This document shows positions 1 through 64,000 of a stretch of 64,000 nucleotides of DNA, piece by piece. Under the pieces are notes generated by a model. That model had not been told where the DNA came from, did not search any database, and worked only from the letters and a program-made list of their open reading frames with translations. The stretch covers positions 9,430 through 73,429 of the forward strand of contig DBDW01000008.1 of the NCBI GenBank assembly GCA_002293825.1, given 5' to 3'. The position numbers and the translations under genes are program-made. Every line of letters starts with the position of its first letter. Within the stretch, counting starts at the first letter, position 1. The DNA comes from Candidatus Magasanikbacteria bacterium UBA922. GTDB taxonomy: Bacteria; Patescibacteriota; Patescibacteriia; Magasanikbacterales; UBA922.

Positions 1-2167
1 CTACATCGCGACACCCTATAAGCTGAAACCTTTTATCGAACAACAAATCAATGCTCAGTACCCCTATGCACATATCGAAGAAATAACTGATTACAATATC
101 TTCACCGAACATAGCTCGATTGTGGGTGCGTACCTCAAAGCAAAAGATGCTGCAGCGCTCCCTTTCAAAACATACAAAAAAATGGATTCAGATCCCTTAT
201 CAGGTATTCTAAACACCATTGCACGTATTCATGAATCTGAAAGTTCCGCTGCAATCCAATTCGTTATCCGTCCTGCGCATAAAAAATGGAGGCGAGAAGG
301 GGTGCGTATCGTACGCGAGGTGCGCAAAGGAAAACGTTTTGAAGAAGTGATTGGAAATAAACGTGTATTTGGCGGATTCCTCAATTCATTTGGTGCTGAA
401 GCAAAGCGACAAGTACTGGATCTCAATTCAAAAGAAAAAACTAAAGAATCGTATCAGCTCTCGGCCCTCGAAGAAGAGATGCTCAAAGGAATTGAAGAAA
501 AACTTTCAAAAGGAGGGCTTGATGCTACCATACGCATCGTCTCAGCATCGGATAATCCCGAACTCGCCAGACTCAATCTCGACAATATTGTCAATGCGTT
601 TAGTCCATACAATTTATATCGCTATGGTAACTCACTCGAAGCGATTGTACCAAAAAATCCTCAAAGCATTATTCGTGCGTTCATCTATCGATCATTTCAT
701 GAAAAAAGACACAGTATATTCAATACTGAAGAAATGGCAGGATTATGGCATCTCCCTCTTCATTCTACAGAAGCGCCTAATATCAAATGGCTCCTCGCAC
801 GCAAAGCACCTCCTCCTCCCAATCTCCCTTCAGCAGGTATCGATCTCGGTAGAGTTCTCTATCGCGGACAAGAATATCCTGTAAAAATGAAAGATGAGGA
901 TCGACGTCGACATCTCTATGTAATTGGTAAATCAGGAAGTGGAAAATCTGTCTTTATCGAAAATCTCGCCGTACAAGACGTAATCAATGGAAAAGGACTT
1001 GCGGTAATTGACCCACACGGAGATTTTGCAGAATACGTACTCGAACATATTCCAAAAGAACGCGCTGATGATGTCATCATCTTCAACCCTTCTGATTTCG
1101 AACGTCCAATTGGGCTCAACATGCTTGAAGCAAAGAGTGAAGATGAAAAAGACTTTGCCGTGCAAGAAATGATTGCCATTTTCTACAAGCTCTTTCCACC
1201 TGAGATGATCGGACCCATGTTCGAACACAACATGCGAAACGTGATGCTGACACTCATGGCAGATCTCGAGAATCCAGGAACTATTATCGACATCCCCCGC
1301 ATGTTTACCGACGATGCATACGTAAAAAAATATTTGGTAAAACTAAAAGATCCGGTAGTCAGAGCATTCTGGGAAAAAGAAATGGCAAAGACAAGCGACT
1401 TCCATAAATCAGAGATGCTTGGATATCTGATCTCAAAAGTGGGTCGATTCGTCGAAAATGAAATGATGCGAAACATCATGGGTCAACAGAAATCAGGATT
1501 TGATTTCCGAGATATCATGGATAATCAAAAAATTCTTATCGTGAATCTTGCAAAAGGAAAAACAGGAGAAGTAAATGCAAAACTAATCGGTCTCATCATT
1601 GTAGCAAAACTTCAGATGGCTGCACTCGGGCGTGCTGATCTACCTGAAGATGAACGAAAAGATTTTTATCTCTATATCGATGAGTTCCAAAACTTTATCA
1701 CCGACTCAATCGCGACCATTCTCTCTGAAGCTCGAAAATATCGCCTGGATCTCATTATCGCTCACCAATACCTCGGACAATTGACTGATGATAAAGGAAA
1801 ATCTGATATCAAAGATGCAGTACTCGGTAATGCGGGTACCATGGCTGCCTTCCGTATTGGCCCTGAAGATTCCGAAATATTAGCAAAAGAATTTGCGCCT
1901 GTATTCGGCCCGTATGACCTCATGAATGTAGAAAAATTCACTGCAAATATCAAACTTCTCATAGACAACGAACCAACAAAACCATTCAACATGGCAACCT
2001 ATCCTCCCACCAGAGGAAACAAAGATCTTGGCAATGCCATACGAGAGCTCTCACGTCTCAAATATGGACGCGATCGACGAATCGTAGAAACCGAGATACT
2101 CGAACGTACCAAGCTGGGAGAAAGTAATGAACACAGCAAAACAGACATGATTGAGGCAAGTCTCTAA
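1..2167 (+). CDS. VirD4/TraG/TraD-like type IV coupling protein family P-loop ATPase. It is 5'-partial: the frame is open back to nt 2.
   Basis: Walker A VIGKSGSGKS and Walker B YIDEFQNF. The C-terminal IIAHQYLGQL motif is typical of the TrwB/VirD4 (TraG-D_C) family. A paralog of the 61102..63087 ORF. Confidence 0.7.
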   Translation, partial: YIATPYKLKPFIEQQINAQYPYAHIEEITDYNIFTEHSSIVGAYLKAKDAAALPFKTYKKMDSDPLSGILNTIARIHESESSAAIQFVIRPAHKKWRREGVRIVREVRKGKRFEEVIGNKRVFGGFLNSFGAEAKRQVLDLNSKEKTKESYQLSALEEEMLKGIEEKLSKGGLDATIRIVSASDNPELARLNLDNIVNAFSPYNLYRYGNSLEAIVPKNPQSIIRAFIYRSFHEKRHSIFNTEEMAGLWHLPLHSTEAPNIKWLLARKAPPPPNLPSAGIDLGRVLYRGQEYPVKMKDEDRRRHLYVIGKSGSGKSVFIENLAVQDVINGKGLAVIDPHGDFAEYVLEHIPKERADDVIIFNPSDFERPIGLNMLEAKSEDEKDFAVQEMIAIFYKLFPPEMIGPMFEHNMRNVMLTLMADLENPGTIIDIPRMFTDDAYVKKYLVKLKDPVVRAFWEKEMAKTSDFHKSEMLGYLISKVGRFVENEMMRNIMGQQKSGFDFRDIMDNQKILIVNLAKGKTGEVNAKLIGLIIVAKLQMAALGRADLPEDERKDFYLYIDEFQNFITDSIATILSEARKYRLDLIIAHQYLGQLTDDKGKSDIKDAVLGNAGTMAAFRIGPEDSEILAKEFAPVFGPYDLMNVEKFTANIKLLIDNEPTKPFNMATYPPTRGNKDLGNAIRELSRLKYGRDRRIVETEILERTKLGESNEHSKTDMIEASL

Positions 2168-2210
2168 AATATACACACGTCACACTTGTTCACACACTAA
2201 CACACACTCT

Positions 2211-2957
2211 ATGGATCACATCTCAAGTCTCTTACACAACACCCCTTCTCCGAATGACATGAACATTAGTCGAGGAATACCTACGTTTGATGACACTCCA
2301 CTAGAACCCACACCTGAGCCGGTCCTATCCCCTATTACTAACACCAATAGCCCTTCCTCTTCTCCATCTACGACAGAAACAACAAAAACTGTCAGTACTG
2401 ATACACCGGCACTTGATATTGCTGATATAAAAAAACGTCTCTATCTACTCAAAGATGAAATAGCATCAATCATTCGCACACTTGAAATAGGCGGTGCATT
2501 ACCCGAATACACTAGCGGAACCCAAACCATGCCACGCGGCCGTACACCATCGACAGAAGAAACGCATATCACTATATCATCTGGAGAAAAAATTATTGAA
2601 GGAACCTTCACTGGAGAAAAAATGCGTGGCCCCGATGGACAAGAATATGCAGTTCCTCCAAATTATGCGAGTAAATCAAAACTAGTCGAAGGCGACCGAA
2701 TGAAATTGACCATTACCACTCACGGAAAATTCATCTACAAACAAATCGGACCAATTGAACGAAAACGCATTATCGGAATATTGCAATTCGATGAAAGCAC
2801 TCAATTGTGGAGTGTGATACACGAAGGAAGAATGTATCACATCCTTACTGCTTCTGCGACGTTCTATCACGGAAAACCAGGAGATCATGTGGTCATACTT
2901 GTTCCCAAAGATATTCCATGTAGTTGGGGAGCAGTAGAAAATATTATTGCTTCATAA
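2211..2957 (+). CDS. hypothetical protein with a T/S/P-rich N-terminal half. The start is probably at MDHISS.
   Basis: A long ORF directly downstream of the coupling ATPase, with no recognisable domain. Confidence 0.4.
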   Translation: MDHISSLLHNTPSPNDMNISRGIPTFDDTPLEPTPEPVLSPITNTNSPSSSPSTTETTKTVSTDTPALDIADIKKRLYLLKDEIASIIRTLEIGGALPEYTSGTQTMPRGRTPSTEETHITISSGEKIIEGTFTGEKMRGPDGQEYAVPPNYASKSKLVEGDRMKLTITTHGKFIYKQIGPIERKRIIGILQFDESTQLWSVIHEGRMYHILTASATFYHGKPGDHVVILVPKDIPCSWGAVENIIAS

Positions 2958-3004
2958 TACAAGAAGACGAGACCTGCATCGCTTGAAAAAATTAATTAAA
3001 GAAC

Positions 3005-3035
3005 AAAAAACCCCGGACTAACCGGGGTTTAAAAT
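3005..3035. terminator. bidirectional intrinsic terminator
   Basis: AAAAAA-CCCCGG-actaa-CCGGGG-TTT hairpin between convergent genes. Confidence 0.6.
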
Positions 3036-3054
3036 TTTTCGACTCAATCGTGCC

Positions 3055-3318
3055 TTAGGCAGCAGTCAAGTGATTGTTTACGAGCTTCGCCATTTCAAAC
3101 ATGGTCACTTCACTCTTACCACCAAAGATTGCTTTAAGCTTGTCATCAGCCAAAATGTTTCGTTTGTTCTTTGGATTCTGAAGATCATTCTTCTTGATGT
3201 ATTCCCAGATTTTCTTTACTACCTGTGAGCGAGGCATTGGACCTGCTCCTACTACTGCTGCGAGCTCCGCAGACACCTTGTATGGTCTGAGAAGTGCTGG
3301 ATTTGCTTTGCGTGGCAT
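3055..3318 (-). CDS. SWIB/MDM2 domain protein
   Basis: KKIWEYIKKNDLQNPKNKRNILADDKLKAIFG matches the SWIB fold signature. Confidence 0.75.
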   Translation of the reverse strand: MPRKANPALLRPYKVSAELAAVVGAGPMPRSQVVKKIWEYIKKNDLQNPKNKRNILADDKLKAIFGGKSEVTMFEMAKLVNNHLTAA

Positions 3319-3517
3319 AGAAATATGATTAAATTATTAAATGTGTTACCGCGAGTTCCAATGACAGGAGTGGCCTCGCAAGTACTATGCAGTGCCTAGT
3401 ATATCACTGAGGGTATTCCCTCGCAAGAGCTTATACCTTTTTACCGATTTGTACGGTCCAAAAAACTACGATATACTACGATTCTATTTTGTTCACCCAG
3501 TCTCATTAGTATACCCT

Positions 3518-5131
3518 ATGGCACTCTATCACAAACACCGACCACAGACCTTCGATACTGTGATCCATCAGGAACACATTGTCACCACACTCAAAAACGA
3601 ATTGACCAGCGGTAAGATAGCGCATGCCTATCTCTTTTCAGGTCCACATGGTGTCGGTAAGACTACTACAGCCCGTATTTTAGCCAAATCTTTGAATTGT
3701 ACCGGACGAAAAAAAGATGACCCAAACCCTTGCGATACCTGCGATTCATGTAAAGATATCTCTCAATCACGGTCTATTGATGTGATTGAGATTGATGCAG
3801 CAAGCCAGACCGGTGTAGACAATGTACGAGAAAATATTATTGAAAATGCGCAATTCAAACCCACTCGTGGAACCTACAAAATTTTTATCGTGGACGAAGT
3901 ACATATGTTGTCCACAGCTGCCTTCAATGCGCTTCTAAAAACACTCGAAGAGCCACCCTCTCATGTAGTATTCATTCTGGCTACCACTGATGCACAAAAA
4001 CTTCCTGCAACAGTAGTTTCTCGTTGCCAACGTTTCACCTTTGGCAAAGTTCCTGATGAAACCATGAAAAAACATTTATCACATATTGCACAGGAAGAAG
4101 GTGTTACTATTGATGACGACATTCTACATGCGGTGGTACGCAAAGCGCGCGGTGGAGCACGTGATGCTGTAAGTATTCTCGATCAATTGATCGCGCTTGG
4201 CGAGACACACATTACCAAAGAAAACGCTTCTTTTGTGATGCCGACCACTTCAAACGAATCACAACTCTCCTTTCTCACACATATCGTACAAAAAAATTCC
4301 GCAGCCGCTCTTGAGAGCATTCGTACACTAAGTGAACATGGAATATACCCCTATATTTTCGCAGAGGAATTAGTAGGACTTATGCGAATATTCCTCATCG
4401 CTTCGGTAGATTCCAATCTCGCAAAAAAGGAGGCATATCTTCCCGATAGTGATTTTGCTACACTCGAAGCACTGACGAAACAAATTTCTCGTGGAGATAT
4501 TGTACGATTACTCGATCGCACCATTAGTCGTATGTATGAAATAAAATCTTCTCCACTTCCCTATCTACCACTTGAACTACTTGTCGTCGAATGGAGTGGA
4601 TCAGGAGACCATTCAGTTCCTACTACACCCGTGAACACTTCGCGAATCACACCACCAATTTCACCATCCACGCCACCACCGACAACAAAGACCACTACGC
4701 CGCCCTCAATTCCAGCACCTGAAACTGTAATCGTAACACCTGCAGAAGTAGCACCCACCTCTCCTTCACACACCACCGCGTCACCAGAAACCCAACAAAT
4801 TCCCGCATCAGTCGATGCCTCTACGGTATCTAAAGCATGGAACGCGGTTATCAAAGATATGGAGAAAAGCACCCCTTCTCTCATCTTTATCCTAAAAAAT
4901 GCAACACTCCGACCCGTGAATAATGGTGTTCTTCCTGTAGATGTAGCTTATAGTTTTCACCAAGATAAACTCAACCAAACTGCAAATAAGAAAAAGATAG
5001 AAGAAGGGCTTACACACCATCTCGGATTTCGTCTTACGCTCGACGTAAGCGTCGACCCGAGCAAACAACCGAGAGATGCTGCGGCAGATCTCAATGACCT
5101 TGCTGCGGCATTTGGCGGAAGCGTGGTCTAG
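3518..5131 (+). CDS. dnaX: DNA polymerase III subunit gamma/tau
   Basis: MALYHKHRPQTF start region. AAA+ motifs GPHGVGKTT and IFIVDEVHML, and a zinc module CDTCDSC. A P/T-rich linker follows, then a tau-like C-terminus. The track ORF extends upstream; ATG at 3518 fits the conserved N-terminus. Confidence 0.9.
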   Translation: MALYHKHRPQTFDTVIHQEHIVTTLKNELTSGKIAHAYLFSGPHGVGKTTTARILAKSLNCTGRKKDDPNPCDTCDSCKDISQSRSIDVIEIDAASQTGVDNVRENIIENAQFKPTRGTYKIFIVDEVHMLSTAAFNALLKTLEEPPSHVVFILATTDAQKLPATVVSRCQRFTFGKVPDETMKKHLSHIAQEEGVTIDDDILHAVVRKARGGARDAVSILDQLIALGETHITKENASFVMPTTSNESQLSFLTHIVQKNSAAALESIRTLSEHGIYPYIFAEELVGLMRIFLIASVDSNLAKKEAYLPDSDFATLEALTKQISRGDIVRLLDRTISRMYEIKSSPLPYLPLELLVVEWSGSGDHSVPTTPVNTSRITPPISPSTPPPTTKTTTPPSIPAPETVIVTPAEVAPTSPSHTTASPETQQIPASVDASTVSKAWNAVIKDMEKSTPSLIFILKNATLRPVNNGVLPVDVAYSFHQDKLNQTANKKKIEEGLTHHLGFRLTLDVSVDPSKQPRDAAADLNDLAAAFGGSVV

Positions 5132-5140
5132 AAACAAAAA

Positions 5141-5166
5141 ACGAGTGTAGCACACTCGTTTTTTAT
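5141..5166. terminator. bidirectional intrinsic terminator
   Basis: ACGAGTGT-agca-CACTCGT followed by TTTTTT, between convergent dnaX and the rhodanese gene. Confidence 0.65.
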
Positions 5167-5167
5167 A

Positions 5168-5482
5168 TTATTCAATCGGATATCCTTGCTCTCTCCACAA
5201 TCTCATACCACCCGTCATATTGTATACGGATCCGAATCCCATCATATCGAGCTGTGTAGCGGTGAGCATACTACGTCCACCTGATTGACATACGAGATAA
5301 ATAGTGTCATACGACCTCAGCTCCTCGGCACGTGCAGGAATATCGTTCATCGGTATATTGATTGCTCCAGGTATTTTTCCACTCTTCACCTCAAACGGAA
5401 ATCGCACATCGACAATTACTGATCCTGCTTTTTTCTCACCGAGCAACTTATGCAATTCTGTAGTCGTTATTTCTTTGAACAT
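5168..5482 (-). CDS. single-domain rhodanese-like sulfurtransferase
   Basis: Active-site CQSGGRS loop, about 100 aa. Confidence 0.8.
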   Translation of the reverse strand: MFKEITTTELHKLLGEKKAGSVIVDVRFPFEVKSGKIPGAINIPMNDIPARAEELRSYDTIYLVCQSGGRSMLTATQLDMMGFGSVYNMTGGMRLWREQGYPIE

Positions 5483-5494
5483 ATAGTAATGATG

Positions 5495-6013
5495 TTAAAA
5501 AATATTTTTGTCTTCAGGTACACTTAAAATATTTTGATAAACTTTTTGATAATTTATTTCTTTATTTTTAATTTTTTTAAGTAGCAATTTACATGCTTCA
5601 ATAAAATCTTCAAAAAAATACTCAAAACAAATTATAAGACGTTTTCCTTTTTCATCCTCTAACAAAGACTTATTACATCCATGTTTCTTTTGTGAAAGGC
5701 CAATACAATTACCGGGTCGAGAACTGTGAACCATTGAACATCTCAAATTTGAATATAAATCAAATTTATGTCCTTTTTTATTATAAATATGATAGTTTTG
5801 AGGAAACAATTCTCTAATAGCCAAACGAAATCTTTTTTCTGATAATCCACTATCATCCCAATCATAAGCATCTAGACATGCCCCTAAAAATTCAATTGAT
5901 GAAGCAATGAGTATAAAACCTAGATAAGCATGCTCCGCCTCACCATTATCATTAATTGTCATTTTTTTAATTTCTTCAATCAAAGGACCTTTTATAAAAC
6001 TAGAAACTAACAT
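5495..6013 (-). CDS. hypothetical protein in an extremely AT-rich gene
   Basis: A 172-aa ORF with no recognisable domain. Local GC is far below the neighbours, and it is adjacent to a tRNA. Confidence 0.4.
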   Translation of the reverse strand: MLVSSFIKGPLIEEIKKMTINDNGEAEHAYLGFILIASSIEFLGACLDAYDWDDSGLSEKRFRLAIRELFPQNYHIYNKKGHKFDLYSNLRCSMVHSSRPGNCIGLSQKKHGCNKSLLEDEKGKRLIICFEYFFEDFIEACKLLLKKIKNKEINYQKVYQNILSVPEDKNIF

Positions 6014-6027
6014 AAAAAAACTGTCTT

Positions 6028-6058
6028 TTAAAAAACACGACCATTTGGCCGTGTTTTT
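6028..6058. terminator. hairpin terminator
   Basis: ACACGACC-attt-GGCCGTGT followed by TTTTT, with T/A runs on both sides. Confidence 0.45.
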
Positions 6059-6059
6059 G

Positions 6060-6130
6060 CTCGGGGACAGGGACTCGAACCCCGATACACAGGACCAGAA
6101 CCTGTAGTCCTACCATTAGACGATCCCCGA
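6060..6130 (-). tRNA. tRNA-Gln (anticodon CTG)
   Basis: Reverse complement TCGGGGATCGTCTAATGGTAGGACTACAGGTTCTGGTCCTGTGTATCGGGGTTCGAGTCCCTGTCCCCGAG folds as a cloverleaf. Loop TTCTGGT gives anticodon CTG. The T-loop is TTCGAGT and CCA is not encoded. Confidence 0.85.
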
Positions 6131-6385
6131 ATGTGTTATACCTGTTAACCTTCGACTGAGACATGATCTACCATATCCTGTCTTTAGACTTTTTTCACGC
6201 TTAATTGCATCCTCTTTTACCAAACAAGCTTCATAATACACAAGCTTGAGAGGTCTGCGATTTTTTGTTGATTCAACTAAACCTTTATTGTGTTTAGTTA
6301 TCCTTTCTCGCAAATCCTGCGTCCAACCTATGTATAGATTACCATCTTTTATACTTTGCAAAACATATGTATAAAACATAGCCAC
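6116..6385 (-). CDS. small GIY-YIG nuclease superfamily protein (UPF0213/YhbQ-like)
   Basis: YTYVLQSIKDGNLYIGWTQDLRERITKHN followed by YYEACLVKEDAIKREKSLK (the GIY, YIG, Arg and Glu motifs). The last five codons (HSGIV-stop) lie inside the 5' end of the tRNA-Gln. Confidence 0.7.
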   Translation of the reverse strand: MAMFYTYVLQSIKDGNLYIGWTQDLRERITKHNKGLVESTKNRRPLKLVYYEACLVKEDAIKREKSLKTGYGRSCLSRRLTGITHSGIV

Positions 6386-6562
6386 CTCCCTTTAAAACCA
6401 TTCGACCTGCCCGCATTGCTACGCAAAGCGTTGCAGGCGGGCGATCCCCGAATAGATTTGATGGATATAGTGTACCAAAATAATCAAAAAAGTCAAGAAT
6501 GGTATTGTAGACATCCACCATCATATGGTACAGTATGCACGCACAAAAAATAAATTTTCTGT

Positions 6563-7252
6563 ATGAATCTCAAGCTTGCTCTTGTTATTCTCACAAGCAC
6601 ATTTTTACTCACTGGATGCGGAGAGGTACCTACGCCGCGTCCCGACACTACGAGCACTGGCCTATCAGCCGAAGATCTCTTTGGTACTCAGCCAGCACAG
6701 AATTCAGCCGGATCAAAAAATATATCATTATCGCCCTCACAACTAACTACTACACCTTCTATGGAATTCGATGTCTCAAAACGTTATACCGCAATCCTCA
6801 ATACCAATAAAGGTAACATTGAAATCGCACTCAATTTCGGCCAAACTCCAAATACCGTAAAAAATTTTGTCGATTTATCGCGTAAAGGTTTCTATATCAA
6901 CACCATCTTTCACCGAGTGATCGAGGGATTTATGATTCAAGGGGGTGACCCCAATGGAAATGGTACTGGTGGACCAGGATACCGATTCCATGATGAGCCA
7001 TTTACCGGAGAATATACACGAGGTGCTGTAGCAATGGCGAATGCCGGACCAAACACCAACGGAAGTCAATTCTTCATCATGCATGCTGATTATCCATTAC
7101 CCAAAAATTATACAATTTTTGGTAGAGTAACCAAAGGAATGGACGTGGTCGATTCGATTGCCACCGATGAAGTACAGTATAGTCCCACAGGAGAGCTTTC
7201 ACAGCCTGTGACACCTGCAGTAGTACACAGTGTCGAGATTATCGAGTCCTAA
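6563..7252 (+). CDS. cyclophilin-type peptidyl-prolyl isomerase lipoprotein
   Basis: Lipobox LLTGCG after a signal peptide. Cyclophilin motifs FHRVIEGFMIQGGDP and GSQFFI. Confidence 0.85.
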   Translation: MNLKLALVILTSTFLLTGCGEVPTPRPDTTSTGLSAEDLFGTQPAQNSAGSKNISLSPSQLTTTPSMEFDVSKRYTAILNTNKGNIEIALNFGQTPNTVKNFVDLSRKGFYINTIFHRVIEGFMIQGGDPNGNGTGGPGYRFHDEPFTGEYTRGAVAMANAGPNTNGSQFFIMHADYPLPKNYTIFGRVTKGMDVVDSIATDEVQYSPTGELSQPVTPAVVHSVEIIES

Positions 7253-7274
7253 AAAAACCAAAAACCCTGAACTA

Positions 7275-7303
7275 TTGCTTATTTTAGCAAAAAGTGCTAT
7301 ACT
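7275..7303 (+). promoter_or_regulatory. sigma-70-like promoter
   Basis: TTGCTT, a 17-nt spacer, then TATACT, about 40 nt upstream of the 7345 ORF. Confidence 0.4.
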
Positions 7304-7344
7304 CCCCGCTTATTCACGAATAGTGCTAATAAAAACTATATACT

Positions 7345-7848
7345 ATGCGTAATTTTAGAGACAATCGAGGTGGCGGAGGTGGTAGATTTGGGAAACGAAA
7401 TTTTGGAGGAAACCGTGGAGGATACGGTGGTGGCAATAGAGATCGCCGAGACGGTGACACTTCTAGACCTGGGATGCACAAGGCTACCTGTGCTGAATGT
7501 GGAAAGCCATGTGAAGTACCATTCCGACCTACCGGCGACCGACCGATTTTCTGTAGCGACTGTTTTGGTAAACAAGAAGGTAGAGGCAGTAGTCCACGTG
7601 AAAAAAAGTTTGATCGACCACGATTCGAAAACAAACGACCTGATTTCAGACCTGCTACTCCTGCACAAGATACCAAAGCATTCACTGACATCAAGCAACA
7701 ACTCGAACTCATGAACAATAAAATAGAAAGAATCTTGAGTCTTGTAATGCAGACGCCACCAACTACGGAATCAGCTCCCGAAAAGAAAACTGAACCTAAG
7801 ACGAAAAAAGCAAAAGCAAAGAAAACTACTGCTAAAAAGAAGAAATAG
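7345..7848 (+). CDS. RGG-rich protein with a C4 zinc ribbon (zf-trcl-like) and a basic tail
   Basis: N-terminal RGG/GGN repeats. CAECGKPCEVPFRPTGDRPIFCSDCF has the CxxCG...VPF.P..DRP..C..C layout. The C-terminus is lysine-rich. Confidence 0.5.
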   Translation: MRNFRDNRGGGGGRFGKRNFGGNRGGYGGGNRDRRDGDTSRPGMHKATCAECGKPCEVPFRPTGDRPIFCSDCFGKQEGRGSSPREKKFDRPRFENKRPDFRPATPAQDTKAFTDIKQQLELMNNKIERILSLVMQTPPTTESAPEKKTEPKTKKAKAKKTTAKKKK

Positions 7849-7861
7849 TTTCACTGTATAC

Positions 7862-7893
7862 AAAAAACATCCCTTTCGCAGGGATGTTTTTAT
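7862..7893. terminator. bidirectional intrinsic terminator, a member of a repeated hairpin family
   Basis: AAAAAACATCCCT-ttcg-CAGGGATGTTTTT. It is related to the identical elements at 19194 and 22775. Confidence 0.6.
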
Positions 7894-7900
7894 TTCACAT

Positions 7901-8659
7901 TTATGATTTCTTCTCATACTGATCGCAATAGTATGTAATCGCATCTCGCATGAATACCGCAAGTCCGGGTCGAAACTTTTCATAATATGCTGTGAATCTT
8001 GGGTCTTCGACATACATCGTGCCGAGGTTTCGAAACATTTCGTAACTGCACTCGTAGAAAAAGTTTATTCCGTCATGACTTTTCTTGATAAGTTCCTGTA
8101 CATCTGGATGATTAATTCCTTTGTCCATCGAATCAGCAATTGCAGTCGTATGTTTCTCCCCATCTTCTTTTAATTTCTGCATGTCAGCTTTAGTCATTTT
8201 ACTGACTTTTTTCATACTTTGTTTGTACGCATCGGTATTCCCCCATCGTTCTTTTACTTCATCTTGGTATTGTGTGACATCCTTATCTTTAAAAACATCA
8301 TATAGTTCTTTCTCATTGATTTTTTGATTCGAATTCATAGCGGTTATGGTTGTGTCAATTGCGTGAATTAATTTTTCAAGTCGTGCCTGTTTCAGTCGTA
8401 TGAGTTTCTTCTGTTCACGAAGGGCCTCAATTACACTGAAGCTCGGTCGATTGAGCATTCGCTTGATATCTTCAAGCGAAAATTCAAGTTCACGAAAAAA
8501 GAGTATCTGTTGCAAACGCAGAAGCTCTCTTTCTTCATAATAACGATACCCGTTTTTCGCACTATATGCGGGTTTAAGTAGCCCAATCTCATCATAATAA
8601 TGAAGGGTGCGAACACTAATACCAGCTAATTGTGCGAGTGCCTGAACGGTATATGGCAT
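7901..8659 (-). CDS. MerR-family regulator with a TipAS-like effector domain
   Basis: N-terminal HTH YTVQALAQLAGISVRTLHYYDEIGLL and a coiled-coil linker. The C-terminal roughly 140 aa are typical of TipAS/Mta. Confidence 0.8.
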   Translation of the reverse strand: MPYTVQALAQLAGISVRTLHYYDEIGLLKPAYSAKNGYRYYEERELLRLQQILFFRELEFSLEDIKRMLNRPSFSVIEALREQKKLIRLKQARLEKLIHAIDTTITAMNSNQKINEKELYDVFKDKDVTQYQDEVKERWGNTDAYKQSMKKVSKMTKADMQKLKEDGEKHTTAIADSMDKGINHPDVQELIKKSHDGINFFYECSYEMFRNLGTMYVEDPRFTAYYEKFRPGLAVFMRDAITYYCDQYEKKS

Positions 8660-8806
8660 ACATTTTAGGATCCTACACTATCTATACTAAACTATTACGT
8701 AGCGTAAGAGTAAAGCTACTTTATCCACAATACACCAAAAAACCATATCAAAAAATTTAATTGTTATGTATCACGTTTTATGTGCCTATGCTACAATTCT
8801 GCGTAT

Positions 8807-10342
8807 ATGAAACAACCTTTTCTCAAATTTCCAGAAATCGTACAGATACTGATGGTATTTATCATACTGCATGTACTTGCATTTATCATATACGACTCCG
8901 CCGTTTTACGCATGATCACACTTGCGAGTGTCTTTGTGTCGACTATGTGGATCGCCCACAAATCACTCTTTACCGGACTTCTTATTGCATGTGCTGAAAT
9001 CTTTATCGGAGGACATGGCCATCTCATCAGTGCACCCATTCTCGGATTCCCTCTTTCTCTCCGTATCACTATTTTTCTTGCAATCATGGTAGTATGGATG
9101 ATACACATTCTGCGCAAAAAAATGCATCTCTCATACAAGCACCTTCCTTTATATCCATGGATACTCCTCATACTTGCACTTATACTCGGAGGAATTACCG
9201 GGCTCGCATATGGAAATAACCCTCTTTTTATTTTCGATGATGCAAATGGATATCTCATTCTCGGATATGCACTCCCATTCATCAGTATCGAATGGACCGA
9301 GGCACGCCGAGCCACACTTCTCCGCATACTCACCGCGGCTGCACTCTGGGTAAGTGTAGGCACACTCATCTTGTCATATATATTCACACACTCGATTGAA
9401 TCATATGCACGGCCACTCTACACATTTATCAGAGATACCCGTCTGGCAGAAATAACACTGCAATCCGTATCAAACTCTGAGGGAATTGTTACACACCCAT
9501 TTGCAGCGTATATTTTGGGTGAATCAGGATACTGGTACCGCATCTTTATGCAGTCACAATTTTTTGTCATAGCACTCACTTTTTTCCTTATCACATACAC
9601 AGTACTACATACTGAAAAAATTCGAATACTAAGCTCGACTTCACTACTCATTATTTTTTCAATAGCCACAATCTTTCTATCACAATCACGCAGTTTCTTT
9701 GTAGGATTATGTATCGCACTCACGGTGATAAGTGGATTTATATTCTACCTCAAACGAAAAGAATTTATAACACTGATAAAACAGTACATCTATCTCATTG
9801 GCATGAGCAGTATCGCACTTTTGCTCGTCTGGATATCTATCACACTTCCTATTCCGACGAAGCCATCGGTCGATACGGTATTATTCAGTAATACTTCAAT
9901 TGATACTGATCGATACGCGGCAGTATCTAGTCGCTGGTCACTACTCTCACCCATGATGATAGCTATCGATAACCGTCCGATTCTAGGCTCTGGATTTGGG
10001 ACCGTATTGACCTACAAAAGCGATGATCCGCGTATATATGATGAGACAGGCAGCACTGCGCTCACTACCTATCGATTTGAATGGGGGTATCACGATATAT
10101 GGATCAAAATGGGGCTAATCGGACTCGTAGCGTATGGCTCCTATCTGTACATGCTTTTTCGTGCAAGTGTCACTATGTGGAATCACACACCTCACTGGAT
10201 CATACTTGGGTTCGTAGGTACTACGCTTACTCTATTTGTAACACACATTTTTTCCCCTTACCTGAATCATCCGATTGGTCTCATCTGGCTTCTCTCCATA
10301 ATTCCATTTATATACACCACCCGATCACATACTATGGTATAA
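8807..10342 (+). CDS. polytopic membrane protein of the O-antigen ligase/Wzy_C-like family
   Basis: At least 10 TM segments. The C-terminal periplasmic loop has ...RPILGSGFG...H...G. spacing like Wzy_C. Confidence 0.5.
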   Translation: MKQPFLKFPEIVQILMVFIILHVLAFIIYDSAVLRMITLASVFVSTMWIAHKSLFTGLLIACAEIFIGGHGHLISAPILGFPLSLRITIFLAIMVVWMIHILRKKMHLSYKHLPLYPWILLILALILGGITGLAYGNNPLFIFDDANGYLILGYALPFISIEWTEARRATLLRILTAAALWVSVGTLILSYIFTHSIESYARPLYTFIRDTRLAEITLQSVSNSEGIVTHPFAAYILGESGYWYRIFMQSQFFVIALTFFLITYTVLHTEKIRILSSTSLLIIFSIATIFLSQSRSFFVGLCIALTVISGFIFYLKRKEFITLIKQYIYLIGMSSIALLLVWISITLPIPTKPSVDTVLFSNTSIDTDRYAAVSSRWSLLSPMMIAIDNRPILGSGFGTVLTYKSDDPRIYDETGSTALTTYRFEWGYHDIWIKMGLIGLVAYGSYLYMLFRASVTMWNHTPHWIILGFVGTTLTLFVTHIFSPYLNHPIGLIWLLSIIPFIYTTRSHTMV

Positions 10343-10395
10343 TGTGCATTCGGACGTACTCATTCACACTATTCTCTCTATTTTTGTAGTATTCT

Positions 10396-11343
10396 ATGCC
10401 TGTCTATCTCTCTTTTTTTATACTTGCCGGATTGTTTTTACTCCTCGGCACATCAGCAAATATTGTTGTCGACAATATTAAAAAAATAGGAAAAAAACTT
10501 CGCATTCCAACTTTTTTGCTTGGACTCATGCTCGGTATTCTTACCTCATTTCCCGAACTCTCAATTGCTATCAATACATCAATCAAAGGTATTCAAGATG
10601 TTTCAGTTGGAAATTTATTTGGAGGTATTTTTGTCGTATTCTGTATCACTCTCGGACTCGGACTCATCCTCAATCGTAAAATAAAAACCGATGGAAAAAT
10701 TACCACCCCATTACCAGCGTTTGCTTTTTTGTTTTTTCCACTCATACTCGGATTCGATGGCATGCTCAGCCTGATAGACGGTATTATTATCTCTCTTGGA
10801 TACCTGGTCGTCCTCACTCATTTCTATTTTAGAACACGAGAAGTAGACACTGTGGGAATCATGATTATACAAAAAAGTGCTCTTGCCAAAGAATTATTTC
10901 TTGTGCTCATCGGAACCCTTGTGGTAATTATTAGTTCAAATTTTATCGTACAATTAACCGTAAGCTTACTCGAAGTGTTCAATATTTCAGGATTTATGGT
11001 CGGACTCATGGTGTTTTCACTTGGAACCAATCTTCCCGAACTTACGGTCATTATCACCTCATGGAGAAAAAAACTCAAAGAAATTTCGTTTAGTCACATG
11101 CTCGGATCAGCAATCGTGAACCCTCTCATTTTTGCTATCATGACGTTCTTTGCCCCCGTTCCTATGGCCATCGATCGATCATACGCACTCATTTTCTATT
11201 TCCTTCTCATCCTCTCGATCACACTTCTCTACTTTTATAAAAGTAATAAAAACCTCAGCAGGCCTGAGGGTATCGTACTTATTATCATTTTCTTAATCTT
11301 TGCACTTCTTCAAGGAATGCTCCTTCCGCCACGTCTTATCTAG
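10396..11343 (+). CDS. Ca2+:cation antiporter (CaCA/YrbG-like)
   Basis: Two alpha-repeats, GILTSFPELSIAI and GTNLPELTVII. Confidence 0.7.
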   Translation: MPVYLSFFILAGLFLLLGTSANIVVDNIKKIGKKLRIPTFLLGLMLGILTSFPELSIAINTSIKGIQDVSVGNLFGGIFVVFCITLGLGLILNRKIKTDGKITTPLPAFAFLFFPLILGFDGMLSLIDGIIISLGYLVVLTHFYFRTREVDTVGIMIIQKSALAKELFLVLIGTLVVIISSNFIVQLTVSLLEVFNISGFMVGLMVFSLGTNLPELTVIITSWRKKLKEISFSHMLGSAIVNPLIFAIMTFFAPVPMAIDRSYALIFYFLLILSITLLYFYKSNKNLSRPEGIVLIIIFLIFALLQGMLLPPRLI

Positions 11344-11393
11344 GAGTGCCTACTCGGGGAATCCCACGAGCAGACACTCCTCACCCACCTGTA

Positions 11394-11744
11394 TTACAGC
11401 TCTCTTGAACGCATGCGTTGCCACCGCACCTCTTGATGAGGAGACACCAGGCAGACATCGGCAGCCTGTGAACTGACCACACCATCGACCGTGAAGATCC
11501 AGAAGAGGTCTTGCGTAGGATCTTCACGAAACCCTCTGATCTCAGTCACATAGACACGGCGCTGACCACCTACGTATCGTACCTCATAACTCACACGATC
11601 TTCATGCTTGAGCAGTCGATCGAGCACCGTCTCACGACTACCCAGATCGACATCACACCCGCTACTCATGAAATTAAGACTCGTGAGTGAAGTGGCAGCA
11701 ACGCACACATCTCTCAAAAATCTACGCCGATCACTCAAACTCAC
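11394..11744 (-). CDS. hypothetical small protein with a twin-arginine/lipoprotein-like signal. GC-rich foreign cassette A.
   Basis: GTG start preceded by AGGAGG. The N-terminus reads SDRRRFLRDVCVAATSLTSLNFMSSGC. GC3-rich codons, unlike neighbouring genes. Confidence 0.55.
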   Translation of the reverse strand: MSLSDRRRFLRDVCVAATSLTSLNFMSSGCDVDLGSRETVLDRLLKHEDRVSYEVRYVGGQRRVYVTEIRGFREDPTQDLFWIFTVDGVVSSQAADVCLVSPHQEVRWQRMRSREL

Positions 11745-11759
11745 GTTGAACCTCCTAAT

Positions 11760-11995
11760 TCAACACTGAAACAAAAACCCGCCAGGATTTCTGACGGATT
11801 TTGTTCGTTTAGACATCCGATACGGATCACAATAACAAGCACGGAATTGCGATACGTAATAGGATATCGAAAAAACATTTCTCCGTTCCTGCTCGGGACG
11901 TGAAAACTGATGATACGAACACTCTTGACCGGGCTTGGATACCGTTGCGGCACAGCGGAGGCTACCTGAAACAGGAATACCTCACTTCCAGAGTA
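11760..11995 (-). ncRNA. cobalamin-riboswitch-like leader with intrinsic attenuator (RS1)
   Basis: Minus-strand RNA contains GGAAGUGAGGUAUUCC...GCUGUGCCGCAACGGUA and CCCGAGCAGGAAC, both shared with the riboswitch at 15150. A terminator, CCGUCAGaaaucCUGGCGG followed by GUUUUUGUUU, sits just before the AGGAGG-GTG start. Confidence 0.4.
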
Positions 11996-12143
11996 TATTC
12001 ATAGATTTTGCATATAATGAACTGAGAGAAGTGTACCATGTATAAAAACACTCAGTCAAAAATCGCTAACTACTTTATTTTTTTACTGTTTTCTGGTAAC
12101 ATATCCACAACATAACATAATAAAAACACTACACATTACTCAC

Positions 12144-12989
12144 ATGTCAATTATTATCGACGGAAAACAACTCTCTCGGACTATCCTTCATACACTCAAG
12201 AGTGAAGTCGATGTCCTCAAAAAACAACACATTATTCCCAAATTAGGAATTATTTACGTCGGAAACGATAAACCATCAAAAACGTATATCAAAAGAAAGA
12301 GAGAAGCTGCAGAAACAGTCGGTATCGCATGTGATCTACACCAATACCCAGACACGACTTCAAAAGAAACCATTATTTCAGAAATCAAAAAAATACAAAC
12401 AGACAAAACACTTTCAGGACTTATCGTCCAGCTTCCATTACCAGAACCACTGTTTACAGCAGACGTACTCAATGCGCTCGATCCAGAGCTCGACGTCGAT
12501 TGTCTTACTCATACACAGCTCGGAACACTGGTAATGAATACAAACACCATTGCACCACCTACACCAAGTGCAGTGCTCGAAATATTATCATCGCTCAACA
12601 TAGAACTCAAAGGTACACATGTCGTAATTGTAGGAGCAGGACCGCTTGTCGGAAAACCACTTGCAATTATGCTACTCAACAAAGAAGCCACTGTGACTGT
12701 CTGCAATGCACACACACCCAGACTCAAAAAAATAACCAAACGCGCAGATATCGTCATCAGTGCAGTGGGTAAAAAAAATTTAATAACCAAATCTCACATC
12801 AAAAAAGGTTCGATTGTAATCGATACCGGAATCTCCTTTGATCATGGGAAAATGTATGGGGATGTAGATTTTGCACCAGTGGCACGAAAAGCCGGAGCAC
12901 TCACCCCTACGCCCGGAGGAGTCGGTCCCATTACCGTCGCACTATTACTAAAAAACACCATTACAAACGCAAAAAAACTATCCCATTAA
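12144..12989 (+). CDS. folD: bifunctional methylene-THF dehydrogenase/cyclohydrolase
   Basis: Full-length FolD with GxGxxVG NAD(P)-binding and conserved catalytic regions. Confidence 0.9.
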   Translation: MSIIIDGKQLSRTILHTLKSEVDVLKKQHIIPKLGIIYVGNDKPSKTYIKRKREAAETVGIACDLHQYPDTTSKETIISEIKKIQTDKTLSGLIVQLPLPEPLFTADVLNALDPELDVDCLTHTQLGTLVMNTNTIAPPTPSAVLEILSSLNIELKGTHVVIVGAGPLVGKPLAIMLLNKEATVTVCNAHTPRLKKITKRADIVISAVGKKNLITKSHIKKGSIVIDTGISFDHGKMYGDVDFAPVARKAGALTPTPGGVGPITVALLLKNTITNAKKLSH

Positions 12990-13019
12990 AGGGATAGTTT
13001 TTTATACGATATTTCAAGC

Positions 13020-14054
13020 TTATACAGCTGTCGACTGAAACTCATGAAGAATCTGCTCGAGCTCTGACATACTCTCTACTGCCATCAATTTCATGCGCAA
13101 TTCTTTCATACCTTCTATTTTCTCATGAACACGTTCGTTTTTGAAATACCATGCCAAATGTTTTCTAAACGTTGTAATTGCACGTGTTTTAATCATTTCA
13201 GCATCAATACCTACCTCCTGATTCTTTTTACCGAGTGCACGTACTCGTGATTGATATTCGATATGGAGCCGAGCATGTGCGAGCACCGTATCTACACGTT
13301 CAGCAAAAGAAACTTTATACGTAGGATCAAGATATTCTTTGAAAAACCACGGATTACCCAATGCTCCACGTGCAATCAATACTCCATCAGCGCCTGTAAT
13401 TTTCAAAGCTTCATCTACCTGATGCGGCTGATGTATATCTCCATTAGCAAGTAATGGTACAGTGGCAATTTTTTTTGCTTCACCAATTCGTTTCCAATCT
13501 GATACTCCACTGTACCCCTGCTCTTTGGTACGTCCATGAATCGTAATCAATTGAGCACCAGCCTCTTCGATCGCCGGAATAAAATATCTAAAATCATCAG
13601 GACTACTCCACCCTAATCTGATTTTTATCGACAACGGAGTGTCACCGATTGCTCGTTTTATTTCACGAATAATATTCTGAGCAAGTGCAGGATCTTTCAT
13701 CAGCGCACATCCATTGAAATTACTCGTAATTTTGTATACAGGGCAACCCATGTTGATATCAATTCCTTCAGGCCCTGCATGCTCCATCACAATAGCAGCT
13801 GCACGAGCCATCGTGAGCGGGTCTGAGCCAAAAATTTGCTGTACAATTGGTCGTTCAGCTTCTACAAAATCAGTCATTCCAAGTGTTTTTTCGTTATCAC
13901 GCACAATAGCTTCGGCTGAAACCATCTCACGAAACACCACATCAGCACCTCCGATCATTCGTACCATTTGACAAAAAGCCGAATCTGTCATATCAGCCAT
14001 TGGTGAAAGTGCAAGAATTTTTTTGTTTTTAGTCAAAATATCATTGATCCACAT
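13020..14054 (-). CDS. dus: tRNA-dihydrouridine synthase
   Basis: Dus motifs LAPMADMTDSAFCQM, FMN-binding regions and the C-terminal helical domain. The true start is MWINDIL; the track ORF reads through upstream GC-rich DNA. Confidence 0.85.
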   Translation of the reverse strand: MWINDILTKNKKILALSPMADMTDSAFCQMVRMIGGADVVFREMVSAEAIVRDNEKTLGMTDFVEAERPIVQQIFGSDPLTMARAAAIVMEHAGPEGIDINMGCPVYKITSNFNGCALMKDPALAQNIIREIKRAIGDTPLSIKIRLGWSSPDDFRYFIPAIEEAGAQLITIHGRTKEQGYSGVSDWKRIGEAKKIATVPLLANGDIHQPHQVDEALKITGADGVLIARGALGNPWFFKEYLDPTYKVSFAERVDTVLAHARLHIEYQSRVRALGKKNQEVGIDAEMIKTRAITTFRKHLAWYFKNERVHEKIEGMKELRMKLMAVESMSELEQILHEFQSTAV

Positions 14055-14109
14055 AAATTCAATTTTAGAAACTGCAGGACAGAGGATTTCCCCTGCCCTG
14101 CAGTGTGTT

Positions 14110-14325
14110 TCAGGTATGCCCCTTTGTCTCCACTTCTTCGTCATCTGTGCCATCGTCTGAGACGACTGCAAGGCAGCCGATAAGGAAGAGGGTCCCCACT
14201 ACCAGTGGCGGAAGTCTGCCGTACGGGCGTGAGAGCCCGTGCTTGATGAGGTGCCGAGCCATCTGCCCGACTTTTCCTTTCCAGAGTTTCTTCTCTGCAC
14301 GACGAAACGAAGTGGTCACTCGCAT
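14110..14325 (-). CDS. hypothetical 71-aa protein with a C-terminal TM helix (cassette B, gene 3)
   Basis: Its ATG overlaps the stop of the upstream 56-aa ORF (ATGA coupling). GC3-rich. Confidence 0.4.
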   Translation of the reverse strand: MRVTTSFRRAEKKLWKGKVGQMARHLIKHGLSRPYGRLPPLVVGTLFLIGCLAVVSDDGTDDEEVETKGHT

Positions 14326-14495
14326 CACTCGTCCCCCTCGAACCACACCTGACCGAAGAAGATGAAGCTGATCGAGTTCACAGTCCTCTTGAACGCAAAG
14401 GACAATTCCTCGAAAAATTCAGCGATCCCCATGAAGACATTCCTACCCCACTCTTTCATGAACTCTTCGAAACGTGGAAGTCCGCCAATCATCAT
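14325..14495 (-). CDS. hypothetical 56-aa protein, MMIGGLPRFEEFMKEW... (cassette B, gene 2)
   Basis: Preceded by AAAAGGGG. GC3-rich. Absent from the ORF track because it is under 60 aa. Confidence 0.35.
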   Translation of the reverse strand: MMIGGLPRFEEFMKEWGRNVFMGIAEFFEELSFAFKRTVNSISFIFFGQVWFEGDE

Positions 14496-14621
14496 GCACA
14501 CCCCTTTTCACCAAGACTTATTTCTTGCTTGGCTTATCACTACCCGAAAATAATTCCAGGTACTGATAAACATAGGTTCAGGGTGCGTCTCAAATAGAAA
14601 ACGTACCCTGAACCCCACCCT

Positions 14622-14963
14622 TTAGGCAAGCGCAACCTCGTTCACCGGCCAGTACCGGGTCGGAGACACGCGAGGAGGTGTACGAAGAATCGTACCGCCG
14701 GACCTGACGAGCACCTCGACATCTTTGACACGCTCAGAGATCTCGTCGTCCTGGACGACGAGGATGGTCGCACCAGTCTTCTTCACCATGACCACGAAGC
14801 CACCGGTGTAGCTCTGGTAGATGACAGAGACCGTGTACCTCACACCCTGCGAAAAACAGACGTGCGTCTGCACCCCACGAGGATTGATCGGACCACACCC
14901 TTCACGCAGGTCGAAGAGTTTCGAAATTTCCGCCAGAAAATTCTCGGCCACTTCACGAGTCAT
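14622..14963 (-). CDS. hypothetical 113-aa protein (cassette B, gene 1)
   Basis: ATG at 14963 with a strong SD (AAGGAGAGGGAG). GC3-rich. Followed by a 10-bp perfect-stem hairpin, GGTTCAGGGT...ACCCTGAACC. Confidence 0.5.
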   Translation of the reverse strand: MTREVAENFLAEISKLFDLREGCGPINPRGVQTHVCFSQGVRYTVSVIYQSYTGGFVVMVKKTGATILVVQDDEISERVKDVEVLVRSGGTILRTPPRVSPTRYWPVNEVALA

Positions 14964-15099
14964 ATCACTCCCTCTCCTTGTTAAGTGTTTTGTCCAAAAG
15001 GACACGTGACCCTAGCACACTCCTTGAACTTTTGCAAGTCCGAACATTGCCCACAGGATAATACCAAAAAACAATCTTTTTTGCAAGGTTGAGCAAAAG

Positions 15100-15127
15100 T
15101 TGACAAGTACACACTGCTTGATACAAT
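15100..15127 (+). promoter_or_regulatory. sigma-70 promoter for the riboswitch operon
   Basis: TTGACA, a 16-nt spacer, then TACAAT. Confidence 0.5.
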
Positions 15128-15149
15128 TCACGCATCATTTACAAACAAA

Positions 15150-15315
15150 CCATATTCTACTGGAACTGGGGTGAAATTCCCCGACTGTGCCGCAACGGTA
15201 AAAGTCCGATCTTGTAGAATATGCATTCTCCCGAGCAGGAACTAATACACCCTATCTTTGTGGTATCGGTGTATTATATATACACATTCCTCCGTTCAGG
15301 GGAATTTTTTTATCT
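15150..15315 (+). ncRNA. cobalamin riboswitch (compact variant) with terminator expression platform (RS2)
   Basis: GGAACUGGGGUGAAAUUCCCCGACUGUGCCGCAACGGUAAAAGUCCG matches the cobalamin core (GGUGaAAuUCC ... CCGCaACnGUaA). P1 is AUUCUAC/GUAGAAU. A terminator, AUUCCUC-cguuca-GGGGAAU followed by UUUUUUU, sits 5 nt before the ATG of the DUF4430 gene. Confidence 0.6.
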
Positions 15316-15320
15316 CAATT

Positions 15321-15920
15321 ATGCACCAAAAGCTTTTATACTTCCTTATCACGCTTTTTACCACTGCAACACTGGTAAGTGGATATTCAGTAATCAGAGA
15401 TCAAAAATCACCTGTCGAAAAAAATACAGTTTCTACACAATTAAATACTGACACTCCAGCACACACACAAAACATTGAATCAGATATTAAAAATTCCATT
15501 CACTATACCGAAACTACTCAAAAAAAAGAGCCAGAATCAGACATTGAGAACAGCGAGATCATAAATACTTCCACTACTCCAGACACAGAAACTCATCCTT
15601 ACGAAATATTTGAAGCGAAAGTGACGCTCGCGATCGATGGAAAAAATCTTCATATCCCCTATCACGATAGCATGACCGCTGAACGTGCGATGCGGGACGT
15701 TGCACAACGGTATCCTGAATCATTCCACTATGAAGGAATCGAATATGGCGGGGACCTCGGCACATTCGTGACGGCGATCAACGGTAAGAAAGAAAATCCA
15801 CAAGAAAAAATGCGCTGGATCCTGTATCTCAACGGAAGCCCATCACCCAAAGGAATATCAATACTCACACTTAATCCAGACGATATACTCTCATGGAACT
15901 ATGAAAAAGAAACTCTATAG
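15321..15920 (+). CDS. secreted DUF4430 (transcobalamin beta-domain-like) protein
   Basis: Signal/TM followed by a C-terminal domain: TLAIDGKNLHIPY...YEGIEYGGDLGTFVTAINGK...WILYLNG. This family is typically found downstream of B12 riboswitches. Confidence 0.6.
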   Translation: MHQKLLYFLITLFTTATLVSGYSVIRDQKSPVEKNTVSTQLNTDTPAHTQNIESDIKNSIHYTETTQKKEPESDIENSEIINTSTTPDTETHPYEIFEAKVTLAIDGKNLHIPYHDSMTAERAMRDVAQRYPESFHYEGIEYGGDLGTFVTAINGKKENPQEKMRWILYLNGSPSPKGISILTLNPDDILSWNYEKETL

Positions 15921-18603
15921 CTTGCTCGTAATCATTTCACTTCTTTTCTCAAATATCGGGTTTGTATACGCATCAGAAGAATCTATCGAAGAAACGACTG
16001 CCGAAACCACAGAACAAATTCCCCAAGAAAATACTCCAGACGAAGCCGTAGAATCACCAACCTCAACTCCTGATACAATACCTGAAGATCTTCCTACGCG
16101 TACAGCAAAGCTCAGAATTGAAACATCTAAAGGGGTCTTGTTTGAAGATTCCGTTACCTTTAGTGCATGCAAACCATATGAGACGTCTGAAGAATATACA
16201 CTCAACGCACAATGCCTCATTGAGCAAACGGACGGATTGGACGTAGTTTGGACTCCAGGTGATGACGCATGGCTTGATCGAATAAACCAATACGGCACAG
16301 ACCTTTCAACGGGCTTATACTGGGCATACTTTGCAAATCTCGAATATGGGTCAGTCGCGTTGAATCATCTACCGGTACATGAAGGAGATGAGGTGTTGCT
16401 TGTGTACGGGGTAAACCCGCTTAAGATAGAAGTAGACACTCTTTCACCCACCCTTTACACAACAACAACGGTACGTGTATATGAATTTGGTTTTGATGAG
16501 TTTTGGAGTCCTGTATGGCTTCCTTCAAATAGTAGTACTCTATTACTGGATGAAAATTCGATTGCCGTCTCTCAAAATGGAGAAGCAATTCTCACATTTG
16601 ATACGCTCGACACACAAACACTTCGAGCAATTAAGACAGGACTTGCCTCAAGCAATAGTATTGAAGTGTACCCCATATTGCCAACAACCAAAGCTCAACT
16701 ACATGTAGTGGCACACGGACAAACTCTTTTCCACGACACCATAGAGGTGACAGCATGCATACCTAACGAAACACAGACTGATAGATACACATTAAACGCA
16801 CGATGCTTAATTGATCAAGCAATCGGCATTACACCTACCTGGAGCACCTATGGTACTGATTCCTTTCTCGATTCAATCAATGGTATAGACAACAACTTCG
16901 AAACCGGACTGTATTGGGGATATTTTATCAATCATGAATATGCTTCAACTGCGCTCAATCAATATATTCTCACTGAAGGAGATGAACTATTGATTACATA
17001 CAATACTATCCCACTCAAACTCACATTTTCGACCACTACCCCTACCACCGGAGACACAGTCACCGTATCTCTATACGAATTTGGTTTCGATGAGTTTTGG
17101 AGTCCTGCATGGCTAGCAGCGACCGGGGCATTATTCACAATAAACGGCACACCTGTAACCACCACTGATCACACTTATACATTTATCCCTACGACCACGA
17201 TTCCATATCTCATTCGTGCAGAAAAAGAAGGATATATCACGATTGAAAAAACCTTGGTGGCAACCACGACCCAATCTACCGGTGAATCAACTGAAAATAA
17301 TGAAGGAACAGGAGGCAATGGCAGCTCATCAGGGGGAAATATCACCAATCCTGTACAGCGTATGATCCAATTCCTCGATAGCACACAAAATGCCGACGGA
17401 TCATTTGGTTCAACTCCATTCCTGACTGATTGGGCAGCACTTGCCTATGGATCGTGGACAGACTCTTCACAAGGATTGAACGCTCTCAAAAATTACCTCA
17501 TCAGTGACCCTACCCCACTAGATGGTCCAAACGCAACCACAAATTACGCGCGCCGTAGTATGGCACTCATGGCACTCGGTATCAATCCTTATTCTGGAAC
17601 ACCCACCAACTATATTGAAAAAATAATTTCAGGATTTGACGGGACTCAATTCGGAGATACCGGTCTCATAAATGATGATATATTCGCACTCGTCCCATTA
17701 GTACACGCAGGGTATTCCAATAATCCGATTGTGGCTTCTACCACAAAATTTATCATTGAAAATCAATCAGCAAACGGATCATTTGGCTCAATCGATCTGA
17801 CCGCGGCTGCAATCCAAGCACTCTCTCCATTCTCATCTGACGACAATGTGCGCACCGCACTCACACACGCACGAACATATCTCAAAAATGCACAACGCAT
17901 TGATGCTGGTTTTGGCGATGTATATGCGACAGGATGGGTTCTCCAAGCAATCAGCGCACTTGGTGAACACATCTCTGACTGGCTAGTCAACGGCATCTCG
18001 CCAGTATCATATCTTACCAACGCACAAGCATCTGATGGAGGATTATTGAGTAGTGATGTACGAGCTAATCGTATCTGGTCTACCAGCTACGCAATTCCTG
18101 GACTGCTTGGCACCCCTTGGAATAAAATTCTTGCATCATTTGAGGCTCCAGTCACCACACCTGAAACCAGTGGACAAGGCTCATCTACCGCTACTACTAC
18201 CTTCGACATCATTACCCCTACCACCACTGTGGATAGCACAACCACCTCGACACCCATTTCACCAGAGATTACTATTACTGAAAACAGTGTAGATACGCTC
18301 GAACAAGGTTCCACATACACATCTTCCTCAATGCCGACCCCCATTATCACCTCTCGACAAGTAGAAAGCCAGACATCAATCGTACGAGGAGAACGAATTA
18401 TCGAGGATGTAGAACCATCTACAACACCCTCATCAACACCTACGAACACCCCTGAATCAACACTCGCGCCTGATGCAGATGGTGCGCAAACACTATCACA
18501 CACACCTACTCCCATCACCCGATACATCTTCTGGTCTTCATTTACTGCACTACTACTCGCACTCGGATATAGCTGGTTTATCCGCCCCACTTCAAAAAAA
18601 TAA
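15901..18603 (+). CDS. large surface-anchored protein combining two DUF4430-like repeats with prenyltransferase/squalene-oxidase-like repeats
   Basis: Signal peptide. Two repeats of about 110 aa (VTFSAC..YTLNA(Q/R)CLI...G.YW.YF.N.EY...ALN). QxxDGSFGS-type alpha-toroid repeats. An S/T/P-rich stalk and a C-terminal TM anchor. The layout resembles a transcobalamin alpha-plus-beta architecture. Confidence 0.55.
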   Translation: MKKKLYSLLVIISLLFSNIGFVYASEESIEETTAETTEQIPQENTPDEAVESPTSTPDTIPEDLPTRTAKLRIETSKGVLFEDSVTFSACKPYETSEEYTLNAQCLIEQTDGLDVVWTPGDDAWLDRINQYGTDLSTGLYWAYFANLEYGSVALNHLPVHEGDEVLLVYGVNPLKIEVDTLSPTLYTTTTVRVYEFGFDEFWSPVWLPSNSSTLLLDENSIAVSQNGEAILTFDTLDTQTLRAIKTGLASSNSIEVYPILPTTKAQLHVVAHGQTLFHDTIEVTACIPNETQTDRYTLNARCLIDQAIGITPTWSTYGTDSFLDSINGIDNNFETGLYWGYFINHEYASTALNQYILTEGDELLITYNTIPLKLTFSTTTPTTGDTVTVSLYEFGFDEFWSPAWLAATGALFTINGTPVTTTDHTYTFIPTTTIPYLIRAEKEGYITIEKTLVATTTQSTGESTENNEGTGGNGSSSGGNITNPVQRMIQFLDSTQNADGSFGSTPFLTDWAALAYGSWTDSSQGLNALKNYLISDPTPLDGPNATTNYARRSMALMALGINPYSGTPTNYIEKIISGFDGTQFGDTGLINDDIFALVPLVHAGYSNNPIVASTTKFIIENQSANGSFGSIDLTAAAIQALSPFSSDDNVRTALTHARTYLKNAQRIDAGFGDVYATGWVLQAISALGEHISDWLVNGISPVSYLTNAQASDGGLLSSDVRANRIWSTSYAIPGLLGTPWNKILASFEAPVTTPETSGQGSSTATTTFDIITPTTTVDSTTTSTPISPEITITENSVDTLEQGSTYTSSSMPTPIITSRQVESQTSIVRGERIIEDVEPSTTPSSTPTNTPESTLAPDADGAQTLSHTPTPITRYIFWSSFTALLLALGYSWFIRPTSKK

Positions 18604-18645
18604 TACGATACCGTATACTTAGCACACCTTAACCACATTGTAACT

Positions 18646-19188
18646 ATGAAAACATACCTACTCGTCGTACTCGCTCTTGCTAGCTATGGAGTATTCGCCC
18701 GCCTTATACCACACGACCCTAATTTTGTACCTCTCACAGCACTTGCACTTGTTGGAGGGCTCTATCTCCCTCGCCAATGGGCATATATCGTCCCTATATC
18801 TGCAATGTTCGTAAGTGACATGTTTATTGGCTTTTACCACCCACTCATCATGCTCTCAGTGTATGGATGTCTTATCCTCGCTACATATCTCGGTACAAAA
18901 ACCCGATCCTCAAAACGCATCCTCTCTATTCTCGGTATCACTCTCACAAGCTCACTTGCGTTTTATCTTGTAACCAATGGTATGGTATGGGCTTTTGGTA
19001 CACTCTACCCAAAAACCATCACAGGACTCATGGAAAGCTACTATTTCGCACTTCCATTCTTCCGCAACAGTCTTCTCAGTGATTTTCTCTATACTGGAAT
19101 ACTTGTGGGAGGAATCGAGACTTTCACATGGTGGAGTAGACACCGCGCATCGAAAAGAGTCGAGGCACTTGCTCACCATAAATCATAG
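18646..19188 (+). CDS. small polytopic membrane protein, possibly an ECF-S/BtuM-like cobalamin transporter component
   Basis: 180 aa with about 5 TM helices, immediately downstream of the B12-binding-like genes. The assignment is by context only. Confidence 0.3.
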   Translation: MKTYLLVVLALASYGVFARLIPHDPNFVPLTALALVGGLYLPRQWAYIVPISAMFVSDMFIGFYHPLIMLSVYGCLILATYLGTKTRSSKRILSILGITLTSSLAFYLVTNGMVWAFGTLYPKTITGLMESYYFALPFFRNSLLSDFLYTGILVGGIETFTWWSRHRASKRVEALAHHKS

Positions 19189-19193
19189 TTTAC

Positions 19194-19233
19194 AAAAAAA
19201 CATCCTGATGTATAGTCAGGATGTTTTTTATTA
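19194..19233. terminator. intrinsic terminator, a repeated element identical to the one at 22775
   Basis: AAAAAAACATCCTGAT-gtatag-TCAGGATGTTTTTTATT. Confidence 0.6.
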
Positions 19234-20709
19234 TTACCCTCGTGGTTCAATTGCAGGTTCCTTCATGTATTCTGCCTCCTCACTCATGGGTTCGTATGGC
19301 ATAATCGTAATTGGCTCTTCACTTTGTTTTTCAAGTTCTGCCAACATTTCACGTGCCAACGGAATCACCACGGTCTCTTGCCACAATCCTTCTTTTTGTA
19401 CTGATTCAAAATCTTGTACCCGGGCTATAAGTGCTGGAACAAAAATTTCATTCGAGGTGCCTGTAGCTTCATCAAACTGCCATCGTCTCATATATCCCTC
19501 AGACACGTTTTCAAGTACCACATCAACGGTCTTGGTCGGCTCTGCATATACCGGCATACGACCCTTCGAAAGAATAGCACGGAGACGATTTTCATCTGTC
19601 TCACCTACATATGAGGATGCGCTAAATGTCTTTGTCATAATACCGTCCACACTAGTCACCCTCTTTTCTTGTGAATGTACATTCACGCGAATACCCATCG
19701 GCTCACCATATTCTTCATATACAGGTTTCCCATTGATAACCAATTGATACACTACTGTCTGAACATTTGGAATATAAAACAAACTCTTATCAGTCGCTGT
19801 TTCGTACCCTACTCTCCATCGACTATCTACTGTTCCAGGTGCGTGTGCACGCATATCAATTCCGTATTCAGCAAGAAATGAATCTGCAATTGATATTAAT
19901 TCCTCATCTTCGAGCACATCACTGATTGTGGGTTGCTGAAACGTTCGTACCGGCCATTTTGAATAATTTTCAAAAATTGAAACATACCCACCTACCATGT
20001 CGACCGTCACTACATATCCTCTATCTCGATCTTCTGCCAACGTAAAACTCTGCACATACGCATTATTCACTTTCCCAAGATCGAATAATCCCATTTTTAT
20101 TCTTTGTAACACACCTGCATACTGTGAACCTGCATCGTTATTTGACTCACGTTTCAATACTTCAACAGTTTCAGATAATGAGGGTATCGTACTCTCAAAT
20201 GAAAAGTTGTAATTGGTGTACACTGGTTCGTATAAAAGTGAGCTCATTTTTTCAACACCGCCTCCGAATTCCATAGTCTGTGCATCACCTCCACGTCCCT
20301 CATGTTGAGTATTTACTGAAACAGGCTGCAATGGACCAAACGCATTTGCTTCTGCTCGCGCAATACGCGTACCACCACTAAAACTGTTTTCAATGACACC
20401 TCCTGAAAGCGGGGAGCTAAAGTACACCACAGGGACCGCGATTGCAAGTGTTGCAATTGCTCCGCCGAGCGTGTGTACCCATGGTGATCTAAACCATGAA
20501 TAAGTTTCCTTTTTTGCCACGGCATGTTGAGTAGAAAATTTCTCAAGTACCCGCATTCTCAATTCTTTTGCAAAATTTTCATCATACTTTGTATCTGGTT
20601 TTTGTCTTGTCATAGCCTCGATAACTTGTGCGATTTCTATTTCATGTTTTTTCAATCCGGGGTCAATTGCATATAATTCCTGGAGTATATGCTGAATATT
20701 TTTTTCCAT
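19234..20709 (-). CDS. anti-sigma-factor-like single-pass membrane protein with a large extracytoplasmic domain
   Basis: A single TM segment (GGAIATLAIAVPVVYF) after a roughly 75-aa cytoplasmic N-terminus. Directly downstream of the ECF sigma gene. Confidence 0.45.
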   Translation of the reverse strand: MEKNIQHILQELYAIDPGLKKHEIEIAQVIEAMTRQKPDTKYDENFAKELRMRVLEKFSTQHAVAKKETYSWFRSPWVHTLGGAIATLAIAVPVVYFSSPLSGGVIENSFSGGTRIARAEANAFGPLQPVSVNTQHEGRGGDAQTMEFGGGVEKMSSLLYEPVYTNYNFSFESTIPSLSETVEVLKRESNNDAGSQYAGVLQRIKMGLFDLGKVNNAYVQSFTLAEDRDRGYVVTVDMVGGYVSIFENYSKWPVRTFQQPTISDVLEDEELISIADSFLAEYGIDMRAHAPGTVDSRWRVGYETATDKSLFYIPNVQTVVYQLVINGKPVYEEYGEPMGIRVNVHSQEKRVTSVDGIMTKTFSASSYVGETDENRLRAILSKGRMPVYAEPTKTVDVVLENVSEGYMRRWQFDEATGTSNEIFVPALIARVQDFESVQKEGLWQETVVIPLAREMLAELEKQSEEPITIMPYEPMSEEAEYMKEPAIEPRG

Positions 20710-20802
20710 AGTTTGATTATAATATTATTAGTACAACGTAGTGGATATCCATATACTTGTACTACGTTATTCGGAATACATAGTAACATCTGCTACAAGT
20801 AT

Positions 20803-21378
20803 TTATACCTTGCCACTCATTGCAAGAAACATACATACGTATATACCCATCGGTATCTGCGACCGAAGAGATTTTAATGCTCGAGATGTCGCCATTTTCA
20901 AACTTGCCTCACTTTTTCCCATGATTTCGGCAATCTCTTTATACGATAATTCATCCCATACTCTTAGTATAATGATTTCGCGTTCTTTTTCTGAAAGTTT
21001 TTGTAATGCACCTTGGACACGCATGAGCATTTCCTTGGTATCAAGTGAGGAGCCGAGGTCGACATGATCTGGTATATCGTATGCTTCTGGCATTGATGCA
21101 TATTTTTGTTTTTTTCGATATTCATCGACGAGCGTGTTTCGTGCAATACGATACAGCCACGACGATGTAGTTCCCTTTCCTGGATCAAAACTGGAGATAC
21201 GTTCAAGTGCTTTAGTAAATGTATCAGCCACAATATCTTCAGCACTCTGCTTATCTCGTGTTCTAAAAAAAGCGTAGTCGTATATTTTTTTCACAAATCC
21301 ATCATACACCACTCCAAACGCATTTCGATCTCCCTTGGCAGCTCGAAGCATGTACTCATCATAATTGATATGTTCTGA
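20803..21378 (-). CDS. ECF-type RNA polymerase sigma factor
   Basis: Sigma-70 region 2 (FVKKIYDYAFFRTRDKQSAEDIVADTF) and region 4 (LSEKEREIIILRVWDELSYKEIAEIMGKS). The start is probably MSEHINY. Confidence 0.75.
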   Translation of the reverse strand, partial: SEHINYDEYMLRAAKGDRNAFGVVYDGFVKKIYDYAFFRTRDKQSAEDIVADTFTKALERISSFDPGKGTTSSWLYRIARNTLVDEYRKKQKYASMPEAYDIPDHVDLGSSLDTKEMLMRVQGALQKLSEKEREIIILRVWDELSYKEIAEIMGKSEASLKMATSRALKSLRSQIPMGIYVCMFLAMSGKV

Positions 21379-21550
21379 CATAAACATCAGGTAATTAATA
21401 CAGCACGTACAGTATATCACATGCATATGCACAGATATCTATCCGTATGTATATTGTTCTTATTATGTAAAATTGTTATGCTATGTGTTCCCCTGGCCAT
21501 GCAGCATGCCGGGGTTCGACAGAAATGCTGCCCAAAGGAGAAATGGCCAC

Positions 21551-21871
21551 ATGGCCAAAGTGCTGAATGTTACTCTCTCCGGTGATCCAAGAAATCCGAG
21601 CGGTCCCTGCATCTCACACGCGTTCAACAACTACCGTTCATTCTTCAAAGACACGATCGTGTTCTACGGAGAAACTGACTCGGGTGTTCATGTCGAACTC
21701 GAGGTGAAGGTGAGCGAACTGCGATGGCTCGAAAAAACAGGCTCCTGGCAAGAAATCAAAGGGGTGACTGCTGACTCAAGCTCATCGTACGTGGCACAGC
21801 TCGAGACGGATAAAAAGATCGGTTCCATCCGATGCACCTCTCTCGCCAAGGCGTCCTACGCTGAAGCCTGA
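21551..21871 (+). CDS. hypothetical 106-aa protein (GC-rich cassette C)
   Basis: AAGGAG SD and GC3-rich codons. Followed by an 11-bp perfect inverted repeat, TGCCCACACAC...GTGTGTGGGCA. A possible promoter, TTGTTC-17-TATGCT, lies upstream. Confidence 0.45.
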   Translation: MAKVLNVTLSGDPRNPSGPCISHAFNNYRSFFKDTIVFYGETDSGVHVELEVKVSELRWLEKTGSWQEIKGVTADSSSSYVAQLETDKKIGSIRCTSLAKASYAEA

Positions 21872-22053
21872 TCACCCTGAGGAGTAATTCTATTGCCCAC
21901 ACACCATTGTACCTCGTATACATGTGTGTGGGCACCTTTACACCAGATCCTACAACATCTCTTAATACGTGACACCGCCGAAAAAGTAACACACTTGCCA
22001 AATTCTACGTTCTCAGCTATACTTGTTTATTCTCATTCCCTGAATTACTTCCT

Positions 22054-22740
22054 ATGGAACAGAATAAACAGAAAATAGCAGTATTCGATATCGACGGCAC
22101 TATTTTCCGCTCAAATCTTCATTTTGAACTCTTCAAAGGTCTCGTAGAATATGGAATCTTCCCATCAATCGTACTCAAAGAAATCGAAGAATATCATGAT
22201 GACTGGATCAATCGACGAGGAAAATATCGTGACTTTGAAAAATCACTGATTCTCTCATATCAAAACCGTCTCAAAGGAAAAGTGGTCGAAGATATCGAAA
22301 AAGTTAGCCGAATTGTGGTGCAAGAAAAAATGGAGCATGTCTATGTGTACACCAGAGACATGATCGAAAAACTAAGAGAAGATCACATCCTTCTAGCTAT
22401 TTCAGGATCACCTCATGAAATCGTGACTGCATTTACCGAATATTGGAAATTCGATCGTGCGTATGGGACCGTGTATGCATCTGAAAACGGAATTTTCACC
22501 AGCGATATTATTTTTCCTTCATACGAAATCAAAGATCATACTCTCAAAAATTTTTGCACCGAAGCAGGTCTCTCACTTGAAGGATCCGTAGGGATCGGTG
22601 ACACCAGTGGAGACGTAGCATTCCTCGATCTGGTGGAACATCCTATTGCATTCAACCCAAGCAAGGAGCTCTTTGCTGTAGCACAAGAGAAACAATGGAA
22701 AACAGTAGTCGAGCGAAAAGACGTCATTTACGAAATGTAA
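22054..22740 (+). CDS. HAD-superfamily hydrolase (subfamily IB-like)
   Basis: Motif I VFDIDGTIF and the other HAD motifs near the C-terminus (GDTSGD). Confidence 0.7.
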   Translation: MEQNKQKIAVFDIDGTIFRSNLHFELFKGLVEYGIFPSIVLKEIEEYHDDWINRRGKYRDFEKSLILSYQNRLKGKVVEDIEKVSRIVVQEKMEHVYVYTRDMIEKLREDHILLAISGSPHEIVTAFTEYWKFDRAYGTVYASENGIFTSDIIFPSYEIKDHTLKNFCTEAGLSLEGSVGIGDTSGDVAFLDLVEHPIAFNPSKELFAVAQEKQWKTVVERKDVIYEM

Positions 22741-22774
22741 TGTTAGGTGATTACGATTTGCCCGTTCAAAATAT

Positions 22775-22811
22775 AAAAAACATCCTGATGTATAGTCAGG
22801 ATGTTTTTTAT
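22775..22811. terminator. intrinsic terminator, a repeated element identical to the one at 19194
   Basis: AAAAAACATCCTGAT-gtatag-TCAGGATGTTTTTTATTTCACATT. Confidence 0.6.
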
Positions 22812-22817
22812 TTCACA

Positions 22818-23333
22818 TTACGAATTGCGTTCTTCAATGTGCACGTTGAATCGTTTTTTGAATTTCCCTTCACTATCAGATCTCTTTTCATGCAATTCAT
22901 CTATACGTGTTTTCATGAATTCGAGACGTGTTTCAGCCTGTGCCTGGGTAATCACACCTGCATCTACCAATGCCTGCAATCGCTCTTTCATCTGAGCCTC
23001 TCCATATGTGCGCATTTTTTCTTGCACCACAGTATGGTCAATTCCCTTTTCTTCAAGAAGAGTTTCTAATTTCTTACCCTCCGCCCACGCACCAGCAATT
23101 TCTTCCACTGGAATTCCTGTTATTTCTGACTGATGTGTAAACAGTTGAGTCTGTCTTTCTACAAACTCTTGAGGAGTTTTTATTACACCCATCCCCAACC
23201 CTCGTCCACCACGATGCGTTTCAGTAAAATTTTCAGAGATCATGTTTTGTGCAGCAGACACTGTCCCCGCTCCTAAAAATACTACTGCGAGCGCGGGTAC
23301 TATTCCGTAGGTAAAAATTTTTTTCATATACAT
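22818..23333 (-). CDS. secreted DUF2680/YckD-like protein
   Basis: Signal peptide plus repeated helical ...AGVITQAQAETRLEF... motifs. Confidence 0.45.
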   Translation of the reverse strand: MYMKKIFTYGIVPALAVVFLGAGTVSAAQNMISENFTETHRGGRGLGMGVIKTPQEFVERQTQLFTHQSEITGIPVEEIAGAWAEGKKLETLLEEKGIDHTVVQEKMRTYGEAQMKERLQALVDAGVITQAQAETRLEFMKTRIDELHEKRSDSEGKFKKRFNVHIEERNS

Positions 23334-23397
23334 ATAAGATTAATAGATACTATATTGTCACCCGGGTTATACTATTATTACACTATCCAAAAAATTT

Positions 23398-24099
23398 TTA
23401 TTTCATTTCTGGAATCTGTCGCACACCCAAAGCTTCAATAGTCGAACCAATCTTTTTGCCCACCACGATTACTCGATCACCTACTTGAAGTGCTTCACGA
23501 GCAATTATGCGAGTACCTGGATGGATTGATACGATAATCACCTCTTGACGCGGGTTTTTCATATCAAACCCCTTATTAGTAAAGAAAATAATTTTTCCCA
23601 CTTCTGCATTATTCCACACAGGCTCGCGTATTTCTCGATATAAATTATGCATCACCGGAAGAGGTCGCATCTCCATCCGATGCATCATCACCACATGTAG
23701 TGGTGTGCGCGCAAGCATCCATGCAGTTCCCAATATAATCACCACCATGATACCTGCTGAATACAATAATGGCCTACGATATGCAAACGAATATTTCTGC
23801 ACCAACAACTCAAGTACGATCAAAAACACACCAATCAATATAATTAAAATCCATGGCAATGATTTAAGAAACACAATCATTCCATACCACCCAAATCCTG
23901 GTGCAAATAAAATTCCCGTCTCTCGAAGTCCAAACATGATAAGACTCATGAGATAAATCAATACCAGAAAAAGAATTATAAATCCAAGTGTTGCTAGCAC
24001 TGTTTTCAATACAAAATGCCAGCGCGGACGCATCACAATCTCACCCCGTTTAATTGCAGTGAGAACCTTTGCCTGAATTTTTTGAGTATGTTCATCCAT
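23398..24099 (-). CDS. membrane protein, a putative anti-sigma factor partner
   Basis: Four TM segments plus a C-terminal soluble domain. Immediately downstream of the ECF sigma gene. Confidence 0.35.
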   Translation of the reverse strand: MDEHTQKIQAKVLTAIKRGEIVMRPRWHFVLKTVLATLGFIILFLVLIYLMSLIMFGLRETGILFAPGFGWYGMIVFLKSLPWILIILIGVFLIVLELLVQKYSFAYRRPLLYSAGIMVVIILGTAWMLARTPLHVVMMHRMEMRPLPVMHNLYREIREPVWNNAEVGKIIFFTNKGFDMKNPRQEVIIVSIHPGTRIIAREALQVGDRVIVVGKKIGSTIEALGVRQIPEMK

Positions 24100-24103
24100 A
24101 TAA

Positions 24104-24673
24104 TTATTTCGGAGAAACTATTTTTTTGAGCTGCGCTTTCGCTCGAGCGATTCGCACTCCTACTGTAGAGATCGGTATCGACAATACATCAGCGATCTCT
24201 TTGTATCCCAACTCTTCGAGATAGAATAATATCAATACTTCACGATATTTGGGAGAAAGCTGCTTCATTCTATCTACAATTTTTTCCGTACTTTCTTTCG
24301 TATCAAGCAAACCTTCAAGTGTGTCTTCGGTACGAACCGGTAGACTGATAAACGTGTCAAAGTCAAAAAATGATACCGGCTCCCTTCCATTCTTTTTGAT
24401 TACGTTAATAAACGTATTATGAGCAATTCGATATATCCATGTTGAAAATTTTTTATCAGTATCAAAACTTTTAATATTTCGATATGTCTTGATAAAGACT
24501 TCCTGAACCGCATCTTCTAAATCTTCGTATGAATACAAAAACCGCTGACCGTAACGCAGCATTTTTTGTTCATATCGCTGAAACAATATCGTAAACGCAT
24601 CGTCAGTACCCTGTTGCACTGCCCGTGCGAGTTCCTCATCACTCATGTGTGTCTGCATATACGTTTTGAACAT
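24104..24673 (-). CDS. ECF-type RNA polymerase sigma factor
   Basis: Region 2 (QEVFIKTYRNIKSFD..FSTWIYRIAHN) and region 4 (ILFYLEELGYKEIADVLSIPISTVGVRIARA). Confidence 0.75.
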   Translation of the reverse strand: MFKTYMQTHMSDEELARAVQQGTDDAFTILFQRYEQKMLRYGQRFLYSYEDLEDAVQEVFIKTYRNIKSFDTDKKFSTWIYRIAHNTFINVIKKNGREPVSFFDFDTFISLPVRTEDTLEGLLDTKESTEKIVDRMKQLSPKYREVLILFYLEELGYKEIADVLSIPISTVGVRIARAKAQLKKIVSPK

Positions 24674-24834
24674 ACCTTACAGATATGCCTCTCTAGTACT
24701 ACACCCTCACCCCTTCATTTATTTCATCTATAGGACAATACCTCTACTAACTATAAAATCAAACATTACATACGTCAATAAAGCCCTATTTTGTCATCTT
24801 GTGATTATCTTTCGATATGCTATGATAGTATTCT

Positions 24835-25338
24835 ATGCAACTCCCCTACCGAAAACCAGGAAAATTTAGTCGTCCACTATTTGATCCTCATATTACCCAA
24901 GAAAAACACGATGAGCTCACGCAAACACTAGAGACTCTCCTCCGCAAGCGTCCACACGCTGCACGAGAAGTAGCACGGCTCGCTGAATTGGGTGATTTTT
25001 CAGAAAACGTAGAATATCAGCTCGCTAAAGGCCGTTTGCGACGTATCAACGAACAGATACTCGTCCTTGAAAATCAGCTCAAACAAGCAGAAATCATCCA
25101 TACTGACCACTCTTCCCCCTTTATAGAACTCGGAGACACGCTTGAAGTTTCGGTCAACGGTAGCACAAAAACACTCACCATTCTCGGATCTTCTGAGACT
25201 GATCCTGTCCGTGGAATCATTTCCCAGCATTCGCCAATCGGCACAGCTCTACTTGGAAAAAAAATCGGTGAAACTGTTGTTGTTCCGATTGGGAAACGGA
25301 CAGTAACGTATACCATATTATCAAAAAAGCGCCCATAA
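24835..25338 (+). CDS. greA: transcription elongation factor GreA
   Basis: N-terminal coiled coil and C-terminal FKBP-like domain. The GDFSENVEYQLAKGRL signature contains the acidic D/E tip. Confidence 0.85.
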   Translation: MQLPYRKPGKFSRPLFDPHITQEKHDELTQTLETLLRKRPHAAREVARLAELGDFSENVEYQLAKGRLRRINEQILVLENQLKQAEIIHTDHSSPFIELGDTLEVSVNGSTKTLTILGSSETDPVRGIISQHSPIGTALLGKKIGETVVVPIGKRTVTYTILSKKRP

Positions 25339-25348
25339 GCGCTTTTTA
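25323..25348. terminator. bidirectional intrinsic terminator
   Basis: AAAAAAGCGC-ccataa-GCGCTTTTTATT. Confidence 0.55.
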
Positions 25349-26560
25349 TTATTGTCCAATTTCCTGTGCCAAAAGTTTTTTACCACGCTCTACCCATTCG
25401 GTAAACCCGCCATGTTCCATTTCGAGTATGTAATCACTAATCAGTGTCTTTCGCTGAGAAAAATCGATTTCTGGACGAGTCGCAAGATATCTCTCAATAC
25501 ACTCGTACTGAAATGAGAGTCGCTCAGTCTCATTCTCGATCTGCAACCACAAATTATTCTCGAATGCCCATGCAATAAATGCGGGATCATCCTTTTTTTC
25601 TATAATCATTGTGCTGAGTTGTTCCTGAATTGCCTCAGTATCATTTCCACTATAATCATCACGAGAAAGCCTGTTCTTGATCGGATCCATTGTTTTTTCA
25701 AGATACTCGTTCAATTCACTTGGGATATATGGAATATCTGCGACGGTGTGCGCTGGACGCATGGTAAGGGAAATATTATCTGGATGGTGCGCGAGTTGTA
25801 TACGAGATAATTCCCGAACAATGGTTTCAGCCTCATCAAACGTAAGATCAGTTTGTACAATTTTATAAATAATATAATGAAGTACGGTATCTATTTTTGA
25901 TGGCTCATCTGGAATATAATCAATAAGCATTTTTTTAATAAATGTCGAATGATTGTGTGCACGCTGCGGTTCTCCAATCTGATATACATGTCGCTGTCTC
26001 AACCATTGCAATGTTTCAGTTGTAGGTAATCTGAGACTTCGAAGAATACCCAATGTTTCTGAAAAACCAACAATCACCACATAATCTGCAGTGTATCCTA
26101 CAATTTTTTCAATCTGAGTAATTCCATACTCAATTCCACCAAACGCACAGGCATTTGATACATAGTAATCACTCGAAGTCGTCCCTGCCCCGGGAGGAAG
26201 CGGAGAATACGTACCCCGCGGTACTGCCGTAATGGTGACATGTTCTTTAACCTTATCAATAGATACCATCTGAATCACATCACAATGACCATTGGTCTGC
26301 CCGACACGCTTATCCAATCCGAGAAGTAATATACGGACAGTCCCATCTTCTCCAAACGGATCACTTGTCGTATTCACATCTTTTTCCATTTTTGCACGAC
26401 GAGCCGAGAGTACCCGCTCGATCGCTTCTTCCTGTGCACGCACCACCGCTCGACCATCATCACCCGCCTTAAACCACAACAAAGCCGTATACCCATACCA
26501 GGCAAGGGCTCCTGCAACCATCACACCAAGAATAATTAGAATAGTCTTTTTCATGAACAT
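25349..26560 (-). CDS. LytR-CpsA-Psr (LCP) family cell-envelope phosphotransferase
   Basis: N-terminal TM followed by the LCP core: ILLLGLDKR....HCDVIQMVSID....ITAVPRGT. Confidence 0.7.
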   Translation of the reverse strand: MFMKKTILIILGVMVAGALAWYGYTALLWFKAGDDGRAVVRAQEEAIERVLSARRAKMEKDVNTTSDPFGEDGTVRILLLGLDKRVGQTNGHCDVIQMVSIDKVKEHVTITAVPRGTYSPLPPGAGTTSSDYYVSNACAFGGIEYGITQIEKIVGYTADYVVIVGFSETLGILRSLRLPTTETLQWLRQRHVYQIGEPQRAHNHSTFIKKMLIDYIPDEPSKIDTVLHYIIYKIVQTDLTFDEAETIVRELSRIQLAHHPDNISLTMRPAHTVADIPYIPSELNEYLEKTMDPIKNRLSRDDYSGNDTEAIQEQLSTMIIEKKDDPAFIAWAFENNLWLQIENETERLSFQYECIERYLATRPEIDFSQRKTLISDYILEMEHGGFTEWVERGKKLLAQEIGQ

Positions 26561-26730
26561 TATCCTACTATTTTTGATACAAAAACACAACCATAGTACT
26601 GTGCATGCGTTGTGTATCAAAAAAACCACCCATCGTATGTAGTAAGTATCTTCGATATAATCGACTACTTACCACAATCGAAGTGTGGGTGGTTTTTCTG
26701 CACACACACCTCGATAGGCATGTGCCACAC

Positions 26731-27432
26731 TCACTCGATCGGAAAACGGTGACGAACTTCGAAGTGCACTCCACGCTTATCCAGCATGAACTGCACCACA
26801 TCGACCGACACGTAGAGATTCTCCCGCCCACTCGCAGGAAAATCTTCCATCACCTTCGGAAGTCCGCTCTTTTCGATCGCTTCTGCGGACATCGCTCCGG
26901 TAAACCGAGCGATCGTCATGTGCGTACCCCAGGGAAGTGGAAGCTCGGCCCCTTTCCGATGACAGGATCCGAGCATCTCGGACATGGAGTGTACCAGCTC
27001 TGCAGTGGGATACGTCTTCAGGATTGCCGACACCTGATTGAATGTCGGGCGATCGATTCTTGCCGCAAGACGAGACCGATCCCGATTGCCCCACGTGCGA
27101 ATTGTTTCCTCGACAGCATCGTAGCAGGCGTCCAAGATCTGGACCACCTTTTCTTCGGACTCCTGCACGCAGTCCACGAGACCGATCACCGTATGTAGAT
27201 CACGAGTCTCATACACCAGTGCCGACGGAACTGCTTTTTTGAGCTTTTTGAGCCACGGTGCGAACGCCTCCCTGATGTTCTGGTGTGGTCTCATGACGAT
27301 TCCAACACCACGCGAAGGTCGTGTGAACACCGGATCTTCCAGAACTCCTTCTTTCCGTGCTTTCCAGTGCCCCGCCCGAATCTCGTCGTAGATTTTATCC
27401 TGCCGATGAATAAACGCAGGAAAATTGAGCAT
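26731..27432 (-). CDS. 2H phosphoesterase superfamily protein (LigT/ThpR-like) in GC-rich cassette D
   Basis: Two HxT/S motifs (LHTVIGLV and HMTIARF), GC3-rich codons and a strong SD (GGAGGGGGG) before MLNFPAF. The track ORF is 14 codons longer. Confidence 0.5.
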   Translation of the reverse strand: MLNFPAFIHRQDKIYDEIRAGHWKARKEGVLEDPVFTRPSRGVGIVMRPHQNIREAFAPWLKKLKKAVPSALVYETRDLHTVIGLVDCVQESEEKVVQILDACYDAVEETIRTWGNRDRSRLAARIDRPTFNQVSAILKTYPTAELVHSMSEMLGSCHRKGAELPLPWGTHMTIARFTGAMSAEAIEKSGLPKVMEDFPASGRENLYVSVDVVQFMLDKRGVHFEVRHRFPIE

Positions 27433-27544
27433 GATTCCCCCCTCCCATATCGAATGTTGTCTGTACCACTTCATCGACCCTATGTCGAAAAAGTACTACG
27501 ATTATCTATCATATCACACTCCTTTTGTCAACCGATATTCATAC

Positions 27545-27571
27545 AAAAAAATCTCTATTATAGAGATTTTT
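27545..27571. terminator. perfect palindromic bidirectional terminator
   Basis: AAAAAAATCTCTA-tta-TAGAGATTTTTT. Confidence 0.6.
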
Positions 27572-27597
27572 TAGGCATCATTCATTTTATACAGCTA

Positions 27598-28233
27598 TTA
27601 CGTTTTTCTTTTTTTACCCTCACTTACCATCATATAAATCATCACACTCACAATTGCTGCAAAAAAGCACCATACCGACGTAAAATTTTCATAATAAAGC
27701 CATGACGCGATAAACGCTGAAATGGCCATAATAAAAAATAACACTTTTACCATATATCTACTCGACAACACTCCCGCACCTACTGTAACAAACATATACA
27801 TCACTGCAGCTACCATGCTATATGGTGCCTGATATTCATAGTAAATACACTGATTCACGACCGACGCACTCACCGGATTCATGAGAAAATGTACATATAA
27901 ATACATACCGAGTGCTGTACCAATCAGACACGCAATCGTGAGCACTGTTCTCCTCCATCCAAAAGGTTCGATACTTCGAACAGCAAAAGGTACAAATGTA
28001 GGCCACCAAAATAATGCAAAGAATAAAAACAATGCACTCAACAATACTGCATCACTTCCACCATCAGCAATCGTAAGCCACAACCCACCTTCGATTGCCT
28101 GCTGAATCGCAAATACAAGTGGAATCGTTGCAAGTGGCAACATTTTTCTATCTTTTGTTTTTGCGAGTGTTGCAATACCCGTAGCTCCTAGCACCGCACT
28201 TGCCGCAAAGCTTGCGGTAGCTGAAAAACACAT
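27598..28233 (-). CDS. hypothetical polytopic membrane protein
   Basis: 211 aa with about 6 TM helices and no motif recognised. Confidence 0.4.
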   Translation of the reverse strand: MCFSATASFAASAVLGATGIATLAKTKDRKMLPLATIPLVFAIQQAIEGGLWLTIADGGSDAVLLSALFLFFALFWWPTFVPFAVRSIEPFGWRRTVLTIACLIGTALGMYLYVHFLMNPVSASVVNQCIYYEYQAPYSMVAAVMYMFVTVGAGVLSSRYMVKVLFFIMAISAFIASWLYYENFTSVWCFFAAIVSVMIYMMVSEGKKRKT

Positions 28234-28252
28234 ACGAAATCTGGGTATTGAA

Positions 28253-31111
28253 TTAATTACACACCGCAGTATTGAGTGCTTCTCGTGTTTTCGGACCGAT
28301 ATGACCCACCTGCTCTATTCCTGCATTTTTTTGAAAACGAAGTACTGCGTCTCTCGTAAGCGGACCGAAAAATCCAGTTGCTGGATGTGAAAGATATGAT
28401 GCTTTTCCGAGCATTGTCTGAGCAGTTTTTACCACATCGCCACTCATACCATAGGACAATGTTTGTTCAGTCTTGAGACATGTCCCTGTGTGCGTCTGTT
28501 CAGAAGATACATGAGATTCAGATTGCTCTTTGCTATGTGCACACGCAGATTCGTGTATGTTTTTAATCTTTGCGAGACTCGTAGTATAGACATATCCGGT
28601 GCCACTGGTAATTCCCCACGGAGTCAATATTTCTGAAGCGTGTTTTTCTTGCCAACGAATTACCGCTTGTACATCACGCTCTTCGTAAACGCCATTGATC
28701 GGTAGATTTGCATTTTCATATGTGTTCAAAAATTTTTCAAGTAATTTCACATCATCCGCATTATTAGATGCACCAAATTTCACCGGTCGATTCAAATATA
28801 CCACAGCTTCACATGCTAATGCTGGTGGTGGAGTAGCCACAGATCCCTCTACGAGCATGATCGTGTCAGAGCTGACACTGGTACCACCTTCTGCAGATCT
28901 GAGCTTGATATACACGGTCTTTGTACCCGTGCCCATACTCAGCGTGTACGGATACGTCGGTGCAAATGACACAAAGGTAGCGTTCTCAAATTCAGGATTG
29001 TCACTCACTGCCATCTGGGTGGCATTAGTTGCAGAAATATATAACGTAACATTTCTTTCGATAGTTTCAGACGCACCATTATTGATCACAAACTCACTTA
29101 CCCGAGGAGCACGTGGTGCAGTAAACCCTCCTCCACTTTTCTCATTACCAAACAGTGCAAAAATCGAAAACCCGTTCGTGGTACATGTAATCGTATTGAT
29201 ATTCTGAGCAACTACACAATTATCGAGTTTTCGCCACCCACTATGATGATAGTTATAGAGCACGAGTGAATTTTCATTCAAATTTGCGATATCTTCATCA
29301 GAATATGTATATACAATCGTTACCGGCACATCAAACGAATCCAAAATAATTGAATCATTGATAATCGCCTTTACATCAAATACTTTTACCCCTACCGATG
29401 TTTTGGTTCTATCTGGCATCCCAATACTGGGCAACACCGTGTCACTCTGTATCGTATTAATCTGCACCACAAGACTATCGGCGCTCGATGTCACATTGCT
29501 CGGAACTTGTACCTCGATAACTGTCTGATCTACCACCAAGCTTGACGTACCACCAGAAGCCACTGTTACGACCGTAGACGTGGTATTCGCCTCAGACGGC
29601 GTTCCTTCACATCCACTGGTCATAAAACTTCTCAGTGAGGAAGTAGACATATTACTCGACGCATCGCTCGATTCTACTCTATACGAATAGACCGTACATG
29701 GTAGTAGTGATGATACCTGCACTTCGTGAGACAAGACACGTGGAGCAATATCAAATTCGGTCGTACTTACCGAAGCACTCTGAGAAACTCCGTACCACAC
29801 TCTACTTGACGCTAATTCATTGGTAGCCCAAGAAATCGTACTCGTAGTTCGTCCTGGAGTCGATGTGACTGAGGTAATCACCGGAGCAGTAAAATCTCCT
29901 GTGGTAAAATTCCATGCTGTAGGACTCGAAATACCTGCATATGCCACTGCCGAAAGATTTTGAAATGCTGTTGAGGAAACCAATACATAGTACCCTGTCT
30001 GTTCTTCAAATATAACAGATGGATTGATCGTAATGGTGTTAGATCCACTGCCAGACACTTGTGTACTTGTTACTGAAATTTGCTCCACGAGACTATTATC
30101 TGATGTTTTTCGAATTTCGATATATCCGGTGCTCGTAACTACGGTACTACTAAAGGTCATTACCAAATTTGGCTCGAGAGTAATACCTGTCGCATTATCT
30201 GCAGGTGTACGCGTGTTCAATACAGGTGCCTGTATCGTAGTAATTGAAACATTTGCCGCAGAAATACTTGGAAGATTTCCCGATGTACCAAATTCAACTA
30301 CATATCCAGAAAGCACAAAATCACACGGCAGATCATTCCACGTCCCATTGGTCACATAGAACTGCCCACAATCTTCTCCGGTTCCAAAATCATTAGGTTC
30401 TGAATCTGCCCAATTATCATAATTTCCTCCTATTAGAGTTCCATTTTCAGGACCACTCACCCATCGCCACACTCCTTCCTGCGCTGCATCACTCGCACCC
30501 ATCCACCCATCACCCTGCAATCGATCTGCCACAAATTCATTTTCTGCTTGAGACATAATCGTAGCCAAATATCCAGGCACTCCATATGCGGTCTGATTCT
30601 GAGCTGCTGTCACTGCACTATTCCACGAAATTGCTCCTGAAATAAATTTATACAAATGGCCATTGTCTGCAAAAAATACTTCTCCTTGTTGTACTAGTGA
30701 AATTTCAAGTGTATCAGTACCTACATTATTGCGTGTATACATGAGCGTCTGCAATGCAGCATTGATATCTGCCACCGTACCACTAAAATTGAGTGTGGAA
30801 CCAGACTGCCCACCAGTAAAGGTAAGTCCTGTGGTCGAACCAAACGAGAGCGTACCATTACTTACCAATAATTTCACCGGTGTAGTTGATGCACTATTGC
30901 CCACCAATTGTATATCACTAATCAAAGTTGCAGTGCTCATCGTCGTCGTCACGCCGACCGGATTATTTATGGTAATAGTCCCATTGGCGTCCACAGGTGC
31001 AGCTTGACTAAACAGTGTTGCAAAAAACGCAATCCCGATTATGAGACTGAATAGATAATACGGATTTCTGAAAGATTTCATAAGTAAAAAAAATTTTTTA
31101 TAGTATATCAT
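28253..31111 (-). CDS. large cell-surface protein with Ig/Fn3-like domains, a C-type lectin-like domain and a C-terminal peptidoglycan-binding domain
   Basis: N-terminal TM/signal. Lectin-like segment GDGWMGASDAAQEGVWRWV...EPNDFGTGEDCGQF...WNDLPCD. The C-terminal roughly 60 aa match PG_binding_1 (LSYGMSGDVVKTAQTML....GFFGPLTRDAVLRFQ). Confidence 0.65.
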   Translation of the reverse strand: MIYYKKFFLLMKSFRNPYYLFSLIIGIAFFATLFSQAAPVDANGTITINNPVGVTTTMSTATLISDIQLVGNSASTTPVKLLVSNGTLSFGSTTGLTFTGGQSGSTLNFSGTVADINAALQTLMYTRNNVGTDTLEISLVQQGEVFFADNGHLYKFISGAISWNSAVTAAQNQTAYGVPGYLATIMSQAENEFVADRLQGDGWMGASDAAQEGVWRWVSGPENGTLIGGNYDNWADSEPNDFGTGEDCGQFYVTNGTWNDLPCDFVLSGYVVEFGTSGNLPSISAANVSITTIQAPVLNTRTPADNATGITLEPNLVMTFSSTVVTSTGYIEIRKTSDNSLVEQISVTSTQVSGSGSNTITINPSVIFEEQTGYYVLVSSTAFQNLSAVAYAGISSPTAWNFTTGDFTAPVITSVTSTPGRTTSTISWATNELASSRVWYGVSQSASVSTTEFDIAPRVLSHEVQVSSLLPCTVYSYRVESSDASSNMSTSSLRSFMTSGCEGTPSEANTTSTVVTVASGGTSSLVVDQTVIEVQVPSNVTSSADSLVVQINTIQSDTVLPSIGMPDRTKTSVGVKVFDVKAIINDSIILDSFDVPVTIVYTYSDEDIANLNENSLVLYNYHHSGWRKLDNCVVAQNINTITCTTNGFSIFALFGNEKSGGGFTAPRAPRVSEFVINNGASETIERNVTLYISATNATQMAVSDNPEFENATFVSFAPTYPYTLSMGTGTKTVYIKLRSAEGGTSVSSDTIMLVEGSVATPPPALACEAVVYLNRPVKFGASNNADDVKLLEKFLNTYENANLPINGVYEERDVQAVIRWQEKHASEILTPWGITSGTGYVYTTSLAKIKNIHESACAHSKEQSESHVSSEQTHTGTCLKTEQTLSYGMSGDVVKTAQTMLGKASYLSHPATGFFGPLTRDAVLRFQKNAGIEQVGHIGPKTREALNTAVCN

Positions 31112-31134
31112 TCATTACTCAAAATTCAAAAGAC

Positions 31135-32814
31135 TCATGCGTTTCCAGCTAATTCCTGCTCTGCTCGCAATGAAGCAAGTGTGCGCTTATTCCACGCACG
31201 ATCTCGTAATATAGCTGCCATCCAATGTCCACCAAGTGCATGTGGCATCATCACAAAATCAGCACCATATTCATACAATAATCGTGTATCAGGAGCTTGG
31301 TAGCTATTCGCAATAATCAATACCTTGGCGTTTATTTTTTTCACATGCTTGATGAGATTGATCTGATCATCGATTGACGGAATCGTCATGACGATCATAG
31401 TACTCGATCCCAATGGTAATCCTTCCAAAAATTCAATATCAGCAATATCTCCGAAATAAAATGGCGTATTGTCAGCTCGAAGTTTTTTCACGACATGGGG
31501 ATCAAAATCTATCACCGCATGTCTCGTTTTCATCGCTCGCAATGTCTCTACTATTTTTCTACCAATTCGGTGATACCCTACCACCCAGACATCGTATTTT
31601 TTTACTGGCTTGGTGCTTTGTCTATATTTATCAGGACCAAACCATCGAAATACAGGAAGTAACCATTCATAGATTCTCTCACTATAGGTAATAAGATATG
31701 AAGACAAGAAAATTGTCGTAATCGCCACGACCGTAAAAATCGGAATCTCAGTACCCTGTATATGCCCAATTTGCCTCCCAGTAAATAATATAACAAAGCC
31801 AAATTCACTCACCTGTGCTGCAGTAAGCCCAGCCAGAAAACTGTTTCTCCGTGTAAATTTGCACCATCTAAACAAGATATATAAGACAATCGGATTACCA
31901 ATCAATATAAATAATGAAAGTATAATACCCGGCACGAACACCTCTGAAAAATTACTAAGCCCCATCTCGCTTCCCAATACAATAAAAAATAAGACCAAAA
32001 AGAAATCGCGAAGCGGCTTGATCCTACTCGCAATCTCGAGCTGATATGGAGACGAACTCAATGAAATACCTGCGATAATCGCTCCGATTTCCAATGAAAA
32101 TCCAGCCCAACGCAATAGACTGGCGGCACCAAAACACCATGCGAGTGTAAAAATAAATAACAATTCACTAGAATTCGATATTCTATCTAATACACGTGGA
32201 AGTACGTATTTGCTCAGACCCACAAACAAGACAATAATCGCACTGATTTTTGCTACCAACCACACAATCGTATTCGTAACACCGCCTCCCTCGGCATGCT
32301 GTATTGCAAACATCCCAAGCCCGATCATAATCAAGACTGCGATAATATCTTGCACGAGCATGAGCCCAATCGTATATCGTCCATAGGTAGTCTCAGTATC
32401 TTTCTTGTCACTCAACAATTTCATGATAATAATCGTACTCGAGAAGGTGATCGCTACTGCTACATACAGTGCTGAAAGCCAGCCAAATCCCAATATCCAT
32501 AAAATCAGGGTTCCAATACTTCCCGTAAATAAGACCTGTCCCACACCTGTAATCATTGACACTTTTCCAATAGATTTGAGATGTCTAAAATTCAAATTGA
32601 GTCCGATGATAAACAAGAGCAACACCACACCAAATTGTGCAAATGCCTGATACATGTGATGATCCCCTTCCAATAAATTCAATAACAATGGCCCACTTGC
32701 GATGCCTGCAAAAATATACGCGATAATCAATGGTTGTCGAAATAGCCTAACTACAAAAGCGATTACGGTCGTAATCGCCAAGAGCACACTGATTTGGATA
32801 AATACACTATCCAC
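31135..32814 (-). CDS. monovalent cation:proton antiporter (CPA2/Kef-like) with a C-terminal RCK/TrkA-N domain
   Basis: About 12 TM helices, then a Rossmann segment VWVVGYHRIGRKIVETL...AVIDFDP. Confidence 0.7.
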   Translation of the reverse strand: MDSVFIQISVLLAITTVIAFVVRLFRQPLIIAYIFAGIASGPLLLNLLEGDHHMYQAFAQFGVVLLLFIIGLNLNFRHLKSIGKVSMITGVGQVLFTGSIGTLILWILGFGWLSALYVAVAITFSSTIIIMKLLSDKKDTETTYGRYTIGLMLVQDIIAVLIMIGLGMFAIQHAEGGGVTNTIVWLVAKISAIIVLFVGLSKYVLPRVLDRISNSSELLFIFTLAWCFGAASLLRWAGFSLEIGAIIAGISLSSSPYQLEIASRIKPLRDFFLVLFFIVLGSEMGLSNFSEVFVPGIILSLFILIGNPIVLYILFRWCKFTRRNSFLAGLTAAQVSEFGFVILFTGRQIGHIQGTEIPIFTVVAITTIFLSSYLITYSERIYEWLLPVFRWFGPDKYRQSTKPVKKYDVWVVGYHRIGRKIVETLRAMKTRHAVIDFDPHVVKKLRADNTPFYFGDIADIEFLEGLPLGSSTMIVMTIPSIDDQINLIKHVKKINAKVLIIANSYQAPDTRLLYEYGADFVMMPHALGGHWMAAILRDRAWNKRTLASLRAEQELAGNA

Positions 32815-32890
32815 ACGATTCTAAATTATATTGTGATAGATAGTATATAAAAAAATTACCGTTCATGCAAAAAAAATCACGTGTTCCGCA

Positions 32891-33961
32891 TTATTCATTC
32901 TTGAATTCTCCAACGATTGCTTCGAGTATGTCATGAAAACTGATAATACCGACAAAGGCATTTGATGTTTTTTCTGTAATCAACACAATACTTACTGACG
33001 AACGTTTCAATCGCTCAATTGCTACCAATGACGGAACGTCTGCGTGAATATGCATGACCGGCTGCAATAATGACCGTACATCGAATTCTCCTTCTCCTGT
33101 ATCAAAGATATGTCGTAATACATCTTTTACCTCAATTGCACCCAAATTTCTCTCAAACGTTCCTTCACACACTGGAAATACTGATCGATCGCTCTTCTTT
33201 ATCTTCTGTTTAATTACTTCTACGGTATCGTGCACATCGATCCATACCACCTCGGTACTTGGTGTCATAAAATCTTTGATTGGTCTATTGCCGAGATGAA
33301 AAATACTCTCAACCATGTTTTGCTCAGACCGCTCGAATACTCCTGTCTCTGCTCCCTCGGCAATCAACAACTTGATCTCTTCTTCACTTACCACCTGCTC
33401 GACCGAGGGTCGGATACGCAATATTCTCAATACACCTGCCGTAGACGCACTCAATACTGCCACCAATGGTGTCGCCAGCTTCATCACCATCTTGATCGGT
33501 CCTGCTACTTGTAGCGCAATTTTTTCTGGATTTGATAATGCGATTTGTTTTGGTACCAATTCACCCACCACGAGCGACAAAAAGGTAATCGCAATCACGA
33601 CCACGATCACACTCACTGGCTCACTATATGCAGCAAGTACCGGAATATTCATGAGCCATTCCTCCATATATTCTGCTACGGTAGCCCCACCATACGCTCC
33701 AGCAAAAATACCAATCATCGTAATTCCGATCTGTACCGTGGAAAGCATTTCTGAGGATTTTCTCGTAAGAAACAATGCGTTTTCAGCTTTCGAATTCCCC
33801 TCTTTCACGAGATGTTTCAATCTGCTTTTTTTCACACTCAATAGTGCTATTTCAGAAAGCGAAAAATAGCCATTGAGGATAATCAAGACCAGTATTAGAA
33901 TTATTTCAATTGAAATTGAAGGCATAGTAGGATTACGCATTAAGGCTCTGCATTCTAGCAC
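32891..33961 (-). CDS. CNNM/CorC/HlyC-family protein (DUF21 plus a CBS pair)
   Basis: N-terminal 4-TM DUF21, then two CBS domains and a CorC_HlyC-like C-terminus. Confidence 0.7.
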   Translation of the reverse strand: MLECRALMRNPTMPSISIEIILILVLIILNGYFSLSEIALLSVKKSRLKHLVKEGNSKAENALFLTRKSSEMLSTVQIGITMIGIFAGAYGGATVAEYMEEWLMNIPVLAAYSEPVSVIVVVIAITFLSLVVGELVPKQIALSNPEKIALQVAGPIKMVMKLATPLVAVLSASTAGVLRILRIRPSVEQVVSEEEIKLLIAEGAETGVFERSEQNMVESIFHLGNRPIKDFMTPSTEVVWIDVHDTVEVIKQKIKKSDRSVFPVCEGTFERNLGAIEVKDVLRHIFDTGEGEFDVRSLLQPVMHIHADVPSLVAIERLKRSSVSIVLITEKTSNAFVGIISFHDILEAIVGEFKNE

Positions 33962-34004
33962 ACCATCGCCTGCAGTATCAAACGTGAATATATTTCACAC
34001 ACTC

Positions 34005-34715
34005 TCAGCCTTCCGTGGGTTTACGCCTTTTTTTCTGAGCACGTCTGCTCTCGTCTCTGATTACCGCGCCATCACGCAATTCTACAATACGATCCGTGAG
34101 CTCGGCATATTCCAATTCATGCGTCACCATGATAATCGTCTGTCCTGCGTGATTGAGGCGAATAAAGATATCCATAATCTCACGAGAACGTGCCGTATCT
34201 AGATTTGCCGTAGGTTCATCTGCAAAAATTATCTTGGGATTATGTGCAATTGCTCGTGCAATACTTACTCTCTGCTGCTCACCACCCGAGAGCTGACTCG
34301 GTAGATTGTGCAATCTGTGACCGAGCCCCACCTCTTCGAGCGTTTTTGCAGAAATACGATACGCCATTTTTTCCTTCTCACCCCGCATCAAGAGTGGTAA
34401 GACCACATTTTCTACGGCAGTTAATTCGGGAAGTAGTGCGTACTCTTGAAATATAAAACCAAAATTATTGAGTCTAAAATCTACTGTTTTTTGTGCATTC
34501 AACGTGGTCGTCGCGGTACCATCAATTTCGATTGAGCCACTGCTCGGCTGATCAAGTAAACTCAAAATATACATCAACGTACTCTTTCCCGCACCTGATC
34601 TGCCAATGATCGACACAAACTCTCCGGTCTGAACAGAAAAATCAATACCCTTTAAAATTACCATCTCTGATTCACCGTTATTAAATTTTTTTACAATATG
34701 TTTGGCACTCAACAT
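34005..34715 (-). CDS. ABC transporter ATP-binding protein (MacB/LolD-like)
   Basis: Walker A GRSGAGKST, signature LSGGEQQR and Walker B IIFADEPT. Confidence 0.85.
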   Translation of the reverse strand: MLSAKHIVKKFNNGESEMVILKGIDFSVQTGEFVSIIGRSGAGKSTLMYILSLLDQPSSGSIEIDGTATTTLNAQKTVDFRLNNFGFIFQEYALLPELTAVENVVLPLLMRGEKEKMAYRISAKTLEEVGLGHRLHNLPSQLSGGEQQRVSIARAIAHNPKIIFADEPTANLDTARSREIMDIFIRLNHAGQTIIMVTHELEYAELTDRIVELRDGAVIRDESRRAQKKRRKPTEG

Positions 34716-34717
34716 AG

Positions 34718-35971
34718 TTATCTACCTAATATAGAATCGAGCGTATTTTTTCTAATAATCATTTGAGCAGGAACAAATCCTGCGATGAGTGTGGTCACAA
34801 ATAACATACCCACTCTCCAGAGTGTTCCCCCTGTTGAGACAAACAAGACTCCATCGCTAAAAGGAAAATCGATCGGGTGTAACTCAAAATACGGCACCAA
34901 GAGACCGTACAAAATCATCAATCCAAATGCCGTACCTAAACACGCATAAAACACTGACTGAAAAAGATATGAGAATCGTATTGCACTACCACTGATTCCG
35001 ATCCCTTTCATAATACCAATAAACTTTTTGCGACTGATGGCATTGATAAAAATTACGATAAACACCGTAATTGATGCCACTCCCAAGCCGGTAGCACCGA
35101 TAATGTTTCCCAGTATCGCAAAGGTAGACGAAAGATCTTTGAAAAAACTCCCCTGCGCTTCTTCCCAGTTCTGTACAAGTGCACTGCTACTAATATTGCT
35201 ATTGACGATGTCATTTTTGACACGATCAGCGTCGATCGGTGGCTCGAGGTCTTTGAGTGAAATCGCAATTTCATTCGACTGGTCTGAATTGCGACCGAGT
35301 ATATTCCTCATCTGTTTTTGCGTCATGTATACTCGCTGCGCAATTTCGCTTGTCTTGGTATCTACGATTCCCTTCACCACCACCTCCTGGCTTGTATCTC
35401 CGACACTCAATCGTATATTACTTCCCACCTGCACCCCCTCAAGCGTACTCTCTCCCAATCCGATAGAATATTGTTCCAATAATCCACTCCCAATCAATAC
35501 TTCATTCGTATCAGTGTCTTCGAGATACGTACCCTCGACTACCAATTCTGAAAGACTCGTAACCGCATTCTCTATCTCAGGGTCAATCCCGGTCAAGAGA
35601 GATGATGCAACATCTCTCACTTTGTTCCCCGTAATAAGTCTCTTGTAATTTGCCTCGAGCTGTACGGGCTCGAGGTAGCGTACACTCACTGCATCTACGT
35701 CGGGCAAATTCGAAGCTACCTGATAAATATATCTACTATTATCAATAAATTTATATTCTGTATTCGGCTTGATAAAGACATCGCCTGAATAGTGTGTCCT
35801 AAAATCATTGCTCGATCCAGAAATCAATCCGACCAAAATTCCGCTAATCACGACAAGGTTTAGAAACGTTACCATCATGATGAAAATAATCAAAGCCGTG
35901 ATCCAATAACTCGATCGCTTGATCTGCCGATAGGCTAGAAAATATCCTACTTTTACGTTTAGAAAGCTCAT
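34718..35971 (-). CDS. ABC transporter permease (FtsX/MacB-like, 4 TM with a large periplasmic domain)
   Basis: N-terminal TM, a large extracytoplasmic domain, and a C-terminal FtsX-like 3-TM bundle with the conserved KRLVG-like motif (ISRKKFIGIMKGIG). Confidence 0.75.
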   Translation of the reverse strand: MSFLNVKVGYFLAYRQIKRSSYWITALIIFIMMVTFLNLVVISGILVGLISGSSNDFRTHYSGDVFIKPNTEYKFIDNSRYIYQVASNLPDVDAVSVRYLEPVQLEANYKRLITGNKVRDVASSLLTGIDPEIENAVTSLSELVVEGTYLEDTDTNEVLIGSGLLEQYSIGLGESTLEGVQVGSNIRLSVGDTSQEVVVKGIVDTKTSEIAQRVYMTQKQMRNILGRNSDQSNEIAISLKDLEPPIDADRVKNDIVNSNISSSALVQNWEEAQGSFFKDLSSTFAILGNIIGATGLGVASITVFIVIFINAISRKKFIGIMKGIGISGSAIRFSYLFQSVFYACLGTAFGLMILYGLLVPYFELHPIDFPFSDGVLFVSTGGTLWRVGMLFVTTLIAGFVPAQMIIRKNTLDSILGR

Positions 35972-36083
35972 GTATTTAATTCTTTTGATATAGCAAATAA
36001 ATATTTCCTACTGTAGTTATTGTACGTAACTAGAGAGATATGGTCAAACAAAAACCACCCGGAAGGGTGGTTTTGCGATAGTG

Positions 36084-36154
36084 CTCGGGGACAGGGATTC
36101 GAACCCCGATAGCTGGGACCAAAACCCAGAGTCCTACCATTAGACGATCCCCGA
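36084..36154 (-). tRNA. tRNA-Gln (anticodon TTG)
   Basis: Reverse complement TCGGGGATCGTCTAATGGTAGGACTCTGGGTTTTGGTCCCAGCTATCGGGGTTCGAATCCCTGTCCCCGAG. It matches the 6060..6130 tRNA outside the anticodon arm, apart from one T-loop base. Loop TTTTGGT gives anticodon TTG. Confidence 0.85.
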
Positions 36155-36370
36155 ATGTTTAAGAATGCTCATCTTTTCTTCACGTCCATAACCGGACTTC
36201 AAAAATAATTCACGTTTATAAGCTTCTTCCCTAGAAGCATATTCTTCAGTATGAATTACTTTTAATGGCCGATACCCCTTTGTCGATCTTGTTTTTCCTG
36301 CATTATGATCTTTGATTCGTTGCACCAAGTCAGACGTACGATCCTCGAATGTTTCATTCGTCATCCCCAT
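36140..36370 (-). pseudogene. N-terminally truncated GIY-YIG-like ORF overlapping tRNA-Gln, a probable degenerate copy
   Basis: It aligns with the C-terminal half of the 6116..6385 protein (LVQRIKDHNAGK..RPLKV...EEAYKRELFLKSGYGRE) and has the same HSGIV-stop overlap. The GIY/YIG hairpin region is missing and there is an in-frame stop upstream. Confidence 0.45.
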
Positions 36371-36457
36371 GAAACCTTTCCTCGACTTGATCAGGGAACG
36401 GGGATCTTAAAAACTTAATACCAGATTCCCACTTTCACAGGAATGACGCGAAGTCTC

Positions 36458-37363
36458 TTAGGTTCGCAGATACTTGCGCATTGCAAGTATGCTCGAGATA
36501 AACGTGAGAAGAAAGACTGCTCCGAACTGTATCCCAAGCAGGAAAAGTATATGTGAGGAGAAGTAATTTGTCAAGATATTCTGGGTCTCGAAAACTACAC
36601 TCATATAAGGGTCGATAAACCCGAGAGCAAACCATACCACCCCCACCGTAATCGCACTACTCACGATACTGAAAATGAGTGATTCGATAATATATGGTCC
36701 GCTAATAAACCAATTCGTAGCACCTACCAATCGCTTGATACCGATCTCCACGCGTTGCGTATAGATTGCTACACGAATCGTATTGAAGATAATTACAAAT
36801 GCAATAATCGCAAATAATCCTGTGAGCGCATAGGTAAATCGCTCCACCTGCTGTGTCACCATCTCGATTCGATTGATCGCTGTCTCTGTGTCTCCAAATG
36901 TCTTTGTCTCAATAATTTCATCATACTCAGGGACCGAAAGTGCTGTCATGATTTTCTCATAATCCCTCGGTTCACGTGTCTTCACAATGAGTGTTGAACC
37001 AAGCGGATTGGTACCTAGCTCTTCCAAAGATGCAATAATTTCGGTATTTGCAGCATACGTCTGCTTGAATCCTTCGAGTACTTCTTCACGAGTAAGATAG
37101 CGCTCCTCGGTCACCTCTGGAAGTCCTGCCACAAAATCTCGCACTTCCTGAATCTTTTCTTCAGGTGCCGCTGGATCAAAATAAATACTCACATCAATCT
37201 GATCTTTCACCGATGTGATCGATCGATCTGTAAGCACTTGTACAATAATGAGTGTATTGATCGAGAGGAGCATGAGTACGAGAATCAAGACTGTCATGAA
37301 TGACAGACTCATGTTCCGTACAATATCCTGAAAAGAAAATTTGATAATTCGTCCGAGTGACAT
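36458..37363 (-). CDS. ftsX: cell-division ABC permease FtsX
   Basis: Four-TM FtsX topology with a periplasmic domain, adjacent to ftsE. Confidence 0.8.
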   Translation of the reverse strand: MSLGRIIKFSFQDIVRNMSLSFMTVLILVLMLLSINTLIIVQVLTDRSITSVKDQIDVSIYFDPAAPEEKIQEVRDFVAGLPEVTEERYLTREEVLEGFKQTYAANTEIIASLEELGTNPLGSTLIVKTREPRDYEKIMTALSVPEYDEIIETKTFGDTETAINRIEMVTQQVERFTYALTGLFAIIAFVIIFNTIRVAIYTQRVEIGIKRLVGATNWFISGPYIIESLIFSIVSSAITVGVVWFALGFIDPYMSVVFETQNILTNYFSSHILFLLGIQFGAVFLLTFISSILAMRKYLRT

Positions 37364-37374
37364 AGCAAAAATAT

Positions 37375-38055
37375 TTATATGCGATATTTACCTTCACGCT
37401 CATCGCTTGCTATTTTTCCACCATGCAATACGACGACTCTACGACGAAGCTGATTCACAATCTCACGATTATGTGTCACCAAGACGATTGTGGTACCAAA
37501 TTCATTTATTTTTTTCAAAATCTCAATAATTTCTTGTGTATTGATGGAATCAAGATTACCCGTAGGCTCATCTGCTACGAGAATTTTCGGCCGATGTACG
37601 AGTGAACGTGCGATTGCCACACGCTGCTGTTCCCCACCCGAGAGTTGATGTGGATACCGATCAAATTTGTGTGACAAACCCACGATATCGAGCACACGTG
37701 GGACCACCTGTGTGATACGTGCACGACGCTCACCTGCGACCTCAAGTGCAAATGAGACATTTTCTTTCACCGTCTTCTTTGGAAGTAACTTGAAATCCTG
37801 AAATATTACACCGATTTGTCGTCGGAGTAATGGAACGTCTTGTGGTCCGATCTTGGTAATATCCCATCCGCCAATCTCAATAGAACCCGCATTTGGGCGT
37901 TCTTCTGCAATAAGCATTTTTACCAAGGTGGTCTTGCCGGTCCCGCTCTGCCCCACAATCGACACGAATTCTCCTGATTCAATATGCAGACTCACCTCAT
38001 TGAGTCCTACACTATCACGAGAATAAAATTTGCTAACATTTTTTAGAGTGATCAT
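37375..38055 (-). CDS. ftsE: cell-division ABC ATPase FtsE
   Basis: Walker [23 protein letters not shown] and DEPTGNLD. The start is probably MITLKNV. Confidence 0.85.
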
Positions 38056-38112
38056 AGATACTACACGACAAACATGTGTAGAGTATAGCACATCACCATA
38101 TACTGATACAAC

Positions 38113-38988
38113 TTATGACGTTGCAAGTATATCAACAATCGAATCAAGACGACCTTCCACTACCTGAGCAATCGTATAGACTAATGGAAATGAATCTGTC
38201 TCGCCCAACAAACTCACTACAACAGGAGCTGAAATCACTCCTTCACACACTAGTGGCTTCTCGCCTTTTGCAATATTTCTCCCTTCATTTCTATGTCTCG
38301 AATCCTCGCTCATACCAGTAGCAATAAAATCTCCCATACCCGCAATTGAATACGCAGTCTCCCTCACTCCTCCACACACTTCGATAATTCGCCCCATTTC
38401 TTCGACCACTTTTGTCGCATACCATCCGCGTGCATTGCTTCCCATACCGAGCTCATCGAGCATACCAAGACCAATCGCATATACATTTTTCAATACACCT
38501 GCAAGCACTGCTCCTCGCACATCATCTATTCGCTGTAATCGCACCCTACTTCCTGCAACAAGCGACATCATCGTCTGATACACATGATCATGCGAAGTTG
38601 CGATTGCTCCAAATGCATATTTTCCCTGTGCAATCTCGGGAGCTACCATTGGTCCGCCAAAAAATGCAAACATGTGATCTGGTAATACTTCGCTAAACAC
38701 GTGATCTACTGTTTTTCCCGTACCTTGTTCAAAACCTTTTGCCACCACAACCACGGGTGTTTCCACGCGAAGAACATGTCTAATCCTCTCAAGTGTTTCT
38801 CGTATCACCCATGAATGAATGCACAAAAAAATAATATCTGCCACAGCGACACGTTCTTCGAGCGAACCCATACCAGTACATCTACTCGGATCACGATCCC
38901 ACCACTCTACCGAATGTCCGACATTCCTAATCGTTTCTCCAACTGCAGAACCTATCTTCCCTCCACCAATAACGAGTACATGTTTCAT
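38113..38988 (-). CDS. gpsA: NAD(P)H-dependent glycerol-3-phosphate dehydrogenase
   Basis: N-terminal GGGKIGSA Rossmann motif and GpsA core motifs (GPMVAPEIA, LKNVYAIG). Confidence 0.75.
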   Translation of the reverse strand: MKHVLVIGGGKIGSAVGETIRNVGHSVEWWDRDPSRCTGMGSLEERVAVADIIFLCIHSWVIRETLERIRHVLRVETPVVVVAKGFEQGTGKTVDHVFSEVLPDHMFAFFGGPMVAPEIAQGKYAFGAIATSHDHVYQTMMSLVAGSRVRLQRIDDVRGAVLAGVLKNVYAIGLGMLDELGMGSNARGWYATKVVEEMGRIIEVCGGVRETAYSIAGMGDFIATGMSEDSRHRNEGRNIAKGEKPLVCEGVISAPVVVSLLGETDSFPLVYTIAQVVEGRLDSIVDILATS

Positions 38989-39073
38989 ATACATATGTAA
39001 AAAGACTACTTCTTAATGATATACCAAATAATATAGAACTACAAAAAATCACCCCACATGAGGTGATTATACT

Positions 39074-39147
39074 GAGCCGACATCGGGGATCGAACCCGAG
39101 ACCTACAGTTTACGATACTGTCGCTCTACCAGCTGAGCTATGTCGGC
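39074..39147 (-). tRNA. tRNA-Thr (anticodon CGT)
   Basis: Reverse complement GCCGACATAGCTCAGCTGGTAGAGCGACAGTATCGTAAACTGTAGGTCTCGGGTTCGATCCCCGATGTCGGCT. The loop ATCGTAA gives anticodon CGT. Confidence 0.85.
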
Positions 39148-39897
39148 ATACATATTTTATATTGAAAATGGAACGTACTAATTGAAAAAATAGTCTAATT
39201 TTCCAGCTTTTTACAGGGAGAAGTGTACTCAATTTTAGGTAAACTGTCAATTGAAAACAAAAAACCCTTACTTCGATATTCGATACCACTATCGACTACC
39301 AGAGTAAGGGTGCCGCGTATCCTGCCATTTCAGACAAAACACGCGGCATATGAACCATGAATTTATATGTCGTAGCGCCCACGGCTCAGGCGCTCAGAGA
39401 AAATTCTCCAATTTTCAACCCCCTTTAATCGGAGATGGATTTTTGTCACGGACAAGTATTGTTGTAGCACGTCCGAGGACGTGTACGGCACTTGTGTGAC
39501 GTCTCGGTATCCAGCGTCTCAGCCGTCCAGTGTATGCCCCACAAGGGTGGCTCCACATAGATCATTCCAGAGACTTACCGTACCTATTAATAAAACGCAT
39601 AGGTGCGTACCAGTTGTCGCATGGTTGCGTGTTTTTTTGATAACGTAGAAAAACATACACTACGGACTCACATTTTATGTTATTGCGCTGTGGGTCATAT
39701 GCGCTCATGTGTGATACATCATTCACCATCCTATGTACGGTACGGGTGATTTGCGAGTCAAAAATTATGCTCGCGTTCAAGCCCTCATACGCGGTATTTC
39801 CGCCAGGGCTCGGATCAATATCCCACAAGATACTTATCCGAACCGACGACCATCACACACTTAAGACGCCTCACCATATCACAACAAGCGTTTTTTG

Positions 39898-41016
39898 TCA
39901 ATACCTATGATATGCACCTATAGCATCCCGTACAGACGTGTATCCATCAGCTTTCAGAAGCTGTACCAAACCATAATTGATTTCACCCACCACTTGCGGA
40001 CCTTCATAAATCATACCTGTAATCATCTGCACCAATGATGCACCACGTTTTATCTTTTCATAGGCATCTTCTGCGCAAAATATACCGCCTGTACCAATAA
40101 TTACCATCTCTGAACCACAGTATGCGTAGGTACGAGAAATAAGTTCATTTGAACGCTCCCATGTGGGTTTACCGCTAACAGACCCACGAATATCTTCAGG
40201 AATTTTTTCTTGTATAGTAGGATCAGATCGATCTTTATTGAGATTACCAATATTCACTCCCCATACTTTATACTTCCGTGCCACATCAAGAAGTTCTCTG
40301 TGCATATCCCACGTGATATTGATCGGCATTTTCAAAATAAGTGGCTTATCAGAACGAGACTTTACTATGGCTTGCAATAATTTTTCCAATTTTTCAGATG
40401 TCGTAAATGGCTCACCTCCAAATGTATTTGGACAAGAAATATTGATTTCATATGCATCGATGTGTGCCACCCCTTTACACACCTCCAGACCTCGGACATA
40501 GTCTGTGATTCCTGCGGTCTCGTCTACAGTACTACTGCAATTAGTCTTTCCAATCGATACGATACAAGGAATTGTCTTTCGATATGTCTTTATACGATCG
40601 ATAATACGTGTAGCCCCCTCATTCTTCAGACCATAATTCACCACAATAGCTCTCGATCGAGGGAGACGGTACAGTCGTGGCGTAGGATTCCCTTCATACG
40701 CACTATGGGTAATGGTACCAATTTCTGAAAAACCAAATCCCACTGACTCGAGTACTGGGTACACATACCCATCCTTATCGAATCCAGCCGCAAGACCAAC
40801 TGGATTCGAAAAATATATACCTTTGATCTGTTGTCCAAGCATTGGATTCGTATAACAGAAAAAATACGCACTCAATTTTCGAAGTAATTGATTCTTCCCA
40901 ATGTACACGCTCATGCGCACCATGCGATCGTGCACACGCTCAGGATCCTGAAGAAAAAATATCTTCTTTACTATATGTACATAAAAAAATCGTACCAAAG
41001 CATGACGATACTTCAT
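39898..41016 (-). CDS. pyrD: dihydroorotate dehydrogenase (quinone), class 2
   Basis: Class-2 N-terminal extension (LQDPERVHDRMV), NPVGLAAGFDKDG, and the FMN/substrate motifs through the C-terminus. Confidence 0.9.
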   Translation of the reverse strand: MKYRHALVRFFYVHIVKKIFFLQDPERVHDRMVRMSVYIGKNQLLRKLSAYFFCYTNPMLGQQIKGIYFSNPVGLAAGFDKDGYVYPVLESVGFGFSEIGTITHSAYEGNPTPRLYRLPRSRAIVVNYGLKNEGATRIIDRIKTYRKTIPCIVSIGKTNCSSTVDETAGITDYVRGLEVCKGVAHIDAYEINISCPNTFGGEPFTTSEKLEKLLQAIVKSRSDKPLILKMPINITWDMHRELLDVARKYKVWGVNIGNLNKDRSDPTIQEKIPEDIRGSVSGKPTWERSNELISRTYAYCGSEMVIIGTGGIFCAEDAYEKIKRGASLVQMITGMIYEGPQVVGEINYGLVQLLKADGYTSVRDAIGAYHRY

Positions 41017-41083
41017 ACACTACAGAGAAGAGATAGGTGAATGCTTGTGTTTCAATGAAACATGAAACACTCTTTCATTATTG

Positions 41084-41154
41084 AGCGGGATACGAGAATC
41101 GAACTCGCTTCTCTGGCTTGGGAAGCCAGCATAATACCAGTATACTAATCCCGC
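41084..41154 (-). tRNA. tRNA-Gly (anticodon CCC)
   Basis: Reverse complement GCGGGATTAGTATACTGGTATTATGCTGGCTTCCCAAGCCAGAGAAGCGAGTTCGATTCTCGTATCCCGCT. The loop TTCCCAA gives anticodon CCC, and the discriminator is U. Confidence 0.8.
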
Positions 41155-41199
41155 GCGGAATGCTCGATACACTACACTTTCTATCGAGCATTTCTCACA

Positions 41200-42297
41200 T
41201 TATTCCATGACCTCATTCGTTTCGACTGTTTGTACTTCTGGAGTACTGGTCGGTGCAGTGGTCAATTCTTCAAATGGATTTCGAAGTCCTTTTGACACTC
41301 TGATTTCTGAAGAAAGTAATCGACTATTCATAAAATCTGCAAATGGTGCAGTATCATTCTCATTTGTGGCAAACAAAATATGTCGCGCCTTTACCTCTTT
41401 GACATTTTCTCCTGTGGTCTGATCCTTGGTCGTACGGATATCGTCAACACGGAGGATATGATACCCGAAATCAGTTTCTACCAACTCACTCGAAAGTTCT
41501 CCTTTTTTCAATGCAAACGCAGCTGCTTCGAATTGTGGAACCATCGCTCCTTCACCAAACCAGCCCAAATCTCCTCCCTGATCTTTGGTACTATCAGATC
41601 CAAATTCGCTCGCAAGTTGTTCAAATGATTCTCCTCCCTTGATCCGATCAAGCACACTCTGTGCCGTAGTTTTTACCTTTTCTTTTGCATTTGGATCACG
41701 GACAGTCTCGAGATATGCATTTGACAATTTGGTCTCAAGTTCAGCTGGATATACAATTTTCTGTACAAATTGATCGAGATTCCATCCATAGCGACCCGAG
41801 ATTTCTTCATCCGCTTTTTCTCTACTTTCAAAACTAGGCAACAGTCTGGTGTCTACCACCGAATTGATTTCTTCTTGAGTGAGTGAAACATTGTATTCTC
41901 CTGCTACAATTTTCGTGAGTTCATTGATCAATAATCTACTCAATACATAGTCCGACATTTCTGCGTCGCTCGGACGAGTGAGTCCGGTCGTATCAGTGTC
42001 ATAAAATTTTCGCATTGCATTGAGATTGTCGACATACTCCCCATAAGGAATTTTATTTCCTTCAATAGAAGCTACAGGAATTCTAAAAATCTGTGCAGTA
42101 GTAAGTGCGAATTTTGATTCTGACAGTGCTTTGACACTCTGAATACCCACCACATACCATATGATCAACCCCACCACTACCGCTACACCAAGTCCTGCCA
42201 ACAACAATGATACGGTATTGCGTCCTGAATCAGATTTCTTTTCAGGAACAGTACCGATACTCTCTTCATGAGCACTGTGTTTCTTTTCTTCGTCCAT
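41200..42297 (-). CDS. membrane-anchored parvulin-type peptidyl-prolyl isomerase (PrsA/SurA-like)
   Basis: N-terminal TM and a chaperone-like helical region. The rotamase domain reads ASEFGSDSTKDQGGDLGWFGEGAMVPQFE...GYHILRV. Confidence 0.7.
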   Translation of the reverse strand: MDEEKKHSAHEESIGTVPEKKSDSGRNTVSLLLAGLGVAVVVGLIIWYVVGIQSVKALSESKFALTTAQIFRIPVASIEGNKIPYGEYVDNLNAMRKFYDTDTTGLTRPSDAEMSDYVLSRLLINELTKIVAGEYNVSLTQEEINSVVDTRLLPSFESREKADEEISGRYGWNLDQFVQKIVYPAELETKLSNAYLETVRDPNAKEKVKTTAQSVLDRIKGGESFEQLASEFGSDSTKDQGGDLGWFGEGAMVPQFEAAAFALKKGELSSELVETDFGYHILRVDDIRTTKDQTTGENVKEVKARHILFATNENDTAPFADFMNSRLLSSEIRVSKGLRNPFEELTTAPTSTPEVQTVETNEVME

Positions 42298-42308
42298 AAC
42301 CTTTAGAA

Positions 42309-42731
42309 TTAACCCTCGCTCGGTGGCGAGTGATGAATGAAATAATACCACCATTTTAACGGATTTGGAGACTCTTGTCCACCCATGTCCCTCTGCCCAT
42401 CATCAGGTGTCGCTGATGCTGATTCTTTACCCAAATTTTTAATAAATAGCACATTTTCTCCTGGTTTTTTCATATTAAGATCCAGGCGAGCGGTATCTTC
42501 GAGATAACTTGTACTCGACACATATTTCAAAAGTTCAATCGATTCAATTTTCTTCTTCTCTAATTGATCGATCTCTTCCTGAAGGCGTTTTACTTCCTCC
42601 CGAAACGCATAGTCCTTGAAATACGCGCGAGCAAACCCAATCGCAAATAATAATGTCAACAAAAACGTAACTACTAAAAAAACCTTGGAACTAAAAAACA
42701 GACGTGTACGTGAAGATGTGGAACGACTCAT
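42309..42731 (-). CDS. FtsB/DivIC-like septum formation initiator
   Basis: Short cytoplasmic tail, one TM segment, then the coiled coil KRLQEEIDQLEKKKIESIELLKY. Confidence 0.5.
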   Translation of the reverse strand: MSRSTSSRTRLFFSSKVFLVVTFLLTLLFAIGFARAYFKDYAFREEVKRLQEEIDQLEKKKIESIELLKYVSSTSYLEDTARLDLNMKKPGENVLFIKNLGKESASATPDDGQRDMGGQESPNPLKWWYYFIHHSPPSEG

Positions 42732-42760
42732 ATGCGCTCTAGTATATCACGCTCTTTATA

Positions 42761-43366
42761 TTACCTCAATTGTCGCAATTTTGTTTCAATCAACTCCCTG
42801 AGACGATGGAGTTCTGGCTGTTCGAGAGTATTAATCATTCGATATATCTGCTCAAATGAATGCTGATTTTCTGATGTCTCTGTGCGAATTTTCTGCTTTC
42901 TCAATTCATTGAGTAACCGCTGAATTCCAACCGGACGAGACACATGATCCACCACAATTCTCACTTTTGAATCTTTGATTCTGATTTCAATGGTTCCATA
43001 CTTACACAACATTCGCCATAGACCTCGTTGCCGTACTACCACATCTTCGATATTGTAGAGATCAACTTCTGAAATAGTTTTTCCAAATAACCCATCTTTG
43101 ACAATATCGATGACACGCTCGGTCGTGAGCACAAGGACTGTACCTCTTGACCGAATCAAGACCATCGCCACTCCCCACACTCCACCGAAACACAGCGCAC
43201 TAAATCCAATAATTCCCCACGTACCCTGAGCAAAAAACCAAAACATACCGACTGAAGCCGTGAGTAATAGGAAAAATGAGCCGATCCACTGCCACACAAA
43301 ACTCGATGCACGCTGACGTATTTCTGCAATAATATGCTCACCTTGTATCAGTGGAATTTTTACCAT
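42761..43366 (-). CDS. bacterial PH-domain (bPH_2/YdbT-like) membrane protein
   Basis: Two N-terminal TM helices followed by a PH-like beta-sandwich region. Confidence 0.45.
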   Translation of the reverse strand: MVKIPLIQGEHIIAEIRQRASSFVWQWIGSFFLLLTASVGMFWFFAQGTWGIIGFSALCFGGVWGVAMVLIRSRGTVLVLTTERVIDIVKDGLFGKTISEVDLYNIEDVVVRQRGLWRMLCKYGTIEIRIKDSKVRIVVDHVSRPVGIQRLLNELRKQKIRTETSENQHSFEQIYRMINTLEQPELHRLRELIETKLRQLR

Positions 43367-43374
43367 ACATACGA

Positions 43375-44532
43375 TTACGATACTATGTGATCAATCGGAC
43401 CAATCCACGGTTCCAATTTCTTGAGCTGAATTTCCCATTGAAATATCTCAAGTATTCGTTGTCTTCCTGCACGTCCCATACGATCCCTCTCATCATGATT
43501 ACCCAGCAGTGCGACAATTGTATCGGTAATTTTTTGTGCCTCGTGATACACATCGAGCACCTGGCCTGTCTCCCCATCAATCACCGCTTCTTCCACACCA
43601 CCACTTTTGCCTGCAACAATTGCTTTCCCAGCTGCTGCAGCCTCGAGAAATACGAGACCCAATCCTTCTTCTCTCCCATCATCTGGATGAGTTAATAACA
43701 CAAATAAATCAGCAAGATAATAATACTGTGGCAATTTTTCATGTGATACCCCACCAATATACCGAACCACATTTTGAAGTTGTCTTTTTTGAATCTCAGA
43801 CACAATCATTTCACGTTTCGGCCCATCACCAATCACTACCCACACAGCATGAGTTTCTTTTTTTAGAATATCACTAAACGCGCGGATGAGATGCGGAAAC
43901 CCTTTTCCATCATCGAGTCTTCCCACCGACAACACCACTTTCTTACCTTCGAGAGCGAGAGTGCGTCTAAGCGTATCAATCTCTTCTCTGACAGGTGTAC
44001 GAGAAAATAATGCATCGGGACAGGGATACATCACCATAGAGCGATTTTCAAACTCAGGTAATCGCTCGAGAAAACGACGACGTAATGATTCACTGTTGAA
44101 TACCACCTGCTCTGAATCTCGTATAATTTTTCTGAGCCATCGCTTCTTCCATGATGTCTGTGTACCATATACCACATCCGTACCATGAGAGATCACCAGA
44201 TAAGGAACTTTTAGTATCTTCTTTATTATCCACGCAGCATATCCTAGTGGGAGTACATGATGTACGATAATCATTTCAATTTGTTCTTTTTTTACGATTG
44301 CCCTCATTTGAAATACCGCTCGTATCCATCGTGGCCACACTGCACGATACAACTGCTTTTTTCGCACAATTGTATATTCTTCGTGCTGATCAAATTCAGA
44401 TGCACCGGCCTCCTGAGGCGCATACACCACTACATTATGAGAGGCTAATGCTCGAGCCATATTCGCAGTGTACGTCGCAATGCCACCGAGCTGCGGAGGA
44501 AATTCCATTGTTGCAAGTAAAATTTTTTTCAT
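43375..44532 (-). CDS. family-4 glycosyltransferase
   Basis: GT-B fold with the EGLGLVFLEAAAAGKAIVAGKSGGVEE motif. Confidence 0.8.
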   Translation of the reverse strand: MKKILLATMEFPPQLGGIATYTANMARALASHNVVVYAPQEAGASEFDQHEEYTIVRKKQLYRAVWPRWIRAVFQMRAIVKKEQIEMIIVHHVLPLGYAAWIIKKILKVPYLVISHGTDVVYGTQTSWKKRWLRKIIRDSEQVVFNSESLRRRFLERLPEFENRSMVMYPCPDALFSRTPVREEIDTLRRTLALEGKKVVLSVGRLDDGKGFPHLIRAFSDILKKETHAVWVVIGDGPKREMIVSEIQKRQLQNVVRYIGGVSHEKLPQYYYLADLFVLLTHPDDGREEGLGLVFLEAAAAGKAIVAGKSGGVEEAVIDGETGQVLDVYHEAQKITDTIVALLGNHDERDRMGRAGRQRILEIFQWEIQLKKLEPWIGPIDHIVS

Positions 44533-44539
44533 ATACGTA

Positions 44540-45973
44540 TTATGTTTTCAATGATTTGAAATATGCAATATCCTCATGTGTCACACCTCGACACAGGATA
44601 AACACACACCCAAATATGCACGCACCTACGAGTGCCCGCACCATAACTGAGATATCAAATATACCCATATACATGACACCTGCACTCATCACCGCACTCG
44701 ATATGAGCAACTTCCCTATAAGCCAAGCATTTTTGACATGCTCAAGAACAACCGTGCGTACAACCACCACCCAAGAAATACCTGTAATTAACCAGTTACC
44801 AATTGTCGCAGACAATGCAGCACCGACCGGACCCAGCTTCGGAATCAAAAACGCATTCAACACAATATTCACACACATCATGCTTCCAATAATCGCCGTC
44901 TGCATATTTTGACGACCGGCAGCATTCAATAATGCACCTAATAAGATATTCATAAATGACGGCACGATGCCGAACATGAGAATCTGCAACGGCACAATCG
45001 ACCCTTCATATTCATTACCAAAAAATGTATAAATGATATCAGTGCTCAATACGACAATACCTACCGAAAGCGGAATCGACACCAGTAATAAATATCGAAG
45101 TCCTTGATTGAATACTTCGCTAAAACGCTTCGTATCATCAACAAAATATTCACTCAATCTCGGATATAATCCTGCGATAAGTGCAAATGGAATAAATTGA
45201 AATGCATACGCAATTTTATAGGGTACGCTATACCACCCGACCGCCACATCGCCTGCCATTTTTGACAACATTACCGAATCTGCATATGACAAAATACGTC
45301 CAAAAATAGTTGCAAGTGCGAATGGTATTGTGATCGGTATCAAATACCGTACAATTTCGCGTACATATCGTGGGCGTAATCGTATTGCATATCGTGAATG
45401 TGCGATATATCCTGCAAATACAGAACTCAATATACTCGGTATCAAAAACGCAATCATGAGAAAATACAACGGCAACTTGAAATACAAAAATATAGTACCC
45501 AGAATCAGAGTCACCAATTGACTCACTAAAATCCCCAATGCCTCATACTTCACATTACCCACTGCACGTAATGCTCCATAGAGTGTCGTTTGCAACGAAT
45601 CAAAAAGCATCGTAATTCCTGAAATAAGCACAAGAGTTTGTGTCTCGAATTCATGATTCAACATCAGTAACACTCCAGCCATTACAATATAGGAACCCAA
45701 TGAAAGAAATATTTTTACATACAATACCGATGAAATAATATCGGAGATTTTCTGTTTCAATCGAGCACCTTCACGAACCAACACATTCGTAAACCCCATG
45801 TCGACAAACACTACAAAAATTGTAGTGAATGAAAGCGCAAAAAAATATTTCCCCGTATCACCCGCCCCGAGAGAACGAGCAATGATTGCAAAATAGACAA
45901 ACGAAATAATCTTTTGTCCGACCGAGGCCATGGTCATGTATAACGTGCTTGTACCTACAGAGAGAGATTTCAT
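44540..45973 (-). CDS. MOP-superfamily oligosaccharide/lipid-II flippase (Wzx/MurJ-like)
   Basis: About 14 TM helices. The N-terminal region resembles Polysacc_synt (QKIISFVYFAIIARSLGAGDTGKY). Confidence 0.7.
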   Translation of the reverse strand: MKSLSVGTSTLYMTMASVGQKIISFVYFAIIARSLGAGDTGKYFFALSFTTIFVVFVDMGFTNVLVREGARLKQKISDIISSVLYVKIFLSLGSYIVMAGVLLMLNHEFETQTLVLISGITMLFDSLQTTLYGALRAVGNVKYEALGILVSQLVTLILGTIFLYFKLPLYFLMIAFLIPSILSSVFAGYIAHSRYAIRLRPRYVREIVRYLIPITIPFALATIFGRILSYADSVMLSKMAGDVAVGWYSVPYKIAYAFQFIPFALIAGLYPRLSEYFVDDTKRFSEVFNQGLRYLLLVSIPLSVGIVVLSTDIIYTFFGNEYEGSIVPLQILMFGIVPSFMNILLGALLNAAGRQNMQTAIIGSMMCVNIVLNAFLIPKLGPVGAALSATIGNWLITGISWVVVVRTVVLEHVKNAWLIGKLLISSAVMSAGVMYMGIFDISVMVRALVGACIFGCVFILCRGVTHEDIAYFKSLKT

Positions 45974-46082
45974 ACTAACCGTAGTGTAGCGTAAAAATAC
46001 ACTAAAGCCAAGAGGAATTTATACTATACATAGCATACAATACATCTTGTATCTTTTTTTATGTATATAGCGTATGTGTTGA

Positions 46083-46108
46083 AAACAAAAACCCGCCTCT
46101 TCGGCGGG
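46083..46108 (-). terminator. intrinsic terminator of the ribosomal-protein operon
   Basis: On the minus strand, CCCGCC-gaaga-GGCGGG followed by TTTTTGTTTT, directly after the rpsI stop. Confidence 0.65.
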
Positions 46109-46123
46109 AATTGTATTGTTTCG

Positions 46124-46537
46124 TTAACGTTTTCTCCACTGATGTCCACGACGAGCTCGAGTAAGACCTGGTTTTTTTCGTTCTTTTGCTCGTGAATCTC
46201 GAGTCAAGAAACCTTCTGCTTTGAGTACTGGCTTCAATTCTGGATTCCATGCAATCAATGCTCGTGAAATACCGTGTCGTACGGCAAATGCCTGTCCGGC
46301 AACTCCTCCACCGACCACACGTACCGTCACATCGAGACTTCCGTCTTTCTGTACTACACGCAATGGAGACATTACCACGTTCTGATGAATCTTAGTTGGG
46401 AAATATTCAGTATACTCCCGTCCATTTACCGTGATCGTGCCTTTTCCTGTCATGAGTTTCACGCGTGCAGCAGCCTCTTTTCGGCGACCGACTGCTCGAG
46501 TAGTAGAATCGTTTTTAGTAATTCGTTTGGTAGCCAT
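46124..46537 (-). CDS. rpsI: 30S ribosomal protein S9
   Basis: Strong similarity throughout, ending ...RRGHQWRKR. Confidence 0.95.
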   Translation of the reverse strand: MATKRITKNDSTTRAVGRRKEAAARVKLMTGKGTITVNGREYTEYFPTKIHQNVVMSPLRVVQKDGSLDVTVRVVGGGVAGQAFAVRHGISRALIAWNPELKPVLKAEGFLTRDSRAKERKKPGLTRARRGHQWRKR

Positions 46538-46544
46538 ACAGCGC

Positions 46545-46898
46545 TTATGCTTTAATAGTTAACCGCTTCATCAAGATTTCTCGGTGTTTATTCTTCGGAA
46601 GCATTCCATTGACCGCGCGGCGGAGTACCTCGGTAGGATCCTCGGTAAAAATAGTCTGGAGTGAAGTAGTCTTCAATCCTCCTGGGAACATGGTGTGTCG
46701 CTTGTAGTCTTTCTGTACGAACTTCTTTCCAGTGAATTTCACTTTACTCGCATTCACTACTACAACCGTTGCCCCTCGATCGATGTGGCGTTCAAAAGTT
46801 GGCTCATCTTTTCCCATGAGCGCCATTGCGACCTCTGTTGCTACTCGACCTACCGCTCGATCGGTAGCGTCAATTTCGATATGTTTTCTCGTATTCAT
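46545..46898 (-). CDS. rplM: 50S ribosomal protein L13
   Basis: L13 signature region. The start is probably MNTRKH. Confidence 0.9.
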   Translation of the reverse strand: MNTRKHIEIDATDRAVGRVATEVAMALMGKDEPTFERHIDRGATVVVVNASKVKFTGKKFVQKDYKRHTMFPGGLKTTSLQTIFTEDPTEVLRRAVNGMLPKNKHREILMKRLTIKA

Positions 46899-46908
46899 AG
46901 CATTCATA

Positions 46909-47259
46909 TTATACAAATTCAATTTTTGCGGTCTCAGCACTGTCATTGGTGCGATATCCGAGCTTCACGATACGAGTGTATCCACCTTTTCGTTCAGCAT
47001 AACGAGGCGCAATTTCTTTGACCAATTTGGTCACTGCCTTACCAGTGTACAAGGTCTTCATGATGATCTCCATGTCTACTGGACCATGTTTCTTTGCCTT
47101 GGTAATCAATGGCTCAATTACTTTTTTCAACTCTTTTGCTTTTGCAGTGGTTGTTACAATAGAACCATGCAAAATTAAACTTTCAGCAAGACTGCGGAAC
47201 AATGCTTTGCGCTGTCCACTTTCTCGACCGAATTTTTTTCCTTTTTTTTGATGTCTCAT
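46909..47259 (-). CDS. rplQ: 50S ribosomal protein L17
   Basis: L17 motif GGYTRI. Confidence 0.9.
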   Translation of the reverse strand: MRHQKKGKKFGRESGQRKALFRSLAESLILHGSIVTTTAKAKELKKVIEPLITKAKKHGPVDMEIIMKTLYTGKAVTKLVKEIAPRYAERKGGYTRIVKLGYRTNDSAETAKIEFV

Positions 47260-47283
47260 ATCACACTTAAAAAATCTCAAAAA

Positions 47284-48006
47284 TTACTCTTCAGTACTGC
47301 CCGATTTTGATGCTGTACCAGAGACATCAAGCACAAGACTGTAATGATCCATAAGGATTTTGGTTGCCCGTTCTACTGCAACTTTGGGCGAAATCGTTCC
47401 ATTCGTTTCAATTCTGATCGTCAATTTTTCGTAATCAGTCACATCTCCAACACGGGTATTTTCTACTGAGTATCCCACATCTTTGATTGGTGAGTAGAAT
47501 GAATCCATCACAATTGTTCCCAAATCTAAATGTTTACTCTCTTTTTCTGCAGCTGGAACATATCCCAATCCCTTGCCAATAATTACTTCAAGTGAAAATT
47601 CCTTTTTGTCTGAAGTAATTGTTGCAATTTTCAATTCAGGATTCACAATTTCAATATCAGCATTTTTTGCAAAATCAGCAGCAGTAACATCTCCTACGCC
47701 TTTTTTCTTCAGCGTAAGTACTACCGGCTCATCACTGTGTGAAATTACCGCAAGCTGTTTCAAATTGAGGGTTACTTCAATAACATCTTCAAGCACACCT
47801 TCGATTGCTGAAAATTCATGTTGTACTCCATCAATTTTTACTGCTTCAACCGCAGAACCTTCGATTGAAGACAATAGTACTCGTCGGAGTGAATTACCGA
47901 GCGTCGTACCATACCCCTGATGACATGGGGTTACCACCAATTCACCGATATTTTTGTCGCCGGTTTCTCGAAACTCGATTGATGACGGAAGTAAGATATA
48001 ATCCAT
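47284..48006 (-). CDS. rpoA: DNA-directed RNA polymerase alpha subunit, N-terminal domain only (240 aa)
   Basis: Alpha-NTD dimerisation/assembly domain. The ORF stops after about 240 aa, with no alpha-CTD. Confidence 0.85.
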   Translation of the reverse strand: MDYILLPSSIEFRETGDKNIGELVVTPCHQGYGTTLGNSLRRVLLSSIEGSAVEAVKIDGVQHEFSAIEGVLEDVIEVTLNLKQLAVISHSDEPVVLTLKKKGVGDVTAADFAKNADIEIVNPELKIATITSDKKEFSLEVIIGKGLGYVPAAEKESKHLDLGTIVMDSFYSPIKDVGYSVENTRVGDVTDYEKLTIRIETNGTISPKVAVERATKILMDHYSLVLDVSGTASKSGSTEE

Positions 48007-48058
48007 AGATAAGTAGATTATTGACAGGGCGTGAATAAACTCACACTCCTACCTCTGA

Positions 48059-48679
48059 TTAGCGAGTTGAGTAATACTCAACGATAAGCTTAACATCGAA
48101 TACACGTTCGAAATCCGTAGGCAATGGACGCGCGGTAACTTTTCCAGCCGCACCATTTTCAATTCGAAGCCATGAAGGAAGTTCTTGTTTTTTCAATTTT
48201 TCTTCAATTCCTTCAAAAATTTTCTTTCCTGCTTTGTTTGCTTTGAGTACGATCTCATCTCCGACACTCACAATATGAGAAGGAATGTTCATCTTCTTTC
48301 CGTTCAACATAAACATGCCATGACTTACCAATTGTCGAGCTTGTGCGCGAGTAACTGCAAATCCGAGACGATATACTACATTATCCATGCGCATTTCAAG
48401 AATTTGATTCAAGTTTACTCCAGAATCCCCCGCCATATTACTCGCAGTTTCTACATAGCGTCGGAATTGGCGTTCACGAAGACCATACACAAATTTTGCT
48501 TTCTGTTTTTCATCAAGCTGACGTCCATATGATGAACCTGCTCCTTTGCGCTTATTTGGTCCATGTTGCCCAGGAGACTGATTCAATCGGCGCGCAACTT
48601 TGGTCGCATTTGTTTTCAAACCCAAATTCACGTGAAAACGTCGTGCGATTTTATTTTTTGGTCCAATATTTCTACCCAT
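48059..48679 (-). CDS. rpsD: 30S ribosomal protein S4
   Basis: S4 N-terminal region and the S4 RNA-binding domain. Confidence 0.95.
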   Translation of the reverse strand: MGRNIGPKNKIARRFHVNLGLKTNATKVARRLNQSPGQHGPNKRKGAGSSYGRQLDEKQKAKFVYGLRERQFRRYVETASNMAGDSGVNLNQILEMRMDNVVYRLGFAVTRAQARQLVSHGMFMLNGKKMNIPSHIVSVGDEIVLKANKAGKKIFEGIEEKLKKQELPSWLRIENGAAGKVTARPLPTDFERVFDVKLIVEYYSTR

Positions 48680-48706
48680 AGTATTTGAAATTCGTTATGT
48701 TTAGTA

Positions 48707-49102
48707 TTAAACGCGACGGCGTTTTGGAGGACGACATCCGTTGTGTGGAATTGGAGTAATATCTTTTACCGCAAGTACGTTGACTCCATTGGTATTAAAC
48801 GCACGAATTGCAGCTTCGCGTCCACCACCCACACCTTTTACAAACACATTTACTTCTTTTACTCCATACGCTTTGATCGCTTCAAGTACATTCTTTACCA
48901 CCATACCTGCTGCATACGGAGTTGCTTTTTTAGGACCTTTAAAACCTGCTCCACCGGCTGAACCCCATCCAAGTACATCACCATTCTGATCAGTGACCGT
49001 AACAATCGTATTATTGAATGAAGCCTGAACATACGCTCGTCCATGAGAAACTGAGCGAATTGCCTTTTTCTTTTTCGTAACTTTTTTAGTTGCTTGTGCC
49101 AT
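48707..49102 (-). CDS. rpsK: 30S ribosomal protein S11
   Basis: S11 signature. Confidence 0.95.
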   Translation of the reverse strand: MAQATKKVTKKKKAIRSVSHGRAYVQASFNNTIVTVTDQNGDVLGWGSAGGAGFKGPKKATPYAAGMVVKNVLEAIKAYGVKEVNVFVKGVGGGREAAIRAFNTNGVNVLAVKDITPIPHNGCRPPKRRRV

Positions 49103-49146
49103 AGTTATGTTTAGACAGAGTTTAGAAAATTACTCATTCACCTGTT

Positions 49147-49533
49147 TTAGGTCTTCTGAGCTGCTGGTTTCTTTCCACTAGGTGCGATATTACGCTTATT
49201 GCCACGAGTGGTGCGACTGTTGGTCTTCGTTCTCTGACCTCGCGCAGGTAGACGACGTGCATGGCGAATACCACGGTATGATTTGATATCTTTCAAACGC
49301 TTAATATTTGCCACCACTTCACGACGAAGATTACCTTCTGTGGTTTCATTTTTTTCAATGATAGTGCGAATTTTATCTTCCTCTTCCTGAGTAAGATCTT
49401 TTACTCGAACACTTTCTGAGATCTTTGCTGTTTCCAAAATTTTCTTTGCTTTCGTACTACCGATACCGTAAATATAGGTAAGTGCAATTACGATTCGTTT
49501 TTCGCGTGGAATGGTTACACCTGAGACTCGCAT
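49147..49533 (-). CDS. rpsM: 30S ribosomal protein S13
   Basis: S13 signature. Confidence 0.95.
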
Positions 49534-49558
49534 ACGTTATTACAATTATATTCTAAAA

Positions 49559-49699
49559 TTAACTACCCGCCTTGGTTCGCAACTTACGTCCTTGACGTTG
49601 CTTGTGACGTGGGTTCTTGCAAATAACGAATCGAACTCCGCGTCGTACCACGATTTTGCAGTCTTTGCATCGTGTCTTTACTGCTGGCTGTACTTTCAT
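49559..49699 (-). CDS. rpmJ: 50S ribosomal protein L36
   Basis: [37 protein letters not shown]... has C-x2-C...C-x5-H zinc-ribbon spacing. Not in the ORF track because it is under 60 aa. Confidence 0.85.
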
Positions 49700-49806
49700 A
49701 AAACACTCAGATTTAAACAAAAATCATCAACTACTATGCGATATCGACGCCCTGAACGAGTCACAGGCTACACCGCTCTAGTTGAGACTTTTAAACTAAT
49801 TAATCA

Positions 49807-50025
49807 TTAGAACCGATAGGTAATACGTCCTTTTGAGAGATCATACGGCGTCATTTCGACTTTCACCTCGTCACCGACGTTGAGTCGAATATTGAACATT
49901 CGCATTTTTCCACCCAAATGAGCGATTACTTCGTGTTCGTTTTCAAGTTTTACACGAAATTTGGCACCAGGAAGAAGTTCATCGATCACTCCCCTGACTT
50001 CCAAAAAATCATTGTTTTTTGGCAT
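49807..50025 (-). CDS. infA: translation initiation factor IF-1
   Basis: 72 aa with an S1-like OB fold ([14 protein letters not shown]...). Confidence 0.95.
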
Positions 50026-50147
50026 GTAAAAAAAATATTTAACGCGGGTATTGTAGCGTATATGAATAAAATTGTCAATACGAGCACGATGTGCACAGAA
50101 TTACGTTATTTTTGCGCTATATAAAGCTCAAAAATCTATATGACTGA

Positions 50148-50600
50148 CTACTCCTTCTCACCTGCTCGCTCACGATACACCCAGAATCTGAATAATGCAA
50201 AATTCCACAAAACCATGCAGGCAATTGATAACACCCGCACAGCTACATGATGAATTCCCCATTGTTCATTTCCCACGTACATCGCACTCACCGAAAACAC
50301 ATAATTCCACGTAGCAAGTATCAAATATCGCACAAGCTCCTGATGAGCTTTCCCTACACTTCCAAATGACCACTTTTTATTGAGTGTAAAATTAAATGTA
50401 AGAACAATCGCCTGACTCAGGACCACTGACACGGTAGGGTTAATCGAAAGGATATCCGCACATACGATCAATAATGAGATATCGATCGCTACACTAGAAA
50501 CTCCCACGATCACGTATTTTGCAAATTTAACACGCTCATTCCATGCGCGTCGTATGAACGGTATCAAAAAATCTTTCATAGATTCTACAGTATACCCCAC
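50148..50600 (-). CDS. GtrA-family membrane protein
   Basis: Four TM helices with FAKYVIVGVSS and NFTLNKKWSF motifs. Confidence 0.65.
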   Translation of the reverse strand: MGYTVESMKDFLIPFIRRAWNERVKFAKYVIVGVSSVAIDISLLIVCADILSINPTVSVVLSQAIVLTFNFTLNKKWSFGSVGKAHQELVRYLILATWNYVFSVSAMYVGNEQWGIHHVAVRVLSIACMVLWNFALFRFWVYRERAGEKE

Positions 50601-50630
50601 CTACGGCAAGATTGCTAGAAAACCGTACAC

Positions 50631-51482
50631 TTATACACTCACTACACTCGTATTCTTTTTTCGATGAGATCGAATTACCGAAAACGCGAACGCACCCAAG
50701 AATACACAACCCTGGAAGAACACAATCGCACCCCCGGTCGAAACATCAAGATAATAACTCGCATATGCGCCCACAACCGAAGAAACCACACTGACCACAC
50801 TTGCAATTACAAGCATCACTGGAAAACGCTTGGTAAGTAAAAACGCAGTAGACCCAGGCGTGATAAGCATAGCGATTACGAGAATAATACCTACGGTCTG
50901 TAATGATGCAGTGATCGTCACGGCGAGCAATACCAATAGAAAGTAGTGAATGAATTTTGCACTCACCCCTACCGATTGCATATGTGTGGGATCAAAACAA
51001 AACAAGAGCAGTGTACGGCGAAAGGTGAGAATAATAGCTGCAACCACCGCAGAGACACCGATGGTATACCATGCAGCTACATCGGAAATTCCGAGTACAT
51101 AGCCAAAAAGTACATGCATGAGATCGATAGAACTCACCGTACGAGAAATCAAAATGAGTCCCAACGCAAACAAGGTAGTGAATACGATTCCCATCACAGC
51201 ATCCTCTTTTATCTTCGTATGCGTCTTGATACTCCCGATCAGTAATACTGCCAAAAGTGCAAAGATAAATCCTCCAACGCTAAACGGGATACCGATAATA
51301 TAAGCGAGCACTACCCCTGGAAGCACAGCGTGAGAGATAGCATCACCCAAGAGTGACCATCCTTTCAAAATAAGGAAGCATGACAGGAGTGCGCATACCG
51401 CACCCACCACAGATGAGACTACAATAGCCTTCACCATAAAGGGGTACTGGAGTGGAATGGTAATTAAATCGACGATATTCAT
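50631..51482 (-). CDS. metal (Mn/Zn/Fe) ABC transporter permease (TroC/MntB/ZnuB family)
   Basis: Eight TM helices, ABC-3 family, in an operon with the ATPase and the cluster A-I binding protein. Confidence 0.8.
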   Translation of the reverse strand: MNIVDLITIPLQYPFMVKAIVVSSVVGAVCALLSCFLILKGWSLLGDAISHAVLPGVVLAYIIGIPFSVGGFIFALLAVLLIGSIKTHTKIKEDAVMGIVFTTLFALGLILISRTVSSIDLMHVLFGYVLGISDVAAWYTIGVSAVVAAIILTFRRTLLLFCFDPTHMQSVGVSAKFIHYFLLVLLAVTITASLQTVGIILVIAMLITPGSTAFLLTKRFPVMLVIASVVSVVSSVVGAYASYYLDVSTGGAIVFFQGCVFLGAFAFSVIRSHRKKNTSVVSV

Positions 51483-51543
51483 ACGGTATATTAGAGTTTA
51501 TAGCACATAGTTTATATAAAAAACACATTCGTATTCCTATTAG

Positions 51544-52281
51544 CTATGCGCTAAACTTGATACGATGCATAGCTCCATCAAATGTCTGCGTCACATTGTC
51601 CCGTGTGAAGACTTCTGTCGTCGGTCCATATGCTACCACTGTCTTTTTGATCAGTGCCACATGATCACAATATTCGGACAACGACGTAAGTTCGTGAGTA
51701 GACAATATAATGGTCTTTCCAGCTTGCTTCAACGTGAGCAACAATTCGGTCAATGCATGTTCACTTTTTGCATCTACTCCTGCAAACGGCTCGTCGAGTA
51801 ACAATATATCCGCACCATGTGCTAGTGCACGAGCCACAAAGACCCGTTTTTTCTGCCCACCCGAAAGCTCTCCGATCTGTCGATCTCGGTATTCTTTCAT
51901 TCCTACTTTTTCGAGTGCATTCATGACCTGCGCATGATCTTCTGCTCTTGGTGTGCGAAATATATTTTGCAAACCAAACCTTCCCATCATCACCACATCA
52001 TATACAGAGACAGGAAAATCCCAGTCTACCAATTCATTCTGTGGCACATAGGCTACGACTCCTTCTTTTTGTGCCTGCAATGGCGTCTTCTGATCCACCA
52101 GTACCGACCCACTCGTCGGACGCACCAATCCCATAATGACTTTGAACAGAGTAGATTTCCCTGCACCGTTCATACCGATCACTCCAGAAAATGTTCCTTC
52201 TGGAATCTGAATAGATGCATTTTCTAATCCCATTCTATCTTGATATTCTACTGATACATTGTGCAATTCTATCGCGTACAT
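51544..52281 (-). CDS. metal ABC transporter ATP-binding protein (TroB/MntA/ZnuC family)
   Basis: Walker A GMNGAGKST, LSGGQKKR and LLLDEP. Confidence 0.85.
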   Translation of the reverse strand: MYAIELHNVSVEYQDRMGLENASIQIPEGTFSGVIGMNGAGKSTLFKVIMGLVRPTSGSVLVDQKTPLQAQKEGVVAYVPQNELVDWDFPVSVYDVVMMGRFGLQNIFRTPRAEDHAQVMNALEKVGMKEYRDRQIGELSGGQKKRVFVARALAHGADILLLDEPFAGVDAKSEHALTELLLTLKQAGKTIILSTHELTSLSEYCDHVALIKKTVVAYGPTTEVFTRDNVTQTFDGAMHRIKFSA

Positions 52282-52307
52282 ACTATTTTTTTTGTTGAAT
52301 AATACAA

Positions 52308-53237
52308 TTACAGACCACGTAGTCCATTCACAATCGTCTCTACGGTGTGTGTGAGTAATGCGAGATACGTTGGTGCCGGACCGTCTGCACCTGACAACGA
52401 ATCTACATATAATACTCCCCCCATACGGCTTCCCGATTCGCGCACAACTTCTTCTTGAATTTTTGGCTCTACCGTACTCTCACAAAAGATTGCCGGAATA
52501 GTATTCTTTTTCACTTGATCAACTACATAGGCAATTTGTTGCGGACTCCCTTGTGACTCATCATTGATAGCCCAGAGATATAACTCTTTCATACCATAAT
52601 CCTTTGCGAGATAACTAAATGCTCCTTCACAAGTAGTAAGATAACGTTGTGCTTCGGGAATTTTTGATATAGATTCTCTCAGTTGAATATCAAGTGCTTT
52701 GATTTTTTCCGAATAGATGCGTGCCCGCTCAGCAAAATACGCCTCATCTTCTGGGGAAACCTCGGTCAATGCTTTTCTAATATTTTCCACATACACGAGT
52801 GCCTGTTTGGGCGACATCCATGCGTGTGGATTTGGTTTGTCTTTGTATGCACCCTCAGCAATTGGCACTACCTCGATCCCTTCACTAATGGTCACATGTG
52901 GAACATTAGAAATACTTGTATACAATTTTTGTGCCCACAATTCGAGATTGAGACCATTGTCAAAAATAATATCAGCACGTGACGCACGAACCAAATCTCC
53001 AGGAGTCGGTTCATATCCATGAATTTCTACTCCGGGCTTGGTCAAAGAAATTGCTTCCACTTTCTCACCCCCCACTTCACGCACCATATCTGAAATTACG
53101 GTAAACGTAGAAAGTACCGTGAGTCGAGTGTCTGTATTTTGTTTTTCACGATCTGCATCTCGAGATACAAGAAACACCCAACTCAACATTATCGAGATGG
53201 CCACTACTACAATAGATATAATAATTTTTTTATTCAT
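52308..53237 (-). CDS. periplasmic metal-binding protein, cluster A-I (TroA/MntC/ZnuA family), membrane-anchored
   Basis: N-terminal TM, then a TroA-like fold with metal-ligand His/Asp positions conserved. Confidence 0.8.
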   Translation of the reverse strand: MNKKIIISIVVVAISIMLSWVFLVSRDADREKQNTDTRLTVLSTFTVISDMVREVGGEKVEAISLTKPGVEIHGYEPTPGDLVRASRADIIFDNGLNLELWAQKLYTSISNVPHVTISEGIEVVPIAEGAYKDKPNPHAWMSPKQALVYVENIRKALTEVSPEDEAYFAERARIYSEKIKALDIQLRESISKIPEAQRYLTTCEGAFSYLAKDYGMKELYLWAINDESQGSPQQIAYVVDQVKKNTIPAIFCESTVEPKIQEEVVRESGSRMGGVLYVDSLSGADGPAPTYLALLTHTVETIVNGLRGL

Positions 53238-53304
53238 AATTTTATTCTAGATTCAAATACGTGATGTACACATAAATTTTTCTATGTGTATCCCTCTTTT
53301 GTTT

Positions 53305-53709
53305 TTATTTTTTGATTTTCTTTCCATGAGGATCCACATCTGGATTACCGAGAAATTTCGCGAGACGCTCGATCACCTTGTCTGAAAACGCATGCTCCAG
53401 TTTGTGAGCTTCCGCATGAATATCCGACGACGGAATATCGAGTACTGTATGAAGAAATACTTCAATCAAACGATGCTTGTATGTGAGTTTTTCTGCAAGA
53501 CCATGCCCTCGTGTAGTCAATGTAATACCTCCACTTCGATTGGTCTTGATCAATCGTGCACGCTCGAGATCATGCACACGTTCGGAAACCGTAGAACGAG
53601 CGAGCGAAAGATATCGTGCAATATCGATAATACGAACCTGTACCCCTTGTTCACCAAGACAATGAATTGCTCTCACATAATCTTCTCTTGTTGATGTAAT
53701 TTTTTTCAT
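53305..53709 (-). CDS. DtxR/MntR-family metal-dependent repressor
   Basis: N-terminal wHTH (DYVRAIHCL...RIIDIARYLSLARSTVSERV) and metal-site residues in DIHAEAHKLEHAF. Confidence 0.85.
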   Translation of the reverse strand: MKKITSTREDYVRAIHCLGEQGVQVRIIDIARYLSLARSTVSERVHDLERARLIKTNRSGGITLTTRGHGLAEKLTYKHRLIEVFLHTVLDIPSSDIHAEAHKLEHAFSDKVIERLAKFLGNPDVDPHGKKIKK

Positions 53710-53718
53710 ATATCCTAT

Positions 53719-53738
53719 TTGTTCGTATATACGAACAA
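53719..53738. promoter_or_regulatory. candidate MntR/DtxR-type operator
   Basis: Perfect 20-bp palindrome TTGTTCGTATATACGAACAA, 10 nt upstream of the repressor start codon. Confidence 0.5.
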
Positions 53739-53895
53739 TACTATACCACGACCTATTGATATCGTCAAGAAGCCTGTGTTCCTCTCATGATACATTGACA
53801 ACAAAACCCTACTATGATAGCTTCTTTCCAAGTTTGGACTGTCTCAGTCTAGACTCTAGCCAACAACCAACCCTTGCGACGACCAAGGAGGACAT

Positions 53896-53991
53896 ATGGA
53901 CCCGCCGAAGAAAAACCTGGTGAAAAAAGATAACATGATGGACAAGTCCAGCATCGGCAAGACGGCGCGCACGACGACCGCGGCACGCTGA
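53896..53991 (+). CDS. hypothetical 31-aa lysine-rich peptide (GC-rich cassette E, first ORF)
   Basis: A consensus SD (AAGGAGGA) sits 6 nt before the ATG. GC3-rich codons, unlike the AT-rich host genes. Confidence 0.35.
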   Translation: MDPPKKNLVKKDNMMDKSSIGKTARTTTAAR

Positions 53992-54144
53992 TCCACGACA
54001 CGGAGGTCGAGGATCCGCACCCCCCCACCGTAAGGAAAGGAAATGAAAAAGTATGCAGTCTTCTAGCGATTCCAACCTTTGGCTTTCGTGACCACAGTCA
54101 ACCTTACTACCGCAGATGCGGTACGAAAAAAGCTGTGCTCGCAC

Positions 54145-54199
54145 CTAGAGCCACACCTATCACACGAACAACAACTCAAGTGATATGGTGTGGCTCTAG
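54145..54199. repeat. long nested inverted repeat (13-bp perfect stem plus 6-bp inner stem)
   Basis: CTAGAGCCACACC-TATCAC...GTGATA-tg-GGTGTGGCTCTAG. Confidence 0.6.
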
Positions 54200-54220
54200 A
54201 CTACTATTATCATCTATCTC

Positions 54221-54243
54221 AAAAACGCCTATAAGGCGTTTTA
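54221..54243. terminator. bidirectional intrinsic terminator
   Basis: AAAAACGCC-tataa-GGCGTTTTATT. Confidence 0.55.
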
Positions 54244-54254
54244 TTGGTTTTCTA

Positions 54255-54283
54255 TTGACAATTTCTCGTTATTTGTGTACCAT
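54255..54283 (+). promoter_or_regulatory. near-consensus sigma-70 promoter
   Basis: TTGACA, a 17-nt spacer, then TACCAT. Confidence 0.5.
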
Positions 54284-54376
54284 CTCACGGCCTGTTTTAC
54301 CTGTGTTCCAGTATTCACTGATACACAACAGGTTACATAACTACACGAGTAACAACAATACACTTTTGGAGCAATC

Positions 54377-54601
54377 GTGCACGATCCTCGTTTTTCCTCG
54401 TTCTTCTACGACACCCTCCCTGACAAGAGTGAAAGCGCCCGATCGACCACGCTCGTCCCCGACGACTCGATCCCCACGGGACCGCTACACCCGCGTCGAG
54501 TACGGGCAGGAGGCAACCGCCGGATCCAGACCGACAACGGTCTCATGAAGTTCACCGGCGAGGAGACGCCAGGCAACACAGGTGACGGAAACGTCGCCTA
54601 A
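54377..54601 (+). CDS. hypothetical 74-aa acidic/proline-rich protein (GC-rich cassette E, second ORF)
   Basis: GTG start with GGAG 5 nt upstream and GC3-rich codons. The ORF on the opposite strand is probably frame noise. Confidence 0.4.
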   Translation: MHDPRFSSFFYDTLPDKSESARSTTLVPDDSIPTGPLHPRRVRAGGNRRIQTDNGLMKFTGEETPGNTGDGNVA

Positions 54602-54705
54602 GAAGCACTCTCTGTAGTTACCGGCGCTGTATTCAACCGACTTCTCGTAGTTGGGTACGGCGTCCGGACTCAACTTGTTCATTCTAAGATAATCTTATCT
54701 ACAAG

Positions 54706-54765
54706 AAAAAGCAGATAGCAAGTAGCAAACTAATTTGATACTACACTATCTGCTTTTTTATTTTG
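54706..54765. terminator. bidirectional terminator hairpin with a large loop
   Basis: AAAAAGCAGATAG...(loop)...CTATCTGCTTTTTTATTTT, between the convergent cassette E gene and guaC. Confidence 0.5.
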
Positions 54766-54775
54766 AACAAAATCT

Positions 54776-55741
54776 TTACGTAATTACATGTTCGACATTT
54801 CTAATATCATAGAGTGTCGTTCCTCCACTATACGAAATTGCACTTTGCAAATCTTCTTCAATCTCTTGTAACTTTTGCTCATACGTCATCGTATTGCATT
54901 CGATGTGACGTAAAAATCCTTCTACATGATGGCGCGTACCTTTATTATGCTCTGATGCTGAGCCAAAATATATCTTCTTTACTTCCCCATCAACACTGAT
55001 CGTCTCACCAGGAGAATCGACACATGCACTAAACATACCCCCAATCATCACCATATCTGCTCCTGCATGAATCGCTTTTGCAATATCTCCATTATGCTTG
55101 ATTCCTCCATCTGCGATAAGTATGGTTTTTAATTTTTTTTCTTTTTTCACTTGCCCACATGCACTCACACACGAATACATCGGATACGTAAATCCTGTCT
55201 TAAATTTGGTCGAACATGCAGACCCGCCACCAATTCCTATTTTTACCGCATCAGCCCCCCATTCCGACAAATCCACCAACGCGTCTCCACTTGCCACATT
55301 TCCTGCAATAATAAAACATTCAGGAAAATGTTTTCTCGTATGTTCCAAAATTTTCTTGACTGCCAGACTATGTCCATGTGCAATATCGATTGTTACCGCA
55401 TCAACACGAAGATTCTTTGACTTCAAGGTATCGATTAGTGCGTAATCAGCATCTTTTACTCCGAGAGAAATTGAAATAAAAATATCTTGATTCTTCTCGA
55501 TCCACGCAACAATCTCTTCGTATGCATAAAATCTATGGAGAATATAAAAATATTGATGTTCTGCCATCCAGCGTGCAAGCGTAAAATCAATGGTGCATTT
55601 CATATTTGCAGGCATCACCGGCACCTTCCACTGTTTTCCAGCATACTGTACCGACGTATTACACTCTGATCGAGAATTCACGACACAGAGTTTTGGCACA
55701 AGCCACACCTGTGAATATTCGAGTGCTTTTTCCATAGACAT
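54776..55741 (-). CDS. GMP reductase / IMPDH-family TIM-barrel oxidoreductase lacking CBS domains
   Basis: IADGGIKHNGDIAKAIHAGADMVMIGGMFSA, and a catalytic Cys region (GIGGGSACST). Confidence 0.7.
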   Translation of the reverse strand: MSMEKALEYSQVWLVPKLCVVNSRSECNTSVQYAGKQWKVPVMPANMKCTIDFTLARWMAEHQYFYILHRFYAYEEIVAWIEKNQDIFISISLGVKDADYALIDTLKSKNLRVDAVTIDIAHGHSLAVKKILEHTRKHFPECFIIAGNVASGDALVDLSEWGADAVKIGIGGGSACSTKFKTGFTYPMYSCVSACGQVKKEKKLKTILIADGGIKHNGDIAKAIHAGADMVMIGGMFSACVDSPGETISVDGEVKKIYFGSASEHNKGTRHHVEGFLRHIECNTMTYEQKLQEIEEDLQSAISYSGGTTLYDIRNVEHVIT

Positions 55742-55806
55742 GTATGGTTAAAACTTATGATATATATTATTTTTGCACGTAAAAAAAGGGTTATGACTAA
55801 CCCTTT

Positions 55807-57831
55807 TTATTCTACGACTGCTTTGATACGGCGAACCCCTGCACTTACCGCTTCTTCTTTTACAATTTTGAATTTTCCGATCACTCCCGTGTGTTCCACA
55901 TGTGGTCCTCCACAGAGTTCTCTACTAAACGTCGGAGCTTTCGGATCTGCGACTGGCAACTCTTTTGGATCACCCACACTGTACACTTTTACCATATCTT
56001 CGTATTTGTCTCCAAATAGCCCCATTGCCCCGCGTTTTCTCGCTTCTTCGAGAGGTAATATCTCGAATCCTACAGGATAATCTCGCTCAATTGCTGCATT
56101 TACCAATTCTTCAACGGCTGCAATCTGCTCGGGTGTCATTTTTTCTCCATGCGCAAAATCAAATCTCAAACGCTCGGGCGTGATATTACTTCCTTTTTGT
56201 ACCGCATGAGGACCTAACACCTTTTGTACTGCAGCATGGAGTAAATGTGTAGCGGTATGATATTTCAGACTCATCTCACTATGATCCGCGAGCCCACCTT
56301 TGAATTTCTGCTCAGATGCTTGACGAGAAAGTTCTTGATGTCTATTTTTTTCATTCTCAAACCCTTGTAAATCAACTTTTAACGCCCTCTCATTTGCAAG
56401 TTCTAGAGTTAATTCAATTGGAAAACCATATGATTGCACCAAATCAAAAGCTTGAACACCATCAATCACATTATCATCAAGTGCATTTTTATCTTTTATA
56501 ATACTTTCAAATTTTTTAAGACCTTGTTCTAAGGTATTTCTAAATTTCTTCTCCTCTTTTTCCAATTCATTCAAAATATCAATTCGTTTTTCATTTAAAT
56601 TAGCGTAAGCGCTGGAATAATAATTAATAAAACAATCAGCAACAAATGAAGTAAAGTTCTCTTTTATTCTAAGCTTTAAACCAAATCTCACTGCTCTTCT
56701 AATAAGCCTTCTAACAAAATATCCTTGATCTTTATTCCCAGGTAACACCCCATCACTAATCAAAAATGTTGCAGCACGAATATGATCAAGAATTACTCTA
56801 AACGCATAGGTAATTTCTTTTTGACTGATAGGATAAGTTCCATCTTGGATTTTTTCTGTCTCAAGTTTATTTCCAGAACTAAAAACATATTCAGCGGTGA
56901 AAGGTTCACTTTGATATCTAAGTTTTGTTTTTTCTTCAAGCAAAAATATTGCATCCTCAAATACATCAATCCTAAACACATCAGGATTTCCATTCAGTGC
57001 CGCTGCAATACGTTCGAGCCCTCCGCCAAAATCCACATTCTGCTGCTGTAATTTTTCAAAACCATTCTCAGTCTTCTGATATTCCATGAATACATTGTTT
57101 CCAATTTCCATGAATCGACCACAGTCGCAATTCACATGACACGGACTATCTTTCCATTCTGATGTTTCGTGCAATCCGAGCTCTACTCCAAAATCCCAAA
57201 ACATTTCAGTGTCTGGGCCACCAGGCTCTCCGACTGGCATGTTGCCAGGCACCCCACTTCTGCTCCACCAATTTTTCTTTTCTGAATAATAAAAAATTCG
57301 CTCACCTGGTTTCATCCCATCTTTTTCTGGATCTTCCCCGATACCCGCATCGATATTTTTTTCTTTATAAAGTTTCTGCCACAATTCTGCAGCTTCGGTA
57401 TCACGAGGAATACCAAGCTCTTCATTTCCTTTGAAACACGTGAAATACAACCGATTCGGATCGAGACCGACTTCTGTGGTCAAAAATTCCCACATCCAGG
57501 GAATCTGCTCTTGCTTAAAATAATCACCCAAGGACCAGTTACCAAGCATTTCAAAAAAGGTAGTGTGGCGATTATCACCCACTTCTTCGATATCTTGTGA
57601 TCGAAAACATTTTTGCGAATCAGTAATTCTGGTTCCCTGAGGATGCTTCTGTCCGAGTAAATATGGAACCATCGGTTGCATTCCTGAGCCAGTAAACAGA
57701 GTAGTAGGATCATTCTCCGGAATAAGCGAAGAAGATGGGATTACCACGTGTCCCTTCTGTGCAAAAAATTCGAGATATTTTTTTCTAAGTTCTGATGTAG
57801 ACATACCTGTGCAATCGTACACGAAATTCAC
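55807..57831 (-). CDS. alaS: alanine--tRNA ligase, short form lacking the C-Ala domain
   Basis: Class-II catalytic core (FTGSGMQPMVPYLLG), tRNA-recognition and editing domain with HTATHLLHAAVQKVLG. It ends after about 674 aa. Confidence 0.85.
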   Translation of the reverse strand: MNFVYDCTGMSTSELRKKYLEFFAQKGHVVIPSSSLIPENDPTTLFTGSGMQPMVPYLLGQKHPQGTRITDSQKCFRSQDIEEVGDNRHTTFFEMLGNWSLGDYFKQEQIPWMWEFLTTEVGLDPNRLYFTCFKGNEELGIPRDTEAAELWQKLYKEKNIDAGIGEDPEKDGMKPGERIFYYSEKKNWWSRSGVPGNMPVGEPGGPDTEMFWDFGVELGLHETSEWKDSPCHVNCDCGRFMEIGNNVFMEYQKTENGFEKLQQQNVDFGGGLERIAAALNGNPDVFRIDVFEDAIFLLEEKTKLRYQSEPFTAEYVFSSGNKLETEKIQDGTYPISQKEITYAFRVILDHIRAATFLISDGVLPGNKDQGYFVRRLIRRAVRFGLKLRIKENFTSFVADCFINYYSSAYANLNEKRIDILNELEKEEKKFRNTLEQGLKKFESIIKDKNALDDNVIDGVQAFDLVQSYGFPIELTLELANERALKVDLQGFENEKNRHQELSRQASEQKFKGGLADHSEMSLKYHTATHLLHAAVQKVLGPHAVQKGSNITPERLRFDFAHGEKMTPEQIAAVEELVNAAIERDYPVGFEILPLEEARKRGAMGLFGDKYEDMVKVYSVGDPKELPVADPKAPTFSRELCGGPHVEHTGVIGKFKIVKEEAVSAGVRRIKAVVE

Positions 57832-58220
57832 GATTAACGCAAGTATTTGAGGGCAACAAAAAGAAGAATTCCTACCAAAATGAGGTACGGCCAGGTAGCT
57901 GCGAAAAAGTCCCAGATTCCGATGATACCATCCATAGATTAAGGGTATTAAAATTTGAAGTAATTGGGGTTTTTAGCCCTAATATATCGGGCTTTTAGAG
58001 TATACCACACTTTCTAAAGAAGAATACAGGCTCTATTGAAAAACCCGTTCTGATATGCAGCATTAGAACACTCAACACAACTAGCTGCAAAAGGGTTGGT
58101 AGAATGTCTAAATTCTCATTCTCAAAAAGAAATAGAGAGCTTCGAACACTCGTTTGAGCGGACACTGTCCCGTGTTTGTCCCCCGACGTATGTCGAGGTC
58201 TCGATGAACACGAGCAGCAC

Positions 58221-58250
58221 AAACACATTCACCTATACAGGTGTTTTTTA
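58221..58250 (+). repeat. left copy of a 30-bp direct repeat containing a terminator hairpin
   Basis: AAACACATTCACCTATACAGGTGTTTTTT. An identical copy lies at 58635. Confidence 0.75.
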
Positions 58251-58359
58251 TTATGTAAAAAACACCATACAATTGACAAAATTATAAAAACATGGTATTT
58301 TGATTTGTCCTTTTGGACCACCCATCTTTGATGTAAGTGCACTCGAACAGGAGTCTGAC

Positions 58360-58563
58360 ATGGTAGAAAAAATCGTCACCTTCCCCAAGGAAGGTACTGA
58401 GCAAGAAATCCGAAACATGCACAGTCAAGAAGCCAACCTGGCAATCGTTGCCCAGGCAAATGACTGGCTTACCCAGAAGGCCGACAGCATCGACGTTCTC
58501 CATCGGTCAGTCCACACGAGTGGAGGCCTACTGGTCATCACGGTCTGGTATAACGATCGGTGA
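58360..58563 (+). CDS. hypothetical 67-aa protein (GC-rich cassette F)
   Basis: Promoter TTGACA-17-TATTTT at 58273..58301. SD AGGAG and GC3-rich codons. Followed by a 10-bp inverted repeat, CTGATTCCCG...CGGGAATCAG. Confidence 0.5.
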   Translation: MVEKIVTFPKEGTEQEIRNMHSQEANLAIVAQANDWLTQKADSIDVLHRSVHTSGGLLVITVWYNDR

Positions 58564-58634
58564 TCAGATAACGGACACCACAACTGATTCCCGTTTTTGC
58601 AACCCTCCTCGGGCAAGTAAATACGGGAATCAGT

Positions 58635-58664
58635 AAACACATTCACCTATACAGGTGTTTTTTT
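58635..58664 (+). repeat. right copy of the 30-bp direct repeat / terminator
   Basis: AAACACATTCACCTATACAGGTGTTTTTTT. Confidence 0.75.
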
Positions 58665-58668
58665 ATTT

Positions 58669-59757
58669 TTACGCAATAACTCCCCCACCGAGACATTCAC
58701 CATCTTTATAAAGTACCGCAAACTGACCCGGACTAATCGCTCGTTGAGGATTTTCACAAATGATAGTGATATTTCGAGGATCAGACACCTGTATCGTGCA
58801 TGTTTCAAGTTTCTGACGATGACGAAAACGTACCAGACAATCAAATGAAGATTTCAATGGTCGACCAGCAATCCAATTCATTTCACAAATTTCTATTCTT
58901 GTAGTAAAAAGCATCGGATCGGTATCATATCCTACGACAAGCTCATTCTTCTCCACATCTTTACCCACCACATAGAGCGGACGTTTTCCTCCTGTCTGTT
59001 CAAAACCATGGCGCTGACCAATCGTGTAAAATGGCAATCCTTCATGCTCGCCAATTTTTTCCCCTTTTGAATTTTTTACCATACCCCTTCTTCCTCTAAT
59101 ACGTTTTTCCAAAAAACTTTTTATCGGTACTTCACCAATAAAACAGATTCCCATACTTTCTTCCTTATTGGCAGTAGGTAGGTCAAATTTTTTTGCAAGT
59201 TTTCTCACTTCAGATTTTGTATATTTTCCAATTGGAAACATTGCATGAGAAAGTTGTTCTTGATTGAGTTGGTGCAAAAAATAAGTCTGATCTTTGTCAG
59301 TATCAACTGATTCAAGCAAACGATAGAGGCCTCTTTTTTTCTCTACCTGTGCATAGTGTCCTGTCGCGAGAATGTCAAATCCTTTCTGTTTTGCGACCTC
59401 AAGCCAGGCACCATATTTAATAAGACTATTGCACAAGATATCAGGATTTGGTGTGCGTCCTGCTTCGTATTCTCGATATACATATTCCAATACTTTTTCC
59501 TGATACTCTTTTCTAAAATCTAATTGTAATAGCGGAATATCTAAACGTGCTGCCACCCGAAGTGCATCACGATATTCTGGAATCCAGCACGATTCACCAT
59601 CAGTCGTGATTGCTTCATCTGCAGTATCATAATTGATCATGAACGCACCTGTAACGTCATATCCCTGACGTACCAAAAGAGCGGCAGCAACTGATGAGTC
59701 GACACCGCCGGACATAGTCATGAGAATTTTGGATTTTGTTGTATTTCTAAACCACAT
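58669..59757 (-). CDS. mnmA: tRNA-specific 2-thiouridylase
   Basis: PP-loop SGGVDSS, and the catalytic Cys and C-terminal domains are conserved. The start is probably near MWFRNTT/MTMSGG. Confidence 0.9.
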   Translation of the reverse strand: MWFRNTTKSKILMTMSGGVDSSVAAALLVRQGYDVTGAFMINYDTADEAITTDGESCWIPEYRDALRVAARLDIPLLQLDFRKEYQEKVLEYVYREYEAGRTPNPDILCNSLIKYGAWLEVAKQKGFDILATGHYAQVEKKRGLYRLLESVDTDKDQTYFLHQLNQEQLSHAMFPIGKYTKSEVRKLAKKFDLPTANKEESMGICFIGEVPIKSFLEKRIRGRRGMVKNSKGEKIGEHEGLPFYTIGQRHGFEQTGGKRPLYVVGKDVEKNELVVGYDTDPMLFTTRIEICEMNWIAGRPLKSSFDCLVRFRHRQKLETCTIQVSDPRNITIICENPQRAISPGQFAVLYKDGECLGGGVIA

Positions 59758-59758
59758 A

Positions 59759-60205
59759 TTATAATCGTGCAGAACCTCCCATATTTTGTCCCTCTCCCCT
59801 CTGTCGTTCCATTTCACGTTCATGCTCCTCCCTTCGCATCTCGGTTACCAATTCTACAGCCCAATCTCCAATAACCTCTCTTTGGTGAAATTGTTCTACT
59901 GGACCCACAAACAATCCTCCTTCTGGAATTTCATCCGTTCCATACTCCTTGAATAAGTATCGATTGGCAATTGTAAGATCTGAAATAAGTGCATTATGTT
60001 TAATCGTTCGAAGCTTATCAGCATTTGCAAACTTATCTTGAAAATCATACGATCCTTGATGAATTGCGAGTATCCTTTCTGTACGCTCAATCTGACGAAT
60101 ATAATCAGTCGCTTTGACAAGGACATTTTCAATTAATTTTAATGCTTGAGGATCTGAAGTCACTTTGTCCTTTATTTCACGTATACGATCCGTATATTTA
60201 CCCAT
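59759..60205 (-). CDS. hypothetical protein
   Basis: A 148-aa ORF directly upstream of mnmA with no motif recognised. Confidence 0.4.
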   Translation of the reverse strand: MGKYTDRIREIKDKVTSDPQALKLIENVLVKATDYIRQIERTERILAIHQGSYDFQDKFANADKLRTIKHNALISDLTIANRYLFKEYGTDEIPEGGLFVGPVEQFHQREVIGDWAVELVTEMRREEHEREMERQRGEGQNMGGSARL

Positions 60206-60267
60206 ATTCTTGACTTATTAGTAAAAATGTGTAACAATAGGCCGTTCCCCGAAAAGGAGAAGGGAAC

Positions 60268-60582
60268 ATGAAGACTTTGCTAGAAGCCTATCAAAAAGCA
60301 GTCCTTCACGCCAGAGACAAAGATACACTGTTCACGCTCCTCGAACAATTCGAGGATGCAATAGCAGCGATTCTTACACATCTGGACGCGAGGGGTTCTG
60401 CCCATCTTGTCAACAAGGAGGTGAACAATGTGACAGAACTTTCTCACTCTGTCACAGAAGCAAAAAAACTACTTGCAAAACTTCCGATCGAGGGACTTGT
60501 CCTCGATTTTGTCTCCGATGAGGAGATGGTGAGTTTTGCAATCGAACTGGGATATACTCGCACTTTGTCACGTGCGAGATAA
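60268..60582 (+). CDS. hypothetical 104-aa protein (possible cassette G)
   Basis: Strong SD (AAAGGAGAAGGG), moderately GC-enriched. Followed by terminator ACTCGTGG...CCACGAGT-CTTTCTTTTT at 60585..60628. Confidence 0.45.
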   Translation: MKTLLEAYQKAVLHARDKDTLFTLLEQFEDAIAAILTHLDARGSAHLVNKEVNNVTELSHSVTEAKKLLAKLPIEGLVLDFVSDEEMVSFAIELGYTRTLSRAR

Positions 60583-60635
60583 TAAACTCGTGGTCTACTC
60601 TATGTGGCCACGAGTCTTTCTTTTTATATAAAACT

Positions 60636-61091
60636 TTATTTTTTCTTCAGACCTGCATCACCAAACGTATACGTCCGATCGTATTCAAATCCTGCATAGG
60701 CAGTCGTACCGAGTACCACCACGGTGAGTGCATAAAACTTCCAATCACGAATCATTTCGTACAGCAACGAGACAACTTCGTCTAGTGAAAGTCCCAAAAA
60801 AAGCATTCCGATATCAAATACATAAAACACTACCAAGGTGTATATCCCCAAAAATACTCCTCGACTAAACGAAGGTTGAAATTTTCTGAAGTACCATTTT
60901 GAGAGCATTAAAATCAACGGAATCGTGAGTACTAAATATATAACGTGCACAAACACAGGAATCTGATCAGGTGCGGTGCCAATTGTTACCCCACACGCAA
61001 AAAGTACTGTAGCAAACAATATAAATGTAGCGATATACAGGATGACCGCAAACGCAAATGCTCTCAAAACATTTACAGATTTCATATACAA
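60636..61091 (-). CDS. hypothetical membrane protein
   Basis: 151 aa with 4 TM helices. Confidence 0.4.
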   Translation of the reverse strand: MYMKSVNVLRAFAFAVILYIATFILFATVLFACGVTIGTAPDQIPVFVHVIYLVLTIPLILMLSKWYFRKFQPSFSRGVFLGIYTLVVFYVFDIGMLFLGLSLDEVVSLLYEMIRDWKFYALTVVVLGTTAYAGFEYDRTYTFGDAGLKKK

Positions 61092-61101
61092 GTATTAAAA
61101 A

Positions 61102-63087
61102 TTACGTAAGATCGTCAAAAGAAATTTCCTCATCTTCAAGTAAATCTTTTGGTGCTCGATCAATTGAAGGCGGAACACTCTTCGTCGACGGTGGAGTCAC
61201 TATCGGCGCATCGTTTGTTTTTTCTGCAACAACGGGAGGTGTCTGTGTTTGTGTCTGGAGATCTGCAAACGCAGTCGCAAACGGACGGTGCGATTGTGAT
61301 CCCGCTGGTTGAGCAGGTGTGTGAGAAATCACTCCTTCCCCACCCCCATTTCTCTTCTTGCGTTTTCGTCTACGTTTGCGCTTTCCTTCACCTGGCAATG
61401 ATAATTCAGACGTCCCCGCAGGCACACTCTGACTCACGACGTGCGGTACGCTAGAACGTGGAGATGTACTCGTATTCATCCGCGGTTGCTCAGCACGCTG
61501 GTCTTGATTCCGCGATGTCACCGCTGGTTCTCCCGCAGGCATTGTTTTTTCGACGACACGCTGAGCTGATTCAGCAACATTTTTTTGATGTTGCTCAAAC
61601 CGTTTCTGATTTTGTGATTTTGGTTCATCATTCTTTTTCTTCTGATCAAACACCACTCTACGATCTTCTTTTCTCACAGGAGCATTATTCATCTGCGTAC
61701 GCTGAGTAGTATTTTGAACTGGTGCAGATGATGTACTACGTACCCCTTCAATTCCCTGATCTTCCTCATCATTCGTAGATTGGCTCCATCGTGAAATTTT
61801 TTCCTCGACAACCTCTTTCTTTCGTCCATATCGTTCTTGTGACACACGCACCACTTTTTCCGATGATTTGGTAGAGCTTGCGAGTGGTGGTAGTGTCGCA
61901 GCGCTAAACGGCTGTGACGCAACACCGTCGATCATGAGTTTCAAAATAATCTGATATTTTGTCAGATTTACAATATCTTCTTCGGTAAATGTAGGAGTAA
62001 ATTCTTTGACAAGCATTTCAGCATCAGCACCACCAACACGGAAGGTGACAATCGTTCCTACGTTTCCAAATACTGCATTTGCAACCACTTCATCCAACTG
62101 TGCAACATATTGATGAGCCATAATCAGACTCAGCCGATATTTTCGAGCCTCAGACAAAATATTTGCAAATGACGGAGTTGCAAAATTCTGAAACTCATCA
62201 ACATAGAGGAAGAAATCTTTTCGATCGTTTTCTGGCGTATCGACACGTTCCATTGCAGCAAGTTGTAATTTGGTAATCAACATTCCCCCAAGCAATCGAC
62301 TATTATCTTCCCCGATACGTCCTTTTGATAAATTCATGATAAAAATTTTTCTCGTATCCATTATCTCACGCACATTGATCGTAGATTTCACCTGCGCCAC
62401 CATGTTTCTGATAATTGAAGCCGACAAAAATTGTCCGATTTTATTCTGAATTGGGGCTACTGCTTCTTTTGCATAGCGATCATCATAATTTGCAAATTCA
62501 TCACGCCAAAAGGCTTTAATTACTGGATCTTTGAGGTGGCGCACGACACGCTTACGATATTCCTTATCTGAAAGCAGACGATTGACACCGAGCAAAGTGG
62601 ATCCTGGATAGTCTAGAAGTGCGAGAAGTGTATTATTCAATATATATTCCATACGCGAACTCCACACATCAGGCCAAATCTTCTTGAACGTTCCCATGAG
62701 TCCGGCTGCGACTAGATGTTTCTGCTCTTCAGTTTTTACTTCAAGAATATTAAATCCAATCGGATTTTCCACATCGGCAGGATTGAGATATACCACATCA
62801 TTCAGACGCCATGACGGAATATGATCAATAATCTTTTCTGCAAAATCTCCATGTGGATCGACGAGCCCCACTCCATGTCCTGCATAAATATCCGACAACA
62901 CCATGTTTTCCATGATAGTGGTTTTTCCCATTCCTGTCTTCCCGATCACGTACATGTGACGTCTACGGTCATCTGTTTTAATTCCAAAACGCCGTACCTG
63001 ATTACGGAAATTGGTCTGTGCAAAAACACAGATATCTTGGGAAACTTTTGGAGCCTGACCTTTACTCGTGAGCTGTGGACTGGGCAT
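61102..63087 (-). CDS. VirD4/TraG/TraD-like coupling-protein family ATPase with a long low-complexity C-terminal tail
   Basis: HMYVIGKTGMGKTT Walker A, YVDEFQNF, and LIMAHQYVAQL. A paralog of the ORF at 1..2167. The last roughly 250 aa are Q/P/E/K/R-rich. Confidence 0.7.
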   Translation of the reverse strand: MPSPQLTSKGQAPKVSQDICVFAQTNFRNQVRRFGIKTDDRRRHMYVIGKTGMGKTTIMENMVLSDIYAGHGVGLVDPHGDFAEKIIDHIPSWRLNDVVYLNPADVENPIGFNILEVKTEEQKHLVAAGLMGTFKKIWPDVWSSRMEYILNNTLLALLDYPGSTLLGVNRLLSDKEYRKRVVRHLKDPVIKAFWRDEFANYDDRYAKEAVAPIQNKIGQFLSASIIRNMVAQVKSTINVREIMDTRKIFIMNLSKGRIGEDNSRLLGGMLITKLQLAAMERVDTPENDRKDFFLYVDEFQNFATPSFANILSEARKYRLSLIMAHQYVAQLDEVVANAVFGNVGTIVTFRVGGADAEMLVKEFTPTFTEEDIVNLTKYQIILKLMIDGVASQPFSAATLPPLASSTKSSEKVVRVSQERYGRKKEVVEEKISRWSQSTNDEEDQGIEGVRSTSSAPVQNTTQRTQMNNAPVRKEDRRVVFDQKKKNDEPKSQNQKRFEQHQKNVAESAQRVVEKTMPAGEPAVTSRNQDQRAEQPRMNTSTSPRSSVPHVVSQSVPAGTSELSLPGEGKRKRRRKRKKRNGGGEGVISHTPAQPAGSQSHRPFATAFADLQTQTQTPPVVAEKTNDAPIVTPPSTKSVPPSIDRAPKDLLEDEEISFDDLT

Positions 63088-63176
63088 GGTAATAAATTAA
63101 TATATGTGGTGAAAACCGGTACTATCACCTCTTCTAGAATACTAGTATAGCATACTACACATACTCTCCTCTACAA

Positions 63177-64000
63177 CTAGGTACGTATATATTCAAAAAC
63201 TTTCAGTATTTCTTCTTTCTGCGCAACTTTAAGTGTCTCATGCATCCGTCGGGCAATCGAATGTCTACTCTGCTCATCTGCCAATAATTCACGTATTTTT
63301 TTTGCCACATATAAGCCATCAGCAGTGAGTTCATTTACCACAAGCGCGGCACCTTTGTCCTCCAATAAACGCACATTTTCCACCTGATGTCCTGGTTTTG
63401 GAATAATGATACAGGGTTTTTTCAGCGCAGCCCCTTCGGTAAGTGTCCCAAAACCTCCTCGACATACAATAACATCAGCTACCGCATATGCATCTTTCAT
63501 TTCAGCGTCCAAAAATTGATATAAATGGTAATGAGAAAACAATTCGCTCGCTCGAGTGACTATTTCTTGTGGACGTTCACGGCCAGAAAGATGGATCACT
63601 TCGGCATGTGTTTTGAGATGTGGTATTGCTTCGACAATTAATTGATTTACCTTCAAAGACCCTGTCCCACCGCCCAATGCAAGCACTACCGGCACGGTAC
63701 CGGTAAGCCCAAATATTTTTTGCGCACGCTTTTTATCTCCTTGTAAAATTTCACTACGCACAGGATTACCGAGCCACATCGTTTTTCGTTTTGGAAATTC
63801 TGATACCAATTCTTTGAGCGACGTGGTAATCACCCGCGCACCAGGAACCATAAGCTTGTTTGCAAACCCTACTTCTACATCCTGCTGATGTATCCACGTA
63901 GGTATTCCGAGTAGCCATGCTGCGAAATGGACTGGTACCGATACAAACCCTCCTGCTGAAATACAGACATCTGGATACTCTTTCCACAATATCCTCAGTG
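63177..64000 (-). CDS. murG: UDP-N-acetylglucosamine--N-acetylmuramyl-(pentapeptide) pyrophosphoryl-undecaprenol GlcNAc transferase. The start lies beyond the window.
   Basis: MurG C-terminal domain motifs (LALGGGTGS, ...CRGGFGTLTEGAALKKPCIIIP). The frame continues to the window edge. Confidence 0.75.
   Translation of the reverse strand, partial: LRILWKEYPDVCISAGGFVSVPVHFAAWLLGIPTWIHQQDVEVGFANKLMVPGARVITTSLKELVSEFPKRKTMWLGNPVRSEILQGDKKRAQKIFGLTGTVPVVLALGGGTGSLKVNQLIVEAIPHLKTHAEVIHLSGRERPQEIVTRASELFSHYHLYQFLDAEMKDAYAVADVIVCRGGFGTLTEGAALKKPCIIIPKPGHQVENVRLLEDKGAALVVNELTADGLYVAKKIRELLADEQSRHSIARRMHETLKVAQKEEILKVFEYIRT

Follow-up and report, generated by a model that had tools for sequence, protein, structure and literature searches.

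A GIY-YIG nuclease cassette in the 5' part of Patescibacteria tRNA genes, a probable homing-type selfish element

The 64-kb stretch of DNA analyzed here (the window) contains two tRNA-Gln genes, each preceded by a same-strand ORF related to GIY-YIG nucleases. At the first locus, tRNA-Gln(CTG), the following features were identified.

6469..6496 (-), promoter-like site, TTGACT, 16 nt, TG-n-TACACT; presumed native promoter of tRNA-Gln(CTG)
6442..6451 (-), stub of the resident tRNA-Gln, tRNA positions 1-10 (TCGGGGATCG); identical to the 5' end of the intact tRNA 321 nt downstream
6406..6441 (-), GC-rich quasi-palindrome of 36 nt, CCCGCCTGCAACGCTTTGCGTAGCAATGCGGGCAGG, exactly between stub tRNA positions 10 and 11
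6396..6405 (-), stub of the resident tRNA-Gln, positions 11-20 (TCGAATGGTT); 8/10 identical to TCTAATGGTA
6116..6379 (-), intact stand-alone GIY-YIG gene (type 1), 87 aa; the last 15 nt, including the stop codon, are tRNA bases 1-15
6059..6130 (-), complete tRNA-Gln(CTG) directly behind the ORF, 72 nt by ARAGORN; by Rfam 6060..6130, 71 nt, 54.1 bits
6030..6056 (-), stem-loop and T-run after the tRNA, ACACGGCC-AAAT-GGTCGTGT-TTTTTT; terminator-like by eye

Read 5' to 3', the locus consists of the putative native promoter, tRNA stub 1-10, the 36-nt palindrome, stub 11-20, a ribosome-binding site, the 87-aa GIY-YIG ORF and the complete tRNA. The resident tRNA-Gln gene carries the 321-bp insert in its D-arm; the insert contains a single ORF, that of the GIY-YIG protein, and no recombinase. 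The frame is open over 6116..6385 (-), and the likely start is the ATG at 6379, with a GGGAGG SD sequence at 6385..6390. An earlier sequence-only reading of this DNA had correctly described the ORF as intact, but the length it gave (about 89 aa) is probably 87 aa. It had also given both tRNAs 71 nt, which agrees with the Rfam match at locus 1 but not with ARAGORN, by which each has 72 nt.

The promoter-like site was the sole sigma-70-like match in a scan of 5980..6580, and none was found there between the ORF and the tRNA. TGGTATAAT boxes analogous to it lie upstream of stubs at other loci, and the site presumably now drives the stub, the palindrome, the ORF and the tRNA. The stem-loop at 6030..6056 was not called as a terminator in a consensus scan. 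A copy of the tRNA 5'-end motif (TTCGGGGATCG) at 6442..6452 (-) abuts the palindrome; this is the third junction fragment beside a GC-rich hairpin that had been noticed earlier at coordinates one base off, and it proved to be the stub of the resident tRNA, split exactly by a conserved palindrome belonging to the element. In the related locus L005, stub positions 11-20 are 10/10 identical to the tRNA. The motif had six matches with at most one mismatch against 0.79 expected, and none of 100 shuffles reached six. Chance overlap of the ORF and the tRNA was dropped as an explanation. Further, target-site duplication by staggered cuts was rejected, because the palindrome is found within the first copy of the repeat, not between the copies.

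The locus 1 protein matched PF01541 (E=4e-16; 59.4 bits versus the curated cut-off of 22.6) as the sole domain in its 87 aa, which fits the stand-alone UPF0213/COG2827 type. The AF2 model (pLDDT 94.3) contains the elements E-E-H-E-H-H and thus the beta-beta-alpha-beta-alpha fold of GIY-YIG nucleases, so that structure prediction agrees with the assignment first made by eye. When the model was searched using Foldseek, UPF0213 (1zg2) and Slx1 (7cq3_A; TM 0.70, rmsd 1.7) were matched, and I-TevI weakly; the best PDB sequence matches were BH0048 (1zg2, E=1.4e-9) and EF2693 (1ywl, E=9.5e-7). Residues Y3, Y5, Y16, G18, R26, H30 and E50 are invariant across 68 homologs including the window protein, which carries the family's two motif tyrosines, arginine, His/Tyr and glutamate. 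Neither Pfam nor the AF2 model revealed a DNA-binding module for long-site specificity such as that of I-TevI and Seg proteins, and there was no match to PADLOC or PHROGs. The family protein is 60-75% identical across phyla. Further, dN/dS between the locus 1 ORF and the L005 copy was 0.13, indicating strong purifying selection on the nuclease gene. Locus 1 is best read as an intact, selected copy of the cassette. A metagenome scan with the neighboring cyclophilin returned only non-syntenic matches (42-71% identical, one with GIY-YIG); the comparison of empty and filled sites given below covers locus 2.

At the second locus, tRNA-Gln(TTG), three features were identified.

36338..36355 (-), older leader and tRNA-Gln stub, GAAACAT followed by TCGAGGATCGT, with one mismatch over positions -7..11; joined in frame to the truncated ORF at codon ~21
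36140..36370 (-), 5'-truncated GIY-YIG ORF (type 2 relic), 76 codons; the palindrome, the original start and the tyrosines of both motifs (GIY and YIG) are missing
36083..36154 (-), complete tRNA-Gln(TTG), 72 nt, by ARAGORN

The truncated ORF scored 38.4 bits against PF01541 and covered profile positions 20-74 only, confirming that just the C-terminal part remains. It is 81% identical to the intact 86-aa ORF of L175, which occupies the orthologous site. A fourth copy of the motif, with one mismatch, lies at 36339..36349 (-), and the empty alleles L174 and L176 have GAAACAT as their native leader. The sequences identify locus 2 as a decayed copy of another cassette lineage, intact in L175. When the two window loci were aligned, the ORFs were 47% identical at the amino-acid level and the tails were identical. 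Both ORFs end CAT TCG GGG ATC GTC TAA, in which TCG...TAA are tRNA bases 1-15, and thus end HSGIV-stop inside each tRNA-Gln as had been described. This tail is encoded by a duplicated piece of the target (AACAT of the native leader and tRNA bases 1-15) and not inherited; it is therefore uninformative on protein homology. The two tRNAs differ at nine positions, namely three compensated anticodon-stem pairs, the first base of the anticodon, one T-loop base and canonical position 44; the T-loop base had been reported as the only difference outside the anticodon arm, but position 44 must be added to it. The first 25 nt are identical, and the tRNA body 3' of position 25 tracks the host phylogeny, not the cassette type.

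We compared the FtsX/tRNA-Gln(TTG) site across relatives in which FtsX is 80-98% identical. The site is empty in L173, L174 and L176, holds an intact type 1 copy in L003-L006 and an intact type 2 copy in L175, and holds decayed copies in the window and L172; the upstream leaders of empty and filled alleles are homologous. The L005 copy at this TTG locus is 85% identical to the window CTG copy and 43% identical to the window TTG copy. Thus one orthologous site is held by two cassette lineages with 43-47% identity. In a comparison of 57 synonymous sites and one host gene, dS between the window CTG cassette and L005 was 0.68, and that of FtsX in the same two genomes was 1.53. Presence/absence polymorphism at a homologous site, which is expected of homing endonucleases, was therefore observed, as were, in a small sample, discordant histories of element and host and a cycle of gain, decay and loss. 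Filled and empty alleles alone could also be the outcome of loss only.

The family was surveyed in 85 homologous ORFs at 80 species-level loci (230 kb with 73 tRNAs). The stop codon lies within -39..+20 nt of the start of a same-strand tRNA in 43 of the 85 ORFs, corresponding to 43 of the 73 tRNAs and 15 anticodons. Further family members adjoin one more tRNA (found with Rfam), tmRNA (seven, upstream) and 23S rRNA (one, upstream); in L042 the member lies between tRNA-Ala and 23S rRNA. Almost every tRNA-linked copy is preceded by a stub of the cognate tRNA that has a TATAAT-like box of its own and is split by the same palindrome at D-arm positions 4-21 with neither duplication nor deletion, and the complete tRNA begins 0-7 nt past the ORF stop codon or overlaps it. 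ORFs of the tRNA-Gln lineages lack their own stop codon and read into the TAA at tRNA positions 13-15, which creates the ...HSGIV tail. In L080, two identical palindromes lie within an old tRNA-Thr that is split at 21/22, and between them are the ORF and another tRNA-Thr, intact and different from the old one. Old 3' tRNA pieces lie behind the intact tRNA in L024, L077 and L084, and tandem cassettes were found in L009, L049 and L072. Related species are occupied at the same tRNA species (the Val-GAC, Ile-TAT and tmRNA clusters). One homolog was found in 2.9 million viral contigs, and there is thus no sign of a phage vector.

These data indicate that the cassette family is widespread in tRNA genes of Patescibacteria; judging by the names of FtsX homologs, the window itself resembles a Magasanikbacteria genome. 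The earlier proposal of an element that travels with or targets tRNA-Gln genes was right as to tRNA genes but not as to glutamine, given the 15 anticodons, tmRNA, 23S rRNA and one protein gene. A role in tRNA duplication or conversion was partly borne out, in that each insertion comes with a partial tRNA duplication and that of L080 with a whole second tRNA. The palindrome folds as DNA at -15.6 kcal/mol (z=-3.5) and recurs at about 60 related loci in both orientations; compensatory changes were seen in two inner stems, and comparison of the window with L005 gives one such change, from a T-A to a C-G pair. The palindrome plus leader matched no Rfam family above noise.

We consider it probable, from comparison of the sequences, that the cassette is a selfish element of the homing type and the free-standing kind, which passes through gain, decay and loss and is expressed from the tRNA promoter. 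Such a cassette would colonize the 5' part of tRNA genes in Patescibacteria and leave the resident 5' end upstream as a dead stub. A second copy of the leader and tRNA 5' end follows the ORF, so that a complete tRNA would be rebuilt. The native tRNA promoter would transcribe stub, palindrome, ORF and tRNA as one RNA, from which RNase P would release the tRNA; the same cut would strip the last codons and the stop from the mRNA and keep nuclease output low. We infer the nuclease activity, its target and the copying mechanism as follows. The nuclease may break a cognate tRNA gene that is still unoccupied, or else the palindrome or its cruciform, and recombinational repair would then copy the cassette, with the tRNA-derived flanks providing short arms of homology. 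Decay and eventual loss of the nuclease gene would follow fixation. For L080, Campbell-type integration of a hypothetical circular form would give the structure found and may be one possible route. Several points count against homing. Self-cleavage would have to be avoided, because the rebuilt tRNA retains the presumed target; the model has no account of the first partial duplication on entering a new tRNA species; and the protein is a catalytic domain without a DNA-binding module. Further, occupancy of the same tRNA species and 60-75% identity across phyla would also fit a retained useful gene.

An unlikely alternative, and the one that survives best, is that the palindrome is the true mobile unit, a miniature hairpin or TIR element for which the GIY-YIG protein is a trans-acting nuclease ("transposase"). 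The palindrome would insert without target duplication into stem-loop junctions, the partial gene duplications would be by-products or rescuers, and ORF plus tRNA would be a stable end state that is often reached. Palindromes with no ORF beside them do occur in redundant tRNA pieces (the D-loop in L080, the anticodon loop in L077 and, twice, the T-loop in L084), palindromes are nested in L027 and L062, and the two orientations are equally frequent (19 versus 19). In L015, L169 and L171 the ORF is flanked by two palindrome arms, like a TIR-bounded transposon, and placed exactly in the GGAGFIGS motif of an epimerase gene; the modeled fold is also nearest to a structure-specific nuclease, Slx1. 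However, the whole palindrome lies upstream, with no bracketing of the ORF, in the window and in 42 of ~58 cases overall, and it occurs once in 64 kb and is thus not a dispersed repeat here. This alternative leaves the 2-7 nt spacing between ORF and tRNA without explanation, and we know of no strand-transfer catalysis by GIY-YIG enzymes, which also counts against it.

It is less likely still that the arrangement is domesticated. In that case a host nuclease would be retained within tRNA operons, either for its expression or to resolve structures where stable-RNA genes are highly transcribed, the palindrome would be an RNA processing site or 5' stabilizer, and there would be no ongoing mobility. 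The dN/dS of 0.13, the high conservation across phyla and the occupancy of the same tRNA species in related species suit this explanation, and the base-pair covariation of the palindrome would also fit an RNA structure. It is opposed by the empty, intact and decayed states and the two lineages at one site within a clade whose FtsX is at least 80% identical, by truncated pseudogenes at window locus 2 and L172, by tandem copies and cognate tRNA debris, by a cassette divergence below that of the host (dS 0.68 versus 1.53 on those 57 sites and that one gene), and by a palindrome that works in both orientations.

The sequence-only reading had described the unit as duplicated 30 kb away. A recent intragenomic duplication of GIY-YIG plus tRNA-Gln, followed by anticodon mutation, would explain the identical 25 nt of the tRNA 5' ends and the identical HSGIV tails, and is nevertheless very improbable: the ORFs are 47% identical and of different lineages, the tail is target-encoded, an intact relative of the locus 2 ORF (81% identical) lies at the same site in L175 and a relative of the locus 1 ORF (85% identical) in L005, and the tRNA body follows the host. 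An origin as a group I intron that carries a GIY-YIG homing endonuclease, or as an integrase-borne island with a tRNA att site, is hardly credible, even though GIY-YIG genes are typical of such introns and att sites are typically marked by direct repeats of tRNA segments, because an Rfam scan of 5900..6600 gave only tRNA, the functional tRNA is contiguous, and the 321-bp insert carries a single 87-aa ORF, no recombinase, and its repeat at the 5' and not the 3' end.

Among known systems, phage T4 SegB is a free-standing GIY-YIG homing endonuclease in a tRNA gene cluster; a conserved tRNA stem-loop motif (T-psi-C) makes up 11 bp of its 27-bp recognition site, and it spreads together with neighboring tRNA genes (PMC2330249). 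As in the window cassette, the nuclease gene lies among tRNA genes, outside any intron. The window protein, in contrast, consists of a catalytic domain of 87 aa alone, and its gene is chromosomal, placed inside the 5' part of the tRNA gene and associated with the D-arm; SegB is far larger, includes a DNA-binding part, is phage-borne and lies between genes. To our knowledge, SegB has neither a palindrome nor a partial target duplication. The closest relatives by sequence and fold are UPF0213/COG2827 proteins (1zg2, 1ywl), which are single-domain proteins of 80-100 aa, and the nuclease domain of Slx1. Searches made for BH0048- and EF2693-type proteins revealed no tRNA linkage or palindrome, and Slx1 needs Slx4 and carries a RING domain. 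Tyrosine-integrase islands and prophages at tRNA or tmRNA att sites carry a replacement gene segment and leave a direct repeat of the tRNA segment. The likeness is that insertion into an essential RNA gene is harmless and the element supplies the displaced part; unlike the 321-bp window cassette in the 5' part, which has no recombinase, these islands use a tyrosine integrase and the 3' part and span kilobases. REP/RAYT and IS200/IS605 elements have GC-rich imperfect palindromes as cis elements, no target-site duplication, ORF-less miniatures, HUH Y1 transposases and a genome-wide dispersal. In the window, the hairpin is present and no HUH Y1 ORF was found; this family has a GIY-YIG enzyme, and its palindromes occur only in the stubs or flanking sequence of structured or conserved genes. 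CPR rRNA genes have insertions outside the group I and group II intron classes, and the GIY-YIG ORFs in them are described as sparse and "outside the context of homing"; a term search of the article found no mention of tRNA genes, so that the tRNA linkage is evidently not treated in it (Tsurumaki et al. 2024, PMC11270868). The insertions share with the cassette the host group and the location in stable-RNA genes (compare L042 by 23S rRNA). A full-text literature search found no described cassette combining GIY-YIG, palindrome and tRNA.

We tentatively suggest, with less confidence than we place in homing itself, a previously unrecognized minimal class of mobile element, in which a ~320-bp unit of palindrome and stand-alone, structure-selective GIY-YIG nuclease would enter those structured motifs of essential genes that are most strongly conserved (the D-, anticodon- and T-loops of tRNAs, the 5' end of tmRNA, the rRNA operon and the epimerase Rossmann motif GGAGFIGS) without splicing. 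It would be harmless through leaving or supplying a duplicate of the target 5' segment, sometimes a whole replacement tRNA; the few dozen target-derived bases would act as universal homology arms between distant Patescibacteria, and the tRNA promoter would be hijacked. If this is true, a homing-type nuclease gene would have a third way of living inside an essential gene, beside splicing (introns, inteins) and intergenic residence (phage seg/mob), namely with the gene rebuilt alongside. The element would carry a predicted built-in expression brake, because RNase P would remove the stop codon of the mRNA. The UPF0213/COG2827 family would gain a candidate substrate, the D-arm DNA of tRNA genes plus a defined 36-nt palindrome. 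In annotation, an ORF of these genomes that "runs into" a tRNA would count as real and not as an artefact. Further, the element would account for the abundance of small "GIY-YIG nuclease family protein" genes in Patescibacteria, for the tRNA debris and GC-rich palindromes that flank their tRNA genes, and for tRNA loci as synteny breakpoints in these bacteria.

Each of two tRNA-Gln genes in the window, identified using ARAGORN, follows an ORF on the same strand:

6059..6130, minus strand: tRNA-Gln(CTG)
36083..36154, minus strand: tRNA-Gln(TTG)

The ORF upstream of tRNA-Gln(CTG) (6116..6385; locus 1) encodes a GIY-YIG domain (PF01541, E=4e-16). In the ORF upstream of tRNA-Gln(TTG) (36140..36370; locus 2), the PF01541 match is limited to profile positions 20-74, and the N-terminal strands bearing both motif tyrosines are missing. 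Both ORFs end with CAT TCG GGG ATC GTC TAA, in which TCG..TAA are tRNA bases 1-15; the proposal of the sequence-only reading that the ORF ends within tRNA-Gln, with an HSGIV tail from the tRNA 5′ end, was thus confirmed by sequence at both loci. The same reading described the locus as duplicated 30 kb away. The amino-acid identity of the two ORFs is only 47%, which contradicts a recent duplication. The tRNA genes are identical in their first 25 nt; their nine differences comprise three compensated pairs in the anticodon stem, the first anticodon base, one T-loop base and canonical position 44, the last of which had been overlooked. A copy of TTCGGGGATCG, noted earlier as a third junction fragment with coordinates shifted by one base, is present at 6442..6452(-), and a one-mismatch copy at 36339..36349(-); allowing up to one mismatch, the window contains six matches versus 0.79 expected.

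Locus 1 is arranged as follows (all minus strand):

6496..6469: promoter-like TTGACT-16-TGnTACACT
6451..6442: stub, tRNA-Gln bases 1-10
6441..6406: 36-nt quasi-palindrome
6405..6396: stub, tRNA-Gln bases 11-20 (8/10 identical)
6390..6385: GGGAGG
6379: ATG of the GIY-YIG ORF
6379 to 6116: 87-codon ORF
6130..6059: complete tRNA-Gln(CTG)
about 6056..6030: terminator-like stem-loop and T-run

The stub corresponds to the first 20 nt of tRNA-Gln and is split by the palindrome exactly between G10 and T11. Base 1 of the tRNA lies 321 nt from base 1 of the stub, and we refer to this 321-bp insert as the cassette. A promoter scan detected no promoter-like site between the ORF and the tRNA. The palindrome occurs once in the 64-kb window and matched no Rfam family. 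Two other tRNA genes, tRNA-Thr(CGT) at 39074..39147(-) and tRNA-Gly(CCC) at 41083..41154(-), are unoccupied: the 600 nt upstream of each contain no stub, palindrome or GIY-YIG. A 172-aa ORF without a Pfam match (5495..6013, minus strand) lies directly behind tRNA-Gln(CTG). A 167-aa protein encoded at 7345..7848 (+) possesses an N-terminal RGG/GGN-rich region and a CxxC...CxxC motif, and its gene is overlapped by long antisense ORFs.

We compared orthologs of FtsX, which lies beside locus 2, together with their downstream regions. The source names indicate Candidatus Magasanikbacteria, and FtsX of this clade is 80-98% identical. Two cassette lineages were distinguished, type 1 (including locus 1) and type 2.

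State of the FtsX/tRNA-Gln(TTG) site (locus; FtsX identity to the window; state)
L174; 84%; empty, leader ...ttgaaacat immediately before TCGGGG
L176; 80%; empty, leader as in L174
L173; 87%; empty
L003-L006; 82% (measured on L005); intact type 1 cassette
L175; 81%; intact type 2 cassette
Window locus 2; self; decayed type 2, stub 1-11 fused to codon ~21, without palindrome
L172; 98%; decayed, in-frame stop

The type 1 ORF of L003-L006 is 85% identical to that of locus 1 with the same stub-palindrome-stub layout, and the leader upstream is homologous to those of the empty alleles. L175 harbors stub 1-19, a short palindrome CCTGCCGGCAGG and an 86-aa ORF 81% identical to the truncated ORF of the window. 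In L172, codon ~45 is fused to a stub that the palindrome interrupts and that extends to position 35. One and the same site thus occurs filled, empty or decayed, and with cassettes of two lineages, which is direct, though comparative, evidence of cassette gain, decay and loss. The 3′ side of the cassette carries a copy of the leader AAACAT and the tRNA 5′ end; the tail K/T-H-S-G-I-V is common to ORFs that are 47% identical because it is target sequence. Further, beyond position 25 the tRNA sequence tracks host relatedness, not cassette type, indicating that at these sites the 5′ part alone was exchanged. Sequences downstream of tRNA-Gln(TTG) differ among the close relatives L172, L173, L174, L176 and the window, so this gene marks a synteny breakpoint; window 35972..36082 resembles L173, and L172 resembles L176.

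Searches with the locus-1 protein detected 1091 homologs, almost all in Patescibacteria. In many, the C-terminal tail is the translated tRNA 5′ end, and in many an N-terminal extension (MRAGR.., LRAGL..) is the translated palindrome. We surveyed 80 species-level loci (230 kb, 85 ORF copies) using ARAGORN and scripts. A same-strand tRNA started -39 to +20 nt from the ORF stop (usually +2 to +7) in 43 of the 85 copies, a fraction that describes the best 80 species hits, picked by protein similarity, and not all homologs. These account for 43 of all 73 tRNAs in the surveyed 230 kb and cover 15 anticodons. Rfam added one tRNA, seven tmRNA genes and one 23S rRNA. The tmRNA loci (L013, L022, L035, L040, L068, L069 and L075) have the order smpB, GIY-YIG ORF, palindrome, tmRNA; the 5′ GGG of tmRNA coincides with the final GGG of the palindrome in L022 and L068. 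At L042 1416..1900, the ORF and palindrome lie in the rRNA operon spacer between tRNA-Ala(TGC) and the 23S rRNA 5′ end. A cognate stub precedes nearly every tRNA-linked copy, often with a TGGTATAAT-like box in front of the stub. The palindrome interrupts it within D-arm positions 4-21 with no base gained or lost, after which the stub resumes and runs on to roughly position 14-30, ahead of the ATG. L009, L049 and L072 have tandem cassettes. GIY-YIG ORFs abutting tRNA-Gln were indeed recovered from related genomes and were the commonest class (14 of the 43), but tRNA-Gln is not the particular target suggested earlier, since the same layout occurs at 15 anticodons, tmRNA and 23S rRNA. The layout is a trait of the family. 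We conclude from these loci that the cassette has a defined architecture, a tight and general linkage to stable-RNA genes and a palindrome precisely inserted in a redundant stub.

Homologs outside Patescibacteria (L033, L039, L059, L066, L067, L070, L073, L076 and L082; delta-proteobacterial and Bacteroidales contigs; tail ..LKSYLTG) had no tRNA downstream and no stub/palindrome layout. In the 30 nt preceding their ORF start, a conserved CCTGCCC(N)GTTAAATAGCTTGAGG stands directly before the ATG.

An old tRNA-Thr at L080 (acceptor GCCGGAA/TTCCGGC), split at 21/22, encloses two identical palindromes with the ORF and another, intact tRNA-Thr (GCCGGTG/CACCGGC) between them; the cassette can therefore bring a whole tRNA. 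Old 3′ tRNA pieces persist behind the intact gene in L024, L077 and L084. In L024 (395..500), the redundant tRNA-Ala 3′ copy has another small insertion, TCCCAAAGGGATCCCTTCGGGA, in the D-loop.

About 60 palindrome copies, with arms CCCGCC(T/C)GC...GC(G/A)GGC(A/G)GG, were found across loci, and a GIY-YIG start lies 0-60 nt downstream of the end of 42 of them. Asymmetric copies have one of two arm types, which are mutual reverse complements, interiors included, and number 19 forward and 19 reverse (18 are symmetric), indicating that the element occurs in both orientations. Within the 36-nt class, compensatory changes affect two inner stems that overlap, at columns 11-14/18-21 and 16-19/23-26 (pair 16-26: UA, AU, GC; 17-25: UA, CG; 11-21: AU, GC, UA) in a small sample of nine distinct sequences; one compensatory double change distinguishes the window palindrome from that of the 85% relative L005. 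The dN/dS between the window CTG and L005 TTG copies was 0.13. Judging from these substitutions, we conclude that the ORF and the palindrome pairing are both under selection. The dS of the two cassettes was 0.68 (a rough estimate from 57 synonymous sites) versus 1.53 for FtsX of the same genomes, suggesting that the common ancestor of the cassettes is younger than that of their hosts.

The GIY-YIG fold was supported by an AF2 model of the locus-1 protein (pLDDT 94.3; beta-beta-alpha-beta-alpha-alpha). The closest solved relatives are the UPF0213 proteins BH0048 and EF2693 and the Slx1 nuclease domain, and the I-TevI match is weak. Conserved columns include Y3, Y5, Y16, G18, R26, H30 and E50; the protein has no DNA-binding domain.

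Palindromes are also nested (L027 and L062) or lie without an ORF inside redundant tRNA pieces (L080 D-loop, L084 T-loop and L077 anticodon loop). In one lineage (L015 1440..1830, L169 930..1330 and L171 930..1370), the ORF lies between the two palindrome arms. The insertion falls exactly within the 5′-terminal GGAGFIGS-coding motif of an NAD-dependent epimerase gene, and a second, intact gene start is rebuilt downstream. Much of the data is compatible with a palindrome-centred transposon with the GIY-YIG protein as its nuclease, which differs from a homing cassette chiefly in the sequence that is cut and the one that moves; we consider it unlikely. A domesticated operon gene agrees with the conservation but is at odds with the polymorphism, pseudogenes, debris and tandem copies, and is less probable still. 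A group I intron is contradicted by the Rfam scan around locus 1, which found only tRNA, and an integrase-att element by the ORF content and Pfam matches of the insert.

On this evidence, all of it comparative, we classify the cassette with free-standing homing-type nuclease elements. Integrase elements sit at tRNA 3′ ends and repair their target, a logic that resembles that of the cassette. Functionally, the nearest precedent is SegB of phage T4, a GIY-YIG homing endonuclease that is free-standing in a tRNA cluster and whose site includes a conserved tRNA T-psi-C motif (PMC2330249). GIY-YIG ORFs have also been noted in CPR rRNA genes, within insertions other than introns (PMC11270868). The full-text literature searched, with incomplete coverage, contained no description of a tRNA-stub, palindrome, GIY-YIG and tRNA cassette, and there is a fair chance that its mechanism is new.

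In the mechanism we propose, the stub, palindrome, ORF and tRNA would be co-transcribed from the native tRNA promoter and the tRNA released by RNase P; in the Gln lineages this cut would strip the mRNA of its last four codons and stop, limiting nuclease synthesis. The nuclease, whose fold is closest to that of the structure-specific nuclease Slx1, may cut an unoccupied cognate tRNA gene in the D-arm or act on the palindrome. Repair would then copy the cassette, with homology arms provided by the stub to its left and the tRNA to its right, and decay and then loss would follow. Because tRNAs are so conserved, the cassette may spread between distant genomes.

Follow-up and report, generated by a model that had tools for sequence, protein, structure and literature searches.

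The 64,000-nt stretch of DNA analyzed here (the window) comes from Candidatus Magasanikbacteria, a tiny-celled candidate-phylum (CPR) bacterium, and is interrupted by seven short GC-rich segments (S1–S7, Table 1). The question raised by the locus is where these segments come from and why they differ from the core genes around them. The initial annotation attributed them to repeated import from a high-GC donor, possibly an actinobacterial host, and offered a family of dispersed mobile cassettes as the alternative. The reading that we favor, with a probability of about 0.6, is that the segments are long-resident, lineage-restricted, autonomous small-gene cassettes of Candidatus Magasanikbacteria, which are GC-rich, led by Shine–Dalgarno (SD) sequences, and turned over.

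Table 1. Features of the seven segments and their surroundings (window coordinates)
Feature	Position	Strand	Details
S1 3′ hairpin	11342..11381		Long, imperfect, GC-rich; 13 nt past S1 stop codon; direct reading
S1 coding sequence, 116 aa	11394..11744	-	Twin-arginine-like signal, lipobox (SSGC), DUF4430; SD AGGAGG
S1 attenuator hairpin	11770-11797	-	U-tract; 3′ of riboswitch-like leader
S1 leader	11885..12010	-	Diverged paralog of AdoCbl-II riboswitch (15152-15222); alignment A2
Hairpin closing S2 operon	14071..14104		Inverted repeat I14, 16-nt arms, 88% complementary
S2 gene C (S2c), 71 aa	14110..14325	-	Basic N-terminus, one transmembrane helix, acidic tail
S2 gene B (S2b), 56 aa	14325..14495	-	Helical, acidic; GC3 0.71; SD energy -8.1
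Conserved A/B intergenic element	14499..14569	-	Palindrome with promoter-like part and CCAAGCAAGAAATAAGTCTTGG hairpin
Stem-loop 3′ of gene A	14576..14616		Stem 10-13 bp; alignment A3
S2 gene A (S2a), 113 aa	14622..14963	-	GC3 0.68; SD energy -8.5
38-nt perfect direct repeat, copy 1	19195..19232		Bidirectional terminator, repeat family D4
S3 coding sequence, 106 aa	21551..21871	+	GC3 0.61; SD energy -8.9
S3 3′ hairpin	21895-21933		
38-nt perfect direct repeat, copy 2	22775..22812		Terminator, repeat family D4
S4 coding sequence, 233 aa	26731..27432	-	2H phosphoesterase by motifs and fold, LigT/ThpR-like superfamily
S4 promoter	27503-27531	-	TTGACA-N17-TAGATA
S5 unit 1	53795..54243	+	Promoter 53795-53823; candidate 31-aa ORF 53896-53991, SD-led
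S5 unit 1, 3′ part		+	13-bp perfect hairpin 54145-54199; terminator 54222-54243
S5 unit 2	54255..54758	+	Promoter 54255-54283; candidate 74-aa ORF 54377-54601; bidirectional terminator 54706-54758
29-nt direct repeat, distal copy	58221..58249		mnmA bidirectional terminator; family D11
S6 cassette	58250..58634	+	Promoter 58273-58301, SD, 67-aa ORF 58360-58563, hairpin 58583-58634 (16-bp stem)
29-nt direct repeat, proximal copy	58635..58663		Directly 3′ of mnmA stop codon
S7 coding sequence, 104 aa	60268..60582	+	SD in loop of small hairpin; terminator hairpin 60586-60615

The GC content of the seven segments is 46–57%, while the mean for the window is 0.42 (42%). In 300-nt bins, GC peaks at 0.527 (11401–11700), 0.553, 0.493, and 0.533 (across 14101–15000), 0.523 (21601–21900), 0.560 and 0.543 (26701–27300), 0.560 (54301–54600), and 0.467 (60301–60600). 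GC at third codon positions (GC3) is 0.44–0.84 in the ten small island ORFs, compared to 0.352 ± 0.053 in core ORFs (n = 55); for candidate ORFs other than the 31-aa ORF of S5 the range is 0.44–0.72, or z = +1.6 to +7.0 relative to the core. GC1 and GC2 are shifted as well, with R, D, and V used more and I, Y, and N less. The sharp, GC3-biased segments described initially thus hold, and are sharper than first described; S7, which had been listed as weaker, is compositionally the weakest of the set (GC3 0.44).

Translation starts also set the segments apart. SD strength was scored as the energy of duplexes formed by region −22 to −4 with ACCUCCUUU; the 16S rRNA 3′ end itself lies neither in the window nor in any relative locus retrieved. 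The mean energy of 52 core starts, ribosomal proteins among them, was −0.4 kcal/mol, and one of the 52 scored −6 or lower, whereas an SD was present at all ten island starts (−5.6 to −11.5; Fisher's exact test, p = 5e-9), as the initial annotation had claimed. The base at −1 is T in 75% of core starts and C in 70% of island starts. Some start codons were picked with the SD in view; public gene calls concur for S2b, S2c, S3, S4, S6, and S7, and with database gene calls the association was weaker yet significant (5/15 vs. 5/74, p = 0.01). In relatives, the SD is kept on island homologs and missing from core genes. An AT-rich GIY-YIG gene (6116–6379) has a strong SD as well, so the SD and GC-richness are coupled, but not strictly. 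Since core genes start without an SD, the cassettes form a separate translational class. An anti-SD motif was found in only 48% of Parcubacteria (PMC9297842), and two other reports describe Bacteroidia ribosomes as SD-blind, with special genes such as rpsU keeping an SD (PMC9976891, PMC7797042).

Long GC-rich stems are present in S2 (14071–14104 and 14576–14616), S3, S5 (the perfect 13-bp stem), and S6, as first noted. The accompanying claim that the hairpins lack a U-tract fails for S5, S6, and S7, where they precede or share a canonical U-tract terminator. Similarly, the TTGACA −35 boxes ascribed to the segments were found as parts of TTGACA-N16–18-TAnnnT promoters only in S4, both S5 units, and S6. 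Because core units, e.g., the riboswitch and a tRNA, use the same promoter type, it is native and not distinctive; the hexamer itself is depleted genome-wide (33 observed vs. 59 expected). Island RNAs fold far better than dinucleotide-shuffled controls. Fold z-scores averaged −3.7 for whole island units vs. −0.5 for core segments (p = 2e-4), and −1.9 vs. −0.3 (p = 0.003) for coding sequences alone, relatives included. These data uphold the view of the segments as small, self-contained gene units that carry expression signals of their own.

GC-rich islands within AT-rich genomes are often structured non-coding RNA genes, and some or all of the segments could be such genes, with incidental ORFs. 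S5 turned out to consist of two transcription units, GC-rich and each with its promoter, and not of one cassette; its ORFs are weakly supported. The fold z-scores of units 1 and 2 are −6.15 and −6.26. The candidate ORF of unit 1 (SD energy −11.2, GC3 0.84) is short, and that of unit 2 (GC3 0.72) begins with GTG behind a weak SD; neither has a homolog in public collections, nor is either a called gene there. Unit 2 may be either protein-coding or RNA-acting. A GC-rich hairpin, “E”, located 3′ of mnmA, is kept in 5/5 genomes, and in three of them public gene callers read spurious ORFs across it. The whole S7 unit also has a fold z-score of −7.0; the window copy of its coding sequence scores −6.5, and the copies of relatives score −2.6 to −4.0. 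Yet S7 (SD energy −8.9, SD conserved at −12 in relatives) has syntenic homologs in L110, L111, and L112 that are 42–45% identical with dN/dS of 0.14–0.39, and dN/dS below 1 with an excess of third-position changes was likewise obtained for S1, S2a, and S2c. A confident protein fold for S4, a Pfam match for S1, and a correctly spaced SD at every ORF point the same way, and Rfam searches gave no match, either for the window at the gathering threshold or for S5 at E ≤ 1. An RNA nature of some or all of the segments is rather unlikely.

In species-level relatives, the corresponding intergenic positions likewise hold small genes that are GC-rich and SD-led, GC islands being co-positioned in at least nine relatives at the dus locus and in four at the mnmA locus. 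Homologs of S1, S2, S3, S4, and S7 are 21–53% identical, compared to 76–92% for neighboring core proteins. The dN/dS values of islands (0.14–0.55 vs. 0.04–0.09 for core genes) indicate that the ORFs are coding, and in three unsaturated pairs (L005–L006, L011–L025, and L010–L025) island dS is similar to that of the neighboring core. A HMMER scan of 1.84 billion representative proteins returned zero to three relatives per island protein, S4 excepted, and only zero or one sister cluster for S2a, S2b, S2c, S3, S5b, S6, and S7, in keeping with the initial description of essentially undescribed small proteins. The few S4-family clusters with a source name are annotated as Patescibacteria, except one labeled Aenigmarchaeota; two more family members lie on Patescibacteria-type contigs. 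No relatives of S2c, S3, and S4 were found among IMG/VR viral contigs. As judged from these searches, the island families are restricted to this lineage.

These results bear directly on recent transfer from a high-GC, SD-using donor (e.g., an actinobacterial host), followed by incomplete amelioration. GC, GC3, amino acid use, SDs, and GC-rich hairpins are indeed all unlike the core and “actinobacterial” in look, S6 is demonstrably a recent insertion, and the L006 genome is without the S3 block. However, the near-absence of relatives outside the lineage, together with syntenic homologs bearing the same signature, argues against recent import, as do dS values equal to those of core neighbors, GC3 that stays high in ten genomes over saturated divergence, and promoters of native type. 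In addition, the S1 leader is a paralog of a native riboswitch: it shares the invariant core CTGGAA..CTGTGCCGCAACGGTA..TCCCGAGCAGGA with the AdoCbl-II riboswitch (alignment A2) and is kept 5′ of S1 homologs in L005 and L006, although an Rfam search made no riboswitch call on it and gave only a sub-threshold attenuator-like match (11770–11891). Recent high-GC import is thus largely refuted for S1, S2, S3, S4, and S7, and we consider it improbable as the origin of the set. The initial annotation had held that segments syntenic in all relatives and typical of the lineage in composition would speak against acquisition; the synteny was found, the typical composition was not. An assembly or binning artefact, such as reads of a GC-rich organism in chimeric CPR contigs, has nothing specific in its favor beyond the metagenomic source of the window, and is practically negligible: identical island genes occupy the same loci in independent NCBI, JGI, ENA, and Logan assemblies, and more than 10 independently assembled relatives have homologous islands between syntenic core genes.

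The three genes of the S2 island would form one module, with a small membrane protein among their products. At the position of gene A, nine relatives have an equivalent gene of 99–136 aa, recognizably of one family in seven; the window protein is only 21–28% identical to this family (dN/dS among relatives 0.29–0.55) and matched nothing beyond its own cluster in the 1.84-billion-protein search. GC3 of the family is 0.62–0.86 in 10/10 genomes, compared to 0.29–0.46 for dus. The stem-loop 3′ of gene A recurs in every relative with constant position and stem length but a wholly different sequence, which indicates covariation (alignment A3). The A/B element, whose near-invariant CCAAGCAAGAAATAAGTCTTGG hairpin sits immediately 5′ of the gene B SD, is 80–100% identical (blastn) in L005, L006, L009, L010, L011, and L025, whereas the flanking proteins are hyperdivergent; in L010 it is duplicated on both sides of an inserted gene. 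Gene B has positional equivalents in relatives and is the same ORF as P0141 of a public collection. Gene C (SD energy −10.7) is followed by the closing hairpin, which lies directly 5′ of the dus start codon (14054).

Gene C is 83–87% identical to its L005 copy with a dS of 0.56, while dS of the adjacent dus is 1.94; between the window and L005, gene A is 28% and gene C 87% identical. Such a pattern indicates a mosaic, and would fit islands that are recombination hot spots in which GC-biased gene conversion raises GC, the SD and RNA structure being secondary. Repeated cassette replacement at identical sites and a shift that affects all three codon positions are consistent with this. On the other hand, the islands end sharply where their genes end, the core genes on either side, which would be the anchors for exchange, are not GC-enriched, and the S6 cassette was GC-rich on arrival. 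RNA structure in excess of dinucleotide-shuffled controls is unexplained by a compositional drive, and the conserved SD motifs are under selection. We consider gene conversion an unlikely primary cause.

The mobile-cassette alternative of the initial annotation fared better and is directly supported. S6 represents a precise insertion of 414 bp, in which the 29-bp mnmA terminator was duplicated; the two repeat copies are 100% identical at a spacing of 414 nt, and in L108, L110, L111, and L112 the cassette is missing and the site uninterrupted (alignment A1). The S6 protein matched only its own cluster among the 1.84 billion proteins. In L112, this site is occupied by another cassette, whose promoter module shares 88% identity with that of S6. 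Each genome has different SD-led small genes at the mnmA site. Similar cassettes lie between 30–50-nt repeats in three relatives (L010, L112, and L022). The insertion polymorphisms, with empty sites in relatives, have perfect target duplications of 29, 30, 39, and ~50 nt. No recombinase was identified. S3 and the gene for an ECF-type sigma factor (20803–21432) are divergently oriented, and S3 lies in a 19.2–21.9 kb block that is missing from L006 as a whole. The two 38-nt terminator copies bracket this block, but because a conserved HAD gene is inside, the pair is a poor fit to a simple target duplication; the matching terminators of L006 differ from each other. In L116, the sigma/S3/HAD order is retained, and the S3 homolog, 50–53% identical, has a GC3 of 0.57 between flanks of 0.23–0.31. 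S3 may be a partner of the ECF sigma factor.

Under the preferred reading, that of resident small-gene cassettes, the units would occupy intergenic hot spots that lie at fixed places among the core operons, mostly against a terminator. Each would comprise a short leader, a strong SD, one to three small ORFs, and a GC-rich closing stem-loop, frequently backed by the bidirectional terminator of a neighbor; in S4, both S5 units, and S6, a promoter of the native sigma-70 type was recognized. Core translation is SD-free and proceeds from AT-rich start regions with T at −1; we infer that GC-rich, over-structured cassette mRNAs would be barred from this route, making them rely on anti-SD pairing. This dependence may merely permit cassette translation or may impose common control. 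GC-richness, still present at saturated synonymous divergence, would be maintained by selection or biased repair and would not be an un-ameliorated foreign trace. Parsimony polarization of island genes, for which outgroups are saturated, gave a near balance of 106 AT>GC vs. 120 GC>AT changes, with GC>AT in excess at third positions (39 vs. 67). Turnover would take two routes, fast protein evolution (dN/dS 0.14–0.55) and insertion or replacement that duplicates 29–50 bp of a hairpin-forming target and probably shuffles cassettes inside the lineage's own gene pool. A fast-evolving core-type gene (60636–61091, 35–51% identity) has a GC3 of 0.39, so rapid evolution alone yields no GC signature.

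Cassette functions appear heterogeneous. The initial assignment of one protein, S4, to the 2H phosphoesterases is borne out by concordant motifs and predicted fold. Alignment A4 contains (near-)invariant H80-T81 and P167-W-G-x-H171-x-T173..R176, the profile matches PDB entries 1vdx (E = 4e-5) and 2fyh (E = 2e-4), and the top 19 PDB fold matches of an AlphaFold2 model (pLDDT 96) are all 2H enzymes. Predicted substrates are RNA ends, or cyclic or 2′-5′ nucleotides. A syntenic homolog in L113 is 41% identical (GC3 0.72, SD −9.3). S1 is assigned, from sequence matches, as a DUF4430 lipoprotein (Pfam, 32.8 bits, cutoff 23.8; TIGR01409, 15.6, slightly under the cutoff of 16.7) encoded behind a diverged AdoCbl riboswitch, and may be a B12-binding-type lipoprotein under riboswitch control. 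Its SD energy is −10.9, and its syntenic homologs in L005, L006, and L025 are 44–53% identical with dN/dS of 0.20–0.38. The hairpin past its stop codon has an outer stem AGGAGTG...CACTCCT and an inner stem CTCGGGG/CCCACGAG.

All seven segments claimed by the initial annotation to be GC outliers (S1–S7, or islands) stood out upon recomputation, with a GC content of 0.47–0.56 against a background of 0.42 in 300-nt bins. Third-position GC (GC3) was 0.352 ± 0.053 in core ORFs (the ordinary AT-rich genes between the islands, n = 55) and 0.44–0.72 in island ORFs, with a value of 0.84 in the 31-aa ORF of S5. Codon positions 1 and 2 of the islands were also shifted, and so was amino acid usage, with arginine increased 1.55-fold and isoleucine decreased to 0.55-fold. 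The cleanest signal of all was the strong Shine–Dalgarno (SD) sequence that had been ascribed to the islands but not to the core (p = 5e-9, Fisher's exact test). The best anti-SD duplex at core starts averaged −0.4 kcal/mol, and only 1 of the 52 scored starts, which include those of the genes for RpoA and ribosomal proteins S13, S11, S4, L13, and S9, reached −6. At all ten island starts, the corresponding values were −5.6 to −11.5. The start context of core genes was AT-rich, lacked a purine-rich motif upstream, and showed a T at −1 at 75% of the starts; island starts had a G-rich −9..−5 region and C at −1. The T at −1 and A/T-rich upstream sequence of the core suggest an unusual SD-independent start-site signal.

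The sole other real gene start with a strong SD belonged to an AT-rich gene coding for a GIY-YIG nuclease. Its SD (−12.8 kcal/mol) is the strongest in the window. The gene shares about 15 nt with the start of the tRNA-Gln gene at 6059–6130 and has the look of a selfish insertion of small size. Within core coding sequences, the internal SD-like motif GGAGG had a z-score of −2.0, and control motifs were depleted to an equal degree. A search for the 3′ end of 16S rRNA in the window and in the fetched loci of relatives revealed none.

The GC-rich 3′ hairpins attributed to the islands are present in the sequence, and the island transcripts are strongly structured. Compared to dinucleotide-shuffled controls, whole island units had folding z-scores of −2.6 to −7.0 (−6.15 and −6.26 for the two S5 units), the exception being one half of S4, at −0.5. 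Core segments averaged −0.5 (n = 16), and the island units differed from them (p = 2e-4). The effect was also seen in island coding sequences alone, with homologs in relatives included (−1.9 versus −0.3, p = 0.003). Rfam searches of the whole window at the gathering threshold returned one AdoCbl-II riboswitch and four tRNAs, all outside the islands; at E ≤ 1, only noise was obtained for S5, and no RNA family for the S1 leader. The TTGACA promoters that had been taken as a mark of the islands were indeed found before S4, both S5 units, and S6, but also before the riboswitch and a tRNA. Since promoters of the same type serve the latter two, and since the TTGACA hexamer is depleted genome-wide, these promoters are native, not foreign. 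The units are autonomous: native-type promoters were identified for four, and they are SD-led in a genome whose core is SD-less, with GC-rich, over-structured RNAs.

Several structured elements were observed next to the islands. The SD of S7 lies in the loop of a small hairpin (GTTCCC...GGGAAC) adjoining the start codon; a similar arrangement is seen in two relatives (L111 and L112), and the hairpin could act as a translational switch. Between S4 and a LytR-family gene, there is a ~125-nt element that is 95–96% conserved, compared with 41% for S4 itself. Inside it lies a long hairpin (AAAAACCACCCA...TGGGTGGTTTTT) of A-tract, stem, and U-tract that has inner stems; the element may be a leader or a terminator. 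Directly past the mnmA terminator, a long GC-rich hairpin (GTGTTTGT...ACAAACAC) is kept in five out of five genomes (the window, L108, L110, L111, and L112). Gene callers run spurious ORFs across this hairpin, which may mark where an antisense small gene or sRNA ends.

The age of the islands was evaluated by comparison with relatives. Relatives of dus, the gene next to S2, had identities of 64–88%, with two distant ones at 31%, and came only from MAGs titled Candidatus Magasanikbacteria/Magasanikiibacteriota or from unclassified binned MAGs evidently mislabelled "Gammaproteobacteria", which places the window in a CPR (Patescibacteria/Parcubacteria) genome with a GC content of about 42%. Identical island genes recurred in independent NCBI, JGI, ENA, and Logan assemblies, which rules out an assembly artefact. 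A GC-rich island of 0.8–1.6 kb was located directly upstream of dus in nine relatives; family A, the family of the first of the three S2 genes (A, B, and C), was recognisable in seven of the nine, and positional counterparts of B and/or C in several. In these islands, gene A is followed by a covarying stem–loop, and gene B is preceded by an element of ~70 nt that hardly varies. The initial annotation had proposed to check whether relatives lack the segments at orthologous loci. S1, S2, S3, S4, and S7 were present there, with core proteins flanking the S1, S3, S4, and S7 homologs being 76–92% identical; S6 alone was absent from all four relatives examined at its site, and the S3 block was missing in one of the two relatives informative for it. 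An SD was kept on all syntenic homologs of S1, S3, S4, and S7, while core genes of the relatives had none. The islands are positional constants of the genus. For S5–S7, a scan of metagenome contigs with a GuaC-like protein gave only relatives of ≤48% identity from other organisms, and synteny was taken instead from MnmA homologs and their contigs.

Features of the window and of related loci, with positions (window coordinates unless a locus is named) and syntenic homologs.
Feature	Position (strand)	Homologs	Identity	Remark
S1		L005, L006, L025	44–53%	
S3		L116	50–53%	sigma-factor/S3/HAD arrangement kept
S4		L113 (L006 genome)	41%	homolog GC3 0.72, SD −9.3
S7		L110, L111, L112	42–45%	
dus	13020–14054 (−)			
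S6-flanking direct repeat	58221–58249 and 58635–58663			
GIY-YIG nuclease gene	6116–6379 (−)			
tRNA-Gln (CTG), overlapped by the GIY-YIG gene	6058–6134			
tRNA-Gln (TTG)	36082–36158			
AdoCbl-II riboswitch	15152–15222 (+)			44.8 bits
Riboswitch-headed operon	15258–19188			
S7 SD-loop hairpin	60244–60270			
S4/LytR-family intergenic element	26610–26735; L113 6730–6829			
Hairpin past mnmA terminator	58150–58220			
Membrane protein gene at S5 hot spot	L111 8473–9465			
Avd-like gene at S7 hot spot	L110 8728–9093			
VirD4/TrwB-type ATPase genes	122–2167 (+); 61102–63087 (−)			
AT-rich troughs	5401–6000; 56401–57000			GC 0.26–0.33

In pairs of genomes with unsaturated dS, to which this comparison is confined, island genes were about as diverged at synonymous sites as the neighbouring core (0.84 and 0.58 versus 0.54 for L005–L006, 0.29 versus 0.52 for L011–L025, and 0.81 versus 0.67 for L010–L025). 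In 10 of 10 genomes, GC3 was 0.62–0.86 in family A and 0.29–0.46 in dus. The similar dS values and the retained GC3 imply that island genes have long co-diverged with the genome, apparently keeping their composition; they are inherited vertically. Island GC3 did not correlate significantly with host GC3 across the ten genomes (r = 0.40), and parsimony-polarised substitutions were about balanced overall, though this method is weak at such divergence.

The initial annotation had suggested that the islands were acquired from a high-GC donor, possibly an actinobacterium. The dS values just given and the synteny with relatives do not support such a source, and homologs from outside were not found. 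When concatenated island proteins were run exhaustively with HMMER against 1.84 billion cluster representatives, the matches pointed neither to Actinobacteria nor to any other high-GC donor. S2b, S2c (products of S2 genes B and C), and S6 matched only their own clusters; S2a, S3, and S7 had one sister cluster each; S1 had three sister clusters and also matched generic DUF4430 proteins; and S5b, the 74-aa ORF of the second S5 unit, had no match among these representatives. S4 had ~85 distant relatives, all of 200–250 aa, at 21–41% identity. Where source names were available for relatives of island proteins, they were Magasanikbacteria, "Patescibacteria group bacterium", and one Aenigmarchaeota MAG; the distribution is thus restricted. 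A distant S4-family member on a 53%-GC patescibacterial contig is encoded by an SD-led gene amid mostly SD-less neighbours. In a word-indexed homolog search, S4 returned only itself, and concatenated island proteins matched nothing. Scans of viral contigs with S4, S2c, and S3 revealed no relatives, so a phage origin gains no support.

As an alternative, the islands had been proposed to be a dispersed mobile-cassette family. The part of this proposal that concerns mobility is supported by repeat-flanked insertions (S6 and units in L112, L010, and L022), but the seven islands do not form a repeat family: a search for sequences shared among them, ends included, found nothing in common, the only cross-match being due to riboswitch paralogy. 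On either side of S6 is a copy of a perfect direct repeat of 29 nt, the bidirectional terminator of mnmA. The site is uninterrupted in four relatives (alignment A1), implying that S6 was inserted precisely, adding 414 bp made up of a 385-bp unit and a duplicated target. In L112, the same site contains a different cassette between perfect 39-nt repeats, with a promoter module 88% identical to that of S6; the small gene that lies antisense to mnmA at this site is SD-led and GC-rich in every genome, yet differs from one genome to the next. In L010, the A|B element occurs twice, in copies of ~50 nt that enclose a 500-bp unit (an SD, a 115-aa ORF, and a hairpin); in L009, L011, and L025, it is single-copy. 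In L022, a 435-bp GC-rich unit lies between 30-nt repeats. These repeat-flanked sites span 58221–58663 in the window, 11101–11756 in L112, 1894–2443 in L010, and 405–869 in L022. The S3-containing block of the window is bracketed by a 38-nt perfect terminator repeat; this pair is not a simple target duplication, because a conserved HAD gene lies inside. Hot-spot positions are fixed, and insertions duplicate their target. The repeats are unlikely to stem from tandem duplication, since they are 100% identical yet separate units without detectable similarity, and since the same terminator differs between species. S2 provides an example of mosaic divergence: when the window is compared with L005, gene C has 87% identity and a dS of 0.56, the dS of dus is 1.94, and gene A is only 28% identical, which implies allele-scale recombination.

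No recombinase was found among the ~23 of ~55 core ORFs scanned, in Pfam labels over ~17–37 kb of the window (L001), or in the orthologous 50–64-kb neighbourhoods of relatives, and no Cas1, casposase, or integrase was found near repeat-flanked sites. Two types of cargo at the hot spots deserve mention. At the S5 hot spot, L111 encodes a 330-aa multi-pass membrane protein whose GC3 of 0.84 was the most extreme observed. L110 has, at the S7 hot spot, an AT-rich Avd-like gene (Pfam 23S_rRNA_IVP, weak bAvd; GC3 0.24), which shows that this hot spot accepts cargo that is not GC-rich, too.

Integron gene cassettes consist of an ORF plus attC and are inserted by IntI. The units described here resemble them in being single-ORF units with a terminal palindromic element that are inserted site-specifically, with a repeat between consecutive units (two behind mnmA in both the window and L112). 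They differ in having their own SD in every unit and their own promoter (S4, both S5 units, S6), and in being dispersed over many loci instead of forming one attI-anchored array. The repeats are the exact local target (a terminator or operator), differ from site to site, and form no attC family, and no IntI-like gene was seen in annotated parts of the window. The islands do not fit the integron scheme of promoterless ORFs with a shared attC. Duplication of long palindromic targets is known for CRISPR repeats (by Cas1–Cas2), for casposon target sites, and for att repeats of integrase-borne islands. Inserts flanked by perfect 29–50-nt hairpin repeats are reminiscent of these; however, they are expression units of 385–580 bp, and the repeat length varies with the target. 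Flexible genomic islands and islets ("replacement" and "additive") share with the units hot spots at conserved positions between syntenic core genes, content that is hyperdivergent or non-homologous between close relatives, and lineage-specific ORFans. In contrast to flexible islands, the units are tiny (0.3–1 kb, one to three genes), co-diverge vertically rather than being recently acquired, lack adjoining tRNAs or integrases, are GC-richer than the host, and have a translation-initiation signal of their own. As a rule, the AT content of ORFans and islands in bacteria exceeds that of the host. A literature search revealed no described system that matches the whole class-level pattern. GC-rich, structured, SD-led ORFan cassettes with 29–50-bp target duplications in an SD-less CPR genome thus have no described counterpart that we could find, and are best seen as a variant of flexible genomic islets or cassettes.

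The coding status of island genes was assessed from codon alignments with syntenic homologs. S1 had dN/dS values of 0.20–0.38 and S7 of 0.14–0.39; within S2, the value was 0.12 for gene C and, in comparisons among relatives, 0.29–0.55 for gene A. Change at third positions was in excess. In the core, dN/dS values were 0.04–0.09 for dus and 0.05–0.07 for mnmA (two pairs estimable). The low dN/dS and third-position excess indicate that S1, S2 A, S2 C, and S7 are protein genes under relaxed purifying selection; the dN of island genes was 4–10 times that of the core. S5 is an exception, with good promoters but only the 31-aa ORF and the weak-SD 74-aa ORF, and with no public gene call or homolog. 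Searches of the island proteins of the window and its relatives against Pfam, NCBIfam, and PADLOC found only DUF4430. With defence and toxin–antitoxin models, the S2 operon and other islands gave no PADLOC match at E ≤ 0.05 and nothing relevant in Pfam or NCBIfam.

The initial annotation had recognised one 2H phosphoesterase among the small proteins, and in S4 both H-x-T motifs and the 2H fold were borne out. In the S4 family (50 members, alignment A4), H80 and R176 are invariant and T81, P167, W168, G169, H171, and T173 are near-invariant. An AlphaFold2 model (pLDDT 96.0, pTM 0.91) had 2H enzymes as all of its top 19 Foldseek matches in the PDB, with a probability of 1.00 and target-normalised TM-scores of 0.58–0.70, including 1vdx, 1iuh, LigT, drCPDase, AKAP18, and CPDase; single-sequence AlphaFold2 produced an unusable model (pLDDT 37.8). 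The family profile matched the LigT-like chains 1vdx and 2fyh in the PDB (best E = 4e-5). At the level of single sequences, S4 had no match to Pfam LigT_PEase or 2_5_RNA_ligase2 at E ≤ 1 (3 of 50 relatives reached E ≤ 0.01), and phmmer against PDB sequences gave nothing meaningful. Based on the motifs and the model, S4 is a predicted 2H phosphoesterase. It resembles LigT/ThpR-type enzymes in motifs and fold, the best matches being 1vdx, 1iuh, and E. coli LigT, but is ~45 residues longer, has an N-terminal helix, and falls below Pfam thresholds; its family of ~85 clusters, mostly from CPR-type metagenomes, is uncharacterised.

S1 matches Pfam DUF4430, a transcobalamin-like B12-binding domain, over residues 39–109 (32.8 bits, cutoff 23.8), and its homolog P0144, from Magasanikbacteria, carries a DUF4430 annotation. 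A candidate Tat-like export signal of S1 scores 15.6 with TIGR01409 (cutoff 16.7), and an RRRFL motif and an SSGC lipobox are visible. The S1 leader, which is followed by an attenuator, aligns with the Rfam-confirmed AdoCbl-II element of the window, with an invariant core in common (alignment A2); the leader itself had no cobalamin match in Rfam at E ≤ 1. Judging by this alignment, the leader is probably a diverged paralog of the riboswitch, which together with the attenuator would place S1 in the organism's own B12 regulon. The riboswitch itself heads an operon that encodes a protein of 220 aa, a DUF4430 protein of 900 aa, and a DUF6580 protein; this locus, which is conserved in relatives, probably serves cobalamin capture and uptake. 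A 2H phosphoesterase and a B12-binding/DUF4430 lipoprotein are, as annotations, unremarkable. S2 is a conserved two-transcript module, with gene A followed by genes B and C, the last coding for a small membrane protein; S3 is paired with an ECF sigma factor; and S5, S6, and S7 have no assignable function.

According to three papers on Bacteroidia (PMC7797042, PMC9976891, PMC13000453), ribosomes in this group are SD-blind and the SD survives on special genes such as rpsU. The pattern of an SD-less core with few strong-SD genes was found in the window and in relatives: core genes, including those for ribosomal proteins, lack an SD and have AT-rich starts, while a small minority has strong conserved SDs. 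The situation differs in that the phylum is another one (CPR), in that the SD is coupled to GC-richness and RNA structure, and in that the SD-bearing set is a whole class of small accessory genes, compared with the single strong-SD gene, rpsU, described in F. johnsoniae. Only 48% of Parcubacteria were found to have an anti-SD motif (PMC9297842), which makes the conserved SDs of the islands especially worth testing.

In the working model that we consider most likely, the GC-richness of the cassettes would be kept by selection for RNA structure or stability, or else by biased conversion. Structured mRNAs would be unable to use the AT-rich SD-independent route and would, for this reason, depend on the SD; by analogy with Bacteroidia, such dependence may place the cassette class under common translational control. 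To a more far-reaching reading, we assign a probability of only about one in five. In Magasanikbacteria, and perhaps other Parcubacteria, SD-independent initiation would be the default for the core, and an SD channel would be reserved for mobile, GC-rich, hyper-structured small genes; their insertion would follow an undescribed mechanism directed at hairpins or terminators, with 29–50 bp of the target duplicated. If there are two initiation regimes, the cassettes would form a toolkit that diversifies rapidly and is translated conditionally, serving, for example, in stress or in interactions with a host. CPR bacteria account for much of bacterial diversity, and hardly any are in culture; to our knowledge, few mobile elements have been described in them, and the repeat-flanked insertions point to a possible new route of cassette insertion. 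If confirmed genome-wide, ORFans in this lineage would be GC-richer than the genome, the reverse of the usual rule, and would use another ribosome-binding strategy than housekeeping genes. By a simple rule based on sequence, SD presence plus GC3, one could then locate the accessory small proteome, which gene callers partly miss or mis-call (S5, ORFs over the mnmA-downstream hairpin), and the role of the anti-SD in lineages whose core genes ignore it becomes a testable question.

Other features of the window were also observed. Genes for VirD4/TrwB-type coupling-protein ATPases are located at both of its ends, one of them directly adjoining the S7 hot spot. Of the two AT-rich troughs, the first contains a 172-aa ORF without a Pfam match, and the second lies inside a 674-aa AlaRS-like gene. 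The two tRNA-Gln genes are 88% identical and 30 kb apart. The window, from an AT-rich genome, also has tRNA-Thr(CGT) and tRNA-Gly(CCC), which read codons ending in G.

Follow-up and report, generated by a model that had tools for sequence, protein, structure and literature searches.

In front of a gene for a presumably exported protein of 116 aa lies a leader that belongs to a known riboswitch class, of which it is a genuine and conserved variant. We consider it probable (roughly 0.65), judged from its sequence, that this leader (11745-12030, minus strand) has diverged from, but still functions like, its paralogue at 15152 in the same window, a class-II cobalamin riboswitch, the window being the whole stretch of 64,000 nt that was analysed. 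An earlier note on this DNA had proposed a paralogous, structured leader of the cobalamin riboswitch type at this place. Its proposal was borne out by exact sequence blocks common to the two leaders, by a full-length although sub-threshold covariance-model alignment and by compensatory changes in related leaders.

The canonical copy is an AdoCbl-II aptamer (15152-15222, plus strand) that scored 44.8 bits with RF01689 against a gathering score of 36.5, and it is followed by a terminator at 15286-15305 (plus strand). The variant aptamer (11915-12002, minus strand; core from P1 to P1 at 11919-11996) aligned to RF01689 over its full length with 16.2 bits. It showed the location expected of an AdoCbl-type leader, between a predicted promoter and a DUF4430 gene. 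The promoter, found by a promoter scan at 12030-12059 (minus strand), is sigma-70-like and composed of TTGACT, an 18-nt spacer and a TG-extended TACACT; the same -35/-10 arrangement was present in all six orthologous leaders. Like AdoCbl-II in general, the variant possesses a short P6 without the class-I extension, a GGAA junction, P5/L5, an A linker and a P13/L13 hairpin in the platform, and it precedes a presumed B12-acquisition gene. The likeness to the canonical copy goes further: both have the 16-nt core, the 13-nt P13/L13 block and one closing helix next to a UGGAA junction, both have similar promoters and both are predicted to control DUF4430 genes. Altogether the variant retains the closing helix, the UGGAA junction, P5/L5, P6, a J6/3-like GUCAA and P13/L13.

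The differences from AdoCbl-II comprise a helical insertion of 17-18 nt in place of L4, an altered L6 and the absence of a J1/3 T-loop. The P4 stem has 4 bp in both copies (GAGG/CCUC in the variant, GGGG/CCCC in the canonical aptamer) and P6 has 3 bp in both, but the 7-nt L4 of the canonical copy, UGAAAUU, is replaced by UAUU-CCUG-UUU-CAGG-UAG, so that the P4 helix continues to a distal hairpin. This extended P4 (11958-11983, minus strand) consists of the GAGG/CCUC outer stem, an internal loop in which an A-A mismatch never varies, and the distal hairpin CCUG-UUU-CAGG. The canonical copy has a T-loop of the GUGAAAUUC type at L4, whereas the distal loop of the variants reads UUU, UAUUAAGU, UAUUU or AUAU and follows no conserved T-loop sequence. 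L6 is UAUCCAAGC in the variant and UAAAAGU in the canonical copy, and the 3' junction, 5 nt long in both, is GUCAA and AUCUU, respectively. The model positions of the J1/3 T-loop, a class-IIa element that buttresses the ligand site, are deleted in canonical and variant copies alike.

Covariance models recognised this architecture poorly. A default Rfam scan of the window called nothing at the variant leader, and no cobalamin family matched at E ≤ 10 when 441 nt around the variant were searched. With the aptamer as the only query AdoCbl-II was the best of 4227 families. Model positions 1-81 were aligned, with a 17-nt insertion where six L4 positions should be, and the score of 16.2 bits (E = 0.21 for the slice) compares with a gathering score of 36.5. 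The orthologous aptamer of locus L010, taken together with its P13, aligned to positions 1-149 of RF01482 with 29.0 bits (slice E = 6e-4, gathering score 50). Here L4 was replaced by an 18-nt insertion and CCCGA-GCAGGAG was placed at L13. The variant aptamers of L009, L017, L019 and L021 found no Rfam match at E ≤ 1. None of the six variants thus reached the gathering score of any curated cobalamin model, and this is because the L4 T-loop has been replaced. The covariance-model search proposed in the earlier note therefore had a divided outcome, full-length homology to the cobalamin clan on the one hand and sub-threshold scores for every curated model on the other. By homology the variant is a member of the cobalamin clan, yet it is not an ordinary member. 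A match to Phe_leader (36.9 bits, gathering score 55) was terminator-shaped and sub-threshold and was dismissed as an artefact of shape.

Two blocks of sequence link the variant to the canonical leader. The first, CTGTGCCGCAACGGTA, occurs at 11940-11955 (minus strand) and 15185-15200 (plus strand), and these were the only two matches in the window even with up to two mismatches allowed (0.01 expected). The second, CCCGAGCAGGAAC, likewise had two matches, at 11885-11897 (minus strand) and 15230-15242 (plus strand), where 0.05 were expected. The earlier note had named two such blocks, and each was found in the window exactly twice. Within the 64 kb they are confined to the two leaders, in the same order and each time on the coding strand. 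The alignment of the leaders also matched outside the blocks, in the UGGAA junction, the closing helix and portions of the platform.

In the variant the first block lies within 11930-11955 (minus strand), a segment made up of J4/5, P5-L5 (UGU GCC GCA) and P6-L6 (CGG UAUCCAAGC CCG), of which a 16-mer is identical in the canonical aptamer. When the canonical copy was aligned to its Rfam model, the block fell on J4/5, P5/L5 and the 5' half of P6. The second block belongs to the P13 hairpin (11884-11900, minus strand), whose loop L13, CGAGCA, is the presumed kissing partner of L5; the 13-mer is also present in the canonical leader, and RF01482 alignments to the related leaders L010 and L014 identified it as P13 with its L13 loop. 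In cobalamin riboswitches L13 is the kissing-loop partner of L5. Since the RF01689 and RF01482 alignments place the blocks at P5/L5-P6 and at P13/L13, they do not represent a generic repeat; on these alignments they are the two halves of a known regulatory contact.

It might still be asked whether the resemblance reflects chance, or a simple dispersed repeat that has no function as RNA; the earlier note had named a simple repeat, combined with failure to match any cobalamin riboswitch class, among the refutations of its own proposal. That the default Rfam scan missed the leader could be quoted for such a view, and nothing else. We regard it as extremely improbable and as refuted by the data, because the blocks are found in two leaders only where 0.01 and 0.05 matches were expected, because their order and spacing agree, as does their strand with respect to the genes that follow, because a full-length sub-threshold covariance-model alignment exists and because the orthologous leaders are conserved and show compensatory changes.

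These changes were followed in an alignment (A6) of nine aptamers, six of the variant type and three canonical, which was curated by hand with controlled register and N filler and was checked against the real sequences. Over P1, P4a, P4b, P5 and P6, 94.1% of the cells were paired, compared with 34-54% when the 3' partners were slid by 1-3 columns. Double-sided changes affected 8 pairs in the nine sequences, all of them in P1 or P4. Examples are C-G to A-U and A-U to G-C in P1, and GGGG/CCCC, AGGG/CCCU and GAGG/CCUC in P4a. The covariation score of the alignment was 0.265 against 0.114 in shuffles, and none of 500 shuffles attained 0.265. The stems of P5 and P6 were identical in all nine sequences and L5 and L13 did not vary either, hence no covariation signal could arise there. 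In the distal P4 stem the sequence changed from lineage to lineage while pairing was kept. The covariation check thus yielded compensatory changes in P1 and P4 on the basis of three independent lineages and two paralogues, in a hand-made alignment that leans to structure.

Folding without this alignment gave a similar picture. Each lineage folded alone produced identical elements, and RNAalifold applied to an unedited MAFFT alignment recovered P4a, P4b, P13, H2 and the apex of T2 (H2 and T2 being hairpins of the platform, see below). The L5 sequence UGCCG is complementary to CG(A)GCA of L13, and both loops are invariant across the set; the predicted duplex energy of the L5-L13 pair was no better than that of shuffled loops. 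The argument that two leaders which conserve the same segments with different spacers should share a real RNA fold was upheld by the paired fraction of 94.1% and by the compensation in P1 and P4.

The design of the variant leader is conserved well beyond the window. Six variant leaders from three lineages showed the same design and the same gene order, each with a promoter, the variant aptamer, P13 with a U-run, a middle hairpin and a distal hairpin. In the window, in L009 and in L010 the order is FolD on the opposite strand, the leader, the small DUF4430 gene and a convergent Na/Ca exchanger. Loci L017, L019 and L021 were added by a pattern scan of species-representative genomes; four further matches of that scan were attributed to chance, the aptamer context being absent. 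Viral contigs contained no match either to the H2 motif or to the variant aptamer pattern. Contigs of the same species were of no use as a source of covariation, their leaders being near-identical: of eight contigs with the same leader six showed 100% identity along all 399 nt, one (L004) contained only the last 154 nt of the leader, and one of 1.8x coverage (L003) showed one mismatch and a 56-nt gap inside the aptamer that is probably an assembly artefact or a rare deletion.

The regulated proteins of the three lineages share 44-51% identity. HMMER searches found the closest relatives of the 116-aa protein at L009 and L010 (52% and 49% identity), and against 1.84 billion representatives they returned 13 matches at E ≤ 1e-3. 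A word-indexed search with the protein recovered only the protein itself, no locus emerged when genomes were scanned with this one protein, and a metagenome scan with the protein alignment found two loci only. A canonical paralogue was detected in all three lineages (in the window, in L010 with 44.6 bits and in L019 with 40 bits); therefore the duplication is old and both copies have been retained. As far as the sequences tell, the two paralogues have coexisted since before the split of these lineages.

A comparison of nucleotide identities between lineages bears on whether the aptamer is still in use. Identity was 83-91% in H2, 74-86% in the aptamer, 69-81% in the terminator-like hairpin T1 and 69-75% in the folD coding sequence. 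It was 65% in the DNA upstream of the promoter and only 58-63% in the coding sequence of the regulated gene. One could suppose that the aptamer is a relic which lost B12 binding together with the L4 T-loop. The leader would then be constitutive or would obey another signal, for example through H2 or T2 and a protein, and the conserved core would persist for another structural role. In keeping with such a loss, L4 is missing here although no folding module of class II is more conserved (PMC6158498), H2 is more conserved than the aptamer and every Rfam score is sub-threshold. But no lineage departs from the others in L5, in L13 or in the junctions near the ligand, whereas changes in the helices around them are compensated, and the aptamer is more conserved than the coding sequence of the neighbouring housekeeping gene, which would not be expected of a decaying pseudo-aptamer. 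In addition the downstream gene is predicted to encode a protein of B12-binding type. On balance we consider a relic unlikely and prefer to view the leader as a functional riboswitch.

How far this variant departs from known systems is best seen at its periphery. In class-II cobalamin riboswitches the L4 T-loop is highly conserved and directs global folding, while the J1/3 T-loop is variable and is missing in some members, e.g. in Enterococcus faecalis (PMC6158498). Both paralogues described here resemble those members in lacking the J1/3 T-loop, but the latter are not listed as lacking L4 (PMC6158498), and the variant is without L4 too. L6 of class II docks into L4 (PMC7367189); the class includes the env8 type (PDB 4FRN and 4FRG, cited in PMC7367189). 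The atypical yvrC switch of B. subtilis, with a T-loop/tetraloop hybrid at L4 (PMC7367189), is a precedent for an L4 that has moved away from a true T-loop and for a rearranged periphery around a core that still binds cobalamins. The precedent is a partial one: in yvrC a short T-loop-like L4 receives a base of L6, whereas in the variant the helix runs on through L4 and ends in a distal loop that varies. A class-II member with L4 replaced by a helix was not found in the literature, the coverage of which was incomplete. Because the L4 T-loop is lost although it is reported to direct global folding (PMC6158498), ligand binding is not to be assumed. It may be speculated that L6 docks at the invariant A-A mismatch in the internal loop of P4.

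The same features invite the suggestion that the remodelled P4/L6 periphery has changed the selectivity of the aptamer, so that it recognises another corrinoid, which might be cobinamide, another cobamide or a form with a different upper ligand. In that case each of the paralogous switches would answer to a corrinoid of its own and control a DUF4430 binder of its own. Peripheral elements are reported to tune cobalamin selectivity (PMC7367189, PMC6158498), the differences between the copies are limited to L4, L6 and J6/3, and both paralogues are kept in every lineage in front of different DUF4430 genes. However, equal retention would be expected from a mere difference in affinity or promoter context, and a change of ligand appears to us unlikely.

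The platform downstream of the variant aptamer differs from that of the canonical leader, which has one terminator, 60 nt after P13. The first hairpin of the variant platform, T1 (11870-11909, minus strand), consists of P13 and a lower stem followed by U6, and we propose it as a B12-dependent intrinsic terminator. In the three lineages RNAfold gave T1 energies of -7 to -10.5 kcal/mol, similar to those of the canonical leader terminator (-7.2 to -8.3 kcal/mol). The stem is interrupted, and a run of 6-7 U follows directly in all six leaders. The last hairpin, T2 (11769-11800, minus strand), has a U/G-rich tail and had been taken for the attenuator in the earlier note. It is the more stable one (-13 to -19 kcal/mol with RNAfold) and pairing is kept although the stem sequence is lineage-specific, but its tail is U-rich in two lineages only and U-poor in the L009 group. 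A consensus terminator scan flagged the canonical leader terminator but neither T1 nor T2.

T2 precedes a ribosome-binding region (11745-11764, minus strand) in which AGGAGG (within 11748-11758) is located 7 nt before the GTG start codon at 11744, in the loop of a small hairpin; the small hairpin around AGGAGG was seen in this strain and was not conserved among orthologues. The described AGGAGG-GTG start, with a hairpin and U-rich tail before it, is therefore present (11769-11800, 11748-11758 and GTG at 11744), but the role given to that hairpin did not hold so well: T2 is probably not the terminator coupled to the switch, for which the P13 hairpin and the conserved run of U6-7 behind it (11870-11909) are better suited. 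Attenuation through a leader peptide, for which a 45-aa ORF of the JGI annotation (ATG at 11878) might be invoked, was rejected, as the ATG is lost in L010 and the frame in L009. Beyond the gene, a hairpin at 11343-11380 (minus strand; RNAfold -35 kcal/mol for a 74-nt segment) lies between the convergent genes for the 116-aa protein and the Na/Ca exchanger and is probably the end of the transcript.

In the standard model of the cobalamin clan a ligand-dependent contact between L5 and L13 stabilises P13. Applied to the variant leader, a bound corrinoid would promote the L5-L13 kissing loop and thereby lock the marginally stable P13 hairpin. Locked P13, with the lower stem and the U6-7 run, would act as the intrinsic terminator T1, and the DUF4430 gene would be switched off when B12 is plentiful. 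Inspection by eye and of suboptimal folds revealed candidates of only 4-5 bp for an antiterminator pairing, none of them convincingly conserved.

Between T1 and T2 lies H2 (11812-11869, minus strand), a long irregular hairpin that no other segment of the locus equals in conservation. Its 19 pairs are intact in each of the six sequences, and each of five substitutions in the helix preserves pairing. It is present in a single copy in the window and matches no Rfam family; the middle hairpin at the equivalent place of the canonical leader differs from it in that its sequence varies freely. The presence of H2 and T2 tells against the T1 model as a complete account of the regulatory logic. It is conceivable, but in our estimation quite unlikely, that the leader is a device with two sensors, in which a cobalamin aptamer free of the T-loop, possibly with shifted selectivity, is joined to H2 and T2 as a separate sensor or protein-binding switch of a hitherto undescribed kind. 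If true, a protein for B12 capture would be under combinatorial control in these CPR bacteria.

The gene downstream of the leader (11394-11744, minus strand) encodes an RR-x-F-L signal, a lipobox-like site at Cys30 and a mature DUF4430 domain. Although the product had been described as a protein of unknown function, Pfam assigned residues 39-109 to PF14478 (DUF4430; 32.8 bits, cutoff 23.8, E = 9.7e-8). An AlphaFold2 model of residues 37-116 reached a pLDDT above 90, and Foldseek paired it, each time with a probability of 1.00, with 3u7z and with the beta-domains of haptocorrin, transcobalamin and intrinsic factor, for most of which the rmsd was 2.5-2.9 Å over 76-78 columns. In transcobalamins DUF4430 forms the C-terminal domain (PMC4350170). 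The mature protein matches the family and fold of the beta-domain of transcobalamin and intrinsic factor (PF14478; 3u7z, 5np4) but differs from transcobalamin in being a single domain of about 85 residues that is signal-anchored and has no alpha-domain, and its B12 binding is predicted only.

The RRRFLR and SSGC motifs reported before are both present. R6, R7 and F9 are invariant in a family of seven members, as is RR-x-F-L as a whole. The Tat signal model TIGR01409 scored 15.6 bits against a cutoff of 16.7 and matched three of the seven members at E ≤ 1. A lipobox-like Cys occupies the aligned position in six of the seven members and in the version encoded at L021; it is missing in P0007. Ser at position -3 of a lipobox is atypical. 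The protein is probably lipid-anchored. The JGI annotation calls a gene of 91 aa that would lack the signal; the Shine-Dalgarno sequence and DRR-x-FL are conserved in all orthologues, which favours the long reading of 116 aa.

Two genes that follow the canonical riboswitch (15258-15920 and 15901-18603) also encode DUF4430 proteins, and distant members of the small-protein family were found behind AdoCbl aptamers at L014 (55.6 bits, above gathering) and L012 (43.3 bits, below). Judged from fold and riboswitch context, the 116-aa protein is presumably a small exported B12-capture protein. An analogy with BtuH was discarded, since BtuH is DUF4465 and not DUF4430.

The gene had also been thought foreign and of actinobacterial type on account of its codon composition. 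A GC offset does exist and is moderate: the gene has a G+C content of 0.516 and a GC3 of 0.487, against a GC3 of 0.361 ± 0.040 in 27 long ORFs of the window, which contains further GC-rich islands. The orthologues, however, show the same offset (0.603 against 0.466 in L009, 0.541 against 0.318 in L010). No actinobacterial relatives of the protein were found; its relatives came only from the same clade and from Patescibacteria. The host itself is probably a patescibacterium of Magasanikbacteria-like affinity, since the named AlaRS neighbours (62-66% identity) belong to Candidatus Magasanikbacteria or Patescibacteria; a gammaproteobacterial assignment of L017, L019 and L021 conflicts with these neighbours and is doubtful. 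Recent acquisition and an actinobacterial origin were both rejected, given syntenic orthologues of about 50% identity and equal GC offset in two other lineages. Because the offset is common to syntenic orthologues, it is, on this comparison, a long-standing property of the gene and no mark of recent transfer.

If the variant still binds B12 it would represent another way to organise the same ligand pocket, and nature has provided in it a means of testing how far the periphery can be dispensed with. Annotation by covariance models under-counts B12 regulation in CPR genomes. H2, conserved above all that surrounds it, is a lead to a possible new regulatory element. Finally, the locus ties a tiny and rare family of exported, transcobalamin-beta-like proteins to the scavenging of B12 in bacteria with reduced genomes, which presumably rely on external cofactors.

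The most highly conserved element of the entire locus was a hairpin of the variant leader, H2 (11812-11869, minus strand), which lies between the terminator candidate T1 and the distal hairpin T2. Between lineages its nucleotide identity was 83-91%, higher than that of either the aptamer or the coding sequence of FolD, the gene on the opposite strand beyond the leader, and all of its base pairs were kept. A comparison of H2 with Rfam gave no family match.

The aptamer core itself was incomplete in L003, a metagenome contig of the same species with 1.8x coverage. Here 56 nt were missing around position 598 of the contig, corresponding approximately to 11914-11969 of the window, and the gap was bounded by short TCA/TTCA microhomologies. 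Either the gap is an artefact of assembly, or the contig carries a natural allele with a deletion in the riboswitch.

Public gene calls conflict at the 116-aa DUF4430 gene that follows this leader, with alternative starts at 11669 and 11744. The JGI call begins at an internal ATG, giving a product of 91 aa which has lost the signal peptide. JGI also annotates a 45-aa open reading frame across the leader (11741-11878, minus strand); the orthologues do not conserve this frame, and it is probably spurious. Between the 116-aa gene and the convergent Na/Ca exchanger gene lies a 38-nt hairpin (11343-11380) of very high stability (-35 kcal/mol for the 74-nt segment around it). It lacks a clear U-tract and probably marks a bidirectional transcript end.

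Three MAG records with the orthologous locus (L017, L019 and L021) are titled 'uncultured Gammaproteobacteria bacterium', a taxonomy that looks wrong. The closest proteins to the AlaRS of the window (55807-57831, minus strand), at 62-66% identity, are named Candidatus Magasanikbacteria or Patescibacteria.

Several GC-rich islands (GC 0.50-0.59, against 0.42 for the genome) were observed at 14100-15005 (minus strand) and at about 21500-21900, 26600-27500 and 53800-54600. The first contains three small open reading frames, the largest of which had no Pfam match. Three equally GC-rich small frames occupy the same position in L010, another locus with the orthologous leader and gene, without detectable sequence similarity to those of the window. 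Close to the end of the window, a homologue of TrwB/TraG-type type-IV coupling proteins (61102-63087, minus strand) hints at a conjugative or DNA-uptake element.

The operon downstream of the canonical AdoCbl-II riboswitch (15901-18603, with 15258-15920, plus strand) encodes a 900-aa protein which carries a DUF4430 domain. This protein showed weak, sub-threshold matches to eukaryotic Cobalamin_bind (PF01122) and also to alpha-toroid families of the squalene-hopene-cyclase type, and its C-terminus, judged by eye from the translation, is apparently hydrophobic. It may be a full transcobalamin-like surface protein, with both alpha and beta domains, in a CPR bacterium.
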